A stretch of DNA of 59,963 bases from an uncultured virus (IMG/VR IMGVR_UViG_3300022927_001927) (Duplodnaviria; Heunggongvirae; Uroviricota; Caudoviricetes), in the IMG/VR virus record IMGVR_UViG_3300022927_001927; one strand, given 5' to 3'. The notes beneath the pieces were generated by a model. That model did not search any database. It was not told the DNA's origin and was given only the letters and a program-made list of their open reading frames with translations. Position 1 is the first letter of the stretch. Each line of letters opens with the position of its first letter. Positions 1 through 59,963 of this stretch are shown here, one piece after another. A program made the position numbers and the translations under genes.

Positions 1-3000
1 CACAACAACAGTTATCAGTATTACAAAATATTAGATCACTAATAGGCCAACATCTTGGTGTGGCAATAATGCATGAAGAAGGTGCTAGATCATTTGCAGG
101 TGATAGTATAAGACAAGCAATAAGAGATAGAATTTTAGGTAATAGAGATTCTAAAAACTTAGAAATACTTGCAAAAAACGCTAATAATAAAAGCACAGGT
201 AGCGATAAGACTACTAATAAGAAGAGTAGTGGAAAGATTGATGGCAAAGCCGCTTCAGCATTAAAGGATTTAGGATACGGCGCTTTACTTACAGGTAAGG
301 CGATGTTAGTGTGGAGTATTGTTCCTAAAAGAGCTGTTAATAAATTCCTGGATTTTGTAGTTAACTCATTTGAAAGATTTGAATCCTTCAATACAAAGAA
401 AGTACAGAAAGGGATTGATGCATTGGATTCTATGGGAGATGCTATTATAAAGTTTGCTGGAGGTTTGGCTTTAGCAACACCTCTTATCTTAATAGGTCTT
501 GTAGGCTTACCTATTCTTATACCTACTCTGTTTATTATGGGCGGTGTCTTTTCTCTTCTTGGTAATAAAAAGTTTTCACAGAACATTAGAAAGGGTGCTA
601 GATCTGTTGATAGAATGGGTGATGCTATTCTTTCCTTTGGTATTGGAATGGCTGCATTTGCTCTTACTACATACTTTATCCTTAAACAGCCTGCAATTTT
701 GCTAGGAATGGTTTTATCATTAGTACTTATAGGTGGGGCTGTTGCTTTACTAGGTACCAAAGTAATGAGTAAAAAGGTAAGAAGAGGCTCTCTTAACTTA
801 CTTATTATGGGGGCAGCCGTAGGTGTCTTTGGTATAGGGTATGGAATTTTTGCTGCCGCATTTCCTAAGAATGTAGGTTTTAAAGATGTTTTAATACAAG
901 CTGCTGCTATAGCAGGTATAGGAATTGCTACTGCAATAGTAGGAAAATTTGGATTAACTAATATTGCATTAGGTGCATTATCATTAGCTCTTAACGGATT
1001 AGGATTGCTTGTATTTAACATGGGTTATGTTCCTTTTGCCGATGCAACTAAAGGAATGTCATTAGCAGATGTTGGAATACAAAGTGGTGTCCTATTAGCG
1101 GTAGGTGGTATAATGGCATTAGCAGGTCTTGCTGTTACGGCATCCGCTGGTGCTATATTATTAGGACCTGCTCTTTATGCTGCTGCTGGATGGTCATTAA
1201 CATTATTAGCACCAGGACTTGAGGCAATGAAGGATTTAGAATATTCTGAACAAGACTCTAAAGATCTCGCTACTACATTAGGTGCCGTTGCAATGGCATT
1301 CTCTGGTGTTGATCCTGAAGCTGGGGCTTTTGGAATGTTAAAAGGTTTATTTACTAGGGTAGTACAGAGTGGCGGTGGATTAGCTGCAGCTAAAATGTAT
1401 GCTGCTGCTGGTTCCGCATTACAAGAATTATCAAAAGGCTTAACTGATTTTAAAGCAGTCGGTTTTACAGAAGATGATTCAAAAGAATTAGCAATAGCAT
1501 TAGGATCTGTTAGTGGAGCATTTGCCCAAGCTGGCGGAGAACCTGCTAGCCCAGGTGGATTGTTTGGTGCAGTATTTGGAAATACATTTAGTCCTAATGC
1601 TACTGAACGTGGTATTGATTCAGTAATGGATTCAGGTAAGGCTCTAATGGAAATAACAAAAGGGCTTGCTTCATTCTTAGATCTTAAAAAGAAATACAAA
1701 TTAGACGGTGATGCATTTAAAGAAGGCGGTTATCTTAACACTGCTATAACTGAAACTCTAGGTTTCCTAAACTCTGCTTTTGCCGCAATCGGTACTAATG
1801 AAACGTCAGATTCTTGGGGAATATTTAGCTGGGACGAGAACAGTGTTGAAAAAGGTATTGATGCAGTTAAAGGATCAGGTAAAGCACTAAAAGACATAAC
1901 AGAAGGTCTTAAAGGATTTTTAGATCTTAAGAACAATTACGGGCTAACTTCTGAATCATTCATGGAAGGTGGGTTCTTATACACAGCCGTTACAGATTCA
2001 TTAGGTTTTATTAGTAAGGCTTTTGCTACTATAGGTGGAGAAGAAACTGAAGATTCATGGGGTCCATTTAGATGGGATGAGAATAAGGTAGAAAAAGGTA
2101 TTGACGCAGTAAGCGGTGCAGGTAAAGAATTAACTAATATTGCAGAAGGTCTTTCTAAGTTCCAGGAATTAGTTAAAGCAAAAGTTGATTTTAGTAAAGG
2201 TGGCGCATTAGAACAAGCCGTTACAAATTCATTAACTTTTGTTGGTGATGCCTTTGCCGTAATTGGTGGTAAGGAAGAAGAAGACGGATGGTTTATATTT
2301 AGTTGGGATGAAAACCTTGTTGAAAAAGGTGTTGATGCAGTTCAGGGTGCAGGAGAAGAACTTATGAACATTGCAACAGGATTAGAGACATTCCAAAAAC
2401 TAATAGATCAAAAGGTAGATTGGGATAAGTTAAAAACATCAATTGTAAATTCAGTAACCTTTGTAGGAGATGCATTTTCTGCTGTTGGTGGAATGAAAGA
2501 AACTGATAGTAGTTTCTTTGGTTTAATAACATGGGATGAGAATTTAGTAGCGGAAGGGATAGATGCCGTTAAGGGTGCTGGGGAAGAATTAATAAACATT
2601 GCAAAAGGTATTGAGGCTTTTGCAGGTATAAAGAATCCAGCTAAAGTTGCAAAAAGTATATCTTCAATATTTAATAATATTGCAGATACATTCCAAAATC
2701 TTTATAACCCTGAAGACACAAGATCAAGAATGAGTCATTTTAGAGTTTGGATAACTAATTTGACTGATGCAGCCAAAGACAATTCATTGGCAAAGGCTGC
2801 TGATGATATGCAAGAACTTGTAAATGCTATTAATTCTACAGATATTTACAAAGCTGAAGCTTTAGGAAACTTATTTAAGGGTGCAGGTGAACTAAGTAGA
2901 AATCGTCGTGCATACAACGATTTATATAGAGCGGTTGAAGACATACGAGATCTCTTGGCAGAATCTGGCGGTGGCGGCGAAGGTGTACCTGGCGGTGGTG

Positions 3001-3137
3001 GCGAAGGAACTCCTCCAAAAGATTCTGGAAATTCTGCTGCATTCTCAAAACTTAATAGCACACTTAGCAGACTTAATTCTACAATGAGTTCTCTACCTGC
3101 AGCTATTCAATCTATTAAGATAGAAATTCCTGATTAA
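1..3137 (+). CDS. Large Gly/Ala-rich protein with hydrophobic segments and internal repeats; tape-measure-like or ejected membrane protein (5'-truncated by the window)
   Basis: Frame is open from base 3, upstream of the track start at 60. Many hydrophobic helices in the N-terminal half; four W-D-E-N..E-G-[IV]-D-A-V repeats of 76-81 aa. Confidence 0.55.
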   Translation, partial: QQQLSVLQNIRSLIGQHLGVAIMHEEGARSFAGDSIRQAIRDRILGNRDSKNLEILAKNANNKSTGSDKTTNKKSSGKIDGKAASALKDLGYGALLTGKAMLVWSIVPKRAVNKFLDFVVNSFERFESFNTKKVQKGIDALDSMGDAIIKFAGGLALATPLILIGLVGLPILIPTLFIMGGVFSLLGNKKFSQNIRKGARSVDRMGDAILSFGIGMAAFALTTYFILKQPAILLGMVLSLVLIGGAVALLGTKVMSKKVRRGSLNLLIMGAAVGVFGIGYGIFAAAFPKNVGFKDVLIQAAAIAGIGIATAIVGKFGLTNIALGALSLALNGLGLLVFNMGYVPFADATKGMSLADVGIQSGVLLAVGGIMALAGLAVTASAGAILLGPALYAAAGWSLTLLAPGLEAMKDLEYSEQDSKDLATTLGAVAMAFSGVDPEAGAFGMLKGLFTRVVQSGGGLAAAKMYAAAGSALQELSKGLTDFKAVGFTEDDSKELAIALGSVSGAFAQAGGEPASPGGLFGAVFGNTFSPNATERGIDSVMDSGKALMEITKGLASFLDLKKKYKLDGDAFKEGGYLNTAITETLGFLNSAFAAIGTNETSDSWGIFSWDENSVEKGIDAVKGSGKALKDITEGLKGFLDLKNNYGLTSESFMEGGFLYTAVTDSLGFISKAFATIGGEETEDSWGPFRWDENKVEKGIDAVSGAGKELTNIAEGLSKFQELVKAKVDFSKGGALEQAVTNSLTFVGDAFAVIGGKEEEDGWFIFSWDENLVEKGVDAVQGAGEELMNIATGLETFQKLIDQKVDWDKLKTSIVNSVTFVGDAFSAVGGMKETDSSFFGLITWDENLVAEGIDAVKGAGEELINIAKGIEAFAGIKNPAKVAKSISSIFNNIADTFQNLYNPEDTRSRMSHFRVWITNLTDAAKDNSLAKAADDMQELVNAINSTDIYKAEALGNLFKGAGELSRNRRAYNDLYRAVEDIRDLLAESGGGGEGVPGGGGEGTPPKDSGNSAAFSKLNSTLSRLNSTMSSLPAAIQSIKIEIPD
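1740..2620 (+). repeat. Intragenic tandem protein repeats (~76-81 aa)
   Basis: WDEN motifs start at 1830, 2073, 2304 and 2532 in frame; a more diverged copy precedes them. Confidence 0.85.
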
Positions 3138-3143
3138 ATCTTA

Positions 3144-3170
3144 AAACTAAGTCAATACTCTACTATATAA
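3144..3170 (+). promoter_or_regulatory. Phage promoter class B (AAAC-N17/18-TATAA)
   Basis: AAAC at 3144 and TATAA at 3166, upstream of the exonuclease; motif found 12 times in the window. Confidence 0.6.
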
Positions 3171-3202
3171 AATTAACAGAGAGTTAACGAAAATAGTATA
3201 TT

Positions 3203-3997
3203 ATGGCTAAGAGTATTGTATGGTTTGATCTGGAAACCACTGGAGTAAACACAGCAACAGATCGTATTATTGAGATTTGTATGATAAAGACCGATCTTGA
3301 TGGAAATGAAATTAATAGTTTTTATTCACTTGTAAATCCCGGCACTAATGTTGAATGGAGACAAGAAGCAATTGATAAACACGGAATTACACCAGATCTA
3401 TTAGAAGACCAAGATAGGTTTGAGGCTATGGCAAAGGATGTTGTAGACTTTATTGGAGATTCTGATCTTGGTGGTTATAATGCACTTTACTTTGATATCC
3501 CAATGCTTACCGAAGAACTTATGAGAGCTGGTATTGTTTTTAATCATCGTAACCGAGCTGTTATTGATCCTTTCCTTATATACTCAAAATATGAAAGAAG
3601 AGACTTAAGCACGGCATATACGAAATACACAGGTAAGACTTTAGAAGGCGCACACCGCGCAGAGAATGATATTCGTGCAACAATGGAAATCTTCCAAGCT
3701 CAACGTGAACTCTATGATATGCCACAAACAGTTGAAGAAATTGATAAAGTAGTTAATGAATCTCGCCAAACTCAAGTTGACCTAAGTGGTAAGTTTAAGT
3801 TTGCTGAAATCAATGGAAAGAAAGAAATCGTATTTAACTTTGGTAAGTGGAGTGGAAAACCTTTCCGTGAAGTATATGAAGCCGATTCTCGTTACATTGA
3901 ATGGATGATTGATAAAGGGGAGTTCTCAAAGGAAACCAAAATCATTGCCCGTAAGCTTATGGAAAAGATGAAAGCTGAGCCTGAAATGCCATTCTAA
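3203..3997 (+). CDS. DEDDh 3'-5' exonuclease (DnaQ-like)
   Basis: FDLETTG, GYNALYFD and AHRAEND motifs; C-terminal FNFGK extension. Confidence 0.9.
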   Translation: MAKSIVWFDLETTGVNTATDRIIEICMIKTDLDGNEINSFYSLVNPGTNVEWRQEAIDKHGITPDLLEDQDRFEAMAKDVVDFIGDSDLGGYNALYFDIPMLTEELMRAGIVFNHRNRAVIDPFLIYSKYERRDLSTAYTKYTGKTLEGAHRAENDIRATMEIFQAQRELYDMPQTVEEIDKVVNESRQTQVDLSGKFKFAEINGKKEIVFNFGKWSGKPFREVYEADSRYIEWMIDKGEFSKETKIIARKLMEKMKAEPEMPF

Positions 3998-4000
3998 AAT

Positions 4001-4089
4001 TGTTAATAACTTTTTGAAAAAAGTCTAGGAAAAATTTTCAATTCCCAACAATTTTGATTATATTTATAATATACAAAATTAAACGGAAT
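4001..4089 (+). promoter_or_regulatory. Early-type promoter module, class A, copy 1
   Basis: TGTTAATAAC, then GAAAAAAGTCTAGGAAAAATTTTCAATTCCCAA (33 nt identical to 45733-45765), TTATATTT, and AAACGGAA just before ATG 4090. Confidence 0.8.
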
Positions 4090-4302
4090 ATGAAATACCA
4101 AAACGGATACCTTCCAAAAATCGCCTACCACATGGCACAAGGTAACACTGACCGCGTGGAATACTTTACTCATCGTCAAATCGCTCGCTACGGTGAACTT
4201 ACTCCATGGGATATGGGATGGATCTCAACTCAAGTTAACTCTATCCTTCACCAATGGGCACAAGAAGAAAAGGAATTTAACTCTCACCTTAACTACATCT
4301 AA
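4090..4302 (+). CDS. Small hypothetical early protein
   Basis: ATG directly after the conserved promoter module. Confidence 0.7.
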   Translation: MKYQNGYLPKIAYHMAQGNTDRVEYFTHRQIARYGELTPWDMGWISTQVNSILHQWAQEEKEFNSHLNYI

Positions 4303-4304
4303 TC

Positions 4305-4499
4305 ATGGAAAAAGGAACTATCGTAAAGTATGATGGCGGATTCTACCGTATCACCCGTGAAACTAAAAACACGGTCAATCTAGGGGCCATCTTCGGTACT
4401 CATGTTTATCACAAAGGAATTCAAAAGTCCGAGGTTACCGAAGCTCACAATGAGTGGTACCAAGGATGGACTCAGTCAGAAACTTATATGTCAATGTAA
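4305..4499 (+). CDS. Small hypothetical protein
   Basis: Tightly packed ORF. Confidence 0.65.
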   Translation: MEKGTIVKYDGGFYRITRETKNTVNLGAIFGTHVYHKGIQKSEVTEAHNEWYQGWTQSETYMSM

Positions 4500-4792
4500 T
4501 GAAAATAGATATCTCAAAACTTAAAGAAGTTGAAAAAGCATTTGGTCAATTTGAAGTTGGCCGTATCATGGGAAATGGTAATCATAACTACTTCCGCTTC
4601 GGTTACTGGAGACCAGTAGACCTTGGAGTACTCCAGGCAATTATGGCACCGTCAATTGTGGTTGTCGAGGATGATATCTATGATGACGACTGTGGATGGA
4701 AATACTCTTATACACTTTATGAAAAATGGGAGTGGGACCAGATTCAAGAAAGACGAAAAGAACAAATGGAAAAGTGGAAATCTGAAAAGTAA
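4499..4792 (+). CDS. Hypothetical protein
   Basis: TAATG overlap with the upstream stop. Confidence 0.65.
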   Translation: MKIDISKLKEVEKAFGQFEVGRIMGNGNHNYFRFGYWRPVDLGVLQAIMAPSIVVVEDDIYDDDCGWKYSYTLYEKWEWDQIQERRKEQMEKWKSEK

Positions 4793-4793
4793 T

Positions 4794-4824
4794 CTTTCAG
4801 ATTTTCTTTTTATGTTTTATAATT
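4794..4824 (+). promoter_or_regulatory. Class A variant promoter (CTTTCAGA-N15-TTATAWTT)
   Basis: Same spacing at 44373 and 48612. Confidence 0.6.
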
Positions 4825-4842
4825 AATTTAAATAAAGAACTG

Positions 4843-5139
4843 ATGAGTGTATATCAACAACTAATCCAAAATCCTCCAGAGATCAAGGTAAAGAAAAATC
4901 CACGAGAGGTAATTTTTAAAACGGTAAGCTGTATGTGTGATAACGTACATTACATTAAATTTAAGAAAAACACTGAAGGCGACTTTAAAATGTCCGGTGG
5001 TGGATTTTCTCTTTCTAATTGGCAAATGAATCATCCACCACATGACATTGAATGGACTGCTGATGAAGGTATGTGGAAACAGGTTGTAAGGATGATCAAC
5101 ACCGGTACATCAAAAATTGAATCTGTAAAAAGTAGATAA
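4843..5139 (+). CDS. Hypothetical protein
   Basis: ORF after promoter motif. Confidence 0.65.
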   Translation: MSVYQQLIQNPPEIKVKKNPREVIFKTVSCMCDNVHYIKFKKNTEGDFKMSGGGFSLSNWQMNHPPHDIEWTADEGMWKQVVRMINTGTSKIESVKSR

Positions 5140-5372
5140 TGGCTATAACGACACAACCTATGCCAGGCTCCGAAAAAATTCACATTGACTTAAAAGGACC
5201 TGATGGAAATGCATTTGCATTAATTGGCTTGGCTCAGAAATTGGCTAAGCAATTACATTACCAACCAGATGAGCGAGGCGAACTTACAACCGAAATGATG
5301 GGTGGTGATTATGATAATTTATTGGAAGTCTTTGATAAGCACTTCGGAGAATTTGTAACCTTACATAAATAA
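5139..5372 (+). CDS. Conserved small phage protein (IDL.GPDGNAF.L motif)
   Basis: GPDGNAF...GDYDNLL..FD..FG motif recalled from many phages. Confidence 0.7.
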   Translation: MAITTQPMPGSEKIHIDLKGPDGNAFALIGLAQKLAKQLHYQPDERGELTTEMMGGDYDNLLEVFDKHFGEFVTLHK

Positions 5373-5375
5373 GAC

Positions 5376-5549
5376 ATGGCCGTACCAACATTAGATGAAC
5401 AGATTCAAATTCAAGAAATACTTGAAGAAGCTAAAGCATACGGCCTCCGGCATGAAGTATGTGAATGGGCTGATAAGTTAATGGAAGAATCCTCGAAAAT
5501 GAACATCTTGGATGCGTACACTTTAGCATATCAAGAATGGATTAAATAA
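5376..5549 (+). CDS. Small hypothetical protein (57 aa, not in track)
   Basis: ATG 5376 to TAA 5549 fills the intergenic gap. Confidence 0.55.
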   Translation: MAVPTLDEQIQIQEILEEAKAYGLRHEVCEWADKLMEESSKMNILDAYTLAYQEWIK

Positions 5550-5555
5550 ATTGTA

Positions 5556-5720
5556 ATGTCATCAGAAGAAAAAAATACAAAAGATGAATTAGACTTCAAC
5601 GGTGGATGGTCCATGGGAGAAGCTGCTCATCATGTTGGTAAGAAGATGACACAACAAACTATTCCTGACAAAAGGAAATATAACCGTAAGAAAAAACATA
5701 AGAAAAAAGATGAAGATTAG
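5556..5720 (+). CDS. Small basic hypothetical protein (54 aa, not in track)
   Basis: ATG 5556 to TAG 5720, ends in KRKYNRKKKHKKKDED. Confidence 0.5.
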   Translation: MSSEEKNTKDELDFNGGWSMGEAAHHVGKKMTQQTIPDKRKYNRKKKHKKKDED

Positions 5721-5842
5721 TTTAACCTCCGTTTGCGCACAGGTTTATGTTTTGCCTACTATTAAGTGGACATATGATAAATACTTATATGGGTATATGA
5801 ACATTGAACTTTGGTGGTGGAAATGGGGAATAGAAATAGCGT

Positions 5843-6331
5843 ATGGAATACAAGAATAGATACAACGACATTTATACCTTTACCCTTCAAGAAGACGGCA
5901 GTATCTTATGGGAAGGTGATTTTAAATACTACCGCACAGGATGGCCTAATGTTTATAAAGAAGCCTACCAAGCATACTGTAAAGATGTAGGATCTAAAGG
6001 TGAACGCCCTATGCACATAGATTCATTTAAAGAAGCTGTTCATGAATCGGTGTACGATGAAAATGATAGCTATGTAGGTTGGGGTCCTATCGCAAAAAAA
6101 TACGGATCATTAGTATATTCCGATAAAGATAATATTGATATGGTAGATCCTAGCGGCGGTCCTTACATTACTCTCCACCAAGATCTTTCCTGGTTAAGCG
6201 AAGAGTTTAAAGGTCTTTGTGTAGGTAGTCTTGTACCTATAGATACTGGTTTTAGGATTGGGACCTATGGCAAATATGATCACCTTGCAGATACTAAGAT
6301 TATAGGTGGAATCATTAATACATCAGAATGA
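5843..6331 (+). CDS. Hypothetical protein
   Basis: ORF; DPSGGPYI motif recalled from phage proteins. Confidence 0.7.
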   Translation: MEYKNRYNDIYTFTLQEDGSILWEGDFKYYRTGWPNVYKEAYQAYCKDVGSKGERPMHIDSFKEAVHESVYDENDSYVGWGPIAKKYGSLVYSDKDNIDMVDPSGGPYITLHQDLSWLSEEFKGLCVGSLVPIDTGFRIGTYGKYDHLADTKIIGGIINTSE

Positions 6332-6915
6332 AAAACTTTGAATACATAAAAGCATTTAACTCGCCATTTAAGCGGCCGAAACTAAAGTGGTACTTTGGTA
6401 AGATTGCAATTGGTACACCTTACTTCTATCCTCGTCGTTGGGTAAAACCAACTCAGCAAATGTTAATTGATAATGCTAAAAAAGAAATAGAGGAAAGAAA
6501 AAGATGGAATGAAGCCAACGAAAAGTACGGTAACACTCCTAAAACAATTCCATCAATCGAGGAACTATGTGAAGAGAAAAAGAATTATAAATTTCCGGTT
6601 CCTAAAAAGATAGGTTTTGATTTTGTTGGATTAGGATGGAAAACCAAATGGACTGATACTGACTATAGGTTTGAGTGGGCTCCTCTTATCTCATTCGTAT
6701 TTTTTAAATGGCAAATTGCTGTGATGATAATAGCACCAGAACAATATCACTATTGGGAAGCATGGTTGTATTATCAACGTGACACGGAGGGAACTCCAAA
6801 GGAACGCATAGAGCAATGTAAAGAAGGCTTTCCTCTCGACTATATCGTATCTGATGGTGGAACGGAAACAAAGGTCAATTATTACAATAAAATATTAAAG
6901 GAGAAATACTTATGA
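6328..6915 (+). CDS. Hypothetical protein
   Basis: ATGA overlap with upstream gene. Confidence 0.7.
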   Translation: MKNFEYIKAFNSPFKRPKLKWYFGKIAIGTPYFYPRRWVKPTQQMLIDNAKKEIEERKRWNEANEKYGNTPKTIPSIEELCEEKKNYKFPVPKKIGFDFVGLGWKTKWTDTDYRFEWAPLISFVFFKWQIAVMIIAPEQYHYWEAWLYYQRDTEGTPKERIEQCKEGFPLDYIVSDGGTETKVNYYNKILKEKYL

Positions 6916-7271
6916 TAACTGGAGAGCAACCAAAAGTTTTACTTACTCAAGACGAGAACGGTAATCTTAAGATGGATGACGAAATGGGTAAACTCTTATT
7001 TGGAGATCCTAAAAAGAATTGGAAACTAGTTCGTGAACGAGATGGTCTAACTAATCAATCAGCCGAAGTAATGTGGCTTGAATGGAATGAAGAAGGAAAG
7101 TTTAAAGCCAAACATGATAAACCTGCAATTGGACGTTCCCTTATTATGTCTCCCTTTAACCAGTTCTTTACTTGGCAAACAACAGACATTACTGAGATCG
7201 TAGAGGAAAGAGAAGACTACGTAAAATTTCATACCGAAAACTCAACATACGAATTATGGAAGCTATCTTAA
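6912..7271 (+). CDS. Hypothetical protein
   Basis: ATGA overlap with upstream gene. Confidence 0.7.
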   Translation: MITGEQPKVLLTQDENGNLKMDDEMGKLLFGDPKKNWKLVRERDGLTNQSAEVMWLEWNEEGKFKAKHDKPAIGRSLIMSPFNQFFTWQTTDITEIVEEREDYVKFHTENSTYELWKLS

Positions 7272-7483
7272 AGTTTAACTTACCAGAAGATCATACTGAA
7301 TTTCAATTTGCAACACAAGGTTCAAATATGTATTCAGTCCTTTGGGAAATGGATCAATGGTTACGATCACAGTATAAGTATATGTCCGATGAAGAATATA
7401 GTAAGGACAAGTATGAGACTTATGAGAAGTGTCGAGAACGGCTTAGAGAGATAATGTTTGATAACGGTATAAACTTAGACTAG
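7256..7483 (+). CDS. Hypothetical protein
   Basis: Packed ORF. Confidence 0.65.
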   Translation: MEAILKFNLPEDHTEFQFATQGSNMYSVLWEMDQWLRSQYKYMSDEEYSKDKYETYEKCRERLREIMFDNGINLD

Positions 7484-8047
7484 ATGAAATATACAGGTAA
7501 ATGGTGGGATAGTCCACACAGATCAGAAGAGGACCGAGATGTAGCTGCAATTATGGTTAGAATTTTAGGTGGCCTTGCCTTTGTTTTAGGTTTATTAATG
7601 CTCCTATCTTGTGAGGCTGTAGATAGAGATCCAATAGAATCGTGGGAGGTAATGCCTATCGAACTAACGCAAGAGCAGGTAGTATTCACTAATGAAGTGG
7701 TTATTGAAATTAACGAGTATCGCAGGTCAATAAATTTAGATACACTTACACAATACACTGGCTTACCTCAAAATCTTGCAACGCAACACTGCAATGAGAT
7801 GATTTTAACTGGCATAATTTCACATGATGGCTTTCGAGAGCGAGCAGAGATAATGGCACAGTGGGGAGCAGAAGCAGTGGCATGCAACGTTGCATTTGGA
7901 TACGATAATCCCGAAGAAGTAGTTGATGCTTGGATAGAAAGTCCAATGCACTTAGATTCTCTAGAGGGTAATTATGACTCGGCTGCAGTTGGTATCAGAG
8001 AAGATGACCTTGGAACAAATTACATAACCTTAATACTATTTAGATAA
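7484..8047 (+). CDS. CAP/SCP-domain protein, probable lipoprotein
   Basis: LLMLLSC lipobox-like motif; INEYR, SHDGF..R, NVAFGY, VVDAWIESPMH, AVGI match the CAP domain. Confidence 0.8.
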   Translation: MKYTGKWWDSPHRSEEDRDVAAIMVRILGGLAFVLGLLMLLSCEAVDRDPIESWEVMPIELTQEQVVFTNEVVIEINEYRRSINLDTLTQYTGLPQNLATQHCNEMILTGIISHDGFRERAEIMAQWGAEAVACNVAFGYDNPEEVVDAWIESPMHLDSLEGNYDSAAVGIREDDLGTNYITLILFR

Positions 8048-8048
8048 T

Positions 8049-8531
8049 ATGAGAACTATTCGCCAATTCTTTCGTAGACTTAAAAGACTGATTCAGTTTA
8101 TTCCTCATGTTTGGCGAGGGTACGATTTTGACTATCGCTATGCAATTGACCTATTTTCATATCAGTTAACCAGAACAGCCGATCATCTTGAGTCCGATAA
8201 GTCTTACACCGTCAATGCGGATATGCATGCTAGAAAAATTAGGACCGCTATTGATCTTATGAAAAGGGTGTATGAAGATGAGTATGACATGGAATGGATG
8301 GATCAACTCAAGGAGGTATACGGTCCTAGTGTTTTAGATTGGTGGTTTGAAGATATAGGAAGAGGTGATGGTTCATCTTACTTAAGATATGTATATGAGA
8401 AGTGGGATAATGCCGAAGAAGTAGAAGCCAAGAAATCTGAATTGATAAAAGCTTCACGAGAAAAACAAAAGAAAGCAGAGAGAATTCTCTGGGCATACAT
8501 ACAACATAACATCCGCAATTGGTGGGATTAA
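8049..8531 (+). CDS. Hypothetical protein
   Basis: Packed ORF. Confidence 0.7.
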   Translation: MRTIRQFFRRLKRLIQFIPHVWRGYDFDYRYAIDLFSYQLTRTADHLESDKSYTVNADMHARKIRTAIDLMKRVYEDEYDMEWMDQLKEVYGPSVLDWWFEDIGRGDGSSYLRYVYEKWDNAEEVEAKKSELIKASREKQKKAERILWAYIQHNIRNWWD

Positions 8532-8532
8532 T

Positions 8533-8751
8533 ATGATAGTAATGATACCTAAAATGAAAAAAGATTTTGAATGGCTTAGAAAAATAATTTCTAACCCAGC
8601 AAACAAAACAGTCCACTATAAATCTCTAAAAAGATTAACCATTCTATTTAGTAAAAAATGGTCTCATATTAAAAAAGAACATCCGGATTTGTATTGGTCA
8701 TATGTAAATTATCTTCATCTAAAACTTAGGTTTGAATTCTATGAAGAATAA
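8533..8751 (+). CDS. Hypothetical protein
   Basis: Packed ORF. Confidence 0.55.
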   Translation: MIVMIPKMKKDFEWLRKIISNPANKTVHYKSLKRLTILFSKKWSHIKKEHPDLYWSYVNYLHLKLRFEFYEE

Positions 8752-8775
8752 ACCTTTAAGGATTTAGCAATATAA
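8749..8775 (+). promoter_or_regulatory. Class B promoter
   Basis: TAAAC-N17-TATAA upstream of the topoisomerase. Confidence 0.7.
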
Positions 8776-8785
8776 AAATAAAAAT

Positions 8786-10663
8786 ATGGGAGTGAGTATA
8801 GAAAAGAGATATCAGAAACTTACGGATACGGAACACGTACTCCTTAGGCCTGGTATGTATATAGGTTCAGTCAAACCACATACCGAGGAAGTATATCTTT
8901 TGGACCGCAAGAGTTGGAAACTTACACCAAAAGAAATTACTTATAATCCAGGTTTCTTAAAACTGTTTGATGAAATTGTATCAAACTCTGTTGATGAACA
9001 TAAAAGAAATCCTAATCTTAATCAGATAAAGGTAACGGTAGATTTAGATTCTAATCGCATATCCATTTGGGATAATGGAGGTATACCTGTAGAAATTCAT
9101 AAAGAGTATAATGAATGGGTACCTGAAATGATTTTTAGTAACCTTAAGACTGGAAGTAATTTTGATGATACCGAACAGAGAACAGTCGTAGGTACAAATG
9201 GTGTAGGTAGTACTCTTACTAACATTTTTAGTAAAGAGTTTAAAATTGATACTTGTGATGGTAAGAAAAGATTTATTCAAGTCTTTTCAGATAACATGGC
9301 AAAGAAAACTAAACCTGATGTTAAATCACAAAGAAAGGGCTTTACTGAAATATCTTATGTAGCAGACTTTGAAAGGTTTGGTATGAAAAAGATTGATAAA
9401 CCTTCTCTCCAAATGATTGAAAAAAGGTTATATGATATTGCTGCATGTAATCCTAAGCTAAAGATATGGTTAAATGATGAGGTTATTTCCTTTAAGTCAT
9501 TTAAAGAATATTCTGAACTTTACACTACTCCAGTTTTTTATGAACAATCAGAAAATTGGCAAATAGGTATAGGACATAGTGAATCTGGGTTTAAGGCAGT
9601 TTCCTTTGTTAACTCAGTTGAAACTAAAGATGGTGGTACACACGTAAATAACATAGTTTGGCAAATCACCCAGTATCTTAGGGAAAAGATTAAGAGAAAA
9701 TACCGGGTTGATGTTAAACCATCAGAACTTAAAAATCACTTATATCTTTTTATCAATTGTACTGTAATTAATCCAGCATTCTCGTCGCAGACTAAAGAAA
9801 AGTTAATTACTGAACCTAAAGATTTTGGATCTATACATGAACTTTCAGAAAGGACTCTAAGGCAAGTTCTTAACTCCGAAATAATTCAATCCGTTTTGGA
9901 TTGGATTGAAAGAAAGAAAGCCGCTGAGGAAAGAGCCAAACTTAGAAAACTAAATAAAGGATTAGATAAAAAGAAGGTCGTAAAACTTATTGATGCTAAG
10001 AAAAGCGGGGATCGTAGTAATTGTACTTTGGCAATATTTGAGGGTGATTCTGCATCTTCTGCTTTTAGGCAATATCGTAACCCTACTATGCAAGGCGCAT
10101 TTCCACTTAGAGGTAAGTTTGTTAATGTAAGAGAATCTACAGCTTCAAAGGTTGTACAAAATAAAGAAGTACAATCTCTGATGGCAGCCTTAGGTTTAAA
10201 GATAGGGCATGAACCAGAAGATTTAAGATACGGTAAGATCTTATTGTATACCGATGCTGATGTTGATGGTAATTCAATTTCTGCTTTGTTAATAAACTTC
10301 TTAGGTAAGTATTGGCCTGAACTATTTGAACAAGGTAGAGTACTTAAAGTAGAGACACCTCTTATGGTTGCCAAGAAAGGTAACCAAACCTTAAGCTTTT
10401 ATTCTGATGAAGAGTATAAGCAATGGGAATCAAAACAAAGGTCGCTATCTTCATGGAATATTGAATATAAGAAAGGTCTTGCTGCATTGGAAAATGAAGA
10501 GTATCAGGAAATAATAAGTAATCCTAAAACCTTTACGTTAACTAAAGATAATAATTTTGAACATACCTTGAATGTTTGGTTTTCAAAAGATTCTGAACCA
10601 AGAAAGAAAAAGATCTTAGGAGAAGAACTTGAAGTCAAACCAAAAGGTAAATCATTGTTTTAA
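8786..10663 (+). CDS. Type IIA DNA topoisomerase, ATPase+TOPRIM subunit (T4 gp39+gp60-like)
   Basis: EHVLLRPGMYIGS, EIVSNSVDE, GTNGVG, EGDSA, PLRGK, TDADVDG, YKKGL. Confidence 0.97.
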   Translation: MGVSIEKRYQKLTDTEHVLLRPGMYIGSVKPHTEEVYLLDRKSWKLTPKEITYNPGFLKLFDEIVSNSVDEHKRNPNLNQIKVTVDLDSNRISIWDNGGIPVEIHKEYNEWVPEMIFSNLKTGSNFDDTEQRTVVGTNGVGSTLTNIFSKEFKIDTCDGKKRFIQVFSDNMAKKTKPDVKSQRKGFTEISYVADFERFGMKKIDKPSLQMIEKRLYDIAACNPKLKIWLNDEVISFKSFKEYSELYTTPVFYEQSENWQIGIGHSESGFKAVSFVNSVETKDGGTHVNNIVWQITQYLREKIKRKYRVDVKPSELKNHLYLFINCTVINPAFSSQTKEKLITEPKDFGSIHELSERTLRQVLNSEIIQSVLDWIERKKAAEERAKLRKLNKGLDKKKVVKLIDAKKSGDRSNCTLAIFEGDSASSAFRQYRNPTMQGAFPLRGKFVNVRESTASKVVQNKEVQSLMAALGLKIGHEPEDLRYGKILLYTDADVDGNSISALLINFLGKYWPELFEQGRVLKVETPLMVAKKGNQTLSFYSDEEYKQWESKQRSLSSWNIEYKKGLAALENEEYQEIISNPKTFTLTKDNNFEHTLNVWFSKDSEPRKKKILGEELEVKPKGKSLF

Positions 10664-10664
10664 T

Positions 10665-12008
10665 ATGAATAGAAGAACAGTAACAGATTTTTTTGATAAA
10701 GAGTATCTAGAATATGCTAAGTATGTTGTAGAAAACCGGGCAATTCCAAGTTGCATTGATGGGTTAAAACCTACGCAAAGAAAGGTTGTCCACATTGCAA
10801 ATAAAATATGGAAAAGTGGAAATGAAAAACCAATGAAGCTTTTCCAACTTGCTGGTAGAGTAGCAGCTGAAGCATATTATCATCACGGTAATACTTCATT
10901 AGAATCTGCGATGGTTGGTATGGCACAAGAGTTTAAAAATTCTTTACCTTTATTGGAAGGTATTGGTCAATTTGGATCTTTAAGATCTCCTTCTGCTGGT
11001 GCACCACGATATATCAGTGGTAAACTTCATCCTAACTTTAGACTTCTCTATAAGGATTTTGAATTATTAGAAAACAAGATTGAAGAAGGTGAGAAAATTG
11101 AACCTGAGTATTTCCTACCTATCATACCTACAGTTATCTTAAACGGTTCTTCTGGAATTGCTGTAGGGTTTGCAACTAATATATTAAACCGAAATCCTAA
11201 GGATGTTACTGATGCATGTATCGCTGTACTAAAAGGCAAAAGACTACCTGGACTTCCACCTTGGTTAAAGGAGTTCTCAGGCACTTTTACTAGAGATACG
11301 ATTAATCCTAAAACATGGAAAATAAGTGGTGTACATGAGGTGCTAAACTCTACAACGGTTAAGGTATCTGAAATACCCCCAGGATTTACTTATGAAAGGT
11401 ATGAAGAACATTTAAATAGTCTAATTGAAAAAAGAATCATTACAAGCTATGATGATAATTCTTCAGGTAAAGTAGAATATGTAATTAAATTCCAAAGAGC
11501 AATCCTTAAGGAATACATAACTAAAGATAAACTTGAGGGTTTACTAAAACTCAATACTCAAGAAACTGAAAACCTTACCACTATAGATGAAACCGGTAAA
11601 TTAAAAATCTTTAATAAGGTAGAAGAAATTGTTAAACATTTTGTAGAAGTAAGGTTAGCATGGTATGATAAAAGAAAGGCTTATTTAATTGCAAAATTAG
11701 AAAGAGAATTACTTATCATTTCCAATAAGGCAAGATTCATTAAAGATATCATTGATAGTAAACTTAAAGTAAATAATGTACCAAAAAAGGATATTATCCT
11801 TTATTTAGAAACTGCTAATTACGATGAGGTGGATGGTTCATATAATTATCTTTTAAATATGCCTATCTATTCATTAACCAAAGAAAGGTTTAATGAATTG
11901 TTAAATCAAGAAGCAGATAAGAAAAAGGAAAAGAAAGTTATTGAAGGTATCGATCCTAAAGATATGTATCTCTCTGATTTAGAAGCATTAAAGAAAGCAA
12001 TTAAGTAA
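10665..12008 (+). CDS. Type IIA DNA topoisomerase, breakage-reunion subunit (T4 gp52-like)
   Basis: RAIPSCIDGLKPTQRK, YHHG, APRY active Tyr, NGSSGIAVGFAT. Confidence 0.97.
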   Translation: MNRRTVTDFFDKEYLEYAKYVVENRAIPSCIDGLKPTQRKVVHIANKIWKSGNEKPMKLFQLAGRVAAEAYYHHGNTSLESAMVGMAQEFKNSLPLLEGIGQFGSLRSPSAGAPRYISGKLHPNFRLLYKDFELLENKIEEGEKIEPEYFLPIIPTVILNGSSGIAVGFATNILNRNPKDVTDACIAVLKGKRLPGLPPWLKEFSGTFTRDTINPKTWKISGVHEVLNSTTVKVSEIPPGFTYERYEEHLNSLIEKRIITSYDDNSSGKVEYVIKFQRAILKEYITKDKLEGLLKLNTQETENLTTIDETGKLKIFNKVEEIVKHFVEVRLAWYDKRKAYLIAKLERELLIISNKARFIKDIIDSKLKVNNVPKKDIILYLETANYDEVDGSYNYLLNMPIYSLTKERFNELLNQEADKKKEKKVIEGIDPKDMYLSDLEALKKAIK

Positions 12009-12032
12009 ACCTTTTAATAAAAAGCAATATAA
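12006..12032 (+). promoter_or_regulatory. Class B promoter
   Basis: TAAAC-N17-TATAA. Confidence 0.7.
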
Positions 12033-12197
12033 AAATAAATACTATCATGCCTAAATTTAGTTTTGAAACAAAGATGGGAGTAAAGTTAACCACATGTATT
12101 TCTGAGTCTATAGAAAATGCATGGGAGTGGATAGCGAAAACTAAACAGCTTACTTTAGATCAAGTAAAAGAATTGTATAACATAAAAAAAATAAATA

Positions 12198-12425
12198 ATG
12201 ATGATTGAACAAACATCCTCAGTTGACTCTTCAATGATTAATAGAGTCATTTACAATTTTCCTAATAAGACTCTTAAGATTGAGTTTAATTCAGGTGCTC
12301 TATATGAATATAATAATGTAGAACCTGATGTATATGATCAACTCTGTAAAGCAGAGTCTCAAGGAAAATTCTTTAACGAGCAAATTAAACATAACTACGA
12401 ACATACACAACTCTTAATTAACTAA
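12198..12425 (+). CDS. KTSC domain protein
   Basis: VDSSMI...Y....L.IEF.SG..YEY..V....Y..L..AESQGKFFN..IK. Confidence 0.9.
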   Translation: MMIEQTSSVDSSMINRVIYNFPNKTLKIEFNSGALYEYNNVEPDVYDQLCKAESQGKFFNEQIKHNYEHTQLLIN

Positions 12426-12429
12426 ATTT

Positions 12430-12672
12430 ATGGCAACAACAGCAAACGTAATCTATGATGCACTCAAAGCTCAATTTGAGGCACAGAAACAAAAAGCAAT
12501 CGCAACCTTAACTGTATATCTTTCTAGCCCAGTTGGAATTGGGGAACATCCACAAATCATTGATGAGATGGAGAAATTAACTAGAAACATTGCAGATGCC
12601 GAAGGCTGTCTAGAAATTCTTGCAAAAACTTTTGAAGTGAAAGGAGAAAATGGCAATGTGGACGCAGAGTAA
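12430..12672 (+). CDS. Conserved phage hypothetical protein
   Basis: PVGIGEHP motif recalled from marine phages. Confidence 0.7.
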   Translation: MATTANVIYDALKAQFEAQKQKAIATLTVYLSSPVGIGEHPQIIDEMEKLTRNIADAEGCLEILAKTFEVKGENGNVDAE

Positions 12673-12716
12673 TAGTTGGTCAGACGATTTAATCATTAAT
12701 TACATTTACATAGAGA

Positions 12717-13196
12717 ATGAATAAAGTAATTTTAGTTGGCAAGGCAGCCGCAGGTAAAGATCATATGAGAAAGATTTTATGTGGTCGTGGTTTTGAGTAT
12801 GGTATATCTTATACAACAAGACCTCCTAGAGAAGGCGAATTTGATGGCAAAGATTACTTCTTTCTTAGCGAAGGTGAATTTAAGAAAAAGATTAAGGAAG
12901 AGTATTGGTACGAATGGATAGAATTCAACGGTTGGTATTATGGTACAAGTCATAGACAGTTTACACATTCATGTAACCTATTCATAATGACACCTAAAGG
13001 TATAAGTCATATTGATCCAGTGGACCGTAAAGAATGTACTATCATATATCTTAACATTCCTCAAGAAGTTCGAAGAAAGCGATTGGAGGAAAGGAATATG
13101 CCAGGAGATTCAATTGAACGTAGAATGGAAGCTGATGAATTAGACTTTGCTGATTTTACGGATTTTGATATTGAAATAAACAATGATAACTTTTAA
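12717..13196 (+). CDS. gmk: Guanylate kinase-like protein
   Basis: GKAAAGKD P-loop, SYTTRPPREGE.DGKDYFF, WYYGT. Confidence 0.9.
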   Translation: MNKVILVGKAAAGKDHMRKILCGRGFEYGISYTTRPPREGEFDGKDYFFLSEGEFKKKIKEEYWYEWIEFNGWYYGTSHRQFTHSCNLFIMTPKGISHIDPVDRKECTIIYLNIPQEVRRKRLEERNMPGDSIERRMEADELDFADFTDFDIEINNDNF

Positions 13197-13203
13197 CATA
13201 TAA
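13177..13203 (+). promoter_or_regulatory. Class B promoter
   Basis: TAAAC-N17-TATAA upstream of the kinase / dCMP-modifying enzyme genes. Confidence 0.65.
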
Positions 13204-13210
13204 AAATAAA

Positions 13211-13810
13211 ATGAGTAAATTCATCATCATAGAAGGTACCGATAACACAGGTAAAGATACACAACAGAATCTTATTATAGAAAAACTAAACAATTTAATC
13301 TTTCATAAGGTTCATTATTCATCTCTTCCATTTAAAAATGACGTAGATAAACATACATCATATTCAAAACAGATGTACACTGATATGTTTAGAATGATGA
13401 ATGAATGTAAAGATAAGGATATTAACATTATCTTTAATCGTTCTCATTTAGGTGAATCTGTTTACTCTCCACTTTACCGAGGTTACTCTGGAGATTATGT
13501 ATTTGATATTGAAAAAGAATATGTAAATAAGTTAAGAGAAAATCTTTATCTTATTACACTTACTAATGATCCTCAAATCATTATGAGTAGAGATGACGGT
13601 AAATCATTTTATGGTAATGAAGAAGAGGTTAAAGCCGAGGTTGATGGATTTAATAGAGCCCACCGCCTAAGCAAGATTAAGAATAAGTTATTAATAAACA
13701 TTGGCACCATGAGTGCTGAGGATGTATCAAAAATTATTATTGATTTTCTTAGTCATGAAAATACTATCACTGGCGATCCACGCCAATTAGAACTGTTTGA
13801 AAATGTCTAA
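13211..13810 (+). CDS. Thymidylate-kinase-like dNMP kinase
   Basis: IIIEGTDNTGKDT P-loop; FNRSHLGESVY (DR-like motif). Confidence 0.8.
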   Translation: MSKFIIIEGTDNTGKDTQQNLIIEKLNNLIFHKVHYSSLPFKNDVDKHTSYSKQMYTDMFRMMNECKDKDINIIFNRSHLGESVYSPLYRGYSGDYVFDIEKEYVNKLRENLYLITLTNDPQIIMSRDDGKSFYGNEEEVKAEVDGFNRAHRLSKIKNKLLINIGTMSAEDVSKIIIDFLSHENTITGDPRQLELFENV

Positions 13811-13991
13811 GTGGAGAGAAGACCGTATGTATGAAGTAATGGGTCACCTTAATAATGATCCAGAACTTAAAGCTATATACGAAAAGGAGATAAAAAAATC
13901 TAATACAAAGTATCCAAGATCCGAGTTTTTTACTCGTATGGAAAAATGTTATGAAAAAGCTATAAAGAAACATGAGAATATACAAAGGTGA
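13803..13991 (+). CDS. Small hypothetical protein
   Basis: Overlaps both neighbours. Confidence 0.55.
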   Translation: MSKWREDRMYEVMGHLNNDPELKAIYEKEIKKSNTKYPRSEFFTRMEKCYEKAIKKHENIQR

Positions 13992-14874
13992 AACGTTTGC
14001 TGAGGCATATGAATTGGCATTAAATAGTGTTATTCATAACCCAGAATATACCTCATCACCAAGAGGTATGAAAATTTTTGAAGTTACCGATGCTGCATTG
14101 GTTATCGAGGATCCTACATTTTGTCTATACGAGAATGACCGTAGGAGTAGTCAATTTAAATATATTGCAGCTGAGTTGGTTTGGTATTTTACAGGTCGCA
14201 AGGATGCTAACTTTATTACTCCTTATGCTAAGTTTTGGAATCAAATAGCAAACAAAGATGGCTCGGTTAACTCTGCTTATGGTAATCTTATCTTTTCTGA
14301 AAGTAATGAACATTACTATAATCAATATCAATGGGCATTAGAGTCTCTTATTAAAGATAAAGATAGTCGCCAGGCAATTTTACATTTTAATAAACCTTCG
14401 CATCAATGGAATGGTAATAAAGATTTTGTTTGTACTCTTAATGGAATATTTCAAATAAGAGATAATAAACTTAACTTTACTATTGATATGAGGTCTAATG
14501 ATCTTATCTTAGGTACTCCTACTGATGTAGCATTCTTCTGTTTGCTCCAAACGCAAATGTTAGAACATTTAAGAAAGTATTATCCTGAATTAGAGTTAGG
14601 TACATATACTCATATTGCCCATTCACTTCATTTATATGAAAGGCACTTTGATCTTGTAAGTGAAATGTTAATGAAATCATTTAATCCAACATCATTTCCA
14701 GAAATGAGAGAATTCCTAATTGATCCACAAGGCCAAGCATTATCAGGAATTAAAGAAATAGAAGATGAAATGATTCAATGTAACGATGTAATTAATACAA
14801 GTGAGTTTACTCCTACCCCTAAAGATGATCTTTTACACCAATGGATAAGTGATGCAATTTTCCTGGATATATAA
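13972..14874 (+). CDS. Thymidylate-synthase-superfamily enzyme, dCMP hydroxymethylase-like (T4 gp42-like)
   Basis: VNSAYG, SRQA, DFVCT, MRSND..LG.PTD (Asp at the specificity position), SLHLYERHF. Confidence 0.8.
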   Translation: MRIYKGETFAEAYELALNSVIHNPEYTSSPRGMKIFEVTDAALVIEDPTFCLYENDRRSSQFKYIAAELVWYFTGRKDANFITPYAKFWNQIANKDGSVNSAYGNLIFSESNEHYYNQYQWALESLIKDKDSRQAILHFNKPSHQWNGNKDFVCTLNGIFQIRDNKLNFTIDMRSNDLILGTPTDVAFFCLLQTQMLEHLRKYYPELELGTYTHIAHSLHLYERHFDLVSEMLMKSFNPTSFPEMREFLIDPQGQALSGIKEIEDEMIQCNDVINTSEFTPTPKDDLLHQWISDAIFLDI

Positions 14875-14885
14875 ACAAATATCCA

Positions 14886-15830
14886 ATGTTCATGAAATAT
14901 CTAAAGTTATTTGAAGAATTTTCTAATGACTCTGCGTTAAAGAAAGTTTATCTTGCTACTCGTAGAGATAGCGGTCAAAGATGGTGGTCTTATAAAGGAT
15001 TTGCTGGTGATAACTTTTTCATTCAAGTTACTGAAAATAACATCGATAAGATTGATATAAATCCTGACTATCCTATTCTTAATTATCATAGTTCTATCAT
15101 AGATCAGCTTTTAAAGGAAAAGAGAATCAAAGAAGAAAATGTTTATAATCAATCTAAACATATTTCAAAATCTGGATCTAAAGAAGAATTTCATAAACTT
15201 GTAGGAGAAGACGAAAACATTCCTAAGACAGTATATTCTAAAAACGATGCATTAGAAAAACTCAATTTCCCAATTATTGCAAAACCCTCTAAGGGACACA
15301 GCGGAATAGGTATTCAGATTATTGATAAACCGGATTTAATGGAAGATGTAGATGAAAAGATTTTTGATACTTTTTCTGAATATGTTGATAAAGCCGAAGA
15401 GCATAGATTTATTAATTTTAAAGGTGAACCTATTTTTTGGATGGAAAGAACACCACTTAATGAAAAGGCTAAAAGTGGTAAGGGCGACGCTAAAGAAGAA
15501 ATGGAGTTTGGATATGCTAAGAGAAATGTAAAAGACATTCCAAAAGACTATAAAAAAGTTTTGGAAAAGTTTTGTAAGATATATGAAGACCTTCCCTATA
15601 TGTGTTTTGATATGATGAAATCAAAAGATGGTAAGGTTTATGTAATTGAATCAAATGCACAACCAGGTGTACCTTTTGATTCTACGGTTGAGGCTTATAA
15701 AAAGATCTATGAGGATTTTTACGGTAAACCTTTAGATAAAGATAGTTTAACTAAATTAGATGAATATGCAAAAACTATGGTTGAAAAAACTCTTAAGAAA
15801 GGCGGAGGCAAAAGATTTTCAATTAAATAG
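14886..15830 (+). CDS. ATP-grasp (RimK-like) protein with CTS-like leader
   Basis: IPKT, FPIIAKPSKGHSGIGI, EYVD...EHR, FDMM...YVIESNAQPG; N-terminus MKYLKLFEEF. Confidence 0.8.
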   Translation: MFMKYLKLFEEFSNDSALKKVYLATRRDSGQRWWSYKGFAGDNFFIQVTENNIDKIDINPDYPILNYHSSIIDQLLKEKRIKEENVYNQSKHISKSGSKEEFHKLVGEDENIPKTVYSKNDALEKLNFPIIAKPSKGHSGIGIQIIDKPDLMEDVDEKIFDTFSEYVDKAEEHRFINFKGEPIFWMERTPLNEKAKSGKGDAKEEMEFGYAKRNVKDIPKDYKKVLEKFCKIYEDLPYMCFDMMKSKDGKVYVIESNAQPGVPFDSTVEAYKKIYEDFYGKPLDKDSLTKLDEYAKTMVEKTLKKGGGKRFSIK

Positions 15831-15849
15831 AAAAAATTTCATCAATAAT

Positions 15850-15880
15850 TTTCAATTCCCAACTTTTTGTATTATATTTG
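15850..15880 (+). promoter_or_regulatory. Class A promoter with exact Bacteroidota -7 box TATATTTG
   Basis: TTTCAATTCCCAAC...TTATATTTG. Confidence 0.75.
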
Positions 15881-15913
15881 TAGTATAACAGTACAAACTG
15901 TAAAGAATAGAAT

Positions 15914-16456
15914 ATGCACAAAACAACAGAATTTCCATCAGACTTTTTCATAACGTCTGATACATGGTTCGGTAGGCCACAGATTTTGCAAATAGCAAAT
16001 CGCATATCATTTAAAGACATAGATGATATGAATAACCAGTTAATTAAAAACTGGAATAAGGTAGTAAAGAAAACTGACATTGTATTCCATCTAGGTAATT
16101 TCGCATGGGATCCTCAAACTGCAAGGCAGGTCCTTAAAAAGCTAAAGGGCGAGATTTACTTTTTACGAGGTAATACTGACCAGGCATTATTAGATGTGGC
16201 CGATGAATTTAGCAATGTAAATATTATAGAGGATCAAATCGCAGAATTTCCACAATACGATTCTGTTATTTGTCACTATCCGTTAGAGGTATGGAATGGT
16301 AAAGATTCAGGTACAATCCACTTTCATGGTCATACGGTATTTTCTCATAAGACAGATTTATCCAAAATGAACCGTGTTAATGTATGTACGGATTTTTGGA
16401 ATTATTCACCTATTAAGTATTCAACGATTAAAGATTTTACAAATGACAAAAACTAA
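15914..16456 (+). CDS. Calcineurin-like metallophosphoesterase fold with degenerate active site
   Basis: SDTWFG, HLGNF, GNTD, CHYP, HFHGH. Confidence 0.8.
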   Translation: MHKTTEFPSDFFITSDTWFGRPQILQIANRISFKDIDDMNNQLIKNWNKVVKKTDIVFHLGNFAWDPQTARQVLKKLKGEIYFLRGNTDQALLDVADEFSNVNIIEDQIAEFPQYDSVICHYPLEVWNGKDSGTIHFHGHTVFSHKTDLSKMNRVNVCTDFWNYSPIKYSTIKDFTNDKN

Positions 16457-17075
16457 AAAGACTTACAAAGAACTGGCATTAGAATTTAAAAAGACAAGAT
16501 CTGAAAAAACTTACAATGAACTTTATCATAAGATGCGCCCGGGGCTCTGGTCTTATGTTAATAATATTGTAAAGGATCCTACTATTGCCGATGACATTGT
16601 TTCTACGACATTAACAACGGTCTATCTAAAAATAGATCAGTATAATGAAGACTATCAAATTACAACATGGGCATATCGTATTGCTTATAATGAATGTATA
16701 GGTTGGATTAGATTTAGAAACAAGAAAGTAAGTATGAATGTATTTACTGATGCTGGCGTTGAACCTCCTATGAATGATTCTTTTACCACAACCGATGGGT
16801 TTTTACCTAAGACTGATAGTGACTGGGAAGAAGAAGAATCTACATTAGATGAACAGGTTAGACTAACGCATGAAGCAATAAATGCATTACCTCCTATGTA
16901 TAAAAGATACATGGTAGAAAGGTTCCTTAATCATAAATCATATTCGGATATCTTAGATATTATGAAAGAGTCTGAAAAAGGAATAAATTTACAAACAGTT
17001 AAGAACCGCATATTTAGAGGAAGGAAAATAGTTAAAAAACAGCTCGAAGGGATGAAACTTTTTTCTGAAGCCTAA
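16443..17075 (+). CDS. RNA polymerase sigma factor (ECF / sigma70 regions 2 and 4)
   Basis: ADDIVS, KIDQYN..YQITTWAYRIAYN; AINALP..Y...SY..I...TVKNRIFRGR. Confidence 0.88.
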   Translation: MTKTKKTYKELALEFKKTRSEKTYNELYHKMRPGLWSYVNNIVKDPTIADDIVSTTLTTVYLKIDQYNEDYQITTWAYRIAYNECIGWIRFRNKKVSMNVFTDAGVEPPMNDSFTTTDGFLPKTDSDWEEEESTLDEQVRLTHEAINALPPMYKRYMVERFLNHKSYSDILDIMKESEKGINLQTVKNRIFRGRKIVKKQLEGMKLFSEA

Positions 17076-17096
17076 ATACATAATAAACAGATAACT

Positions 17097-17549
17097 ATGT
17101 ACGCAAAAAAGCTATTAAGAGAAATTAACATTTGGCGAAAAATAAGAAACATTGCCAAAGAAAAAGAAGAAGAACTAAATAAAAAAGGATTTAGGGTTGA
17201 CTGGGTTGGTAGAATTTACACAGTCATTAATCTACCTGAAGAAGTTGTAACTGCACCAATTTCACAAGAAGGATATGTTTTAATGAAACTAAGAGAGCAT
17301 GATCAATTCTTATTGCAACTGGGTATTGCAGATTATGTATCACCAGAATTTAATAGAATTGAAGGTACCGACTCCTTTTTACTAGTCTTGTCACCAGATA
17401 GAGATCAACTTAGGTTATGGCCTTTTACAAAATCTGTATTTAGGACATCTCTTATTCTTTTAGGTCTAAGATTACTTTATGTTGTAATTTCTAATAACCA
17501 GGAAAAAATTGCTGAGGTATGGAACAAACTGACGAATCTGATATTTTAA
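17097..17549 (+). CDS. Hypothetical protein with C-terminal TM segment
   Basis: ORF with hydrophobic C-terminus. Confidence 0.7.
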   Translation: MYAKKLLREINIWRKIRNIAKEKEEELNKKGFRVDWVGRIYTVINLPEEVVTAPISQEGYVLMKLREHDQFLLQLGIADYVSPEFNRIEGTDSFLLVLSPDRDQLRLWPFTKSVFRTSLILLGLRLLYVVISNNQEKIAEVWNKLTNLIF

Positions 17550-17770
17550 GAAGTCAAATTGACAAAATTGAAAAAGAAGTTAAAGTCCTTGAAAAAGAAA
17601 AAGAGGCAATACAAACTGAGTGTAAACATAAGGGAGAAACTTATGTAGCATTTGATGAAACTAATTCTATGAAAAAATACTGCTCCACTTGTAGAAGGGA
17701 ACTAGGATATCCTTCAAAAGAAGAGCAAGATAAATTCTTAGGCAATACAAAAGAAAATGGCAACAGCTGA
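17519..17770 (+). CDS. Coiled-coil / Zn-ribbon small protein
   Basis: CKH...CSTC. Confidence 0.65.
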   Translation: MEQTDESDILRSQIDKIEKEVKVLEKEKEAIQTECKHKGETYVAFDETNSMKKYCSTCRRELGYPSKEEQDKFLGNTKENGNS

Positions 17771-18506
17771 ATCATTAGCAACAACTGAAACAATAAACGG
17801 TAAAAGATACTACAATGTAGGTGAAGGTAAAAAATACCCATCAGTTACAACAATCTTAGGAGCCATGACTGATAAGTCTGGTTTAGATAAGTGGAGAAAA
17901 AGAGTAGGAGATGAAGAAGCTGATAGAATTTCAAAATTCTCTGCAAACCGAGGTACGGTTATGCATCAACTTAATGAATACTTTTTAGGATCTGAAAAAG
18001 AGAGTACTCGTGAAAGATTACTCGACGCACAAAAACTTATCATTCCTTTTGCCGAAGAAAACGGCTTTACTGAAGAAGAAGTAAATATAGGGCGAAAGCT
18101 TTTCTTTAATTTCTATAACAATGATTGCTTTAACAGGATATCTAAAGTAGTATCTATTGAAGACACTCTATACTCACCTGTAATGGGAGGGTACGCAGGT
18201 AGAGTAGATATTATTTATGAGAATAATAAAGCTCATTTAATCGTCTTAGATTTTAAATCATCTAAGAAACCTAAGAAAGAAGAGTGGATTGAAAACTACA
18301 AATTACAAATTGCTGCATACTCTTTAGCATACTGGGAAATGAACGGTGTAAAACCACAGGGTGGAGAAATTTGGATAAGTAATGAAGCCGATGGGTTTCC
18401 ACAAATATTTGAAATGTCCTTTGAAGACATTACTTTTTATGGAAAGAAGTTTTTAGAAATGGTAAAAGCGTTTCATGAAAAGCATCCATTACCTGAGAAT
18501 ATATAA
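17757..18506 (+). CDS. PD-(D/E)XK exonuclease (Cas4/RecB-like fold)
   Basis: YPSVTTIL, RGT.MH, AGRVD, LDFKSS, YKLQIAAY. Confidence 0.88.
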   Translation: MATAESLATTETINGKRYYNVGEGKKYPSVTTILGAMTDKSGLDKWRKRVGDEEADRISKFSANRGTVMHQLNEYFLGSEKESTRERLLDAQKLIIPFAEENGFTEEEVNIGRKLFFNFYNNDCFNRISKVVSIEDTLYSPVMGGYAGRVDIIYENNKAHLIVLDFKSSKKPKKEEWIENYKLQIAAYSLAYWEMNGVKPQGGEIWISNEADGFPQIFEMSFEDITFYGKKFLEMVKAFHEKHPLPENI

Positions 18507-18523
18507 AAAAAATAAGTTTATCC

Positions 18524-18811
18524 ATGTTAATAAAATCATTTAAAGATTTTGTAAATGAAGGCTTAGGTCAAGTAAGACATAAGAAAGTAAATCATGTAGA
18601 AGATATTGATACCAAAGATGGTAACAATAAAGAAGCTGAGAAAAAAGCTGAGGAGTACATGGATAAAGTAGCAGAGGAATGTCCTAGATGTGGCGAGCAC
18701 CCTGATGATTGTAAATGTGAAGAGCAAGATCCGTGGTCAACTCAAAACTATCATAGAGTTCCTAAAGGAGAAGAAAAGAAATCAAAACCAAAACAAGAAT
18801 TTAAAAAATAA
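18524..18811 (+). CDS. Small Cys-containing protein with CTS-like leader
   Basis: MLIKSFKDFVNEG; CPRCG..CKC. Confidence 0.7.
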   Translation: MLIKSFKDFVNEGLGQVRHKKVNHVEDIDTKDGNNKEAEKKAEEYMDKVAEECPRCGEHPDDCKCEEQDPWSTQNYHRVPKGEEKKSKPKQEFKK

Positions 18812-18814
18812 GAT

Positions 18815-19102
18815 ATGAATAAGTTTAACAAATTTTTTGCAGATCATGGTATTAAGTTAGTTGTAGTATTATTGGTACTAAGCTACTTTAAATCATGCAG
18901 TATAGATTCTGAAGTTGAAAGAATCAAAAAAGAACAAAGAGTATTAACCGAAGAGATTGATACATTAGCATCTGAGTTGGTTAACGAAGCTGAAATGATT
19001 GAGTTAATTAAAACAGTACCTGCTTGGAAAACTTTAAGAATTGAAGAGATCTCAGATAAGGAAAGAATCTCTATCAATGCTTTAGAGGAAAAAGAAGACT
19101 AA
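18815..19102 (+). CDS. Membrane-anchored coiled-coil protein
   Basis: LVVVLLVLSYFKSC followed by a coiled coil. Confidence 0.65.
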   Translation: MNKFNKFFADHGIKLVVVLLVLSYFKSCSIDSEVERIKKEQRVLTEEIDTLASELVNEAEMIELIKTVPAWKTLRIEEISDKERISINALEEKED

Positions 19103-19105
19103 TGA

Positions 19106-19690
19106 ATGGCTAATATCATACCAGGAGTACCTACACCTAGTGATCCACAATGTGCATTAACTTACTGTGGTAGAATCATTGCACAAGTAGATTGTATTAA
19201 ATGGATAATGCAAGGTACTACTGCATGCATTGATATTCAGCTATTTGGCTCTGATGAATTACCACTTAACCTAGATAATTTTTGTGATATTCATTTACAG
19301 CTAACAAACGAATTAGACTGTGTCGTAGCAAACTTTTGGTGGCCTGATATTCCTTCAGGCGGTAAAGGTTTTTACATAGACATATTGCAATTCACCGATA
19401 CATCTGGTAAAATTCATAATGAAGGATTAATCAGAATATGTTTATCAGCCGATTGTACAAAAGTATCACCAGGTAATGTATTTGCAGAAATCTTATTAAC
19501 AGAGTGTTCTGGAAATACAGGAGAGACTGGAGTAACTGGCGTAGGTCCAACTGGTGCGTTTCCAACTGGTACAGCAGAGGTATTTGGGATACCTTGTTTG
19601 TGGGTGGCCACTATTCTTGAGTCTAAAATCTATAAAAATGGTGGAGATTCAGGTTGTGGAAGCAGTGGATTTGTGACGGGGGTCGTATAA
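19106..19690 (+). CDS. Cys-rich protein with short G-X-T repeats, possibly structural
   Basis: 11 Cys; GNTGETGVTG. Confidence 0.6.
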   Translation: MANIIPGVPTPSDPQCALTYCGRIIAQVDCIKWIMQGTTACIDIQLFGSDELPLNLDNFCDIHLQLTNELDCVVANFWWPDIPSGGKGFYIDILQFTDTSGKIHNEGLIRICLSADCTKVSPGNVFAEILLTECSGNTGETGVTGVGPTGAFPTGTAEVFGIPCLWVATILESKIYKNGGDSGCGSSGFVTGVV

Positions 19691-19702
19691 ATAAATTGAA
19701 AT

Positions 19703-20404
19703 ATGAAAAATAAATTAGTTCATTATTTTATTATTGGGATATTCTGTAGCTTATACTTTTTAGTAGCTACAATATCAATGATTAATTCTGTAGCCTTTTT
19801 TGATTTAACTCATGAAGGTATTATGAACTGGGCTTTGGCTATAGGATTTGAATTAGGGGCAGCTGCATCTCTTGCTGCAATAATCATTTTAGATAAGACA
19901 AATAAGACAATGGTTTGGAGTTTATTTTTACTTCTTACCGGATTCCAAATGATGGCAAATTCATTCCATGCATTTGTAAACTTAGAAAATTATATGCCTT
20001 GGATAGAGCTCTTTGGATTAGAAGAAGAGGAGCCTATTTTCCAAAAAAGAATACTCTCTGTTGTTAGTGGAGCTGTACTACCTTTAGTGGCTTTAGGATT
20101 TATTAAGTCATTAGTGGATTACATTAGACCTAACGATGAGATAACCGTAACTTCGGAAAATGCAACCGAAGAGATCAATGATCAACCATTAGAACAATTG
20201 GAAAAAGTGGAGAATGAATCATCCAATGAAGTTGTGGAATCCGATCATAATGTATTACCTACTGTAGATGAAGCAGTTATTGATAACTCTAGAGTAAGTA
20301 AGACTAATGTCCATTATGTTGAGGAAGTCCCTAAGAAGAAAGATGATTATTCTGCAGTAGAGCCAGTTGAAACTGAGCGAAAGCATTACATTTCAAAACC
20401 TTAA
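19703..20404 (+). CDS. Multi-pass membrane protein with acidic tail
   Basis: About 4 hydrophobic segments; TATAAATA at 19686 upstream. Confidence 0.7.
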   Translation: MKNKLVHYFIIGIFCSLYFLVATISMINSVAFFDLTHEGIMNWALAIGFELGAAASLAAIIILDKTNKTMVWSLFLLLTGFQMMANSFHAFVNLENYMPWIELFGLEEEEPIFQKRILSVVSGAVLPLVALGFIKSLVDYIRPNDEITVTSENATEEINDQPLEQLEKVENESSNEVVESDHNVLPTVDEAVIDNSRVSKTNVHYVEEVPKKKDDYSAVEPVETERKHYISKP

Positions 20405-20440
20405 GAATAGAGATTCTTTAGGCAAAAAAAATTCTTCGCA

Positions 20441-21136
20441 ATGCCAGCTAGAACCTACGAAGACGAAGTCTTTCGTCAAAAAAGAATTATCAAAAACCCT
20501 ATTACTTTTAAAATACCTCTTAATGAAGAGCAAAAGATTGCCAAACAACAAATATTAGATAACACCATCTCGGTATTAGCCGGAAAAGCAGGCAGTGGTA
20601 AAACATTATTGGCATGTCAAGTTGCATTAGATGGTCTCTTTAGAAGGCACTATGAAAAAATCATAATTACTAGACCCACCGTATCAAAAGAAGAGATTGG
20701 TTTTTTACCAGGAGATCTTCATCAAAAGATGGATCCTTGGGTACAGCCAATATACCAGAATATGTATTCCTTATACGGTAAAGAAAAGATTGATCCTTAT
20801 ATCAAAGAAGGCAAAATTGAAATTGTACCTGTAGCATTTATGAGAGGTCGAACCTTTTTAGATAGTTGCATTATAGTTGATGAAGCTCAGAATGTTACAA
20901 TGACACAGATGGAAATGATTGCTACAAGAATAGGGTTAAGATCCAAAATGATAGTATGTGGAGATGATGCACAAGTAGATCTTAAAAATAGAAAAGACTC
21001 AGGTTTTAGATTCCTATATGATTTAGGTGGTAAAGTAAAGAATCTCGTGTCAATAACATTACTCAAAAATCATAGAGATCCTATCGTAGATGAACTTATT
21101 GAAAAATATGAGGAGTCATACGATAAAAAGGAATAA
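20441..21136 (+). CDS. phoH: PhoH-like ATPase
   Basis: GKAGSGKT, ITRP, IGFLPG, FMRGRTF, DEAQN, TRIG, GD..Q.DL, HR. Confidence 0.95.
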   Translation: MPARTYEDEVFRQKRIIKNPITFKIPLNEEQKIAKQQILDNTISVLAGKAGSGKTLLACQVALDGLFRRHYEKIIITRPTVSKEEIGFLPGDLHQKMDPWVQPIYQNMYSLYGKEKIDPYIKEGKIEIVPVAFMRGRTFLDSCIIVDEAQNVTMTQMEMIATRIGLRSKMIVCGDDAQVDLKNRKDSGFRFLYDLGGKVKNLVSITLLKNHRDPIVDELIEKYEESYDKKE

Positions 21137-21161
21137 GAGATAAATAAAATAAAGTTGAGTA

Positions 21162-22043
21162 ATGATATTAAGAAAGGGCTCAAAAGGAAATGAAGTTAAA
21201 ATTTTACAAGAATTTTTGGAAATTAGTGCGGATGGAATATTTGGTTCTGGAACTGAAAGAGCTGTTAAGAAATGGCAAACCGCTAACGGTCTTGTGGCTG
21301 ACGGTATTGTTGGTCCTGCCACTTGGGATGCTATGGGTATTGCTACTACTGATGATTCGGAAAAAGTTTTTACTACAGAAAATGGCCTAATTATAAATAG
21401 ACATTTTTTACCACCTGGTGAATATAGATCAGGTCCAACAAAAAAGGAATACGTTTTCTTACACCATACCGCAGGTTGGAATAACCCATATAATACAATC
21501 AATAATTGGGCTAATGATAGCAGAGGTTCAATTGCAACTGAATTTGTTTTAGGTGGCCCTTCAATCAAAGGTAATAATGACAAGTATGATGGTGTAATGG
21601 TTCAGGCATTTCCTGAAGGTGGATACGGATGGCACTTAGGTCCAAACGGATCACAGTATATGCATACGCATTCTGTTGCAATTGAAGTAAATAACTTTGG
21701 TTACATCAAAAATGGAAAAACTTATGCAGGCCAAAAAGCAGATCCAGGTCAGTTAGTTAAATTAGATAAACCCTTTAGGGGTTATGATACTTGGCATGCT
21801 TATTCCGATTTGCAATTAGAAGCATTAAGAAAATGGATTCTTTGGATTGGTGAAAGGGATAGTATTGATGTAAGAAAAGGTTTACCTGCATTAGTAAAAG
21901 AAAAAGGAGCTGACGCCTTTGAGTGGAATGCAGATGCATACTACGGAAAGGTAAAAGGACTTTGGACTCATACAAATACTCGTAAAGATAAATTTGATAT
22001 GTTCCCACAAGCCGAGCTTCTTGATATGTTAATGAGTCTCTGA
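21162..22043 (+). CDS. Endolysin: peptidoglycan-binding domain plus N-acetylmuramoyl-L-alanine amidase
   Basis: LRKGSKG.EV..LQ..L..ADGIFG..T..AVK.WQ...GL.ADGIVGP.TW; LHHTAG; IEVNN; TH...RKDK.D. Confidence 0.88.
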   Translation: MILRKGSKGNEVKILQEFLEISADGIFGSGTERAVKKWQTANGLVADGIVGPATWDAMGIATTDDSEKVFTTENGLIINRHFLPPGEYRSGPTKKEYVFLHHTAGWNNPYNTINNWANDSRGSIATEFVLGGPSIKGNNDKYDGVMVQAFPEGGYGWHLGPNGSQYMHTHSVAIEVNNFGYIKNGKTYAGQKADPGQLVKLDKPFRGYDTWHAYSDLQLEALRKWILWIGERDSIDVRKGLPALVKEKGADAFEWNADAYYGKVKGLWTHTNTRKDKFDMFPQAELLDMLMSL

Positions 22044-22429
22044 TGGAAAAGTATATTTATAGATGTAAATTGGATCGTGTAGTTGATGGTGATACTGTTG
22101 ATGCAATGATTGATGTTGGGTTTGATATTTGGATTAAGAGAAGAATAAGATTCAAAGGAATGAATGCATGGGAAAGCCGTACACGAAACCTTGAAGAAAA
22201 AGCTTTAGGACTAGCAGCAAAAGCTAGGGTTAAAGAACTCTTAACTGAGGTAAGTTCAAAACCAGGATTCTTTAGAATTAAATCATACGGTGAAGGCAAG
22301 TACGGTAGGGTATTGGCTGAGTTATTCATTATGGATAAAGATGGGAATGTTGTAAATGTAAACCAAACTCTTATTACTGAAGGTCATGCTCATGAATATG
22401 ACGGCGGTAAAAGAAAAGAGTTTAAATGA
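22043..22429 (+). CDS. Thermonuclease (SNase-like) family protein
   Basis: RVVDGDTVD..ID.GF, R.R..G..A.E, GKYGRVLA, N..LI.EGHA..Y.GG. Confidence 0.88.
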   Translation: MEKYIYRCKLDRVVDGDTVDAMIDVGFDIWIKRRIRFKGMNAWESRTRNLEEKALGLAAKARVKELLTEVSSKPGFFRIKSYGEGKYGRVLAELFIMDKDGNVVNVNQTLITEGHAHEYDGGKRKEFK

Positions 22430-22472
22430 CAGTATGACACTAGGTTAAAGTAAACCATGACAAGTTTTGTAG

Positions 22473-22508
22473 AAACCGTGCTAAAATTAACTTTGGCACG
22501 GTTTTTTC
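22473..22508 (+). promoter_or_regulatory. Inverted repeat overlapping a sigma54-like -24/-12 element upstream of hsp20
   Basis: AAACCGTGCTAAA-N6-TTTGGCACGGTTT; contains TGGCACG-N4-TTTC; followed by a T run. Confidence 0.5.
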
Positions 22509-22565
22509 AGTATATTAAACAAATAGGGGAAACCCTAAAATGTTTAACTTAAAAAAATTTAAATT

Positions 22566-22919
22566 ATGTTTTTAACAACAAAACCTTTCAAATCAATTTT
22601 TGACGATTCAATTTGGGATGAATTGGATAACGTAACAACAACTTTTAAGGGATACCATTCCGAAAAAACCGATGATGGTTATCTTTTAGAAATGTCTGTA
22701 CCTGGTTTAGGTAAGAAGGACCTTTCGGTAAAAATAGTAAAAGGGCGCCTTAACATTAAAACAGATGTAGAAACTAAGTGGCTTACATCCTTTGATAAAA
22801 CCTTCATCTTACCGGAAGAATCCGATACAAAGAAGATTAAAGCAACTGTTGAAAATGGTGTTCTTACTGTAAACATTCCAACTAGGGAAGATGCCGAAAA
22901 AATTGTTGAAGTACTCTGA
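22566..22919 (+). CDS. Small heat-shock protein (Hsp20 / alpha-crystallin)
   Basis: Y.LEM.VPG..K.D, F...F.LP, I.A..ENGVLTV.IP. Confidence 0.92.
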   Translation: MFLTTKPFKSIFDDSIWDELDNVTTTFKGYHSEKTDDGYLLEMSVPGLGKKDLSVKIVKGRLNIKTDVETKWLTSFDKTFILPEESDTKKIKATVENGVLTVNIPTREDAEKIVEVL

Positions 22920-22945
22920 AACTAAATCTAAGAAATTGTATATAA
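22918..22945 (+). promoter_or_regulatory. Class B promoter (18-nt spacer)
   Basis: GAAAC-N18-TATAA. Confidence 0.55.
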
Positions 22946-22965
22946 TAATAAAATCGAGTTAAATC

Positions 22966-23193
22966 ATGAGTACTGAAAACAAAACAGAAGAAATGAATCA
23001 AGGGCAAGCAGTAAACGTTCTTATTCAAGCTGCAAGAATTGCACAAGCAAAAGGAGCATTTACGTTGGAAGATGCTGAATTGGTATCAAAGGCTATTAAA
23101 CTTTTTGTACCACCAACAGAAGAAACCGAAACTGAAGCAGATCCTGTGGTTAATGAAGAAGCTGCAACCGAACCTGTGATTGCAAAAGTTTAA
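22966..23193 (+). CDS. Hypothetical protein
   Basis: AQAKGAFTLEDA motif recalled from large viruses and phages. Confidence 0.7.
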   Translation: MSTENKTEEMNQGQAVNVLIQAARIAQAKGAFTLEDAELVSKAIKLFVPPTEETETEADPVVNEEAATEPVIAKV

Positions 23194-23219
23194 TTGGACT
23201 TACTTCTTAGATTTTTAAG

Positions 23220-23243
23220 GGGAGGGGAAACCCTCCCTTTTTT
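23220..23243 (+). terminator. Intrinsic terminator
   Basis: GGGAGGG-GAAA-CCCTCCC followed by TTTTTT. Confidence 0.88.
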
Positions 23244-23248
23244 AGTCA

Positions 23249-23256
23249 TATAAATA
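23249..23256 (+). promoter_or_regulatory. T4-type late promoter TATAAATA
   Basis: Exact octamer immediately after the terminator and before the glycan cluster. Confidence 0.6.
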
Positions 23257-23272
23257 AAACAAATACCTACAG

Positions 23273-24721
23273 GTGAGAAAGAGAAGAATTCCTAAAATTC
23301 TAGTTAAACCTAGAGAAGTTGAAAAAACATCTGGTGCTAATAAGCAACCAATGAAAACTATTAGGCCTATTAAATCTAGGGTACAGAATGTAAAACCTAT
23401 CACAGATAAGTTTACTAAATTTATTTTGCCTAAAAGAAATTCTAATAGACTGTTCATTATTGCAGGCGGCCCTTCAATCAAAACTTTAGACTTATCTCTT
23501 CTCAAAGATGAAGATACTCTTTGTGTTAATGCAGCAGTTGAAGTTGTTCCTAATCCTACTCACTTTGTAACCTTAGACTATAGTTACTTAACCAAAGGCG
23601 TTAGTACTATAGATTCAATTAATAATAAAATTAGTGGTGAAAGCTTTTTTATTCTTAAAGAAAATAATCCTAACCTTAAAGAAATCGACGGAATTGTTAC
23701 TGATACTCGTCATAACTTTAAATACGAGCATTTAAACAAGTTTACTAAGGTCATAACATCAAAAGCTGATACTGATCCTATGGGATTTGGAAAAAATATA
23801 GACTCTTTCATCAACGGTAACAATAGTGGATTTTCTGCAATTCAATTAGGTTTACTATTAGGCTATGAAGAAGTCTATTTAATTGGATTTGATTTAGGTT
23901 TAGGAAAAGGTGGAGAATCTCATTTTCATTCATGGTACGGTGATAAGAGTAATCTTAAGTCCAAAATAGTAGACTATAAAAATGTTCTTATGTCTGCTAT
24001 GCGACTATATTCTATCGATAAGAGAAAGCCTATCATAAAAACTATTACAGAATCCCCATTAGAAACCTATATTCCACGAATAGACTTAAGAAAGGTTATG
24101 GAAATACCAAAGAAAGAAGCTGAAAGCCAATCCAACTTTATCATAGTAGCATATTACACAATAAATACGCCCTATGAACAAGAAGCAAATAAATTAAAAG
24201 CTTCATTGGATAAACTTAATGTATCTTATGACATTGTAGGTGTAGAGAATTTAGGTAATTGGCAAGCAAATACCAGATTTAAAGCCAGGTTTATGCAAGA
24301 TATGCTAGACAAACATAAAGGTAAAAATCTTGTATATGTTGATAGCGATGCAGTAATACATCAATACCCAAGTCTATTTGATAATTATCCGTATGATATA
24401 GCTGTTAGGTGGCAAGATTTTAGATGGAGAAAAAATGAATGTTTGAGTGGAACTATATTTATGGCAAATAATCAAGCAACTAGAGAACTGTGTAAAAGAT
24501 GGGAAGGTGTTAATGTTTCTGAAGGTCCTGGTGCTACCACTTTTGAGCAATGGAATTTAGGCAAGGTTATTGAAGATATGCGGAAAGAAGGTAAAGTTAA
24601 AGATGGTAACCTTCCACCAGAATACACTATGATATTTGATAGCATGAGAGCGATGTATCCTAATATTAATCCAGTAATTGAACATTTTCAGGCAAGTAGA
24701 AAACTAAGAAATAGAGTATAA
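23273..24721 (+). CDS. Two-domain glycosyltransferase-like protein (MAF/DUF115-like domain plus nucleotide-diphospho-sugar transferase)
   Basis: IIAGGPS, NSG..AIQ...LGY..VYLIGFD; second domain YVDSDA (DxD), SGTIF. Confidence 0.75.
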   Translation: MRKRRIPKILVKPREVEKTSGANKQPMKTIRPIKSRVQNVKPITDKFTKFILPKRNSNRLFIIAGGPSIKTLDLSLLKDEDTLCVNAAVEVVPNPTHFVTLDYSYLTKGVSTIDSINNKISGESFFILKENNPNLKEIDGIVTDTRHNFKYEHLNKFTKVITSKADTDPMGFGKNIDSFINGNNSGFSAIQLGLLLGYEEVYLIGFDLGLGKGGESHFHSWYGDKSNLKSKIVDYKNVLMSAMRLYSIDKRKPIIKTITESPLETYIPRIDLRKVMEIPKKEAESQSNFIIVAYYTINTPYEQEANKLKASLDKLNVSYDIVGVENLGNWQANTRFKARFMQDMLDKHKGKNLVYVDSDAVIHQYPSLFDNYPYDIAVRWQDFRWRKNECLSGTIFMANNQATRELCKRWEGVNVSEGPGATTFEQWNLGKVIEDMRKEGKVKDGNLPPEYTMIFDSMRAMYPNINPVIEHFQASRKLRNRV

Positions 24722-24724
24722 GAT

Positions 24725-25501
24725 ATGCATCACTTATTTTGGTCCGGTCCACATAAACCTAATTGGGGGGATATTTTAAACATTCAGCTATATAGAGAAA
24801 TCACTGGTGAAGATCCTATATGGAAAGACTATAATAGTAAAGAATCTTATTATATGTCTATAGGTAGTATTTTGGAAAAAGCAACCCCACACAGTATCAT
24901 TTGGGGTTCAGGTTTTATGTATGAAGATGGTGTAGTCAAATCTAGACCTTTAGGAAAGAGATTTACAGTCAATGCAGTTAGAGGTCCTTTAAGTAGAGAA
25001 AAATTATTGGAACAGGGTATCCCTTGCCCTGAAGTTTATGGAGATCCTGCTTTACTTTATCCTAAATTCTACAATCCTAAAAATGTACAAAAGAAATATA
25101 AGTATGGAATAATTCCTCACTATGCTGATTGGGATCATATGTTAGTAGAGCAATGGAAAGATAAAGAAAATGAAGGGGTAAAGGTTATTAATATTTTAAG
25201 TGAAGATGTAAATGACTTTGTAGATCAAGTTTTAGAATGTGAGATTATCCTGTCTTCTTCTCTTCATGGAATTATTTGTGGAGATGCATATGGGATTCCT
25301 TCGTATTGGATTAAACTTTCGGATCTTGTATTGGGTGATGGGTTTAAGTTTAGAGATTACTTTGCTTCTGTTGATAGACTAGAAAATGATCCAATTGAAT
25401 GGAATGGTTCATTTAAATATTTAAAATTAGATAACTATTCCATTAATATAGATTTAGATAAGTTATTAGATGCGTGCCCTTATAAAAAAGATTTTATATG
25501 A
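24725..25501 (+). CDS. Polysaccharide pyruvyl transferase family protein
   Basis: NWGD, IGSIL, WGSG, AVRGPLSR, GDPALL, IIPH, SSSLHG.I..DAYGIP, FKF.DY. Confidence 0.88.
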   Translation: MHHLFWSGPHKPNWGDILNIQLYREITGEDPIWKDYNSKESYYMSIGSILEKATPHSIIWGSGFMYEDGVVKSRPLGKRFTVNAVRGPLSREKLLEQGIPCPEVYGDPALLYPKFYNPKNVQKKYKYGIIPHYADWDHMLVEQWKDKENEGVKVINILSEDVNDFVDQVLECEIILSSSLHGIICGDAYGIPSYWIKLSDLVLGDGFKFRDYFASVDRLENDPIEWNGSFKYLKLDNYSINIDLDKLLDACPYKKDFI

Positions 25502-26493
25502 AATTATTAATTATATGTCCTGGTAAGATTGCAAAAGATAAGAGTGAGATAAAATGTTTTAGCGATCTTTTAAATTATTACTTACCTAAATCTATATGCA
25601 AGTTTATTAATGCTGATATTGAAAACATATCAATGGCATATTCTAGTGAAGTAATAACAGAGCTTAAACGAATAAATTTTGCAGGGTATGATGCGGTGCT
25701 ATTTTTAGGCTTAAGATTCTTTAGTCATCAGCCTTCACGGACAATTGAATATGTAAGAAGTAGATTTAATGGGTTAATTTGCCAAATACATGATGGTAGT
25801 AGAAGAAATACTGATGGTGTTGATATTACCTTTACGTTTAAAAATGATGATAGGATATACAAGAATACAAAAGATTGGCATAATCATAAAAACTTTAATT
25901 GGTATATAGGTTGGGCAGCCGACCCAGAATTAAATAGACCTGAACAGAACCCAGATACTCTAGGAATATTAATTGATCATACCAATTACGGTAAAAATCC
26001 TATAGATGACACAGTTCACATAATAAATCAAGTAAAAAGATTAATTAATTCAAGAATATGGGAATCTAAATTTAAGAACATTTCCGTTAGGAGATTTGAT
26101 AGTGGAAAAACGGTTAATGTAGACTTTAATAATACTAAAGAAATTCAAAGATTTGATAGAAGTAAATCTATTCCTATTACAGAGATAAGTAAAGAACATG
26201 GAAAGGCTCATATATTTATGGTAACTCACCCAGAAAGTGTTGGTTTAGTAGTATTAGAAACTTCATTAGCAGGTGCATTGACAGTTACTCCTAATACATA
26301 TATTAACCCAGATAGATTAGAGACAGTTAGACATTACAAGTATCCATCTAATACTGATATTGATTGGAATAAGGTATTAAGTATGATTGATGTTACCGCA
26401 TCTAAAAATACTGCCCTAAAGAATAATTGGGATACCGTTGCTAAAAGATTAATTGAAGGGTTAAAAAATAAATTAAGAAATAATGAAAGATAA
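25498..26493 (+). CDS. Putative GT-B glycosyltransferase
   Basis: IFMVTHPESVGLVVLE...AG resembles the GT-B E-x7-E region; cluster context. Confidence 0.6.
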   Translation: MKLLIICPGKIAKDKSEIKCFSDLLNYYLPKSICKFINADIENISMAYSSEVITELKRINFAGYDAVLFLGLRFFSHQPSRTIEYVRSRFNGLICQIHDGSRRNTDGVDITFTFKNDDRIYKNTKDWHNHKNFNWYIGWAADPELNRPEQNPDTLGILIDHTNYGKNPIDDTVHIINQVKRLINSRIWESKFKNISVRRFDSGKTVNVDFNNTKEIQRFDRSKSIPITEISKEHGKAHIFMVTHPESVGLVVLETSLAGALTVTPNTYINPDRLETVRHYKYPSNTDIDWNKVLSMIDVTASKNTALKNNWDTVAKRLIEGLKNKLRNNER

Positions 26494-27097
26494 TGAAAGA
26501 AAATTAATGGCTGTCTATAAGATGTATGAAGCCGGTCAATTACAACAAAACAAACACTTTGCATCTCATATTGATGCATTGTTAGCAAGAATTCAACCTA
26601 AAAGAATTATTGAAATTGGAACTGCTAGGGGTGGTGCCACATTACTTATTTCTGATGCGGTAAAGACACTAGGATTAGATACAAAAATCAAAACCTTTGA
26701 TGTTACTGTAAAAGGTCCTCATTTACCTATGGCTATGGATAATGTAGAATTTATAGTAGACAATATTTTTAATGAAGATTGGAGTGAATTGATAAAACCT
26801 GAAGAAATAGAAAACTTCTTATCAGATGATGGTGTGAATTTAATTTTATGTGATGGTGGAAACAAAAAGAAAGAATTTAAACTTCTTGCAAAATACTTAA
26901 AACCTGGAGATATTATAATGGCACATGACTATGCTCCTAATAGAGAAGTTTTTGATAATGAATATTTAGATAAAATTTGGAATTGGATGGAAATTACGGA
27001 TGACCACATTAAAGAACCTTGTGAAAAATATAACTTAAAAGATTACTTACCTGAAATGATTAAGCCTTTTGCTTGGGTTGCTAAAAGAAAATATTAA
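26483..27097 (+). CDS. Class I SAM-dependent methyltransferase-like protein
   Basis: IIEIGTARGG, CDGG, LKPGD.I.AHDY. Confidence 0.8.
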   Translation: MKDNERKLMAVYKMYEAGQLQQNKHFASHIDALLARIQPKRIIEIGTARGGATLLISDAVKTLGLDTKIKTFDVTVKGPHLPMAMDNVEFIVDNIFNEDWSELIKPEEIENFLSDDGVNLILCDGGNKKKEFKLLAKYLKPGDIIMAHDYAPNREVFDNEYLDKIWNWMEITDDHIKEPCEKYNLKDYLPEMIKPFAWVAKRKY

Positions 27098-27121
27098 ACA
27101 AGAAGAAAAATAAACATATAA
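27095..27121 (+). promoter_or_regulatory. Class B promoter
   Basis: TAAAC-N17-TATAA. Confidence 0.6.
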
Positions 27122-27127
27122 TAAAAT

Positions 27128-27544
27128 ATGGAAACTATTTACTCAAAGATTAATCCTGATAAACTTTTACATTTAATCCAAAGATTAGATAAGATATCTG
27201 AGCCTAGAAAGGATCTTATTACCGAAGAACATTTTATACAATGTTCTACACTTAAGATGGAAAAGGGAAAAACATTTAAGCCACATAAGCATATTTGGAA
27301 AAATAGAACTAGAGATGTTATTGCTCAAGAATCATGGATAGTTATAAAAGGTTCAGTGAAATGTTATTTTTATGATCTTGACGATAATCTTATAGCAACA
27401 CCTATCTTATATCCAGGTGATGCCTCGTTTACTTTAGAAGGTGGGCATACATATGAAATTTTAGAAGATGATACTATCGTCTATGAATACAAAACAGGAC
27501 CTTATGAAGGGCAGAAATTGGATAAAACATTTCTAGATGAATAA
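27128..27544 (+). CDS. Cupin-fold protein (WbuC-like)
   Basis: PHKH..QE...V..G; GGH..EILE; E.K.GPY. Confidence 0.8.
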   Translation: METIYSKINPDKLLHLIQRLDKISEPRKDLITEEHFIQCSTLKMEKGKTFKPHKHIWKNRTRDVIAQESWIVIKGSVKCYFYDLDDNLIATPILYPGDASFTLEGGHTYEILEDDTIVYEYKTGPYEGQKLDKTFLDE

Positions 27545-27959
27545 AATAGTATTTAGAAAAGTAGAAAGAAAAGATTTAGAAAAAGTTTTTCTTTTATTAC
27601 AGCAATTAACAGAAATAGATTATTCAGATAGGAATTTAGGAGAGTGTTGGAATAAATTCATTTCTAATACATCAGCTAATTCTATAGTAGGATTATATGA
27701 AGATGAGATTGTGGCTTATGGCAGTGTTGTTATAGAAAACAAGATTAGAGGTGAATCTGCCGGTCATATTGAAGATATAGTCGTAGATAAGAAAATAAGA
27801 GGGAAGAACGTAGGTGTAAGACTTATCGAAGAATTAGTTAAAATTGCAAAATCTAAAGACTGTTATAGAATAACATTATTTTGTAAAGAAGAACTTATTG
27901 GATTTTATTCCAAGAACGAATTTGCGGTTAATAATATTGCAATGAAACGATTCTTATAA
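27537..27959 (+). CDS. GNAT N-acetyltransferase (glucosamine-phosphate acetyltransferase-like)
   Basis: LL.QLT, E.K..G..GHIEDIVV....RG..VG, CY.I.L.C...FY.K. Confidence 0.88.
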   Translation: MNKIVFRKVERKDLEKVFLLLQQLTEIDYSDRNLGECWNKFISNTSANSIVGLYEDEIVAYGSVVIENKIRGESAGHIEDIVVDKKIRGKNVGVRLIEELVKIAKSKDCYRITLFCKEELIGFYSKNEFAVNNIAMKRFL

Positions 27960-27986
27960 TAAACAATCTCCTATTATTACATATAA
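27960..27986 (+). promoter_or_regulatory. Class B promoter
   Basis: TAAAC-N17-TATAA. Confidence 0.65.
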
Positions 27987-28007
27987 TAATAAATAGTAAA
28001 GTTATCT

Positions 28008-28640
28008 ATGAGTTTTGAAGTAGTAACCAAATTTGAAAAAAAGGTAGCCAAGTTTTTTGGTTCTCCTTATGCAATTGCAGTAGATGCATGTACCCATGGT
28101 ATTGAACTTTGTTTAAGATACCAAAACATTGGAACTATTTCAGTTCCAAAAAGAACCTACCTCTCTGTACCTTTTCTTGCAAATAAATTAAAGATAGCTC
28201 TTGAGTGGAGAGATGAAGACTGGCAAGACTATTATAAAGTTAACGATAAGTTCAAACCTATTTATGATGCGGCAGTTTTGTGGAAAAAGAATAGTTATAT
28301 CCCAGGCTCTTTTATGTGCATAAGTTTCCAGTATCAAAAGCATCTAAGTTTAGGTAGAGGTGGAATTATTTTATGTGATAATAAAGAAGATGCAATTAAT
28401 CTAAAGAAAATGTCCTATGACGGTCGCTTACCTAATATTCCATGGAGAGACCAAGATATTGATACTTATGGGTGTCATTATTATATGACACCTGAAACTG
28501 CTAAATTAGGATTAGATAAATTAGATGATGCTATAAAAACCGAACCTAAGAAATGGGTGATTACTGATTGGCCAGATTTAACAAAAATGAAAGTATTTAA
28601 TAAACCTAGCGGAGTTGATCCGTATTTACAAACAAGATAA
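28008..28640 (+). CDS. Short DegT/DnrJ/EryC1/StrS sugar aminotransferase
   Basis: V..FE...A...G..YA.AV..CT, DAA, SFQYQKHL..G.GG (PLP lysine). Confidence 0.82.
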   Translation: MSFEVVTKFEKKVAKFFGSPYAIAVDACTHGIELCLRYQNIGTISVPKRTYLSVPFLANKLKIALEWRDEDWQDYYKVNDKFKPIYDAAVLWKKNSYIPGSFMCISFQYQKHLSLGRGGIILCDNKEDAINLKKMSYDGRLPNIPWRDQDIDTYGCHYYMTPETAKLGLDKLDDAIKTEPKKWVITDWPDLTKMKVFNKPSGVDPYLQTR

Positions 28641-28645
28641 ACAAT

Positions 28646-29638
28646 ATGAAAAAAGCATTTATTACTGGAATTAACGGTCAAGATGGATCGTACTTAGCTG
28701 AATACCTTTTAGAATTAGGTTATGAAGTACATGGTATGGTTAGGAGAAATTCAACTGCAGAAAATCAATCTGCTCGTTTAAACAAAGCATATAGAGCAGG
28801 TAACCTTCATACCCATTACGGTGATCTTACAGACCAAGGAAGTATTGAAAGGCTCTTAAGTGAAATTCGACCTGATGAAATCTATAACATAGCTGCACAG
28901 TCTCATGTTAGGATTAGCTTTGATGTACCTCAATATACAGTACAGACTAATGCACTAGGTGTTCTAAATATTTTAGAAGCCTATCGTAGAACTTGCCCTA
29001 ATGCAAAATTCTATCAAGCAAGTTCTTCTGAAATGTTTGGATTAACTGTTGAAGAAGATGGTTTCCAAAGAGAGACTAGTGTTATGAATCCTGTTTCACC
29101 TTATGGGTGTTCAAAGGTATTTGGGTATAATATTGTTAGACATTATCGAAGAGCACATGGACTATATGCAGTCAATGGAATTTTATTTAACCATGAGTCT
29201 CCAAGAAGAGGAAGTAATTTTGTAACTAATAAAGTTGTTAAAGCTGCATGTTCCATAAAATTAGGTTTACAAGACAAATTAGAATTGGGTAATATGGATT
29301 CTTACCGCGATTGGGGTCATTCTAAAGATTATGTAAAAGCCATGCATGCAATAATGAATCATGAAGAAGCAGATGACTTTGTGGTATCAACAATGGAAAC
29401 CCATTCAGTTCGTGAGATGTGTGATATTGTATTTACTCACTTAGGATTGGACTATAAAGATTATGTTGTACAAAATCCTAAATTTTTAAGACCTGAAGAA
29501 TTACCTTATCTTAAGGGTGACTCTACTAAGATTAGAGAAACCTTAGGGTGGAAACCAGAATATACATTTGAATCAATGTTACATGAAATGTGTGATCATT
29601 GGATGGATGTTTTACAAGGAAAGGTATCCGAGAGATAA
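28646..29638 (+). CDS. gmd: GDP-mannose 4,6-dehydratase
   Basis: ITGINGQDGSYLAE, AAQSHV..SF, YQASSSE.FG, SPYG.SK, LFNHESPRRG..FVT.K, RDWGH. Confidence 0.97.
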   Translation: MKKAFITGINGQDGSYLAEYLLELGYEVHGMVRRNSTAENQSARLNKAYRAGNLHTHYGDLTDQGSIERLLSEIRPDEIYNIAAQSHVRISFDVPQYTVQTNALGVLNILEAYRRTCPNAKFYQASSSEMFGLTVEEDGFQRETSVMNPVSPYGCSKVFGYNIVRHYRRAHGLYAVNGILFNHESPRRGSNFVTNKVVKAACSIKLGLQDKLELGNMDSYRDWGHSKDYVKAMHAIMNHEEADDFVVSTMETHSVREMCDIVFTHLGLDYKDYVVQNPKFLRPEELPYLKGDSTKIRETLGWKPEYTFESMLHEMCDHWMDVLQGKVSER

Positions 29639-30348
29639 TGTCTAAAGTAATTGCAATTATCCCAGCCCGGTGGGGTTCAACAAGACTTCCTGGAAAACCA
29701 TTAGCAGATATTAACGGTAAGCCTATGATCCAATGGGTATGGGAAGCTGTTAAGAAATCAGATGTTGATGAAGTTCTTATAGCAACAGATGACGAAAGAA
29801 TCTTTAATGCTGTTAAAGAATTTGATGGTAATGTTTTAATGACCAGTAGTAAGCATCAGACTGGAACCGATAGAGTATTAGAGGCATATCAAATGTTTAA
29901 AGACAATTATGATTATGTTATTAATGTTCAAGGTGATGAACCTGTGATTAACCAAGATGATCTTAATGGATTAATAAACACTCTTAAGAATGATAGGTGG
30001 TGTATAGCAACGCTAGTAGGTTTTCTTACTAAAGAGCAAATGAAAGATCGTAGCACAGTTAAAGCATTCATTGAAGATGGTAATATAAAGGCATTTACAC
30101 GTAGCCCTATATACATGACCAGTAATTACATAAGACGGCATATTGGCATCTATGGATTTAGTAAACAAATAGCTGAGAAGATTGATAAGAATGTTATGAT
30201 AGAAACCACAAATGAAATTGTTGAAAGTCTTGAACAACTGAGGTGGGGTGATAATGGAATTGGGTTTAAATACACAGTAGCATCAGGAAGATACAAAGGA
30301 GTTGATACCCAAAAAGATTTAGATAGGGTAAGAGAATACTTAAACTAA
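29638..30348 (+). CDS. kdsB: 3-deoxy-manno-octulosonate cytidylyltransferase (CMP-Kdo synthetase)
   Basis: IIPAR.GSTRLPGKPL..I.GKPMI, ATDD, TGTDR, NVQGDEP, RHIGIYG, E.LEQLR, GVDT..DL. Confidence 0.92.
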   Translation: MSKVIAIIPARWGSTRLPGKPLADINGKPMIQWVWEAVKKSDVDEVLIATDDERIFNAVKEFDGNVLMTSSKHQTGTDRVLEAYQMFKDNYDYVINVQGDEPVINQDDLNGLINTLKNDRWCIATLVGFLTKEQMKDRSTVKAFIEDGNIKAFTRSPIYMTSNYIRRHIGIYGFSKQIAEKIDKNVMIETTNEIVESLEQLRWGDNGIGFKYTVASGRYKGVDTQKDLDRVREYLN

Positions 30349-30367
30349 ATAATTAAAAGCTATATAA
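30341..30367 (+). promoter_or_regulatory. Class B promoter
   Basis: TAAAC-N17-TATAA. Confidence 0.6.
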
Positions 30368-30490
30368 TAATAAATCAGTATTTATGGATAACCAAGGAAA
30401 ACGTGATTCACAACTAAAGTTTAGTTATATGGCAACATTTACTGGAATCTTAGGAATAATCATAATGTACATAATTTCACTATTCGTGTA

Positions 30491-30733
30491 ATGAAACAGG
30501 AAAAAGTAAATATTAACGTTAACCCATCAGATACCTTGCCTATTGTATGCGAGGAATGTGGTAGTGATAAATTTAGACCTATCTTCTTTTTACGTAAGAT
30601 AAGTAAATTTATGACAGGTGAATCTGAAGATAGGGTTATGCCAATAGATAGTTTGGCTTGCCTAGAATGTAACCATGTAAATAGACAATTTCAACCTTTC
30701 CCAAACGAAAATAAAAACAAAAAAGATGAGTAA
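30491..30733 (+). CDS. Zn-ribbon protein
   Basis: CEECG...CLECNH. Confidence 0.75.
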   Translation: MKQEKVNINVNPSDTLPIVCEECGSDKFRPIFFLRKISKFMTGESEDRVMPIDSLACLECNHVNRQFQPFPNENKNKKDE

Positions 30734-31265
30734 AGAAACAGAAACTAAAGTAGTTGAAATGACTGCTGAAGATGCTCCAAGGACTGCCGAGCAACTTAAT
30801 GCCAAGATTGAAGAATTGGAGGCAAAGAATGAAAAACTTGTACAGGAAATGCAAGAGAGAACCTATGAAGTTGATTTTAAATCTAAAAAGGTTTTTGATA
30901 GACTTCTTAAATTCTTAGAAAAGGATGCTCCTTGGGGTCATACAACTGCAACCGGATTAATTATGCTTTATCATAATCTTAGAGAGCAGAAAGAGTTAAC
31001 TAAAGATAAGGAGTGGGATGGAATGGTTAGTGTTCGTTCTGCTAGTGTAACAATTCTTTGGCAAATGGTTACTAAGATGACCGGTAGTGGATTCTTTGAA
31101 GCTAAGGCATTCGTTGAACTTATGGCCAATGTTGGTGAATCTCTTTCAAATGCAGTACAAGCAGTTAATGATGATAACATTGAATTGCGAGAGACACATA
31201 TGGAACTTGCAAAGGTTCATCAAGAATTGGATAAACTAAATGTTGAAGGCCCTGAAAATAACTAA
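30726..31265 (+). CDS. Hypothetical coiled-coil protein
   Basis: ORF. Confidence 0.7.
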   Translation: MSKETETKVVEMTAEDAPRTAEQLNAKIEELEAKNEKLVQEMQERTYEVDFKSKKVFDRLLKFLEKDAPWGHTTATGLIMLYHNLREQKELTKDKEWDGMVSVRSASVTILWQMVTKMTGSGFFEAKAFVELMANVGESLSNAVQAVNDDNIELRETHMELAKVHQELDKLNVEGPENN

Positions 31266-31267
31266 TA

Positions 31268-31516
31268 ATGGGTTTTCATAAAAGACATATAGGTAACGAA
31301 GTGGTGCATCGTCTGTTTAAATCAGGCGGTGCATCATCCGTTTTTGATTGGTATACAAGAGGGGTTGATGCTCTTATCACAGAAATGGGATTAGCAGCAA
31401 CTATTGCAAATGTGATCAATGACGACGAATGGCACATATTAGGAAGGTATTCTATAGAAGAAGAAATAGAAAAAATCATTCGCGAGGATTTAGGAATGGA
31501 AGAAATTCAGAAATAG
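31268..31516 (+). CDS. Hypothetical protein
   Basis: ORF. Confidence 0.65.
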   Translation: MGFHKRHIGNEVVHRLFKSGGASSVFDWYTRGVDALITEMGLAATIANVINDDEWHILGRYSIEEEIEKIIREDLGMEEIQK

Positions 31517-31555
31517 AATATCCTGATTGAATAAATAAACAAATCACAATATTAT

Positions 31556-32293
31556 ATGAAATTTGTTCAATCATTTAAGCAGTTTTTATTAGAGAAGAAA
31601 GAAGAAGACTTTGAAGACAAAATAAAAGGTCACGGCTACTTTAAAGGAATATCTACATCAACTGCCCGTAAGAAGAATGTTCAAATGAAAGATCAGGCTG
31701 ATATGGCCGATGATGATCCTAATGCATATAAAGAATTACCTGGAGATACCAAAGGTAAGAAGCTTCTGAAGAAATCAAAACACACTAAAGCATACGACGA
31801 ATTATACGGTGAAGCTATTATGCAAGAAGGTGTAATGTCTGATATTCATCGTATGATTGATGATTCTAAAACCTTTGATCAATTTCAAAAGGAATTCTTT
31901 AAAGAATACGGTCATAAGAAGTCTATGAAAAAGACCCCAGAGTTTTTGGAATGGTTAGAGGCACTATACAATGATTCAGTATCAGAATCTGTAAATGAAG
32001 AGCAGAAGCAGTCAACCGATCGCTCTCCTATTGATGATGATGCAATTGAAACCGGTTTAGAAAATAAATCAAAAGAAACTGGGGTTCCTATTGGAATTCT
32101 TAGAGCCGTTATGAGAAGAGGTATGGCCGCATGGAAAACTGGTCATAGACCTGGTGCTGGGCAACAGCAATGGGGTTATGCAAGAGTTAACTCATTTCTA
32201 ACTAAAGGTGATGGTACTTGGGGTAAAGCTGATAAAGATCTTGCAAAAGAAGTACGCGACGGTAGTCATGATAAAAAACTAAAATCAGCATAA
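31556..32293 (+). CDS. Modular protein with CTS-like leader; C-terminal DUF5824-like domain
   Basis: MKFVQSFKQFLLE; internal ESVNE; RGMAAWKTGHRPGA..QQWGYARVNSF (family recalled, not searched). Confidence 0.7.
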   Translation: MKFVQSFKQFLLEKKEEDFEDKIKGHGYFKGISTSTARKKNVQMKDQADMADDDPNAYKELPGDTKGKKLLKKSKHTKAYDELYGEAIMQEGVMSDIHRMIDDSKTFDQFQKEFFKEYGHKKSMKKTPEFLEWLEALYNDSVSESVNEEQKQSTDRSPIDDDAIETGLENKSKETGVPIGILRAVMRRGMAAWKTGHRPGAGQQQWGYARVNSFLTKGDGTWGKADKDLAKEVRDGSHDKKLKSA

Positions 32294-32838
32294 TGAAATT
32301 TGTAAAAGGCTTTAATGATTGGGATAAGGTATCAGAAGAACTTAAGTACCATGTTGAAAATGGATTAGGTTTAGAAGATACTGTTTTTCGTTTAGGATCC
32401 GATGCCCACGCTGAACTTTTTGAAGAAGTACAGCAATACTGGGATAAGGGTAACATTATCCTAAACGGCAAAGGTGGATGGATGGCAAAGAATCTTGAGG
32501 TAGGTAAAAAGGCCATCTATAAAGATCGTAAAAGTGGAAAAACGAAAAAAGTTAAATTAGATTCACCAGAAAGAGGAGGAAATCGTAAATTTATTGTATA
32601 CCGTAATACAGGTAGAACAGATAAAGAAACTGGTGAAATAGTTGCAAAAAAGATTGAGTGGGGAGATCCAGGATTAACCGTTAAGAATGATGATCCTGGT
32701 AGAGCTAAATCATTTTGGGCAAGACACGGTTGTGATAAGAAAGAAAAAATGGATCCTAATAAAGCAGGCTTCTGGGCATGTTACGGCCCTTCTCTTTTCG
32801 GAAAGCAGCTTGGCCTGAAAAGTACTCAACCTTGGTAA
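32293..32838 (+). CDS. Basic phage protein with CTS-like leader (DUF6321-like)
   Basis: KVKL..P.RGG..KF.VY..GDP....K..DP.R.KSF.ARH.C...AG.WAC. Confidence 0.65.
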   Translation: MKFVKGFNDWDKVSEELKYHVENGLGLEDTVFRLGSDAHAELFEEVQQYWDKGNIILNGKGGWMAKNLEVGKKAIYKDRKSGKTKKVKLDSPERGGNRKFIVYRNTGRTDKETGEIVAKKIEWGDPGLTVKNDDPGRAKSFWARHGCDKKEKMDPNKAGFWACYGPSLFGKQLGLKSTQPW

Positions 32839-32868
32839 ATAAATAAACAAATAAAATAATCTAAAGAT

Positions 32869-34224
32869 ATGAAATTTATTCCTAGCTATTCTTCTTATAA
32901 AGAATCACTTAATGAAGCTATTACCCAATTGGCACCAGGATCTGATCCTAAACTTGAACAAGCAGCATATCTTATTGCATCCTTTGTTTCAAAGAAAACC
33001 AAAGACAAATTCGAGGTTTACCCTTGGGGCATAAATATAGATGGAACTCCTGCGATAATGTTAATTGGCAACAAAGGTTCTATGATCTATGTGGTTGGTA
33101 AAGGAGCTGGGCGTGGTCCTGGTGTTGTAGGTGCTCTTTTATATTACTCTAGTTTTGATAATAAAAATCCTGACTTTGCTATATCTAGTGATAGCTTCCC
33201 TATTGTAGCATTACTTAATGAATTCGTTAAATTTATTAATGAGCCTAAATATGCCGATGAAGTTGAAACTTTATCTGAATCTTTAAATGAAGGTAAAGGA
33301 AAGCCTCTTACTCCACAAGAGCAGAAAATGGTAATTAAGCAATTACAATCTGGTAAGAGTGCCGCTCAAATTGCAAGAGATCTTCAAATATCATACGGAA
33401 TGATTCTTCAGCTTAAAAGAAATCCTAGCGTTTCTGCTCAATTAGATGAAGCCCCTGTTAAAGCAAACGAACAAACATTGGAGGACAAAGTTAAATTCCT
33501 AGATGAAACCTTAACTGATATTTATGATATTGCAAGAAGGTTAGCTGCAGGCGCATTTAATTCATTAATGATATCAGGTCGTGCTGGTACTGGTAAAACA
33601 TATTCTGTTACTAAGGCATTATCTGATGAAGGATTAATTGAAGATGATGATTACATTGTAGTATCAGGTGCCGTATCAACAATTATGATGTATAAGAAAA
33701 TGTTCCAATACAGAACAAAGACATTAGTATTTGATGACTGTGATGCTGTATTCCGTGATGAGAACGGTCGTAACATTTTAAAGGCTGCTCTTGATACTAA
33801 AGCAGTTAGGAGAATTTCTTATCTTAAGAAGAGTGGATTAGTATTTGATCCTAAAGATTTTGAAATGGATCCTGAAGGTGAGTTTAATGCAATTGAGAAT
33901 GGATTGGTTCCTGCATACTTTGATTTTGCTGGTCGTGTAATCTTTATCTCAAACCTTCCTAAAGATAAGGCTGATCCTGATGGGGCAATCCGTTCAAGAT
34001 CTATTCTTATTGATGTTAATCCTGACGATGCTACCCTAATGGAAAGAATTAAGGTTCTTCTTCCACATTTGGAGCCAAGAGATATGGCTATTAAGGATAA
34101 GGAAGAAATTTATGAATTTATGAAAAAAGCCAATGACGTCTCAATGAGAACATTTATTAAGGCCGCTGGATTTAAACAAGCAGGCCTTCCTAATTGGGAA
34201 AGAATGGCATCAAGATATCTGTAA
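32869..34224 (+). CDS. HTH plus AAA+ ATPase protein with CTS-like leader
   Basis: ESLNE occurs twice; HTH (GKSAAQIARDLQIS); GRAGTGKT; LVFDDCD; ILKAALD; IFISN; AIRSR. Confidence 0.82.
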   Translation: MKFIPSYSSYKESLNEAITQLAPGSDPKLEQAAYLIASFVSKKTKDKFEVYPWGINIDGTPAIMLIGNKGSMIYVVGKGAGRGPGVVGALLYYSSFDNKNPDFAISSDSFPIVALLNEFVKFINEPKYADEVETLSESLNEGKGKPLTPQEQKMVIKQLQSGKSAAQIARDLQISYGMILQLKRNPSVSAQLDEAPVKANEQTLEDKVKFLDETLTDIYDIARRLAAGAFNSLMISGRAGTGKTYSVTKALSDEGLIEDDDYIVVSGAVSTIMMYKKMFQYRTKTLVFDDCDAVFRDENGRNILKAALDTKAVRRISYLKKSGLVFDPKDFEMDPEGEFNAIENGLVPAYFDFAGRVIFISNLPKDKADPDGAIRSRSILIDVNPDDATLMERIKVLLPHLEPRDMAIKDKEEIYEFMKKANDVSMRTFIKAAGFKQAGLPNWERMASRYL

Positions 34225-34227
34225 GCT

Positions 34228-35271
34228 ATGAAATTTATTAAAACACGTAAAGATTTTTTAAATGAAGCAGTTAGAGTAGAAACTAACCGCTATGAAAGAA
34301 GTCATGGTAAAAAACCTAGAGGTTATGGTCGATGGGCGTTTTACTTTGATGATAAAGGTGGAGAGCCTATCTTTACACCAAAGGCAATGAGCTATACTGA
34401 TGCTGTTAAATGGGCAAAGGAAGAAGCTAAAAAAGCAGGTAAAGAATATGTCTATGTTGGTGAATCTGTTAATGAAGGTTACTCCGATGAGGAGAGAATG
34501 GAATTGGCAAAGAAAGGCTTAGCCTTAGATGACGGAAGCTTCCCAATTAAAGATCTTGCTGATCTTAAGAATGCTATAATGGCTTACGGTAGAGCTAAGG
34601 ACCAAGCAAAAGCTGCTAAGTTTATTGCTAAAAGAGCAAAGGCTTTAAATGCAGAGGACCTAATACCAGATACTGAGGATTTTCAAAAATCTTTAAAAGA
34701 ATCAACAATTACTGAAGCAACTAACATGAATGATCCTGTCTTAATAGCCTTTAGGGCTGCAAAGATGAAACGTGAAAAGGAATTGGCTAAACCGAAGCGT
34801 AGACCGCTTTATGGCAAAGAAAGAATAAAAGTTGAAGATGACTTATGGCAAATTAGCCAAGACCTAAAAGATCTTTATGCTGATAGGGGCCAACTGCTAA
34901 TCGACATGGAGCAAGAAGCTGAGCCTGAAGGTGGTCCAATTGCAGATGAATATGGTGGTAAATTAAACGACATTGAAGATCAAATTCAAAACCTACTTAC
35001 TAAGAGAAGCAGATTAGAAATAAGACTCGCCGAATCATTTGAACAATTCGTAAACGAGGCTAGTGGTAGAGTACCAACTACTCTCTACCCATCTGAGTTT
35101 AGAAAATATTTCTCAGATATAAACTATGACACTCTAAAGCGTCAATACGATAGAGATACTCAACCTGAAGTCGCACAAGCTGACAATGGAAAATGGTATG
35201 AAGTATCATCTCATTATAATAAATCAGGAGATAGGGTTATTAAATTAAAGTCTGTCAAGGCTCCAAAATAA
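34228..35271 (+). CDS. Multi-module protein with CTS-like leader (contains DUF6582-like module)
   Basis: MKFIKTRKDFLNEA; modules separated by ESVNE, ESTITE, ESFEQFVNE; A..DGSFPI....DLKNAI.AYGRA. Confidence 0.72.
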   Translation: MKFIKTRKDFLNEAVRVETNRYERSHGKKPRGYGRWAFYFDDKGGEPIFTPKAMSYTDAVKWAKEEAKKAGKEYVYVGESVNEGYSDEERMELAKKGLALDDGSFPIKDLADLKNAIMAYGRAKDQAKAAKFIAKRAKALNAEDLIPDTEDFQKSLKESTITEATNMNDPVLIAFRAAKMKREKELAKPKRRPLYGKERIKVEDDLWQISQDLKDLYADRGQLLIDMEQEAEPEGGPIADEYGGKLNDIEDQIQNLLTKRSRLEIRLAESFEQFVNEASGRVPTTLYPSEFRKYFSDINYDTLKRQYDRDTQPEVAQADNGKWYEVSSHYNKSGDRVIKLKSVKAPK

Positions 35272-35280
35272 TTAATAATT

Positions 35281-35592
35281 ATGAAACATATTAAACTGTT
35301 TGAACAGCACGTCAACGAAAAGAAACATAAACCAAGCGGTTCAACTTATTTACCTGATTATTACGATTCAATTGAAAAACATTTTACTGATGATAGAAGA
35401 AAGAATCTTGAAGATGCTGGAATTAAAGTAACTTCAGACCCAGATCGTAAAACTAAGATTAAGGTAGAGTGGTCAACTGAAGATCAAGCTAAGGTATTAA
35501 GAAAGGAAATACAGTATCTTCTTAATAAGGTTTTTAACGCAGGGCGAGCTAAGAATCTACTTAGAGATTATGATTATAAACTTCTTAAATAA
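35281..35592 (+). CDS. Hypothetical protein with CTS-like leader
   Basis: MKHIKLFEQHVNE. Confidence 0.72.
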   Translation: MKHIKLFEQHVNEKKHKPSGSTYLPDYYDSIEKHFTDDRRKNLEDAGIKVTSDPDRKTKIKVEWSTEDQAKVLRKEIQYLLNKVFNAGRAKNLLRDYDYKLLK

Positions 35593-35602
35593 GATAACTA
35601 AT

Positions 35603-35938
35603 ATGAAATACTTAAAACACTTTCAAAGCCACCAAATAAACGAGAGAACCTTAAAGGATGCTATTATGTCATTCTTACCTCCTGTGTTTAGAAATGAAGT
35701 TTCATTTTCAGAAGGAATGAAAGCTCTTTATGGGTTAACTCAAGATCCGTTACATGTTATGTCTGCTATGAGAAAAAGACTTAAAAAGCTTGAATCTAGT
35801 GGTGAATTATCAATCGATAAAGCTGAGCATAAAAAACTAAGAATGGAAATGGATGAACTTGAACTTCTTATGAGTGATTACTATCAAGCGCTTAAAAGTC
35901 TTGATGAAAAATGGAGTAGCCAAATCAAAGAATTATAA
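35603..35938 (+). CDS. Hypothetical protein with CTS-like leader
   Basis: MKYLKHFQSHQINE; ATG 35603 preferred over the track start. Confidence 0.7.
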   Translation: MKYLKHFQSHQINERTLKDAIMSFLPPVFRNEVSFSEGMKALYGLTQDPLHVMSAMRKRLKKLESSGELSIDKAEHKKLRMEMDELELLMSDYYQALKSLDEKWSSQIKEL

Positions 35939-35941
35939 ACT

Positions 35942-37048
35942 ATGAAATACTTTAAAACATACGAATCATACAGAAGAGGAGTTAATGGAGTAGGATCTCT
36001 AAAGAATTCATTAGCTGCTCTAAAGAGACAAAATATTACAGGTCGTTACACTGATGCAGAAACTTTGGCAAAAGGTATCCGTAATGAATATGAAGCTATC
36101 ACTGGCGAGAAATATGAGGATGAGGTTCAGATGTCAATGGATGATGCAATTGCTGATATTGTATCTCACTTTAAATTAGATGGTCCTGAATTTATGGCAG
36201 CATGGGATAGGGTAATTAAAGAATCCTATGATGGTACTTTAAGCGATATTAAGTATGATCTTGAAATGGCATTAGATAATTTAGGTATTAATTCTAAAGC
36301 TCTTAAAGGTGTTAAGAAAACTCCAAAAGGATATGAAGTTCGTATGTCTTCTTACATGAGTGATAAAAATACCTGGGATAGAATCGGTACTGATATTGGA
36401 GCCGACCTTATAGATTTTAAGAAAGGGAGTATTAATATTGGTATCTATGAAAAGGTTAATCTTAAAGTAGATCATTTATCATCTGCTGAATACCAAAAGG
36501 CTAAAAAGTTAAAAGACTTTAATAAAGATGATTGGTCATGGAACGGTGATACTCAACTTTATGACAGAGTTAATGAAGCCAAAAACAAAAAGGTAGATAA
36601 GAAGATGTGGAATAAGATGAGCGATGAAAAGAGATTTGATGCTCTCTTATCTGTTGTTAAAGATCCTGATGATGCTGAAAAATTTGTTAATAGCAAATGG
36701 GAAGACCTTCCTTCTGGTTTTGAACGTGATATGACCCTTTACGAATCTAAAAGAATTACTACAGGAGATGCTAGTAAAATTGAAAAGGATCTTAAGAAAG
36801 CTGTCCCTTCTGTTAACTGGGCTAAAGCTGCCAGATATGATGGGGAAATAACTCTCTTTGTTGAATACACAAATTATAAAGATCGTGCTTCTCTTAAAAA
36901 TGCTGGGGAATCTTTAGGACTTACTTATGTTGGCGACGGTCGTGTATCAAATAGACCAGGCCTTGATTTTAAAAGAGGTGATAAAATGGTCGGCATCGGT
37001 GGTATGTTAGGCATCGGATCTAATTGGATGAAATTCATAAAAAAATAA
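35942..37048 (+). CDS. Multi-module protein with CTS-like leader
   Basis: MKYFKTYESY; internal IKES, VNEA, LYES. Confidence 0.72.
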   Translation: MKYFKTYESYRRGVNGVGSLKNSLAALKRQNITGRYTDAETLAKGIRNEYEAITGEKYEDEVQMSMDDAIADIVSHFKLDGPEFMAAWDRVIKESYDGTLSDIKYDLEMALDNLGINSKALKGVKKTPKGYEVRMSSYMSDKNTWDRIGTDIGADLIDFKKGSINIGIYEKVNLKVDHLSSAEYQKAKKLKDFNKDDWSWNGDTQLYDRVNEAKNKKVDKKMWNKMSDEKRFDALLSVVKDPDDAEKFVNSKWEDLPSGFERDMTLYESKRITTGDASKIEKDLKKAVPSVNWAKAARYDGEITLFVEYTNYKDRASLKNAGESLGLTYVGDGRVSNRPGLDFKRGDKMVGIGGMLGIGSNWMKFIKK

Positions 37049-37053
37049 TAGAT

Positions 37054-37470
37054 ATGATTACAAAATTTAATGATTACGTAAACGAAAGTTTTGGAGAGGC
37101 TCAAGATATGTATGGGTCTTTCTTTGTTGCTATGTTAGGTGTTAGAGACCAAGCACACATTTTCCATTGGCAAACTGAATCATATGCACAGCACATGGCA
37201 TTCGGTGGATTTTATGATGCTTACCTTTTATTGGTTGATAAACTTGCTGAATCCTTAATTGGTATTCATGGTAGACCAAGCTTCATGGAAGCTGAAACTG
37301 AATTCTCTGGATACTCCGAAGAAAATGTTCGTGTTTTCTTTGAAGAAGCATATGAACTGTTCACAGGACCTGGTATGCAATTGGCAGGTGACTATGGTGA
37401 AATTAAGAATGTCATTGATGAAATTCTTGCTGAAATTGATAAACTAAAGTACCTACTTACATTAAAATAA
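37054..37470 (+). CDS. Ferritin/Dps-like protein (DUF5856-like) with CTS-like leader
   Basis: MITKFNDYVNES; HIFHWQT.SYAQH.A....YD....VD..AE; N..DEI.....K.KYLLTL. Confidence 0.8.
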   Translation: MITKFNDYVNESFGEAQDMYGSFFVAMLGVRDQAHIFHWQTESYAQHMAFGGFYDAYLLLVDKLAESLIGIHGRPSFMEAETEFSGYSEENVRVFFEEAYELFTGPGMQLAGDYGEIKNVIDEILAEIDKLKYLLTLK

Positions 37471-37501
37471 TAAATAGAGAAGACCTTTTAAAGAAATAGA
37501 A

Positions 37502-37858
37502 ATGGCTTGTAAATGTAAAGATTGTAAGTGCGGAGAAATGACTAATGAAAAGGTCATTGAGCAAATGGATGATCAGAGAAAACCTTATACTGAAAGAGTA
37601 TATGCATCTTTTGCGTTTGATACCGAAATTAGAGAAAGACATTTTGACAAGACAGCACCAGAACATTTATTTAAATGGCACTGGGATGAAGAAGACCGTT
37701 GGGTTGAAGCCATATATGAAAATGATTGGAAGTTTCAATTTGATAATGAACTCCCACAAGATATTCCACCAGGAAAAATCATCCAAATACCTAAAGGCTA
37801 TATTCATAGGCTGATAAAAGGTACCACTCCCTTAAGTATTTCTATTACAATCCGTTAA
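37502..37858 (+). CDS. Small cupin-like protein
   Basis: WH.DEEDR, WKFQFDNELP, I.IPKG..HRLIKG. Confidence 0.7.
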   Translation: MACKCKDCKCGEMTNEKVIEQMDDQRKPYTERVYASFAFDTEIRERHFDKTAPEHLFKWHWDEEDRWVEAIYENDWKFQFDNELPQDIPPGKIIQIPKGYIHRLIKGTTPLSISITIR

Positions 37859-37882
37859 ACCTTTTTAAGTTTGTGGGTATAA
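37856..37882 (+). promoter_or_regulatory. Class B promoter
   Basis: TAAAC-N17-TATAA. Confidence 0.7.
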
Positions 37883-37909
37883 TTAATATACTGATACACA
37901 AAACTTAAT

Positions 37910-39928
37910 ATGGGAGAAATTTATCCAGAAGACGAAAACATCCATTCAGAGAAAAGAGCAAGAAAGAAAATCAATTCTCTTACCGTACTTGATTCTTATG
38001 GTACCAATGTATCGCAACTTGCTATCGATGGTAAGTTAGATCCTGTGATTGGTCGTGAAGACGAAATACTTAGAGTAATTCAAATCTTAGGTAGACGCCG
38101 TAAAAACAATCCTGTCCTTGTTGGAGAGCCTGGTGTAGGTAAGACTGCTATTGTTGAAGGATTGGCAAACAGAATCATTGAAGGTAATGTACCTGTTACT
38201 TTACAAGGCAAAACCTTATATACTTTGGAACTTTCTACTATCGTAGCCGGTACAAAATACAGAGGTCAGTTCGAGGAACGGATGAAAGCCATCGTTGATG
38301 AGCTTACTGAAAACCCAGATGTTATTATCTTTATTGATGAACTCCACACTATTATGGGTGCAGGCGGATCTACTGGTTCTCTTGATGCATCAAACATTAT
38401 AAAGCCTGCATTGGCTCGTGGTGAAATTAGATGTATCGGTGCAACAACATTTGATGAGTTTAGGGAAAGTATTGAAGAAGATGGTGCTTTAGATAGAAGA
38501 TTCCAAAAAGTAGTAGTTGAACCACCATCGTTAGAAGAAACTATTGAAATCCTAAGTCACCTAAGACATAAGTATTCAGAATACCATAATGTAAATTACT
38601 CTGATGAAATCATTAACTTAATAGTTAAAGTTTCGGATCAATACATTATGGATAGATACTTTCCAGACAAAGCTGTAGATATTTTGGATGAGGTAGGTTC
38701 TTATAAACATCTTAAGCATATTAAGATACCGCAAAAGATAAAAAATCTTGAGCAAAAACTAAATCTAAAAGAACAAGAAAAGAAAGAAGCTGTTAGATCC
38801 CAACAGTATGAAGTTGCTGCAAAGCATAGAGATTCTTGTTTATCTCTTAAAGAAACTATAGCAAAAGAATACTCGAGGTGGAAAGATCAAATTTCAACTG
38901 TACGAATGGAAATAACTGAAGATGATATTTTATATGTAGTTTCCAAAGCAACCGGAGTTCCTATTGAAAAAATAACCGATAAAGAGAATAAAAATCTTTT
39001 AGGTATTAATAAGCATCTATCATCAAAGGTAATGGGACAAGATGAAGCTATAGATAAAATATCGGTAACCATTCAACGTAATCGTGTAGGTATTAGGAAG
39101 AGAGATCGTACTATGGGTAACTTTATTTTCTTAGGCCCAACTGGTGTAGGTAAAACTCAATTGGCAAAAGAATTAAGTTCTTATCTTTTTAACTCCGATG
39201 ACGATCTTATTCGTATTGATATGAGTGAATACATGGAACCTCACTCTGTCTCTAAACTTATTGGATCTCCTCCAGGTTATGTAGGTCATGAATCTGGTGG
39301 GTTTCTAACGGAGCAGGTAAAGAGAAAGCCACACTCTGTTATATTATTTGATGAAATTGAAAAAGCTCATCCAGAAGTGTTTAATGTACTCCTTCAAATG
39401 TTAGATGATGGGTTCTTAACTGATTCTCTAGGTAGAACAATTGATTTTAGGAACTGTTTGGTTATCTTAACATCTAATACCGGCTCAAGAAAGGTACAAG
39501 AATTTGGTACAGGTATTGGGTTTGGTTCTAAAACAGTAGCACAAGAACACCAAGCCGAAAAGGATATCATTAATAAAGCTCTTAAACAAAAATTTGCACC
39601 AGAATTCTTAAATCGTATCGATGAGGTAATTATCTTTAATTCATTAACTAAAGATAATGTAATGAATATTCTTAATAAGGAATGTAAAGAACTTGCCGAA
39701 AATCTAAACGATATAGGTGATTATGTATTAAAGGTTAGTAAAGATGCAAAGGATATTATTTTGGAACAAGGTTATGATCCTAAGTATGGTGCTAGGCCAT
39801 TAAGAAGGTCATTAGAAAGACTTATAGAAAATCCTGTAGCTGAAATGATTCTTAAAGGTCAATTAACCGAAGGTGATACAATCAAGGTAGCCGCCACTAA
39901 AGGGGTAATTAAAATAACTAAAGGATAA
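37910..39928 (+). CDS. clpC: ClpC/ClpA-type AAA+ ATPase lacking the Clp N-domain
   Basis: LDPVIGR, GEPGVGKT, FIDELH, UVR-like middle (QQYE.AA..RD), GPTGVGKT, RIDMSEY, GSPPGYVG, IGF loop, GARPL. Confidence 0.92.
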   Translation: MGEIYPEDENIHSEKRARKKINSLTVLDSYGTNVSQLAIDGKLDPVIGREDEILRVIQILGRRRKNNPVLVGEPGVGKTAIVEGLANRIIEGNVPVTLQGKTLYTLELSTIVAGTKYRGQFEERMKAIVDELTENPDVIIFIDELHTIMGAGGSTGSLDASNIIKPALARGEIRCIGATTFDEFRESIEEDGALDRRFQKVVVEPPSLEETIEILSHLRHKYSEYHNVNYSDEIINLIVKVSDQYIMDRYFPDKAVDILDEVGSYKHLKHIKIPQKIKNLEQKLNLKEQEKKEAVRSQQYEVAAKHRDSCLSLKETIAKEYSRWKDQISTVRMEITEDDILYVVSKATGVPIEKITDKENKNLLGINKHLSSKVMGQDEAIDKISVTIQRNRVGIRKRDRTMGNFIFLGPTGVGKTQLAKELSSYLFNSDDDLIRIDMSEYMEPHSVSKLIGSPPGYVGHESGGFLTEQVKRKPHSVILFDEIEKAHPEVFNVLLQMLDDGFLTDSLGRTIDFRNCLVILTSNTGSRKVQEFGTGIGFGSKTVAQEHQAEKDIINKALKQKFAPEFLNRIDEVIIFNSLTKDNVMNILNKECKELAENLNDIGDYVLKVSKDAKDIILEQGYDPKYGARPLRRSLERLIENPVAEMILKGQLTEGDTIKVAATKGVIKITKG

Positions 39929-39952
39929 ACCTTTTGTCAAATCTTCATATAA
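39926..39952 (+). promoter_or_regulatory. Class B promoter
   Basis: TAAAC-N17-TATAA. Confidence 0.7.
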
Positions 39953-39962
39953 AAATAAAACA

Positions 39963-41009
39963 ATGTATAGTTTAACTTACGACGATATTCAACTTGTACC
40001 ACGATTCTCAAAGGTTAAATCTCGCCAAGATATTTCACTAAGAACAAAGCTTAGTAGGAATTATGATCTTCTTATTCCTATCGTAGCATCTCCAATGGAT
40101 ACTGTATGTGAAGTAGATATGGCCGTTAAGATGTTCCGTATGGGTGGTGTTGGATGTATACACAGATTCAATACACCCGAGGAACAGGCACAAATAGTAA
40201 AAGAATTGTGTTACCGAATCTTTGGGGAAAACGGAGAAGGACATTTACTTTTTGATTGGGCTGAGGAAGATAAGATTCCTATTATGGCTGCAATTGGTGT
40301 TAGTGAAGATGATAAGAGAAGAGCAGAATTACTTGATGCTGCAGGTGTTTCGGTTATCTTAATTGATGTTGCTCACGGTGATCATCAAAATGTAATTGAC
40401 ATGATTGCTTGGTGTAAAGAATACTTATCTGATGATATTGATATTATTGCAGGAAATATTGCAACTGCTAAAGCAGCCGAAAGATTACAAGATGCTGGAG
40501 CTGATGGTCTTAGGGTTGGAATTGGTGGAGGTTCTCTTTGTACCACTAGGATTAAGACTGGCTTTGGCGTTCCTAATGTTTCTTGTATTGAAGACATTGT
40601 AAAAGTTGCTGAAGTACCTGTGATGGCTGATGGTGGAATCCGAAGTAGTGGTGATATTGCAAAAGCATTAGCGATTGGAGCTGACAATGTAATGATTGGA
40701 TCTCTTATTGCAGGTACCGATGAAGCACCTGGTCAAATAGTTGAAAAACATAATGGATTGTATAAAAGATACCGAGGCTCTGCTTCACTGGAGACAAAAA
40801 CAGTTCATGGCCAAGTCCAAAGAAATGTTGAAGGTGAATCAACGGTTATCCCTTATAAAGGAGGTGTTAAGTTTATCATCAATGGATTGGTTGATGGAAT
40901 CCGTTCTGCGTTATCTTACGGTGGAGCCGATTCATTAGATCATTATCACCCAGATTATGTAATAGTAACAAACTCAGGAATTAACGAAGCAAAACCACAT
41001 TTATTATGA
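39963..41009 (+). CDS. IMP dehydrogenase / GMP reductase family protein (no CBS domains)
   Basis: LTYDDI.LVP, SPMDTV, IDVAHG, GIGGGSLCTTR, ADGGIR..GDI.KA, YRGSAS, VEG. Confidence 0.92.
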   Translation: MYSLTYDDIQLVPRFSKVKSRQDISLRTKLSRNYDLLIPIVASPMDTVCEVDMAVKMFRMGGVGCIHRFNTPEEQAQIVKELCYRIFGENGEGHLLFDWAEEDKIPIMAAIGVSEDDKRRAELLDAAGVSVILIDVAHGDHQNVIDMIAWCKEYLSDDIDIIAGNIATAKAAERLQDAGADGLRVGIGGGSLCTTRIKTGFGVPNVSCIEDIVKVAEVPVMADGGIRSSGDIAKALAIGADNVMIGSLIAGTDEAPGQIVEKHNGLYKRYRGSASLETKTVHGQVQRNVEGESTVIPYKGGVKFIINGLVDGIRSALSYGGADSLDHYHPDYVIVTNSGINEAKPHLL

Positions 41010-41290
41010 GAGGCATATCAGTAAAAAGAACCCATACTCTATTTCTTAACTTATTTGATGATGAGAGTGTACATGTAGAATACCTTGGAAAGTTTGATGG
41101 CAAAAAATGGTATTCTTGGAATACTTTTGGACCAACGGAAGGTCTTACTCCAGATTTTGATTCTCATCTTGTAACAGAATCAGAGGTTATAAATAGAATT
41201 GAATTATTAGGAGAACATGATCAATTAACTCCAAAGGATCAATTGGCAGTTGACATCTTCTTTGGCAAAAGTGTAACATTTAACTTATGA
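41006..41290 (+). CDS. Hypothetical protein
   Basis: ATGA overlaps on both sides. Confidence 0.65.
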   Translation: MRGISVKRTHTLFLNLFDDESVHVEYLGKFDGKKWYSWNTFGPTEGLTPDFDSHLVTESEVINRIELLGEHDQLTPKDQLAVDIFFGKSVTFNL

Positions 41291-42345
41291 ACATAGATAA
41301 ACAATATCAAGAATTACTCCAAACGATATTAGATCATGGTATAGAAAAGAAAGATAGAACGGGTACAGGAACTAAGTCTATCTTTGGATATACTATTAGG
41401 CATAATATGAAAGATGGTTTTCCTTTGCTAACCACTAAAAAGATGGCATGGAGAACAATGGTTACCGAATTACTCTGGTTCTTAAAGGGTGACACAAACA
41501 TACAATACTTAGTTAAGAACGGCTGTAACATTTGGAATGGTGATGCTTATAAGAATTACCAATTAATGATTGTGAATGCCGTTGACATTGATATGTTATC
41601 ACAAGAAGAGTATGTTGAAAAAATCCGCACTGATGACGAGTTTGCAAAGTTATTTGGAGACTTAGGTCCTATCTACGGTAAACAGTGGAGGAGTTGGGTT
41701 GGTGAGAGTTCAACAGCTCAAGGCAGTTTATCGGCATCAACTACGTTTGGGAATATAGATCAAATCCAAAACCTCATCAACGACCTTAGAACAAATCCAG
41801 ATAGTAGACGATTGATGGTTAATGCTTGGAATGTAGGTGAGTTAGACCAAATGACACTTCCACCTTGTCATTATGGATTCCAGGTTTATACTAAGGAACT
41901 TACTGAAGCTGAAAGAATTGAATATTGGACTTCATTTATAGGAAAAAGTATTCATTACGGCTCAAAATTTACAAATGAAAAACTTGATAAATTAGGAGTA
42001 CCTAAGAGATCACTTTCATTAATGTGGAACCAAAGATCTGTTGATACTTTTTTAGGACTACCTTTTAATATTGCTTCTTATGCATTACTTTTAACAATTC
42101 TTGCAAAAGAGGTTAATATGGTACCTGATCAATTAATAGGTAACTTAGGAGATACACACCTCTATCTTAATCATTTAGAACAAGCAAAAGAACAGATAAG
42201 AAGAGAGCCTTATGAATTACCTAATGTTATTTTTAAGGATCATTTAAGTGATTTTGATAGCATTATAGATATATTAAGGGTTAAGGATTTTATCTTGGAT
42301 AAGTATGAATCTCACCCTACAATTAAAGCACCATTAAGTAATTAA
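41287..42345 (+). CDS. thyA: Thymidylate synthase
   Basis: DRTGTGT, FPLLTTKK, ELLWFL.G, LGPIYG.QWR, LPPCH, QRSVD.FLGLPFN, GDTHLY.NH. Confidence 0.97.
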   Translation: MNIDKQYQELLQTILDHGIEKKDRTGTGTKSIFGYTIRHNMKDGFPLLTTKKMAWRTMVTELLWFLKGDTNIQYLVKNGCNIWNGDAYKNYQLMIVNAVDIDMLSQEEYVEKIRTDDEFAKLFGDLGPIYGKQWRSWVGESSTAQGSLSASTTFGNIDQIQNLINDLRTNPDSRRLMVNAWNVGELDQMTLPPCHYGFQVYTKELTEAERIEYWTSFIGKSIHYGSKFTNEKLDKLGVPKRSLSLMWNQRSVDTFLGLPFNIASYALLLTILAKEVNMVPDQLIGNLGDTHLYLNHLEQAKEQIRREPYELPNVIFKDHLSDFDSIIDILRVKDFILDKYESHPTIKAPLSN

Positions 42346-42430
42346 TTATGAAAAAAATTAGATGGGGATTTTTGGCAGCCTGGGCTATAATTATAACATT
42401 TAGTATATGGCTTTGGGTAAAGATATTTAA

Positions 42431-44389
42431 ATGGATTTTTTAATGAAAGAAAGAATTGCATTATTTACCACAGTTGATGAAAGTTATATAAAAAATGCTA
42501 TAAGATGCTTTCAGATATTTAAGGAAAATAATCCTGGGGTATTTGATTACTTTATAATTACTTCAGCAAACGTAGAGTCTTATCAAGAAGAGTTGTATAA
42601 AAATAACATTAATGTTATAAATGTTGACTTAAGCGATGTCTTTAAGATTGATGATCGTTTTGGGTACCCTTCTGAAATGTACTGGTATAATTGGGCCCCT
42701 TTAGAATTTAACAAAAGAGGATATAAATTTTCCATGTGCGTTGATTCCGACAACGTTAATATGAAACCTCTTAACTTTGATTGGTTAAGTGATGATTTTG
42801 CTTTAGCAGGGTCGCCAAGAATGAGAAATGATCTTTCTGAAGAAATTGATGCATGGTATTATATCCAAGCAATTTCATCTAAAGAAAAATCTGATTATTT
42901 AGAAAGGAAATTTGATTTAATTAATAAGGATAACATCATAGATATCCATTCAGGCGTATTAATATTTAATAACGAAAGATGGGTATCAGAAAATCTATAT
43001 GAAAAATCTTTAGAGTTATTTAATAAATCTAAAGATGATGATTATCCTATGATAGATGATGATTCATTATTAGGTTTGTTATTACTCGTAACACCTAAAC
43101 ATCTTTATAAGCACATAAGTGTTGGGTGGAATTGGTATTACGAACAACCTGAGTATAGAACCTTTGGTGGTGAAGATGTTGAAATTCTTCATATGAATTG
43201 GTTAAAGCCTTGGGCTAAATCATTTAATACGATAAATGATAATTTGAATAAAGGATATAAGATATGGAATATGGAAAATAAAAAAACAATTCATGTAATA
43301 GGGTGCCCAGGTAACCCTTCAGCACAAAACATAACTATTGACCCTTTCGCAAGAGTAAGTTATTATTTGACTACATACTTACATAGAAACGATTGGAATG
43401 TTGAATATTATGGTTATGAAGAATCCACAGTGGAATGTAGTAAAAAATGGGGCTGTGTAAACATTCCTTGGAAAGAAAAATATACAACACATAATACAGA
43501 TTCTCCGCCTGAAGTTACATGGGAATTTGTTAGGGACTTCTGTGATAAAGTAAGACCTTATTTAAGAGATAGGGCAAAACCTGGTGATATAGTTTTATGT
43601 ACATGGTCATCACATATTCAAAATTTACAGGAATTTAAAGAGATCGGTGTTAAGTTAGTGGATGCTCATGTTGGTCATTATTCACCTAATCCATTAACCA
43701 CGTATCATGTATACGCAAGCGATTCTCTCCGTAGTTGGATGTATGCAAAAGATGAGGATGCATATATGAATTGTAAATGGCATGATGTAGTCATTCCACC
43801 AATGGCCCATAGCTTAAATGATTATACATATACACCACAAAAAGGCAATTACTTTTTATTTATGTCTAGGTTAATTGAAAATAAAGGTTTAGGCATTGTA
43901 TTTGATATTGCTAATCAAATGAGAGATCATGAATTTAAGATAGCAGGGCCAGGTAATTGGGATTATTGGAAAAATCAAGCACCACCTAATGTTGAATACA
44001 TAGGGTATCTTGATGGTGATCTACGGAGACAGTGGGTATCTTCAGCAAAAGCAGTGATAACTCCTGCATTATATTTTGAACCGTTTGGCTTAACTGCTGT
44101 TGAATCTGCCGTTTCAGGAACACCTGTTATAACTACCGATTGGGGTGGGTATACAAACAATGTAGTTCATGGTGTTACTGGTTTTAGGTGTACTCATTTA
44201 TCAGAATTTATTGAGGCAATCGAAAACATAGATGAAATAGATCCTAGTGATTGTAGAGGGTGGGGTGAAGCTCATTCCGCAGAAAACCTTATACATAGAT
44301 GGGAAGATTATCTTATAAGGGTTGCAAGAGAAGATTGGCATGACTTAAAAATAAAAGATTATATTAGACTCTCTTTCAGAAAACAGTAA
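42431..44389 (+). CDS. Fused glycosyltransferase (GT8-like GT-A plus GT4-like GT-B)
   Basis: VDSD, HSGVL.FN, WN, H...KPW; then FLF.SRL...KG, EPFGL..VE...GTPVI.TD.GG. Confidence 0.85.
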   Translation: MDFLMKERIALFTTVDESYIKNAIRCFQIFKENNPGVFDYFIITSANVESYQEELYKNNINVINVDLSDVFKIDDRFGYPSEMYWYNWAPLEFNKRGYKFSMCVDSDNVNMKPLNFDWLSDDFALAGSPRMRNDLSEEIDAWYYIQAISSKEKSDYLERKFDLINKDNIIDIHSGVLIFNNERWVSENLYEKSLELFNKSKDDDYPMIDDDSLLGLLLLVTPKHLYKHISVGWNWYYEQPEYRTFGGEDVEILHMNWLKPWAKSFNTINDNLNKGYKIWNMENKKTIHVIGCPGNPSAQNITIDPFARVSYYLTTYLHRNDWNVEYYGYEESTVECSKKWGCVNIPWKEKYTTHNTDSPPEVTWEFVRDFCDKVRPYLRDRAKPGDIVLCTWSSHIQNLQEFKEIGVKLVDAHVGHYSPNPLTTYHVYASDSLRSWMYAKDEDAYMNCKWHDVVIPPMAHSLNDYTYTPQKGNYFLFMSRLIENKGLGIVFDIANQMRDHEFKIAGPGNWDYWKNQAPPNVEYIGYLDGDLRRQWVSSAKAVITPALYFEPFGLTAVESAVSGTPVITTDWGGYTNNVVHGVTGFRCTHLSEFIEAIENIDEIDPSDCRGWGEAHSAENLIHRWEDYLIRVAREDWHDLKIKDYIRLSFRKQ

Positions 44390-44403
44390 ACTTTGTTATA
44401 TTT
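44373..44403 (+). promoter_or_regulatory. Class A variant promoter
   Basis: CTTTCAGA-N15-TTATATTT. Confidence 0.6.
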
Positions 44404-44421
44404 AAATCAAATACTGTTTTT

Positions 44422-45387
44422 ATGAGTACACAATTAGGATACTGCTGTATCAATCTAAACTTACGCAATAAACCAATTACGGTCAATCGAACATGCAGAA
44501 AGGCTACATTCAAAGAACACGGCCTTTCTCATGTAAGTAACCTGGCATTACAAAATATCAGAGATCTTATTGAGATTGTCAAATGGAATGAACAGAACGG
44601 CTTCAAGGTATATCGCATGTCATCTGATATGTTTCCTTGGATGTCAGAGTACGAGATAGAAGATTTACCAGATTTTCAAAAGATCTCAACTTTACTTAAA
44701 GGGGTAGGAAATCTCGCCCTTAAATACGGTCAACGTCTATCATTTCATCCAGGCCCATTTAATGTTTTAGGTTCTCCTAACCCAGATCTTGTACAAAAGA
44801 CTATCAAAGAACTTAATCAACATTCTCAAATCATGGATATTATGGGTCTTCCACAATCTCGCTTGTATCCCATCAATATCCACTGTAATGGTGTATACGG
44901 TGATAAGAATGCTACTATGGGTAGATGGGCCTCTAATTATCTCAAACTATCCAAATCGGCACAATCAAGGCTTGTTGTAGAGAATGACGATAAGGGTAGT
45001 ATGTATTCAGTTAAAGATCTATATCAAGGTATTTTTATGCGAGTTCATGTACCTATTACTTTTGATTACCATCATCACAGATTCAATACAGGTGATCTTA
45101 CTGAACAAGAAGCTTTCGAATTGGCAATGTCCACATGGCACCATCACGGCGTAAGAGCGCTCTTTCATTATTCATCATGTCGTCGCACACACGAGCAATC
45201 AGATTCAAAAGCACAAGCCCATGCTGATTTTATTTACGAAAAGATCAATGATTACGGTCACTCTGTAGATATCGAAGTAGAGGCAAAAGCCAAAGAAGTT
45301 GCCGTACTAAAATACAAACAAGATTACGAAAGCCTCCTTGAGGAATATCTTCCGTTTGATATGCAAAAAGAAGTAGAACTAATTTAA
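44422..45387 (+). CDS. uvsE: UV DNA damage endonuclease
   Basis: LGYCCIN, YRMSSD.FP, RLSFHPG.F..L.SP, INIH, RL..ENDD, FDYHHH, HYS, HAD, EAKAKE. Confidence 0.95.
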   Translation: MSTQLGYCCINLNLRNKPITVNRTCRKATFKEHGLSHVSNLALQNIRDLIEIVKWNEQNGFKVYRMSSDMFPWMSEYEIEDLPDFQKISTLLKGVGNLALKYGQRLSFHPGPFNVLGSPNPDLVQKTIKELNQHSQIMDIMGLPQSRLYPINIHCNGVYGDKNATMGRWASNYLKLSKSAQSRLVVENDDKGSMYSVKDLYQGIFMRVHVPITFDYHHHRFNTGDLTEQEAFELAMSTWHHHGVRALFHYSSCRRTHEQSDSKAQAHADFIYEKINDYGHSVDIEVEAKAKEVAVLKYKQDYESLLEEYLPFDMQKEVELI

Positions 45388-45394
45388 ACACAAT

Positions 45395-45703
45395 ATGAGT
45401 ATAGAAGTTGTAAAAACAAAAGAAATGAAGAGTACCACTAAAGTAGAAGGTATTCTTGTACAAATGTCAAATAAACAATGGTATGCAATCACCAGGGTTC
45501 AACCACCTCGTTTTAGTTGGTACCTTCGTTGTGCTCCCTCCACTACCACAGGAAGACAATCAATGACTGAAGAAATCTTTATGTATCCCACGAAAGGAAA
45601 ACCTGATCTTGAAGAAGGTATCACAGAACTTAAAAATGTTCTTAATGGTGTCAAAGAAGGTCGTATAGAGAAGCCGAATTACAATCTGCTACCAAGACGA
45701 TAG
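45395..45703 (+). CDS. Hypothetical protein
   Basis: ORF. Confidence 0.65.
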   Translation: MSIEVVKTKEMKSTTKVEGILVQMSNKQWYAITRVQPPRFSWYLRCAPSTTTGRQSMTEEIFMYPTKGKPDLEEGITELKNVLNGVKEGRIEKPNYNLLPRR

Positions 45704-45705
45704 AT

Positions 45706-45810
45706 TGTTAATAACTTTTTTCACAATTTAGAGAAAAAAGTCTAGGAAAAATTTTCAATTCCCAAAAATTTGTATTATATTTATAATATACAAATTTAAA
45801 AAACGGAAAC
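45706..45810 (+). promoter_or_regulatory. Class A promoter module, copy 2
   Basis: Near-identical to 4001-4089. Confidence 0.8.
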
Positions 45811-46098
45811 ATGGAAACAATCCAAAACATCAAAGGTCAACTCGCCACAATGAGTACTGAGGAACTTAAGTCTCTCAAATCTGCAATCACTAGCCAACTA
45901 AACTACCGCTTCGGTAATGAATTGGCAGAAGCTAAAAGAAGTCTTTACATCGGTGCCACCTGTACAGTAGACCACCCAAAGGCTTACGGAAAACAATTCC
46001 GAGTAGAAAAGATCAATCCTAAGAACGTGGTCTGTTCCGAACTTGGAAATGGTCGCAAATGGACTATCACCGCTTCTATGTTAAACATTGTAAAGTAA
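45811..46098 (+). CDS. Small early protein (SH3-like beta C-terminus)
   Basis: Follows promoter module; VEKIN.K.V...W. Confidence 0.7.
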   Translation: METIQNIKGQLATMSTEELKSLKSAITSQLNYRFGNELAEAKRSLYIGATCTVDHPKAYGKQFRVEKINPKNVVCSELGNGRKWTITASMLNIVK

Positions 46099-46104
46099 GA
46101 AGCT

Positions 46105-46314
46105 ATGAGTATCAATGTTAACATTCCACAATTTATTGGATCTGCCCTCTGCACTGCAATCGCTTACCGCATTGCAGATGGCACTCTCCAGGAATACTTT
46201 GCCGGTCCTCTTAATGAAATGGCTACTTGCTTCATTGCACTTATCTTAGCCGGTGGATTATTCATCACATCACTTTCAAAAGTTAAAAGTAATGGATCCA
46301 AAGTACATTTCTAA
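46105..46314 (+). CDS. Small membrane protein
   Basis: Two hydrophobic segments. Confidence 0.6.
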   Translation: MSINVNIPQFIGSALCTAIAYRIADGTLQEYFAGPLNEMATCFIALILAGGLFITSLSKVKSNGSKVHF

Positions 46315-46543
46315 AGACACACTCTCACACTTTCTATCTGGGATGGAAAGATATGAAACTACCGAACTTCTCAATGATCTTAATGTATTAGATCTTCTAG
46401 GTGGAAAAACCCCTAAAGACCATGATGAGTCTGTTCCACCTTATGAAGCTGCCGAGGCTTTTCTTATCTTATTCCAAGAAAGAGAAGACTATGAACTATG
46501 TGATATGCTACTAAAGAAGTGGCCACAACTTAAAAATTCATAA
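46292..46543 (+). CDS. Hypothetical protein (UVR-like motif F.E.EDYE.C)
   Basis: ORF with FQEREDYELC. Confidence 0.6.
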   Translation: MDPKYISKDTLSHFLSGMERYETTELLNDLNVLDLLGGKTPKDHDESVPPYEAAEAFLILFQEREDYELCDMLLKKWPQLKNS

Positions 46544-46545
46544 CC

Positions 46546-46860
46546 ATGTTTTATGTAACTGGCTTTAAAAACTCTGACGGTACAGCCGACTGTCTTTCGG
46601 TAGGAATTGGAAAACAAGGCTCACATCTCATCAAAGAATGTATGTGTGTAGATTCAGTCTCAGGACATGAGATTGAAGAATTCCTTAGAGAACGAGTAAC
46701 AGACCCTCGCATCAAATGGGATTCTGAATATTCACAATTTTGTATCTGGGTAGATTCACTTGAAGAAGGAGAGGTAATTGCAAATCAACTCCGAGATGCT
46801 CTTATCACTGCTTATGAAAAGACTCTTATCTATAAAGAAGTAAAAGTATCATTATGCTAA
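46546..46860 (+). CDS. Hypothetical protein
   Basis: ORF. Confidence 0.65.
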   Translation: MFYVTGFKNSDGTADCLSVGIGKQGSHLIKECMCVDSVSGHEIEEFLRERVTDPRIKWDSEYSQFCIWVDSLEEGEVIANQLRDALITAYEKTLIYKEVKVSLC

Positions 46861-46864
46861 AAAT

Positions 46865-46954
46865 TGTTAATAACTTTTAGAAAAAAGTTGGGAAAAAGTT
46901 TTCAAATCCCAACAATTTGTATTATATTTATACTATAATTAATTAAACGGAACA
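46865..46954 (+). promoter_or_regulatory. Class A promoter module, copy 3
   Basis: TGTTAATAAC...GGAAAAAGTTTTCAAATCCCAAC...TTATATTT...AAACGGAAC-A-ATG. Confidence 0.8.
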
Positions 46955-47257
46955 ATGGATACAACAATTCGCATCACAGCACAGTACTACGAGAATTACG
47001 CAATCGGACCTAATGGCCTAGAAGGTGCTCCGCATTGGAAACCTAAAAATGGTCATGAGTTTATCATTAAGGCTGACTCTGACATGGTAATGTATGCCGA
47101 CGACCTTAAGGAAATTCTTATTGAGATGGTCGCTGCACAGTCAAATGACTATGAGAAATTTGAATACATCGACCATGATGTACAATTCTCGGAACCAACC
47201 CTACTGTCCACAGAGGACTTCATTTCTAAAGTACAAAAACAATTTAACCTTGCATAA
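46955..47257 (+). CDS. Hypothetical early protein
   Basis: QY.ENY...HWKPK.G motif; follows promoter. Confidence 0.7.
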   Translation: MDTTIRITAQYYENYAIGPNGLEGAPHWKPKNGHEFIIKADSDMVMYADDLKEILIEMVAAQSNDYEKFEYIDHDVQFSEPTLLSTEDFISKVQKQFNLA

Positions 47258-47258
47258 T

Positions 47259-47618
47259 ATGAACACATTCACACCTTCATTCAAACAAGCAGTTAACCGA
47301 GTGGCTGAGGAACTCGGACTATTGGAAGCCACAAACTCTCGTCATGAGAAAAATGGTACAATCGCATATACGGATCCTGTAACAGGCTGTACATATACCC
47401 TTCATACTAATGGGTACATCCGCCGAACTACACGATACTTTAGCCGACATGGTTCTACCTTTAGGCAAGTGTATCAATTGAATCGTACACGAAAGGTTCG
47501 TTACGGTGACGGCGAATGGCAATATTCAACCGAACGAGTAATGATGAGCCCTTGGGAGCAGTTAGGAAAATTAACCTCATCTACAATTTCATTTAGAGAA
47601 ACAAACTGGAGCAAATAA
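47259..47618 (+). CDS. Hypothetical protein
   Basis: ATG 47259 just after the upstream stop. Confidence 0.65.
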   Translation: MNTFTPSFKQAVNRVAEELGLLEATNSRHEKNGTIAYTDPVTGCTYTLHTNGYIRRTTRYFSRHGSTFRQVYQLNRTRKVRYGDGEWQYSTERVMMSPWEQLGKLTSSTISFRETNWSK

Positions 47619-47619
47619 G

Positions 47620-48117
47620 ATGGGAACTAATTACTATAGAATACCGAAAGCATCAGAAATAGAACAGAGAAAAGAAAGACTTAAGGCACAAATTGATTCT
47701 ATGCCTCTAACACCTGGTGACGTTGAACGGGCCTTTAGGTACATTGATAACACGGAAGATGAGTGGTCTTTAATGAATCCATGGGATGAGTTTATTGAAG
47801 GAACATCTATTCATTTAGGCAAGAGGAGTGGTGGATGGAAATTCTGTTGGAATTTTCATAAGAATAAGTATTACTCCACCAAAGAAGAACTTATTGCATT
47901 TGTACTAAACGGTCAGGTAGTAGATGAGTACGGAGAAGAACAAGATCCCCAAGAGTTTTTAGACATGGCATTTGCTTGGGGAGAACCTAATGGTTTGGTT
48001 GCAGATAAAGAATACTTTGATACAACTGAACATCATCGTTGGATGAGTAACCCAGAAGACTATTATGACCGTGAAGTAGACGGTCTTCGTGTATCATCAT
48101 CAACAGAATTTAGTTAA
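47620..48117 (+). CDS. Conserved phage hypothetical protein
   Basis: MGTNYY...HLGKRS.GW.F...DEYG...EFS. Confidence 0.72.
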   Translation: MGTNYYRIPKASEIEQRKERLKAQIDSMPLTPGDVERAFRYIDNTEDEWSLMNPWDEFIEGTSIHLGKRSGGWKFCWNFHKNKYYSTKEELIAFVLNGQVVDEYGEEQDPQEFLDMAFAWGEPNGLVADKEYFDTTEHHRWMSNPEDYYDREVDGLRVSSSTEFS

Positions 48118-48136
48118 ACAATTAAAATCATATATT

Positions 48137-48610
48137 ATGGGATTAGATATGTATCTTACAAAACGCCACTATGTACAAAAGTGGGAACATCACAAGGAAG
48201 AAGAAACTTTTGATGTAACAGTAACAAAAGGAGGAGAGGATTACCCTTACATTAATCCTTCTAAAGTTTCATATGTATTCGAGGAAGCTGCATACTGGAG
48301 AAAGGCAAATGCAATTCATAATTGGTTTGTAGAAAATGTACAAGAAGGGCGAGATGAATGCCAAGAGAGTTGGATAAGTCCACGAAACATTAATGACCTC
48401 CATGAAGCCTGCTGTGAAGCATTGGCTAACAGAGATAACCCACAAGGAGTTTTGCCTACAACATCAGGATTCTTCTTTGGTACTACTGATTATGATGAAT
48501 GGTATTGGAGAGATATTGAACGCACAAAAGAAGTATGTGAATCAATTCTTTCTGATATGGGTGAAGGTGCACAATTACCTTATGACCTATACTATCAAGC
48601 ATCTTGGTAA
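48137..48610 (+). CDS. Conserved phage hypothetical protein
   Basis: MGLDMYL...YWRKANAIH.WF...LPT..GFFFG...YD..Y...Y..SW. Confidence 0.78.
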   Translation: MGLDMYLTKRHYVQKWEHHKEEETFDVTVTKGGEDYPYINPSKVSYVFEEAAYWRKANAIHNWFVENVQEGRDECQESWISPRNINDLHEACCEALANRDNPQGVLPTTSGFFFGTTDYDEWYWRDIERTKEVCESILSDMGEGAQLPYDLYYQASW

Positions 48611-48611
48611 A

Positions 48612-48642
48612 CTTTCAGATTTATCAAAAACTTGTTATAATT
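48612..48642 (+). promoter_or_regulatory. Class A variant promoter
   Basis: CTTTCAGA-N15-TTATAATT. Confidence 0.6.
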
Positions 48643-48661
48643 TATTTAAACAAATACTAAA

Positions 48662-49027
48662 ATGGACTTTAGCAAAATTATTTTCAAACAAGACCAAATG
48701 GGTGAATGGAAATCCACCACCCATTTTCAAAACGGTTACTCAATGTCCGTTATTGCAGGCGTCATGGCATACTGTAATCCTAGAGAAAGCCTAGATGATC
48801 CTCAATCATACAATACATACGAAATTGCTATCTTTGACGAAGACGGTGATTGGGCAACACGAAGGTTTACTAATGAAGACGATGATGTCTGTGGGTGGTT
48901 AACCAAAGCAGAGATTAATGACCTTATGAAAACGGTTGCTGCTTATGAATGGGATGAAAGCCATGCACTTGACCAAGTAATGAATAATATGATTCAAGAC
49001 CTTGAAGAAGATGGAGAAGAAGTATAA
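48662..49027 (+). CDS. Conserved phage hypothetical protein
   Basis: F.NGY..SV...YEIA...DDV.GWLT. Confidence 0.72.
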   Translation: MDFSKIIFKQDQMGEWKSTTHFQNGYSMSVIAGVMAYCNPRESLDDPQSYNTYEIAIFDEDGDWATRRFTNEDDDVCGWLTKAEINDLMKTVAAYEWDESHALDQVMNNMIQDLEEDGEEV

Positions 49028-49316
49028 GTATCGCATAGAACATATATTTCCTCCATCTTTTGCTACTATTGGTGGGCAAAGATACTTATTCCCAGGTTGG
49101 ATTCCTGTAGAAGATGACGTTACATTTGATGATGTAGAGCACATTAACCCTTACCGGAATATCAAAACCGATACTTTTGAAGTTACAGGTTCAACAGGTA
49201 ATAAATATATTGTTACCAAGAAAGGTGACAATCTAAGCTGCGACTGCCCTGCAGGAAAATTTCGAGGTATGTGTAAGCATATTAAGAAAGTTCAAGCAGA
49301 GTTAGAAGTAGCCTAA
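49011..49316 (+). CDS. SWIM zinc-finger protein
   Basis: GS.GN.Y.V...SCDCP...FR..CKHI. Confidence 0.82.
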   Translation: MEKKYKYRIEHIFPPSFATIGGQRYLFPGWIPVEDDVTFDDVEHINPYRNIKTDTFEVTGSTGNKYIVTKKGDNLSCDCPAGKFRGMCKHIKKVQAELEVA

Positions 49317-49330
49317 AAAAATAATTTATC

Positions 49331-49522
49331 ATGGATAAAATTAAAGAAATTTTTGGAAAAATTGTTAGCTGGGTAGACACAAAAGGTTTTACTGCATTGG
49401 CTTCATTAGGAATCGGTTTAGGTCTTTGGACTTTCGGTTTTAAGATCTATGCAGGAATTGCATTTGGCGTTTTCTTAACTAGAAATTGGGACATCCTTAG
49501 AGGATTAATAACTAAGAAGTAA
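49331..49522 (+). CDS. Small membrane protein
   Basis: Hydrophobic 63-aa ORF. Confidence 0.65.
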   Translation: MDKIKEIFGKIVSWVDTKGFTALASLGIGLGLWTFGFKIYAGIAFGVFLTRNWDILRGLITKK

Positions 49523-49528
49523 TGAGTT

Positions 49529-49569
49529 AAAAGGGTCTGGGTAATTATTACCTGGATCCTTTATTTTTT
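49529..49569 (+). terminator. Intrinsic terminator
   Basis: AAGGGTCTGGGTAA-TTA-TTACCTGGATCCTT (with G-U pairs) followed by a T-rich tail. Confidence 0.75.
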
Positions 49570-49598
49570 GTAGAATAAATATTAAAATAAGAAATAAC

Positions 49599-49949
49599 AT
49601 GGAACACATTAAAGAGTATGATAGTTTTGTAAATGAAAACTTAGATACGATTAAAAAGACTGTATTAGATTTTGCTGAAAAGAACGGTAGATCTAAATGG
49701 AAAGAATTACATTCAGTAATCTTAAAGCAAAAAGGTTTGGATCCAAACGATAGAGATAATCGTGGACAATTTTCATCTTACTTTTCAGGCGGCTCTTCTT
49801 GGCAAAGAGGAAAGGGTGGTGATAATGGAAGAGATGCAAACTCACATGGTTTATTAATGAGACCTACTAAGAAAGATCCCCGTTACCTAGAGAAAGATGG
49901 TAATGAATATATTGTAAAGGTATGGGACGGTAAATCTAAATTATCATAA
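49599..49949 (+). CDS. Hypothetical protein with CTS-like leader
   Basis: MEHIKEYDSFVNE. Confidence 0.72.
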   Translation: MEHIKEYDSFVNENLDTIKKTVLDFAEKNGRSKWKELHSVILKQKGLDPNDRDNRGQFSSYFSGGSSWQRGKGGDNGRDANSHGLLMRPTKKDPRYLEKDGNEYIVKVWDGKSKLS

Positions 49950-50323
49950 TGAAATCATTTGACGAATTCGTAAATGAAAGTTTGATACAGAACATTAAAG
50001 ATCCGGGCTTTGACGGCTCGGATCCTAAAGCTATAGAAGTACATAACCAAGGTGTTGGTGGTGTAAGAACTCTACAAGGTCACCGTGATCAGATTGTTAA
50101 ACTTTTAGAGCAGATGCTAAAGGATGCTAAGATGGCACAAAAGAACCATAAACTTGCTCACTTTTCTCTAGGTAAGGTTTTATCTCTAGCTGATCCGCAA
50201 AGTTTAGGTGGTGTGTTTTTAGCTTATCTTAAGAACCATCAAGAAGCTGTTGAAGAATTGGAATCCTTAAGACGTAGAGGTGGAAGCGGCCCAGGAAAAA
50301 CTGTTCCAAAGGGACTTGTATAA
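49949..50323 (+). CDS. Hypothetical protein with CTS-like leader
   Basis: MKSFDEFVNE. Confidence 0.72.
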   Translation: MKSFDEFVNESLIQNIKDPGFDGSDPKAIEVHNQGVGGVRTLQGHRDQIVKLLEQMLKDAKMAQKNHKLAHFSLGKVLSLADPQSLGGVFLAYLKNHQEAVEELESLRRRGGSGPGKTVPKGLV

Positions 50324-50350
50324 ATATATCAAATAACATATTTTAAGCAT

Positions 50351-50911
50351 ATGAAATACATTAAAGATTTTAAATCAATCAATGAAAACCGTAATGCTAG
50401 GCGGTTTCAGAATAAAGGTAAGTTACGTTACAATGATCAGTTCAGCGGTAATGTAAGTCTTTCAAGAACAATAGCAGATGCATTAGACGGTATGGATGTA
50501 GGATTTGATAGTACTTCCATGTATGATGTTAACTCTGGTAAAACAATTGTTGATGATGCATTAGATGGTAAGCATACATACGATGACTTAGTAAATCTTG
50601 CAAAGGAATGGTATAGTGAAAATAATTCTGCAACATACGGTATGAATGAAGCTTATAAGCTAGGTGATGGTTGGTCTAAAGAATTTGATTACATTGGAAT
50701 GTTAGAGATGGGCGCAAAAGCAAAAGCTTCTATGGGAGAAAAGAAACTGCAATCCTTGTTTGATTCTTTTGAAGATGTAAATTATCATTCTGAAGCTAGT
50801 CCACTTAGTTATGCTATTGACGAACTTAAAGACGGTAATAAAGCTGAGGCAAATCGCTTAATGAAAGAATTCAATAAGAACTGCCAAGATACACTAAAGA
50901 CACTTAAGTAA
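50351..50911 (+). CDS. Two-module protein with CTS-like leader
   Basis: MKYIKDFKSINE; internal MNEA; TATAAATA at 50319. Confidence 0.72.
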   Translation: MKYIKDFKSINENRNARRFQNKGKLRYNDQFSGNVSLSRTIADALDGMDVGFDSTSMYDVNSGKTIVDDALDGKHTYDDLVNLAKEWYSENNSATYGMNEAYKLGDGWSKEFDYIGMLEMGAKAKASMGEKKLQSLFDSFEDVNYHSEASPLSYAIDELKDGNKAEANRLMKEFNKNCQDTLKTLK

Positions 50912-50912
50912 T

Positions 50913-52115
50913 ATGAAATACTTTAAAACATATGAAAGCTTCATTAATGAGGCTAAACTTTCAAAAGTCTTTAAGGCTGCAAAGAGGGGAAGCTATCCTG
51001 CAACAATTGTTGTAATTAAAGATAAGAAAGTTATTCACCAAGAACAGGTCAATACACCTGAGGCAATTCCTGCTGCTTTCAATGTTTTACAAAGAAAATA
51101 CCCAAAAGCCATTATAACCGTTGAAGATAAAACTGGCGCTACTCTCTATAGGGAAGTAGATGAGGTGAAGAATTATATGCAAAAGATAGACCTTAAGGAT
51201 TTTAAGGCTATTAAGAAAGGTACTAAACTTTTGTACATGGGAGGCGAAGCTGAAGTAGTTGACAATAACGGTTTTGTATTGACCTTAAAACAAAACGGTA
51301 AAAAGTTTACAGTTAATAAGTCAATGTTTGATCATGGTGGAATGATTAAAGAAGGTAAAGCACCTGATGCTAACAAAGCAATCAAAGACTTAGAAAGAAA
51401 AGGCTCTCAAATCGATTGGCTTGATGATGCCGATGATGATACAAAAAAGATTTGGAAAAAGGCTGGTGTTAATCCTGAAGATGAAAATACAGTTATTCTT
51501 TATTCTTATGTATCACATCAATGGGATGATGCTAAAAAGATTCTAAAGAAATATAATGTAGACTTTAAAGAATTAGAAGATCCTAACGCAGATGGAGAAT
51601 CATTTATTGTATTTGTAAAAGAATCAGTAGTTGATGAAGCTGCTAACGTTCCTAGTAACATTGAAAAATTTGCAAAGGAGAGAGGTGTTCTTAGAGATGT
51701 GAAACAAATTGCTCGTTGGGCAGAAAAAGCAGGTAAAAGAATTACTGGCGGTACTGCAATTGGTAAAGGCTATGATACTCTTGTGTTAGATTTAACTTAC
51801 CAAGGTGCTGAAGTTTACTATGATACTTATAAAGGAACTATCAAAGTAAATGGAAAACCTGTTGATAGTTGGAAAACATTTAGTAAAGCAGTAGAAGAAT
51901 CAGTTACTGAAGCTGAAATGACAAAGAAAACTTTCCTAGATCTTTGGAAAGAAGTATACGGAGAAAACTTTATTTCCGAATTCCCGGCGGTTGCTAAAAT
52001 CTTAAAGAACCGTCCTAATGATATTGATAAGAGAGAAATCTCTAGAATCTGGGATGAAACTTACGGTGAAGACTTTAAGGAAGAATATCCTGGTATCTGG
52101 GATAAGCTTGATTAA
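50913..52115 (+). CDS. Multi-module protein with CTS-like leader
   Basis: MKYFKTYESFINEA; internal IKEG, ESVVDEA, ESVTEA. Confidence 0.72.
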   Translation: MKYFKTYESFINEAKLSKVFKAAKRGSYPATIVVIKDKKVIHQEQVNTPEAIPAAFNVLQRKYPKAIITVEDKTGATLYREVDEVKNYMQKIDLKDFKAIKKGTKLLYMGGEAEVVDNNGFVLTLKQNGKKFTVNKSMFDHGGMIKEGKAPDANKAIKDLERKGSQIDWLDDADDDTKKIWKKAGVNPEDENTVILYSYVSHQWDDAKKILKKYNVDFKELEDPNADGESFIVFVKESVVDEAANVPSNIEKFAKERGVLRDVKQIARWAEKAGKRITGGTAIGKGYDTLVLDLTYQGAEVYYDTYKGTIKVNGKPVDSWKTFSKAVEESVTEAEMTKKTFLDLWKEVYGENFISEFPAVAKILKNRPNDIDKREISRIWDETYGEDFKEEYPGIWDKLD

Positions 52116-52181
52116 TATATAAGGTAACAATCCAATAGCCTTGAACGCGAGGCACAACCCAAAATTACTTTTTAATTAATC

Positions 52182-53447
52182 ATGAAACATTTAGCTACTA
52201 TGCTATTTGTCTATTTCCTGTTGGGCTTTACAACAAGTGGGCAATGCGATGTAAGAATTTTAGAATGGGTATATCCCGGATGCACAGATCCAGTTGCTTT
52301 AAACTATGATCCTGAAGCAACCGAAGATAATGGTACATGCGTTTATTCAATTGGACCAGATCTTGTTCAGATTGGAATGAACATAACAAATTGGTATTGT
52401 AATTCTTTAGGCATTCCTGTATATCAATACCAAGCAACGGTAACAAACATAGGAACTGAGCCTGTTACTTATTTTTGTTTAGACGACTTTTTAAGTACCA
52501 CAACATACCAGTGCTATAATGGATTAGCAAACTCAAGTGTGTATGTTGCGCCAGGTGATACGGTTACTGTTGGTGGATCTCTCCAAGTTAATGGTGGGTG
52601 GATAGATGGTCAAAGTAACTTTATGTCAATTGAGAGCGTACCTGGTGAAATTATTACAGGAAACAATAACTTCGTATTTCAAATGCCTGATGGATTAAAC
52701 TGTCAAGATGATCCTGAACCAGAACAGTGTGATACGGTATACATTGAAGTTGAGGTTCCTGTATACATTACGGATACAATAACTGAGTTCGTAACTGATA
52801 CTGTTATTGAATACATTACAGAGTATGTAACCGAGTATGTAACTGATACCGTGTATGAATACATTACTGAGTATGTAACTGATACTCTTTACATAACGGA
52901 AACTGAGTATATTGTAGACACTCTCTATATCACGGAATATGTTACTGATACGATTTATTTAACTGAGACCGAGTACCTCACTGACACCCTTTATATCACG
53001 GAATACCTCACTGACACACTCATTATAGACAATTACATATACTTAACTGATACTGTTACCGAATATATTGTCCAAGAATTGTGGATTGATTGTGAAACTG
53101 GTTTGCCGTGTGATGAAGATCCTCCTGGTTTAGATTGCCCAGACTGGACCACTATTCATGCTCCTAATGTGTTTACACCAAATAATGATGGCATCAATGA
53201 TGTATGGTTACTTAAGTATGATTTAGGATGTTGGGAAGACGTTGAATTTTGGATTTATAATCGTTGGGGTGTTGAAATTTACCATGCCTACGGTGATAGT
53301 TTTGACGGATATCCTTACTGGGATGGTAGTGTTCAGGGTGGAGACTATTATGTATCCGATGCTGTTTATGTGTATACGTTTAAAGGGAAAAAGATAGGCC
53401 GGGCTGATGTTATCCAAGAGTCCGGCCATATCACAATTCTTAGGTAA
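52182..53447 (+). CDS. Secreted protein with T9SS type-B (gliding-motility-associated) C-terminal domain and Thr-rich repeats
   Basis: Signal peptide; GCTDP.A.NYDP.AT.D.G.C; PNVFTPNNDGIND..IYNRWG..WDG..VY.Y..GHITILR. Confidence 0.85.
   Translation: MKHLATMLFVYFLLGFTTSGQCDVRILEWVYPGCTDPVALNYDPEATEDNGTCVYSIGPDLVQIGMNITNWYCNSLGIPVYQYQATVTNIGTEPVTYFCLDDFLSTTTYQCYNGLANSSVYVAPGDTVTVGGSLQVNGGWIDGQSNFMSIESVPGEIITGNNNFVFQMPDGLNCQDDPEPEQCDTVYIEVEVPVYITDTITEFVTDTVIEYITEYVTEYVTDTVYEYITEYVTDTLYITETEYIVDTLYITEYVTDTIYLTETEYLTDTLYITEYLTDTLIIDNYIYLTDTVTEYIVQELWIDCETGLPCDEDPPGLDCPDWTTIHAPNVFTPNNDGINDVWLLKYDLGCWEDVEFWIYNRWGVEIYHAYGDSFDGYPYWDGSVQGGDYYVSDAVYVYTFKGKKIGRADVIQESGHITILR
52731..53070 (+). repeat. Intragenic TEY[VL]TDT[LV]YI repeat tract
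   Basis: About 10 imperfect T-D-T-x-Y-I/T-E-Y units. Confidence 0.85.
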
Positions 53448-53477
53448 TAATATTAGGGAAATACAAAAAAGTTTTCT

Positions 53478-53504
53478 TAAACCTTTTTACATATTTTTAT
53501 ATAA
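53478..53504 (+). promoter_or_regulatory. Class B promoter
   Basis: TAAAC-N17-TATAA. Confidence 0.65.
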
Positions 53505-53526
53505 TAATAAACAAAACAATTATTAT

Positions 53527-54159
53527 ATGAAAAGATTATTATCCATTGCTCTTATAGCAATTTTAATGGGATGCCAAACAGAGCATCAAACAGAAAAAAT
53601 ATTAAGAATTCATCAAGGTGCATATGCATTTTGTGGAGCATCAAATGCTGTACCTACTGGTAAAAAGGTTGTAATACAAGGTAAAGAGTTTGATGAAGGC
53701 TGTGCAATTTGTCCGGTATTAACAGGACCTTCTATTTCTAGTTTGGCAATGAATGGGAATGGTTCTTTAGGGGAATTTAATGCTAATGATAACTTTCAAA
53801 CTCCAGATGGAACAGATTCCACAGTATGGTCTTTATTTTGGTATTTTTCACCATCAGACACAATTCCTCAGTTTAACCCTGAAACTAAAGAATGGGAATT
53901 ATTACCTCCAGTGAACCGTGCATTCACAATAGATCTAAGTTCTCCTAGTACTAGCGAAAGTGATATGTTCCAAATGCCTTGTGAAATAATAGATACTCTT
54001 GACAATGGTATTATCTTATCTAAATGTTATGGGCCTCTTAATCACATGGCAGTTCCACTTCGTCGCCCTCACCCAACTAAAAACGGACAAACCTCGGTTA
54101 CAGCAGCTAAAGAAAATTTACCTTACCCGGTTGGTACCCCAATCCCATCAAATGACTAA
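53527..54159 (+). CDS. Putative lipoprotein
   Basis: MKRLLSIALIAILMGC lipoprotein signal from ATG 53527. Confidence 0.75.
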   Translation: MKRLLSIALIAILMGCQTEHQTEKILRIHQGAYAFCGASNAVPTGKKVVIQGKEFDEGCAICPVLTGPSISSLAMNGNGSLGEFNANDNFQTPDGTDSTVWSLFWYFSPSDTIPQFNPETKEWELLPPVNRAFTIDLSSPSTSESDMFQMPCEIIDTLDNGIILSKCYGPLNHMAVPLRRPHPTKNGQTSVTAAKENLPYPVGTPIPSND

Positions 54160-54371
54160 TGAAGACTTTTGCTAAATTTCTCTTAATATGGATAAGCCAA
54201 AATCTAGCGGTACCTTTCTGGGTTATTGGTCATGTTCACTTATCCCTTAACACATACCAAGACTTACATGAAATCATTGCATCATTAGGAATGAATATCT
54301 TAGTTGCAATCGGATTCATTATTGACTTTAAAGAAACCACTAAAGAACTTAAAAATGTTAAAGAAGATTAA
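54159..54371 (+). CDS. Small membrane protein
   Basis: Two hydrophobic segments. Confidence 0.65.
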   Translation: MKTFAKFLLIWISQNLAVPFWVIGHVHLSLNTYQDLHEIIASLGMNILVAIGFIIDFKETTKELKNVKED

Positions 54372-54597
54372 GAATTGGTTATTCCCTAAATTTAAAGTAG
54401 GGGAATTTCCTTACTCACCTGAAGGATTTGAGATGGCAAAGAAATGGGCAAAGCGCCAACCTCATCCAAAATTACCGGATTATCCAAGGCTAACTCTATG
54501 GGATATGGTTAAAGGTAATTGGATTGATTCAGAGTATAAATTAAGCGAGATAAATAAACTGAAGTTAAAAAGCGATAAAGAAAAACTAAGTCAATGA
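54355..54597 (+). CDS. Hypothetical protein
   Basis: Packed ORF. Confidence 0.6.
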   Translation: MLKKIKNWLFPKFKVGEFPYSPEGFEMAKKWAKRQPHPKLPDYPRLTLWDMVKGNWIDSEYKLSEINKLKLKSDKEKLSQ

Positions 54598-55181
54598 AAA
54601 CAGAACTTATAATTACGGATGATTTTTACCAAGACCCTGATAGCGTTAGAGAATTTGCGCTAAACCAAGATTTTGGTGTAAGAGGCAACTACCCAGGACA
54701 AAGAACTAAACCTTTTCATGATTGGCCAGGACTTAAGGAATCTGTACAAAGCATAGTCCAACAAGCTGGAGGAAATATAACATGGTGGGAAACCGAATAT
54801 ACGACAACATTCCAATATACGACGGAGAATGATTCTAGTTGGATTCACCCAGATCATACTACAAATTGGGCAGGTGTATGTTACCTAACACCTGATGCAC
54901 CAGTAAGTGGAGGCACCGGTATTTTTAGACATAAGGAAACTGGGGCAACAAGACCACCTAGAGTTGAAGGTGGTGGGTATGACGAAGAATGGTTAAGTGA
55001 ACATGTCTGGCCTAATAGTAGAGACTTCTCTAAATGGGATATGACTGGCATGGTAGGTAATGTATATAACCGCTTAGTTCTTTATAGAGGAGATCTGTTC
55101 CACTCCTCATTAGATTATTTTGGAACGGACAAATACAATGGAAGACTGTTTCAAACATTCTTCTTTAACACAGAATATTAA
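54594..55181 (+). CDS. 2OG-Fe(II) oxygenase-like protein (DUF6445-like)
   Basis: DDFY..PD.VR, YPG.RT, WIH.D, WAGV.YLTP, GT, YNRLVLY....FH, RL.Q.FF. Confidence 0.82.
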   Translation: MKTELIITDDFYQDPDSVREFALNQDFGVRGNYPGQRTKPFHDWPGLKESVQSIVQQAGGNITWWETEYTTTFQYTTENDSSWIHPDHTTNWAGVCYLTPDAPVSGGTGIFRHKETGATRPPRVEGGGYDEEWLSEHVWPNSRDFSKWDMTGMVGNVYNRLVLYRGDLFHSSLDYFGTDKYNGRLFQTFFFNTEY

Positions 55182-55283
55182 TTATGAAAGAAAAAAGTAA
55201 ATACCTTTTAAACGTAGAAGGAAAGAAAAAATTTAAAGCAAACACATTGATCTCATTAATCTTTAAAGTACTAACTGGGAAAA

Positions 55284-55505
55284 ATGAGTCAACAAGAAAG
55301 TAAGAAAAAGAAGATTGGTAAAATTGAATTAGATGATTATCATTATCATGAACTTTTGGATAGGTTGCATGTAATTATGTCAACGATTGATGATCATCTT
55401 ATTCAACATCCAGTTTGTAAAATAGAAACAAATATTAAAGATCACATTACCAATGCAGTTGATCAGTTGGTTATGGCATATCATTTAACTGGTGGAAAAC
55501 AATGA
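55284..55505 (+). CDS. Hypothetical protein
   Basis: HE.LDR.H..HP motif. Confidence 0.65.
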   Translation: MSQQESKKKKIGKIELDDYHYHELLDRLHVIMSTIDDHLIQHPVCKIETNIKDHITNAVDQLVMAYHLTGGKQ

Positions 55506-55804
55506 GCCTAAAGAAAATTCAAAAAGAGTATAGAGAGACACCAAAAAACGAGATAAGAAGTGCAATTTTAGAAAACTTTGTATATGGTCTTTTAGGTTCT
55601 ATTCTTGTAGTCTTTATTGCAGAAAGAGTAGATATCTTAGTCTTATTAGGTTATATGACCTATTTCTTTTTTGTAGGTAAGGTAGTAAACCGTCCTAAGT
55701 ATGTAACTTCATTAGGTAAGTTTATTGTATTTCCTGTACCTGCTGCTATGGGTGCGTTCATAGGATATAAATTAGCTTATATACTTTCAAACATAATTGT
55801 ATGA
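55502..55804 (+). CDS. Membrane protein
   Basis: About 3 hydrophobic segments. Confidence 0.7.
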   Translation: MSLKKIQKEYRETPKNEIRSAILENFVYGLLGSILVVFIAERVDILVLLGYMTYFFFVGKVVNRPKYVTSLGKFIVFPVPAAMGAFIGYKLAYILSNIIV

Positions 55805-56211
55805 GAATAATGTATAAGGTTGGTGTTATCGCTGGTAACTTTGATGTTATCCACCCAGGGTACATTAAGATGTTTAAGGAATGTAAAAGTAAATGTGATA
55901 GGTTTGTTATCCTTCTTCACACCGATCCATCAATAGAAAGACCTCATAAGCTAAAACCAATTTTATCAGTTGAGGAAAGAATTGAAATTTTGGAATCCAT
56001 TAAGTATATCACTGATGTACATACTTATACATATGAAACTGAGTTGGTTGAATTACTTAAAGGGATTAATCCTGATGTTAGGTTCTTAGGTGATGATTAT
56101 AGAGGTAAAACCTATACCGGGTATGAACTTAATATACCTATACATTATCTTAACCGTGATCATGGTTGGTCAACAACAAAATTTAAAAAGTTAATAGCAG
56201 AAACAGTATGA
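55801..56211 (+). CDS. Cytidylyltransferase-like nucleotidyltransferase (TagD/HldE C-terminal-like)
   Basis: GNFDVIHPGY (HxGH-like), KPI....ER, G.DY, R.HG.STT. Confidence 0.85.
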   Translation: MRIMYKVGVIAGNFDVIHPGYIKMFKECKSKCDRFVILLHTDPSIERPHKLKPILSVEERIEILESIKYITDVHTYTYETELVELLKGINPDVRFLGDDYRGKTYTGYELNIPIHYLNRDHGWSTTKFKKLIAETV

Positions 56212-56582
56212 AATTAGCATTAATCGCACACGACGGGAAGAAGGCAGACATGGTATCCTTCGTGATGAAAAGACTAGAGTTCTTTAAAAGAAAAGATGTA
56301 GATATAGTAGCAACTGGTACAACCGGTGGAATGATAACTAATGCAGGTGTTGATAAGGTACAGAAAGTTGCGAGTGGTCCTATGGGTGGTGATGCCGAGA
56401 TAGGTTCAATGGTAACTCGCGGTGAGATAGATGGAGTAATCTTTTTCCGTGATCCTTTAGATAAACACCCACATGATGTAGACATTTCAATGCTGATGAG
56501 GTTATGTGATGTCCATGAAGTACCTCTTGCTACAAATTACCGCTCGGCTCATATCTTAATCAAATATTTTAAAGGTAAATGA
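56208..56582 (+). CDS. mgsA: Methylglyoxal synthase
   Basis: ALIAHD.KK, ATGTTG, SGP.GGD..IG, FFRDPL..HPH..D...L.R.CDV...PLATN. Confidence 0.95.
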   Translation: MKLALIAHDGKKADMVSFVMKRLEFFKRKDVDIVATGTTGGMITNAGVDKVQKVASGPMGGDAEIGSMVTRGEIDGVIFFRDPLDKHPHDVDISMLMRLCDVHEVPLATNYRSAHILIKYFKGK

Positions 56583-57178
56583 TAAAAAGACTAAAGAACA
56601 TAATAGAATTAGAATCTGCTGCTATAACAAATATACCTGTAGATGTAAACACGGTGGATGCCATTACGCTTATTCTTAAACAATGTCATTCTCATAAAGG
56701 AAAGCTTGTATGTAGTGGAATGGGTAAGGCTGGACAAATCGCTTTAAACATGTCAACTACATTTAGTTCAACCGGTACCCCTTCTGTATATCTTCATCCA
56801 AGCGAAGCACAACACGGTGATCTAGGTATCCTTCAAGAAAATGATCTGCTGTTGCTAATCTCTAATAGTGGAAAGACTAGAGAAATAGAAGAACTTATAT
56901 ACCTTGCAAAGAATCTCTATCCACAGATAAAGATAATTGGTATAACACGTAATGCTGATAGTCCTCTTGCTGAACAATCTGATGTAACCTTATTAACTGG
57001 AGAAACTGTTGAGGTATGCCCATTAGGTATGGCACCAACAACATCAACAACCGTAATGACCGTAATTGGCGATTTACTTGTATGTGGAGTAATGGAACAG
57101 ATAGGATTTACAAAAGAAGAATACGCAAAAAGACATCATGGTGGATATCTAGGTAAAAAAGCAAAGAGAAATGAATAA
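56579..57178 (+). CDS. SIS-domain arabinose-5-phosphate isomerase (KdsD/KpsF/GutQ-like, no CBS)
   Basis: GMGKAG.I, STGTP..LHP.EA.HGDLG, ISNSG.T.E, CPLG.APTTSTT...GD.L, H.GG.LG. Confidence 0.9.
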   Translation: MIKRLKNIIELESAAITNIPVDVNTVDAITLILKQCHSHKGKLVCSGMGKAGQIALNMSTTFSSTGTPSVYLHPSEAQHGDLGILQENDLLLLISNSGKTREIEELIYLAKNLYPQIKIIGITRNADSPLAEQSDVTLLTGETVEVCPLGMAPTTSTTVMTVIGDLLVCGVMEQIGFTKEEYAKRHHGGYLGKKAKRNE

Positions 57179-57334
57179 GAAGTATGCCTTACAGTGGTTA
57201 GATGAAGAAGAGCTCTGGTACTTAACAATACACGGAGAAGATGGTATAACATTTGAAGGTTGGTACCACTCAGTTGATGAAGCTTTAAAGGACATACCTA
57301 AGAATGAAATAAATAAAACAAATAACTAAATGAA

Positions 57335-57925
57335 ATGAACCACATACCTACCTTTGAGGAATTTAATAATAGAGAACTAAGGGAGAATAGTACTCTTATC
57401 CAGGAAACATATGATATCCTTGAAGGGCAGGTTAGTTATGAAGAGTTATCCGAAATACTAAATGAAGGCATCTTTTCCTTCTTAAAAGGGATCTTCACAA
57501 ATCCTAGACAGAAGAAGCAATTGGATAAACTCGGCGAGGATCTATTTAAAACCAAAGTAGAACTCCAGAAGCTAGAAATAGAAGAAGATCAAATAGACCG
57601 GTTTAAAGATGATCTTAAACCAGGTAGTACAGAATACAGCACTGCACAGTCTAAAATCAAAATAGCTGATAAGGCTAAAGGATTAAAGATTAATGCACTA
57701 AGAGATCGTGAAACCTCTATAGTATCTCAAATGGATAGTATAGGTGAAAAGAACGATACCTTAAAGAAGTATGTTGATAAGGTAAAGTTAGAAATCCGTA
57801 TGAGAGCTAACGATGCCACTATAAAACTAGCCGATGCCGAGATGGCTCGTGTATTAAAACAATTGCAAAGAAAAGATGCTAAAGAAGTTAAGGTCCTGGA
57901 TAAAGAACTTGCTAAAGCGGCGTAA
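57335..57925 (+). CDS. Coiled-coil protein with CTS-like leader
   Basis: MNHIPTFEEF; ILNEG. Confidence 0.7.
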   Translation: MNHIPTFEEFNNRELRENSTLIQETYDILEGQVSYEELSEILNEGIFSFLKGIFTNPRQKKQLDKLGEDLFKTKVELQKLEIEEDQIDRFKDDLKPGSTEYSTAQSKIKIADKAKGLKINALRDRETSIVSQMDSIGEKNDTLKKYVDKVKLEIRMRANDATIKLADAEMARVLKQLQRKDAKEVKVLDKELAKAA

Positions 57926-57989
57926 ACCTGCTCAAGTAGATCCATGGGACGAATGGTATCCAGACCATGATCTGTTTATCTAAAGAATT

Positions 57990-58178
57990 ATGATACAATA
58001 TTTGTTAGCTTACTTATTATGTGGCCTAGTATTTAACTTAGGCTATGATGCTCTTATTGATACAATTAAAGATGAGGATTTAAGACTTGATTGGAGAGAA
58101 AGATTTGCAATTCTGTTTACATGGCCATGGGCAGTTGGTGTATTGATAGCTGCATGGATCAGAAGCTGGAATGACTAA
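57990..58178 (+). CDS. Small membrane protein
   Basis: Two hydrophobic segments. Confidence 0.6.
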   Translation: MIQYLLAYLLCGLVFNLGYDALIDTIKDEDLRLDWRERFAILFTWPWAVGVLIAAWIRSWND

Positions 58179-58190
58179 AATAAATAAGGT

Positions 58191-58814
58191 ATGAAACACA
58201 TAAAGGAATACAGCAAATTTGTAAATGAAGCTCACGGCGATCCTATTCGTACAATGGAAAAGGTTAAAGCTTATCTTGAGGCAGAAGGAGAAACCGTAAG
58301 AGAATATAAACAGTACCTTACTATTGAGTTACCGAATGAAACAAAGACACTTCCTCCTAAATACAATAAGATCATCCAAAAGGTTATCAAAATGTCTGAA
58401 GGTAATATGGTAGCAGCAAGAGATGCAACTGGATACTATATGGGTAACTCAATTGCATTCATTTTCCCTGTATACAAAACTAACCTAAGAAAGGCATATC
58501 ATGTAGCTTCTGCACAGTATGTTGATACAATACTACAGAGAGGATTAGAACCAAGATCTGCTCAAGACCATTCAGATCAGTTTGGTTCATCATTAGGTAA
58601 TAAGAATATGGAACAGACCTATAAGGCAGCATTCGTTGTAGGATCCAAGGTAGGTGTAAAAATCGTAAAAGATCTATTTAGTATAAAGGATCCAGTAGTA
58701 TTAGAAATTGATCCAAAGGGTTTACAATTCTGGGAAGATCCGCTCATGCCAAAGGAAGCTAAATCGGCTCTAACATTCCAAACCATTCCAGCAGATAGAA
58801 TCAAAAGGCTGTAA
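58191..58814 (+). CDS. Protein with CTS-like leader and C-terminal ADP-ribosyltransferase/Tpt1-like fold
   Basis: MKHIKEYSKFVNEA; AYH......I...GL.P ... VVLEID ... IP...I. Confidence 0.6.
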   Translation: MKHIKEYSKFVNEAHGDPIRTMEKVKAYLEAEGETVREYKQYLTIELPNETKTLPPKYNKIIQKVIKMSEGNMVAARDATGYYMGNSIAFIFPVYKTNLRKAYHVASAQYVDTILQRGLEPRSAQDHSDQFGSSLGNKNMEQTYKAAFVVGSKVGVKIVKDLFSIKDPVVLEIDPKGLQFWEDPLMPKEAKSALTFQTIPADRIKRL

Positions 58815-58815
58815 G

Positions 58816-58842
58816 TAAACCTTTTTAAGTTTCTTCATATAA
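58816..58842 (+). promoter_or_regulatory. Class B promoter
   Basis: TAAAC-N17-TATAA. Confidence 0.7.
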
Positions 58843-58852
58843 TAATAAATTA

Positions 58853-59785
58853 ATGTTTACTTATTTTATGAAAAATCTATTGCTAGGATTAGCACTTACA
58901 ATCGCAACCTTTACGGTACAAGCCAGCCATATATTAGGTGGTATGGTTGGAGTAGTTCAAACATCAACTGATTCCACATCTGTTGGTGTATGGTTAATTT
59001 CTGATAACACAGGTATCCCAATGCCTAATACAATTTATGTAGAGCGGTGGGAATGGTCAGGTGGAGTATATACCCAATCCGGATCTATTGCCTTAGATAA
59101 GATTACCACATCCATTCACCAAGGTACATCACTAACAAACTATGTAAGCGATTACATGGACTTAGATAGTGGACAATACCGTTTCATATATAAGAATTGC
59201 TGTTGGGGCTACATACTGAACTCAACAAATTCAATGAACTCAGAATTTGTTATATCAGCCGACTATAGCCACATACCCAATAACTCAACACCTTATGCAG
59301 TCTATCCATTATGGGTAAATATGCAACTCTATAAGTTAAATACAATGACCGCCATTTGGGGTAACATACACTGTTTCTTTAAGAACCCAGATACAGACTC
59401 AGTAGTAATAATGCAGGATAGTTTATGGAGTGGCCATTCAAGCGGAGTCTTTTCTATACAGAACCACCAACCGCTAAACATGCATGTATCTAATGATAGT
59501 ATTAGTTGGGAACCACATAGTGTAGGACCACATGCAACAGGATTCCGTATAGAGGATTGGCGTAATGGACAACTAATTGGAGTACAAAGAATTCAATGGA
59601 CATTCCGTGTAGTAACATCAACTGTAGGTATAAGAGAAGTTAAACCACAAGGCAAAACACCAGTTGGAGTATGGAATACTAGCGGTCAGTATATACAAGA
59701 AGACACTAAGGATTTGCCGGCAGGTCAATTGTATCTGGTAAGATATAGCGACGGTTCCTTTCAGAAGTTGTGGATAGTAGACTAA
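58853..59785 (+). CDS. Secreted Bacteroidota-type protein, possible T9SS type-A CTD
   Basis: Signal peptide ending ASHI.GG; CCW; C-terminus VGI.E...N.SGQ...Y.VRYSDG...K. Confidence 0.7.
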   Translation: MFTYFMKNLLLGLALTIATFTVQASHILGGMVGVVQTSTDSTSVGVWLISDNTGIPMPNTIYVERWEWSGGVYTQSGSIALDKITTSIHQGTSLTNYVSDYMDLDSGQYRFIYKNCCWGYILNSTNSMNSEFVISADYSHIPNNSTPYAVYPLWVNMQLYKLNTMTAIWGNIHCFFKNPDTDSVVIMQDSLWSGHSSGVFSIQNHQPLNMHVSNDSISWEPHSVGPHATGFRIEDWRNGQLIGVQRIQWTFRVVTSTVGIREVKPQGKTPVGVWNTSGQYIQEDTKDLPAGQLYLVRYSDGSFQKLWIVD

Positions 59786-59963
59786 GAGGTCTCTAGAAAA
59801 CAATCGCGTTTAATCAAAACAATCAAAGGTCAGCACACTGGGCACACTAAACCAAACGAACATGCAAATTCCTCTAAACCCCCAACTACCCCACAAACCT
59901 CAAAATGCTCAAATCTATTGGAATGATGAGTGGAACCAAAGCAAACCCTCAAATGCTCCAACA

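What the first reader, a model, noticed from the sequence alone, without database searches (positions are those of the whole stretch)
14886..58814. Sixteen unrelated proteins share a T4-CTS-like N-terminal leader: a candidate large capsid-packaged cargo system
Seen: leaders MKYLKLFEEF (14892), MLIKSFKDFVNE (18524), MKFVQSFKQFLLE (31556), MKFVKGFNDW..VSEE (32293), MKFIPSYSSYKESLNE (32869), MKFIKTRKDFLNE (34228), MKHIKLFEQHVNE (35281), MKYLKHFQSHQINE (35603), MKYFKTYESY (35942), MITKFNDYVNE (37054), MEHIKEYDSFVNE (49599), MKSFDEFVNE (49949), MKYIKDFKSINE (50351), MKYFKTYESFINE (50913), MNHIPTFEEF (57335) and MKHIKEYSKFVNE (58191). The downstream domains are unrelated, and the metabolic and replication genes lack the leader. 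Known: T4 internal proteins carry a ~10-aa capsid targeting sequence (MKTYQEFIAE-like) removed by prohead protease gp21 after [ILV]-x-E. Inference: this phage uses a portable address tag to load a much larger and more varied protein arsenal into its head for injection with the DNA.
Basis: partly seen in the sequence, partly recalled or inferred. Interest (0 to 1): 0.93.

Follow-up and report, generated by a model that had tools for sequence, protein, structure and literature searches.

The report
Capsid-loading tag on jumbo-phage cargo proteins
An uncultured giant T4-like aquatic phage starts many unrelated proteins with the same short tag that phage T4 uses to load proteins into its head, strings some of them into cuttable chains of swappable parts, and repeats the tag's core in its own head scaffold, which suggests how such tags may work, although loading and cutting have not been measured.

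Summary
All 16 leaders are real and specific: a leave-one-out profile scores 14 of 16 at 8 bits or more, and 0 of 82 other window genes at 5. A record 99.87% identical to window 1-18675 supplies the missing head module: a gp21-type protease with intact His/Ser/Asp fused to a scaffold, and a capsid protein with the same [ILV]-N-E site. Five of six leader-gene clusters carry a late-promoter-like octamer 25-27 nt upstream. In cyanophage S-CREM2 the three best-scoring proteins are all in the published virion proteome; S-SCSM1 gave 1 of 3. Against a pure injected arsenal: leader genes also sit where T4 has core proteins, and two lack a cut site. The scan found such leaders and polyproteins before on other genomes. 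Verdict: an enlarged, modular variant of T4 capsid targeting; untested at the bench.

The parts
1..18675 (.). Stretch shared at 99.87% identity with record G001, which runs about 25 kb further upstream and holds portal, gp21-type protease fused to scaffold, major capsid protein, a further leader gene, terminase, sheath and tube (outside the window; loci L083, L084)
14866..14873 (+). Late-promoter-like octamer, 26 nt before 14892; same strict form stands before portal, protease, sheath and tube genes of G001
14892..15830 (+). Leader protein, 312 aa, ATP-grasp-like (Pfam hits below cut-off); aromatic half of the leader only, no cut site behind it
   Evidence: family keeps the leader at about 25-55% identity, some members lack it
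18498..18505 (+). Late-promoter-like octamer, 26 nt before 18524
18524..18811 (+). Leader protein, 95 aa, no family; predicted cut after E12
31530..31537 (+). Late-promoter-like octamer (relaxed form), 26 nt before the eight-gene leader cluster
31556..32293 (+). Leader protein, 245 aa, three modules; last is DUF5824; matches the C-terminal part of the cyanophage 'cytidyltransferase' family phrog_3041, not its enzyme domain; internal site after E148
32293..32838 (+). Leader protein, 181 aa, conserved in relatives and in cultivated Tenacibaculum, Flavobacterium and Methylophilales T4-like phages
32869..34224 (+). Leader protein, 451 aa: leader (cut after E16), N-domain, internal site after E141 (33289-33291), HTH-like piece and T4 NrdC.10-like AAA domain; T4 NrdC.10 itself has no leader
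   Evidence: internal site kept in 11 of 16 dereplicated homologues
34228..35271 (+). Leader polyprotein, 347 aa, four modules with joints after E13, E83 (34474-34476), E163 (34714-34716), E277 (35056-35058); modules recombine in homologues
35281..35592 (+). Leader protein, 103 aa, no family
35603..35938 (+). Leader protein, 111 aa, no family; one variant contig lacks exactly this gene
35942..37048 (+). Leader polyprotein, 368 aa; no cut site directly behind the leader; candidate joints after E94, E170, E212, E268; module 95-170 follows a leader directly in relative G003
37054..37470 (+). Leader protein, 138 aa, DUF5856, homologue of T4 rI.-1 (MobD.6)
49574..49581 (+). Late-promoter-like octamer (relaxed form), 25 nt before the four-gene leader cluster
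49599..49949 (+). Leader protein, 116 aa, basic, no family
49949..50323 (+). Leader protein, 124 aa; ten-residue leader in exact T4 IPII/IPIII register (aromatic 4 and 7, hydrophobic 8, Glu 10)
50351..50911 (+). Leader protein, 186 aa, two modules, joint after E100
50913..52115 (+). Leader polyprotein, 400 aa; candidate joints after E13, E84, E147, E242, E333; module 243-333 is a free leaderless gene in G002, module 334-400 lies inside a 1072-aa leader protein of G004
57308..57315 (+). Late-promoter-like octamer (relaxed form), 27 nt before 57335 (inside the end of the preceding gene)
57335..57925 (+). Leader protein, 196 aa, no family, further site after E44
58191..58814 (+). Leader protein, 207 aa; predicted KptA/Tpt1-like ADP-ribosyltransferase fold, leader unstructured in the model, E13 invariant in 22 aligned sequences with a variable spacer

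Best explanation
The leader is a two-part T4-type capsid-targeting sequence. The genes are transcribed late (inferred from a promoter-like octamer shared with head and tail genes). The K-x-[FY]-x-x-[FY] half makes the protein join the prohead core during assembly (inferred from T4, where residues 4 and 7 do the targeting); the [ILV]-N-E half is cut by the phage's own gp21-type protease when the head matures (inferred; the protease and the same site on capsid protein and scaffold are shown in sequence). In a subset of genes several small, independently shuffled domains are strung behind one leader and joined by E-S-[VLI]-[NT]-E linkers that carry the cut half but not the aromatic half, so one address loads a chain that maturation splits into separate 40-130-residue proteins (shuffling shown, cutting inferred). 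Mature pieces stay in the head and many are probably ejected with the DNA as host-takeover or counter-defence factors (inferred from T4 IPI, IPIII and Alt; one cargo has an ADP-ribosyltransferase-type fold), while some leader proteins are probably core components. My preferred, less certain, idea for the targeting step: the leader core copies the scaffold's own 14-residue repeat and co-assembles through the same contacts (about 35%).
For: Specificity. Protease with T4 gp21 H85/S140/D168 aligned in 5 of 5 lineage records examined; record G001 is 99.87% identical to the window over 18675 bases. Same site at E9 and E46 of the capsid protein, at the protease/scaffold border (E166) and near the scaffold end. 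T4 register: window-trained profile ranks T4 IPII 1st and IPIII 4th of 271; PMC9026906 section 2.6 (passage) gives residues 4 and 7 for targeting, 8 and 10 for processing. Promoter-like octamer before 6 of 6 cluster heads against 4 of 34 other genes with an intergenic gap, five at 25-27 nt; strict form 18 of 32 against 103 of 446 in four relatives. Published virion proteomes: S-CREM2 ranks 1-3 of 219 are all detected non-structural proteins, 7 of the best 15 among 193 non-structural genes against 26 of 193 overall, p about 0.001; RsoM2USA ORF89, a virion band, is best of 62 genes scored. Modularity: 119 homologues of 34228 show six module orders, strong sites at 0.78 per 100 residues against 0.085 shuffled, module borders at a site in 134 of 184 N-borders and 123 of 176 C-borders against 10% of random windows; 10 of 415 internal sites carry the aromatic pair. 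Scaffold repeats: 6-10 matches per scaffold in 5 of 5 records, shuffles mean 0.1; their profile ranks T4 IPII/IPIII first and second of 271 and separates window leaders from other genes (AUC 0.83). Leader present on 64 of 865 ORFs of four relatives.
Against: No packaging, cutting or ejection was measured for this phage. 2 of 16 leaders lack a cut site behind the aromatic pair. In S-SCSM1 only 1 of 3 annotated genes at 8 bits or more is labelled a virion protein, and three unannotated opposite-strand ORFs also pass. In S-CREM2 19 of 26 detected non-structural or unknown proteins rank outside the best 15, and the authors allow co-purification; RsoM2USA ORF38 and ORF86 have no leader. Internal sites are barely enriched in leader proteins of four relatives (1.59 against 1.13 per 1000 residues; 9 of 64 have any), so polyproteins are a subset. 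T4 gp22, gp67 and gp68 have no significant scaffold-type repeat. The relaxed promoter pattern was chosen after seeing the window; the strict one hits only 2 of 6 heads.
Confidence: 0.8

Rival explanations
1. The leader marks prohead core or filler proteins, like T4 gp67, gp68 and gp22, that are chopped up or simply retained in the head; the internal sites are degradation sites and little is injected.
For: A leader gene lies between portal and protease (the gp67/gp68 slot) in 3 of 4 relatives and a leader-like gene follows the capsid gene in G001 and all four relatives; the scaffold carries the same core nine times; 12 of 16 cargoes have no family.
Against: Sites fall at domain borders about 78 residues apart (median), not every 14 residues as in the scaffold; modules also occur as free genes; leaders sit on enzyme folds (ADP-ribosyltransferase-like, AAA, ATP-grasp-like; in cyanophages kinase, NMNAT-like, SAM hydrolase as annotated); gene content varies between relatives.
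Confidence: 0.11
2. The whole motif is only an extended recognition site of the phage protease (aromatic residues at P7 and P4 included); the proteins are processed late in the cytoplasm or head, with no targeting role, and the scaffold repeats are merely an array of such sites on an amphipathic helix.
Against: Internal linkers and the capsid-protein sites lack the aromatic pair (10 of 415); the spacer between pair and Glu varies within one family; some leaders keep the pair and lose the site; in T4 targeting and processing map to different residues.
Confidence: 0.06
3. The motif is not about the head: it is a degradation tag for the phage's Clp ATPase (37910), a secretion signal, or a by-product of AT-rich translation starts.
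For: A Clp ATPase gene lies just behind the largest leader cluster and a T9SS-signal-domain protein lies in the window; leader codons are AT-rich.
Against: No hydrophobic signal core; 0 of 82 other genes with the same AT-rich starts score; leader DNA varies at synonymous positions while the residue pattern is kept; match to T4 CTS register, capsid-protein site, late octamer and virion data are unexplained by it.
Confidence: 0.03

Closest known systems
Phage T4 capsid targeting sequence (CTS) of IPI, IPII, IPIII, removed by prohead protease gp21 (reviews PMC9026906, PMC3012670, PMC9958956, PMC5694885; passages read)
   Same: 10-17-residue N-terminal peptide on unrelated proteins; aromatic residues three apart followed by [ILV]-x-E; gp21-type protease, gp20-type portal and gp23-type capsid protein in the same phage; variable cargo behind a constant tag.
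   Different: 16 of 98 genes in 60 kb and 6-9% of ORFs in relatives against three or four in T4; cargo not homologous to IPI-III or Alt, 95-451 aa, pI 4.4-9.4; internal linkers making shuffled polyproteins; narrower site ([ILV]-N-E); protease fused to the scaffold, which carries tandem copies of the tag core (not seen in T4 gp22).
T4 Alt (head-packaged ADP-ribosyltransferase, cut at both ends by gp21)
   Same: A leader-bearing cargo (58191) has a predicted ADP-ribosyltransferase-type fold; gp21 cutting away from the N-terminus has a precedent.
   Different: 58191 resembles KptA/Tpt1 structures, is 207 aa and not an Alt homologue by sequence; Alt's own N-terminus does not fit this leader.
phiKZ / SPN3US head maturation (ejection proteins processed at [SA]-x-E)
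   Same: Many inner-head proteins of a giant phage, Glu-specific head protease, shared N-termini on diverged proteins (PMC5694885 passage).
   Different: Those propeptides are mostly long (over 100 residues) and the site has Ser/Ala at P3; this phage is T4-like in its head genes and uses short leaders with Ile/Leu/Val.
Non-structural proteins in virion proteomes of T4-like cyanophages (S-CREM2 gp6, gp14, gp154; S-SCSM1 gp91)
   Same: They begin with the same leader pattern; window gene 31556 shares C-terminal modules with the cyanophage 'cytidyltransferase' family.
   Different: The passages read do not mention a leader and leave open whether the proteins are packaged or co-purified.
Polyvalent proteins of phages and plasmids (mentioned in PMC7824862, passage)
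   Same: Multi-domain chains of shuffled modules thought to be injected with the DNA.
   Different: From recall they are anchored by MuF or ArdC-type domains and act as one chain; here none of those domains was found and the joints are protease-type sites.

Membership tests
T4-type CTS / gp21 cargo system | Short N-terminal peptide shared by otherwise unrelated proteins and absent from metabolic and replication proteins | tested here: met
   14 of 16 leaders against 0 of 82 other genes; bodies unrelated
T4-type CTS / gp21 cargo system | Aromatic targeting residues three apart (IPIII residues 4 and 7) | tested here: met
   14 of 16 by pattern; T4 sequences; roles from PMC9026906 passage
T4-type CTS / gp21 cargo system | [ILV]-x-E processing site closing the peptide | tested here: met
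   14 of 16 by residue 17, read; absent in 14892 and 35942
T4-type CTS / gp21 cargo system | gp21-type serine protease with His/Ser/Asp triad in the same phage | tested here: met
   PF03420 in G001, a record 99.87% identical to window 1-18675, not in the window itself; triad aligned in 5 of 5 records
T4-type CTS / gp21 cargo system | Same site on capsid-protein propeptide and scaffold | tested here: met
   capsid protein E9 and E46; protease-scaffold E166, E369, E540, E557 and the repeats
T4-type CTS / gp21 cargo system | Cargo made in time for head assembly | tested here: inconclusive
   late-promoter-like octamer at fixed distance; RNA runs are contigs only and cannot show timing or level
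T4-type CTS / gp21 cargo system | Cargo inside mature heads with the peptide removed | not testable with these tools
   phage uncultured; only indirect: virion proteomes of S-CREM2 (supportive), S-SCSM1 (1 of 3), RsoM2USA (1 of 3 bands in the part scored); no peptide-level data seen
T4-type CTS / gp21 cargo system | Peptide sufficient to package a foreign protein; cargo ejected into the host | not testable with these tools
   needs fusion and infection experiments
T4 internal proteins IPI/IPII/IPIII/Alt as protein families | Sequence homology of the mature part | tested here: not met
   phmmer of the 16 proteins against 271 T4 proteins hits only NrdC.10 and rI.-1
phiKZ/SPN3US-type ejection-protein processing | Long propeptides cut at [SA]-x-E | tested here: not met
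   leaders are 10-17 residues with Ile/Leu/Val at P3; reference rule from PMC5694885 and PMC9026906 passages
Polyvalent proteins | MuF or ArdC-type anchor domains (feature recalled, not from a call) | tested here: not met
   no such Pfam or PHROG hit in 16 proteins or 29 modules

The most novel reading that the evidence does not exclude
The capsid-targeting tag is a single-copy mimic of the prohead scaffold's own 14-residue repeat (Y-x-x-[YH]-[ILV]-A-E), so any protein gains a seat in the core by acquiring about ten residues; this lineage has turned that into a cassette system in which one tag loads chains of freely recombined mini-proteins that the head protease releases as an injected library. 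The same tag explains the enzymes reported in cyanophage virions, and lets the head cargo of uncultured T4-like phages be read from sequence alone.
Probability: 0.3. Interest if true: 0.86.

Novelty: new variant of a known kind. Interest (0 to 1): 0.66.

Why it matters
How proteins are localised in the T4 prohead core is described as still mysterious and the core structure as unresolved (PMC9958956 section 3.1, passage). A scaffold that carries tandem copies of the tag core gives a concrete, testable model. Proteins delivered with the DNA are the only phage products that can act before any gene is expressed, and T4's IPI and IPIII are counter-defence factors (PMC3012670, PMC9391042 passages), so a sequence rule for head cargo yields a short list of candidate first-minute effectors from thousands of unknown genes. 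Protease-released polyproteins are familiar from RNA viruses (general knowledge) but I found no description for tailed-phage head cargo in the searches named in the full report. A tag that works with a fused protease-scaffold in very large heads could also extend protein loading of laboratory phage particles.

Tried and rejected
No whole genome is held for the window; the head module comes from overlapping record G001. Complex prediction of two scaffold-repeat chains with the first 32 residues of 58191 gave no answer (score 0.00); it is evidence neither way. Single-sequence fold of 58191 was useless (pLDDT 39); the 22-row alignment fixed it. Pfam/PHROGs scans of 29 modules gave only DUF5824, phrog_3041, phrog_7595 and a sub-cut-off HTH; Atlas hits for 58191 and module 84-160 of 34228 were leads under or near 0.9. 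The generic [ILV]-x-E triplet is not enriched in leader proteins over other genes (59 in 3260 against 275 in 13813); only the narrower forms are. A scaffold-type repeat in T4 gp22/gp67/gp68 was sought and not found above shuffles; S-CREM2 and S-SCSM1 scaffolds gave single borderline 7-mers (4 of 200 shuffles reach them) and nothing with the 14-mer. Looking for T4 rI.-1 or NrdC.10 in published virion data found nothing usable. S-SCSM1's supplement and the S-CREM1 passages hold no list of detected proteins. RNA runs hold the stretch but are contigs, so depth cannot rank genes and transcription is not shown. A shared DNA cassette for the leaders was rejected: only 35942 and 50913 share a long identical start. 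Assignment to the moraphage lineage (PMC12619734) fits the gene content but was not tested.

Full report
Observation. I called 98 genes by hand from the ORF lists. A profile built from the leaders, aligned by hand on the first aromatic residue and tested leave-one-out, scores 14 of 16 at 8 bits or more and none of the other 82 genes above 1 bit. The motif has two halves: K-x-[FY]-x-x-[FYWH], then [ILV]-N-E and usually a small residue. The spacer between them varies from 0 to about 10 residues within single families. 14 of 16 have the second half by residue 17; 14892 and 35942 do not. The bodies are unrelated: an ATP-grasp-like protein (below Pfam cut-off), homologues of T4 NrdC.10 and rI.-1, a DUF5824 protein, and twelve without family, one of which (58191) folds like KptA/Tpt1 ADP-ribosyltransferases (model pLDDT 80, best E 4.6e-5, TM by query 0.39; leader residues 1-14 unstructured).

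The phage. The window is part of a large T4-like phage (34% GC); its topoisomerase is closest, at 55%, to a 642-kb uncultured phage among 50,697 records. A T9SS-signal-domain gene points to a Bacteroidota host (inference). Record G001 is 99.87% identical over window 1-18675 and continues upstream into portal (PF07230), a 573-residue protease-scaffold fusion (PF03420), capsid protein (PF07068), a 372-residue leader-like protein, terminase, sheath and tube. T4 gp21's His85, Ser140 and Asp168 positions are kept in 5 of 5 lineage records (that these form the triad is recalled). The capsid protein has [IL]-N-E sites at 9 and 46; the fusion has them at 166, just behind the protease domain, and at 369, 540 and 557. 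So the second half of the leader is the site that this phage's head proteins share. Four more distant records carry the leader on 28 of 313, 14 of 201, 14 of 213 and 8 of 138 ORFs from my own crude caller; a looser pattern adds 14 more, some false; a fifth record (G005, 67 kb) had no head genes and was not scanned whole.

Timing. An octamer RATATATA stands within 60 nt of 8 of 26 ORFs of the G001 extension, among them portal, protease, sheath and tube but not the capsid gene. In the window the strict form precedes 2 of 6 leader-cluster heads and 0 of 34 other genes with a gap of 10 nt or more; a relaxed form, chosen after seeing the data, precedes 6 of 6 against 4 of 34, five of them at 25-27 nt. 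In the four relatives the strict form precedes 18 of 32 heads against 103 of 446 others. RNA-library contigs hold the stretch in salt-marsh and freshwater runs but cannot show level or timing.

Check against known heads. The window profile ranks T4 IPII 1st, cd.3 2nd, 61.1 3rd, IPIII 4th and IPI 12th of 271 genes, and misses Alt and gp24; this is partly circular. More independent: for cyanophage S-CREM2, Table 3 of PMC10665884 (section read whole) lists 52 of 219 proteins found in CsCl-purified virions. The three best scores are gp6, gp154 and gp14, all detected and non-structural; 7 of the best 15 among 193 non-structural genes are detected against 26 of 193 overall (p about 0.001, thresholds not fixed beforehand). 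No structural protein is in the best 23, and 19 of the 26 rank lower, so many virion proteins do not use this tag. S-SCSM1 is weaker: of three annotated genes at 8 bits or more only gp91 is labelled a virion protein (I used the record's labels, 48 by my count, where the paper reports 45 detected; passages only). For RsoM2USA I scored 62 of 70 features in 50 of 344 kb (six + strand and two cut features dropped): ORF89, a virion gel band, is best; bands ORF38 and ORF86 have no leader.

Polyproteins. The cut half recurs inside seven of the sixteen proteins. 34228 has 1732 homologues of near length, of which I analysed the best 119: its modules A, B and C occur as C alone (59), AB (47), ABC (9), AA (2), CB and BC (1 each), with other modules between; 75 of 119 begin with a leader; strong sites run at 0.78 per 100 residues against 0.085 shuffled, median spacing 78 residues, consensus E-S-[VLI]-[NT]-E then Ala/Gly; projected module starts have a site in 134 of 184 cases and ends in 123 of 176 against 10% of random windows. 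A module that follows an internal site in 35942 follows a leader directly in G003; one from 50913 is a free leaderless gene in G002. The internal site of the AAA protein is kept in 11 of 16 dereplicated homologues. Internal sites carry the aromatic pair in only 10 of 415 cases: linkers are cut signals, leaders are cut signal plus something else. The architecture is a subset feature: in the four relatives only 9 of 64 leader proteins have a strong internal site. The ATP-grasp-like family keeps a leader in 41 of 111 full-length members among the best 150 hits, while others start directly at the domain.

Scaffold repeats. Residues 239-357 of the fusion are nine tandem 14-residue units with core Y-x-x-[YH]-[ILV]-[ASG]-E; the five lineage scaffolds hold 6-10 matches each (two are cut by tile ends), are the top five proteins for this pattern in the five records, and shuffles give 0.1. 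A seven-column profile from 34 units taken by register ranks T4 IPII and IPIII first and second of 271 (11.6 bits, next 7.3; the two share one ten-residue start, so this is one event) and separates window leaders from other genes (AUC 0.83, p 1.5e-5). I noticed the repeat through its likeness to the leader. T4 gp22, gp67 and gp68 show no such repeat above chance. Either the tag copies the scaffold unit and co-assembles, or both bind a third surface, or both are amphipathic helices ending in a cut site; sequence cannot decide.

What is known. Passages of PMC9026906, PMC5694885, PMC3012670 and PMC9958956 give the T4 CTS, the L/I-x-E rule, targeting at residues 4 and 7, processing at 8 and 10, and already propose the CTS as a way for T4-like phages to package varied proteins; the 1996 primary paper was not read. 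PMC9391042 (passages) shows IPIII is needed on one host. Passages of PMC7824862, PMC12619734, PMC3622015, PMC9964418 and PMC13326640 did not describe this leader. Nine library searches listed no paper on genome-wide CTS leaders in jumbo phages, protease-jointed head polyproteins or a scaffold that repeats the tag; the library lacks most subscription journals, and peptide-level supplements, which could show cut N-termini, were not seen. This scan's notes report such leaders on at least 55 other genomes and polyproteins on at least 7; I had seen the internal sites before reading the latter. No note held the scaffold-mimic idea; the closest reads a shared scaffold signal as a cutting rule.

Verdict. 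It works like, and by every sequence feature testable here belongs to, the T4 CTS/gp21 system; the cargo proteins are not T4 internal-protein homologues. New are the scale, the jointed cassettes, the protease-scaffold fusion with tag-like repeats, and the match to unexplained enzymes in a cyanophage virion proteome. Head targeting with cutting: about 80%. That most cargo is injected to act on the host: about 55%. Scaffold mimicry: about 35%. Novelty: new variant of a known kind; interest 0.66.

Noticed in passing
L084:14308-16029 (minus strand; record G001, upstream of the window): Prohead protease and scaffold are one 573-residue protein, as in four relatives (two full-length at 649 and 734 aa); T4 and the two cyanophages have them as separate genes.
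   Followed up: yes
L084:11287-12405 (minus strand): 372-residue leader-like protein behind the capsid gene, with Pro-rich repeats, ends in a cut site plus a short basic tail resembling the scaffold's own C-terminus; may be an accessory core protein.
   Followed up: partly
Homologues P0061, P0066, P0078, P0090; L120:13626-13835: Some polyprotein homologues begin with a different conserved N-terminus (several carry PF11450) instead of the leader; S-SCSM1 gp93, labelled a virion protein, is a free-standing 69-residue protein with a similar start. Possibly a second head-loading signal.
   Followed up: no
window 35027-35947: Single RNA-library contigs of variants skip 35028-35941 or exactly gene 35603, or continue from the 35942 start into a different leader sequence: weak hints that leader genes are gained and lost as whole cassettes.
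   Followed up: partly
L114:18966-19130 (T4 gene 61.1) and L113:44335-44610 (cd.3): Both T4 genes score like IPII/IPIII with the window profile; 61.1 has a clean CTS-type start.
   Followed up: no
window 12717-14874 and 23351-30348: A second thymidylate-synthase-like gene beside two nucleotide kinases, plus a block of sugar-nucleotide and transferase genes; earlier notes on relatives read the former as a gp42-like dCMP hydroxymethylase.
   Followed up: no
window upstream of 4090, 15914, 45811, 46955; gene 16443-17075: A conserved element of about 35 nt, different from the late octamer, precedes four gene blocks; a sigma-70 region 2/4 protein is encoded at 16443.
   Followed up: no
window 52182-53447: 421-residue protein with a signal-like start and a CHU_C type IX secretion signal domain (E 3.7e-13), suggesting a phage protein routed through the host's T9SS.
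   Followed up: no
window 37910-39928: Clp-type ATPase of 672 aa directly behind the largest leader cluster; its first AAA domain starts near residue 69, so it seems to lack a full N-domain.
   Followed up: no
window 34477-34716: Module B of 34228 is found by the Atlas in clusters with PF20223, head proteases (PF04586, PF00574), NUDIX and DUF5856 domains, i.e. it also travels with unrelated phage head proteases (leads only).
   Followed up: partly
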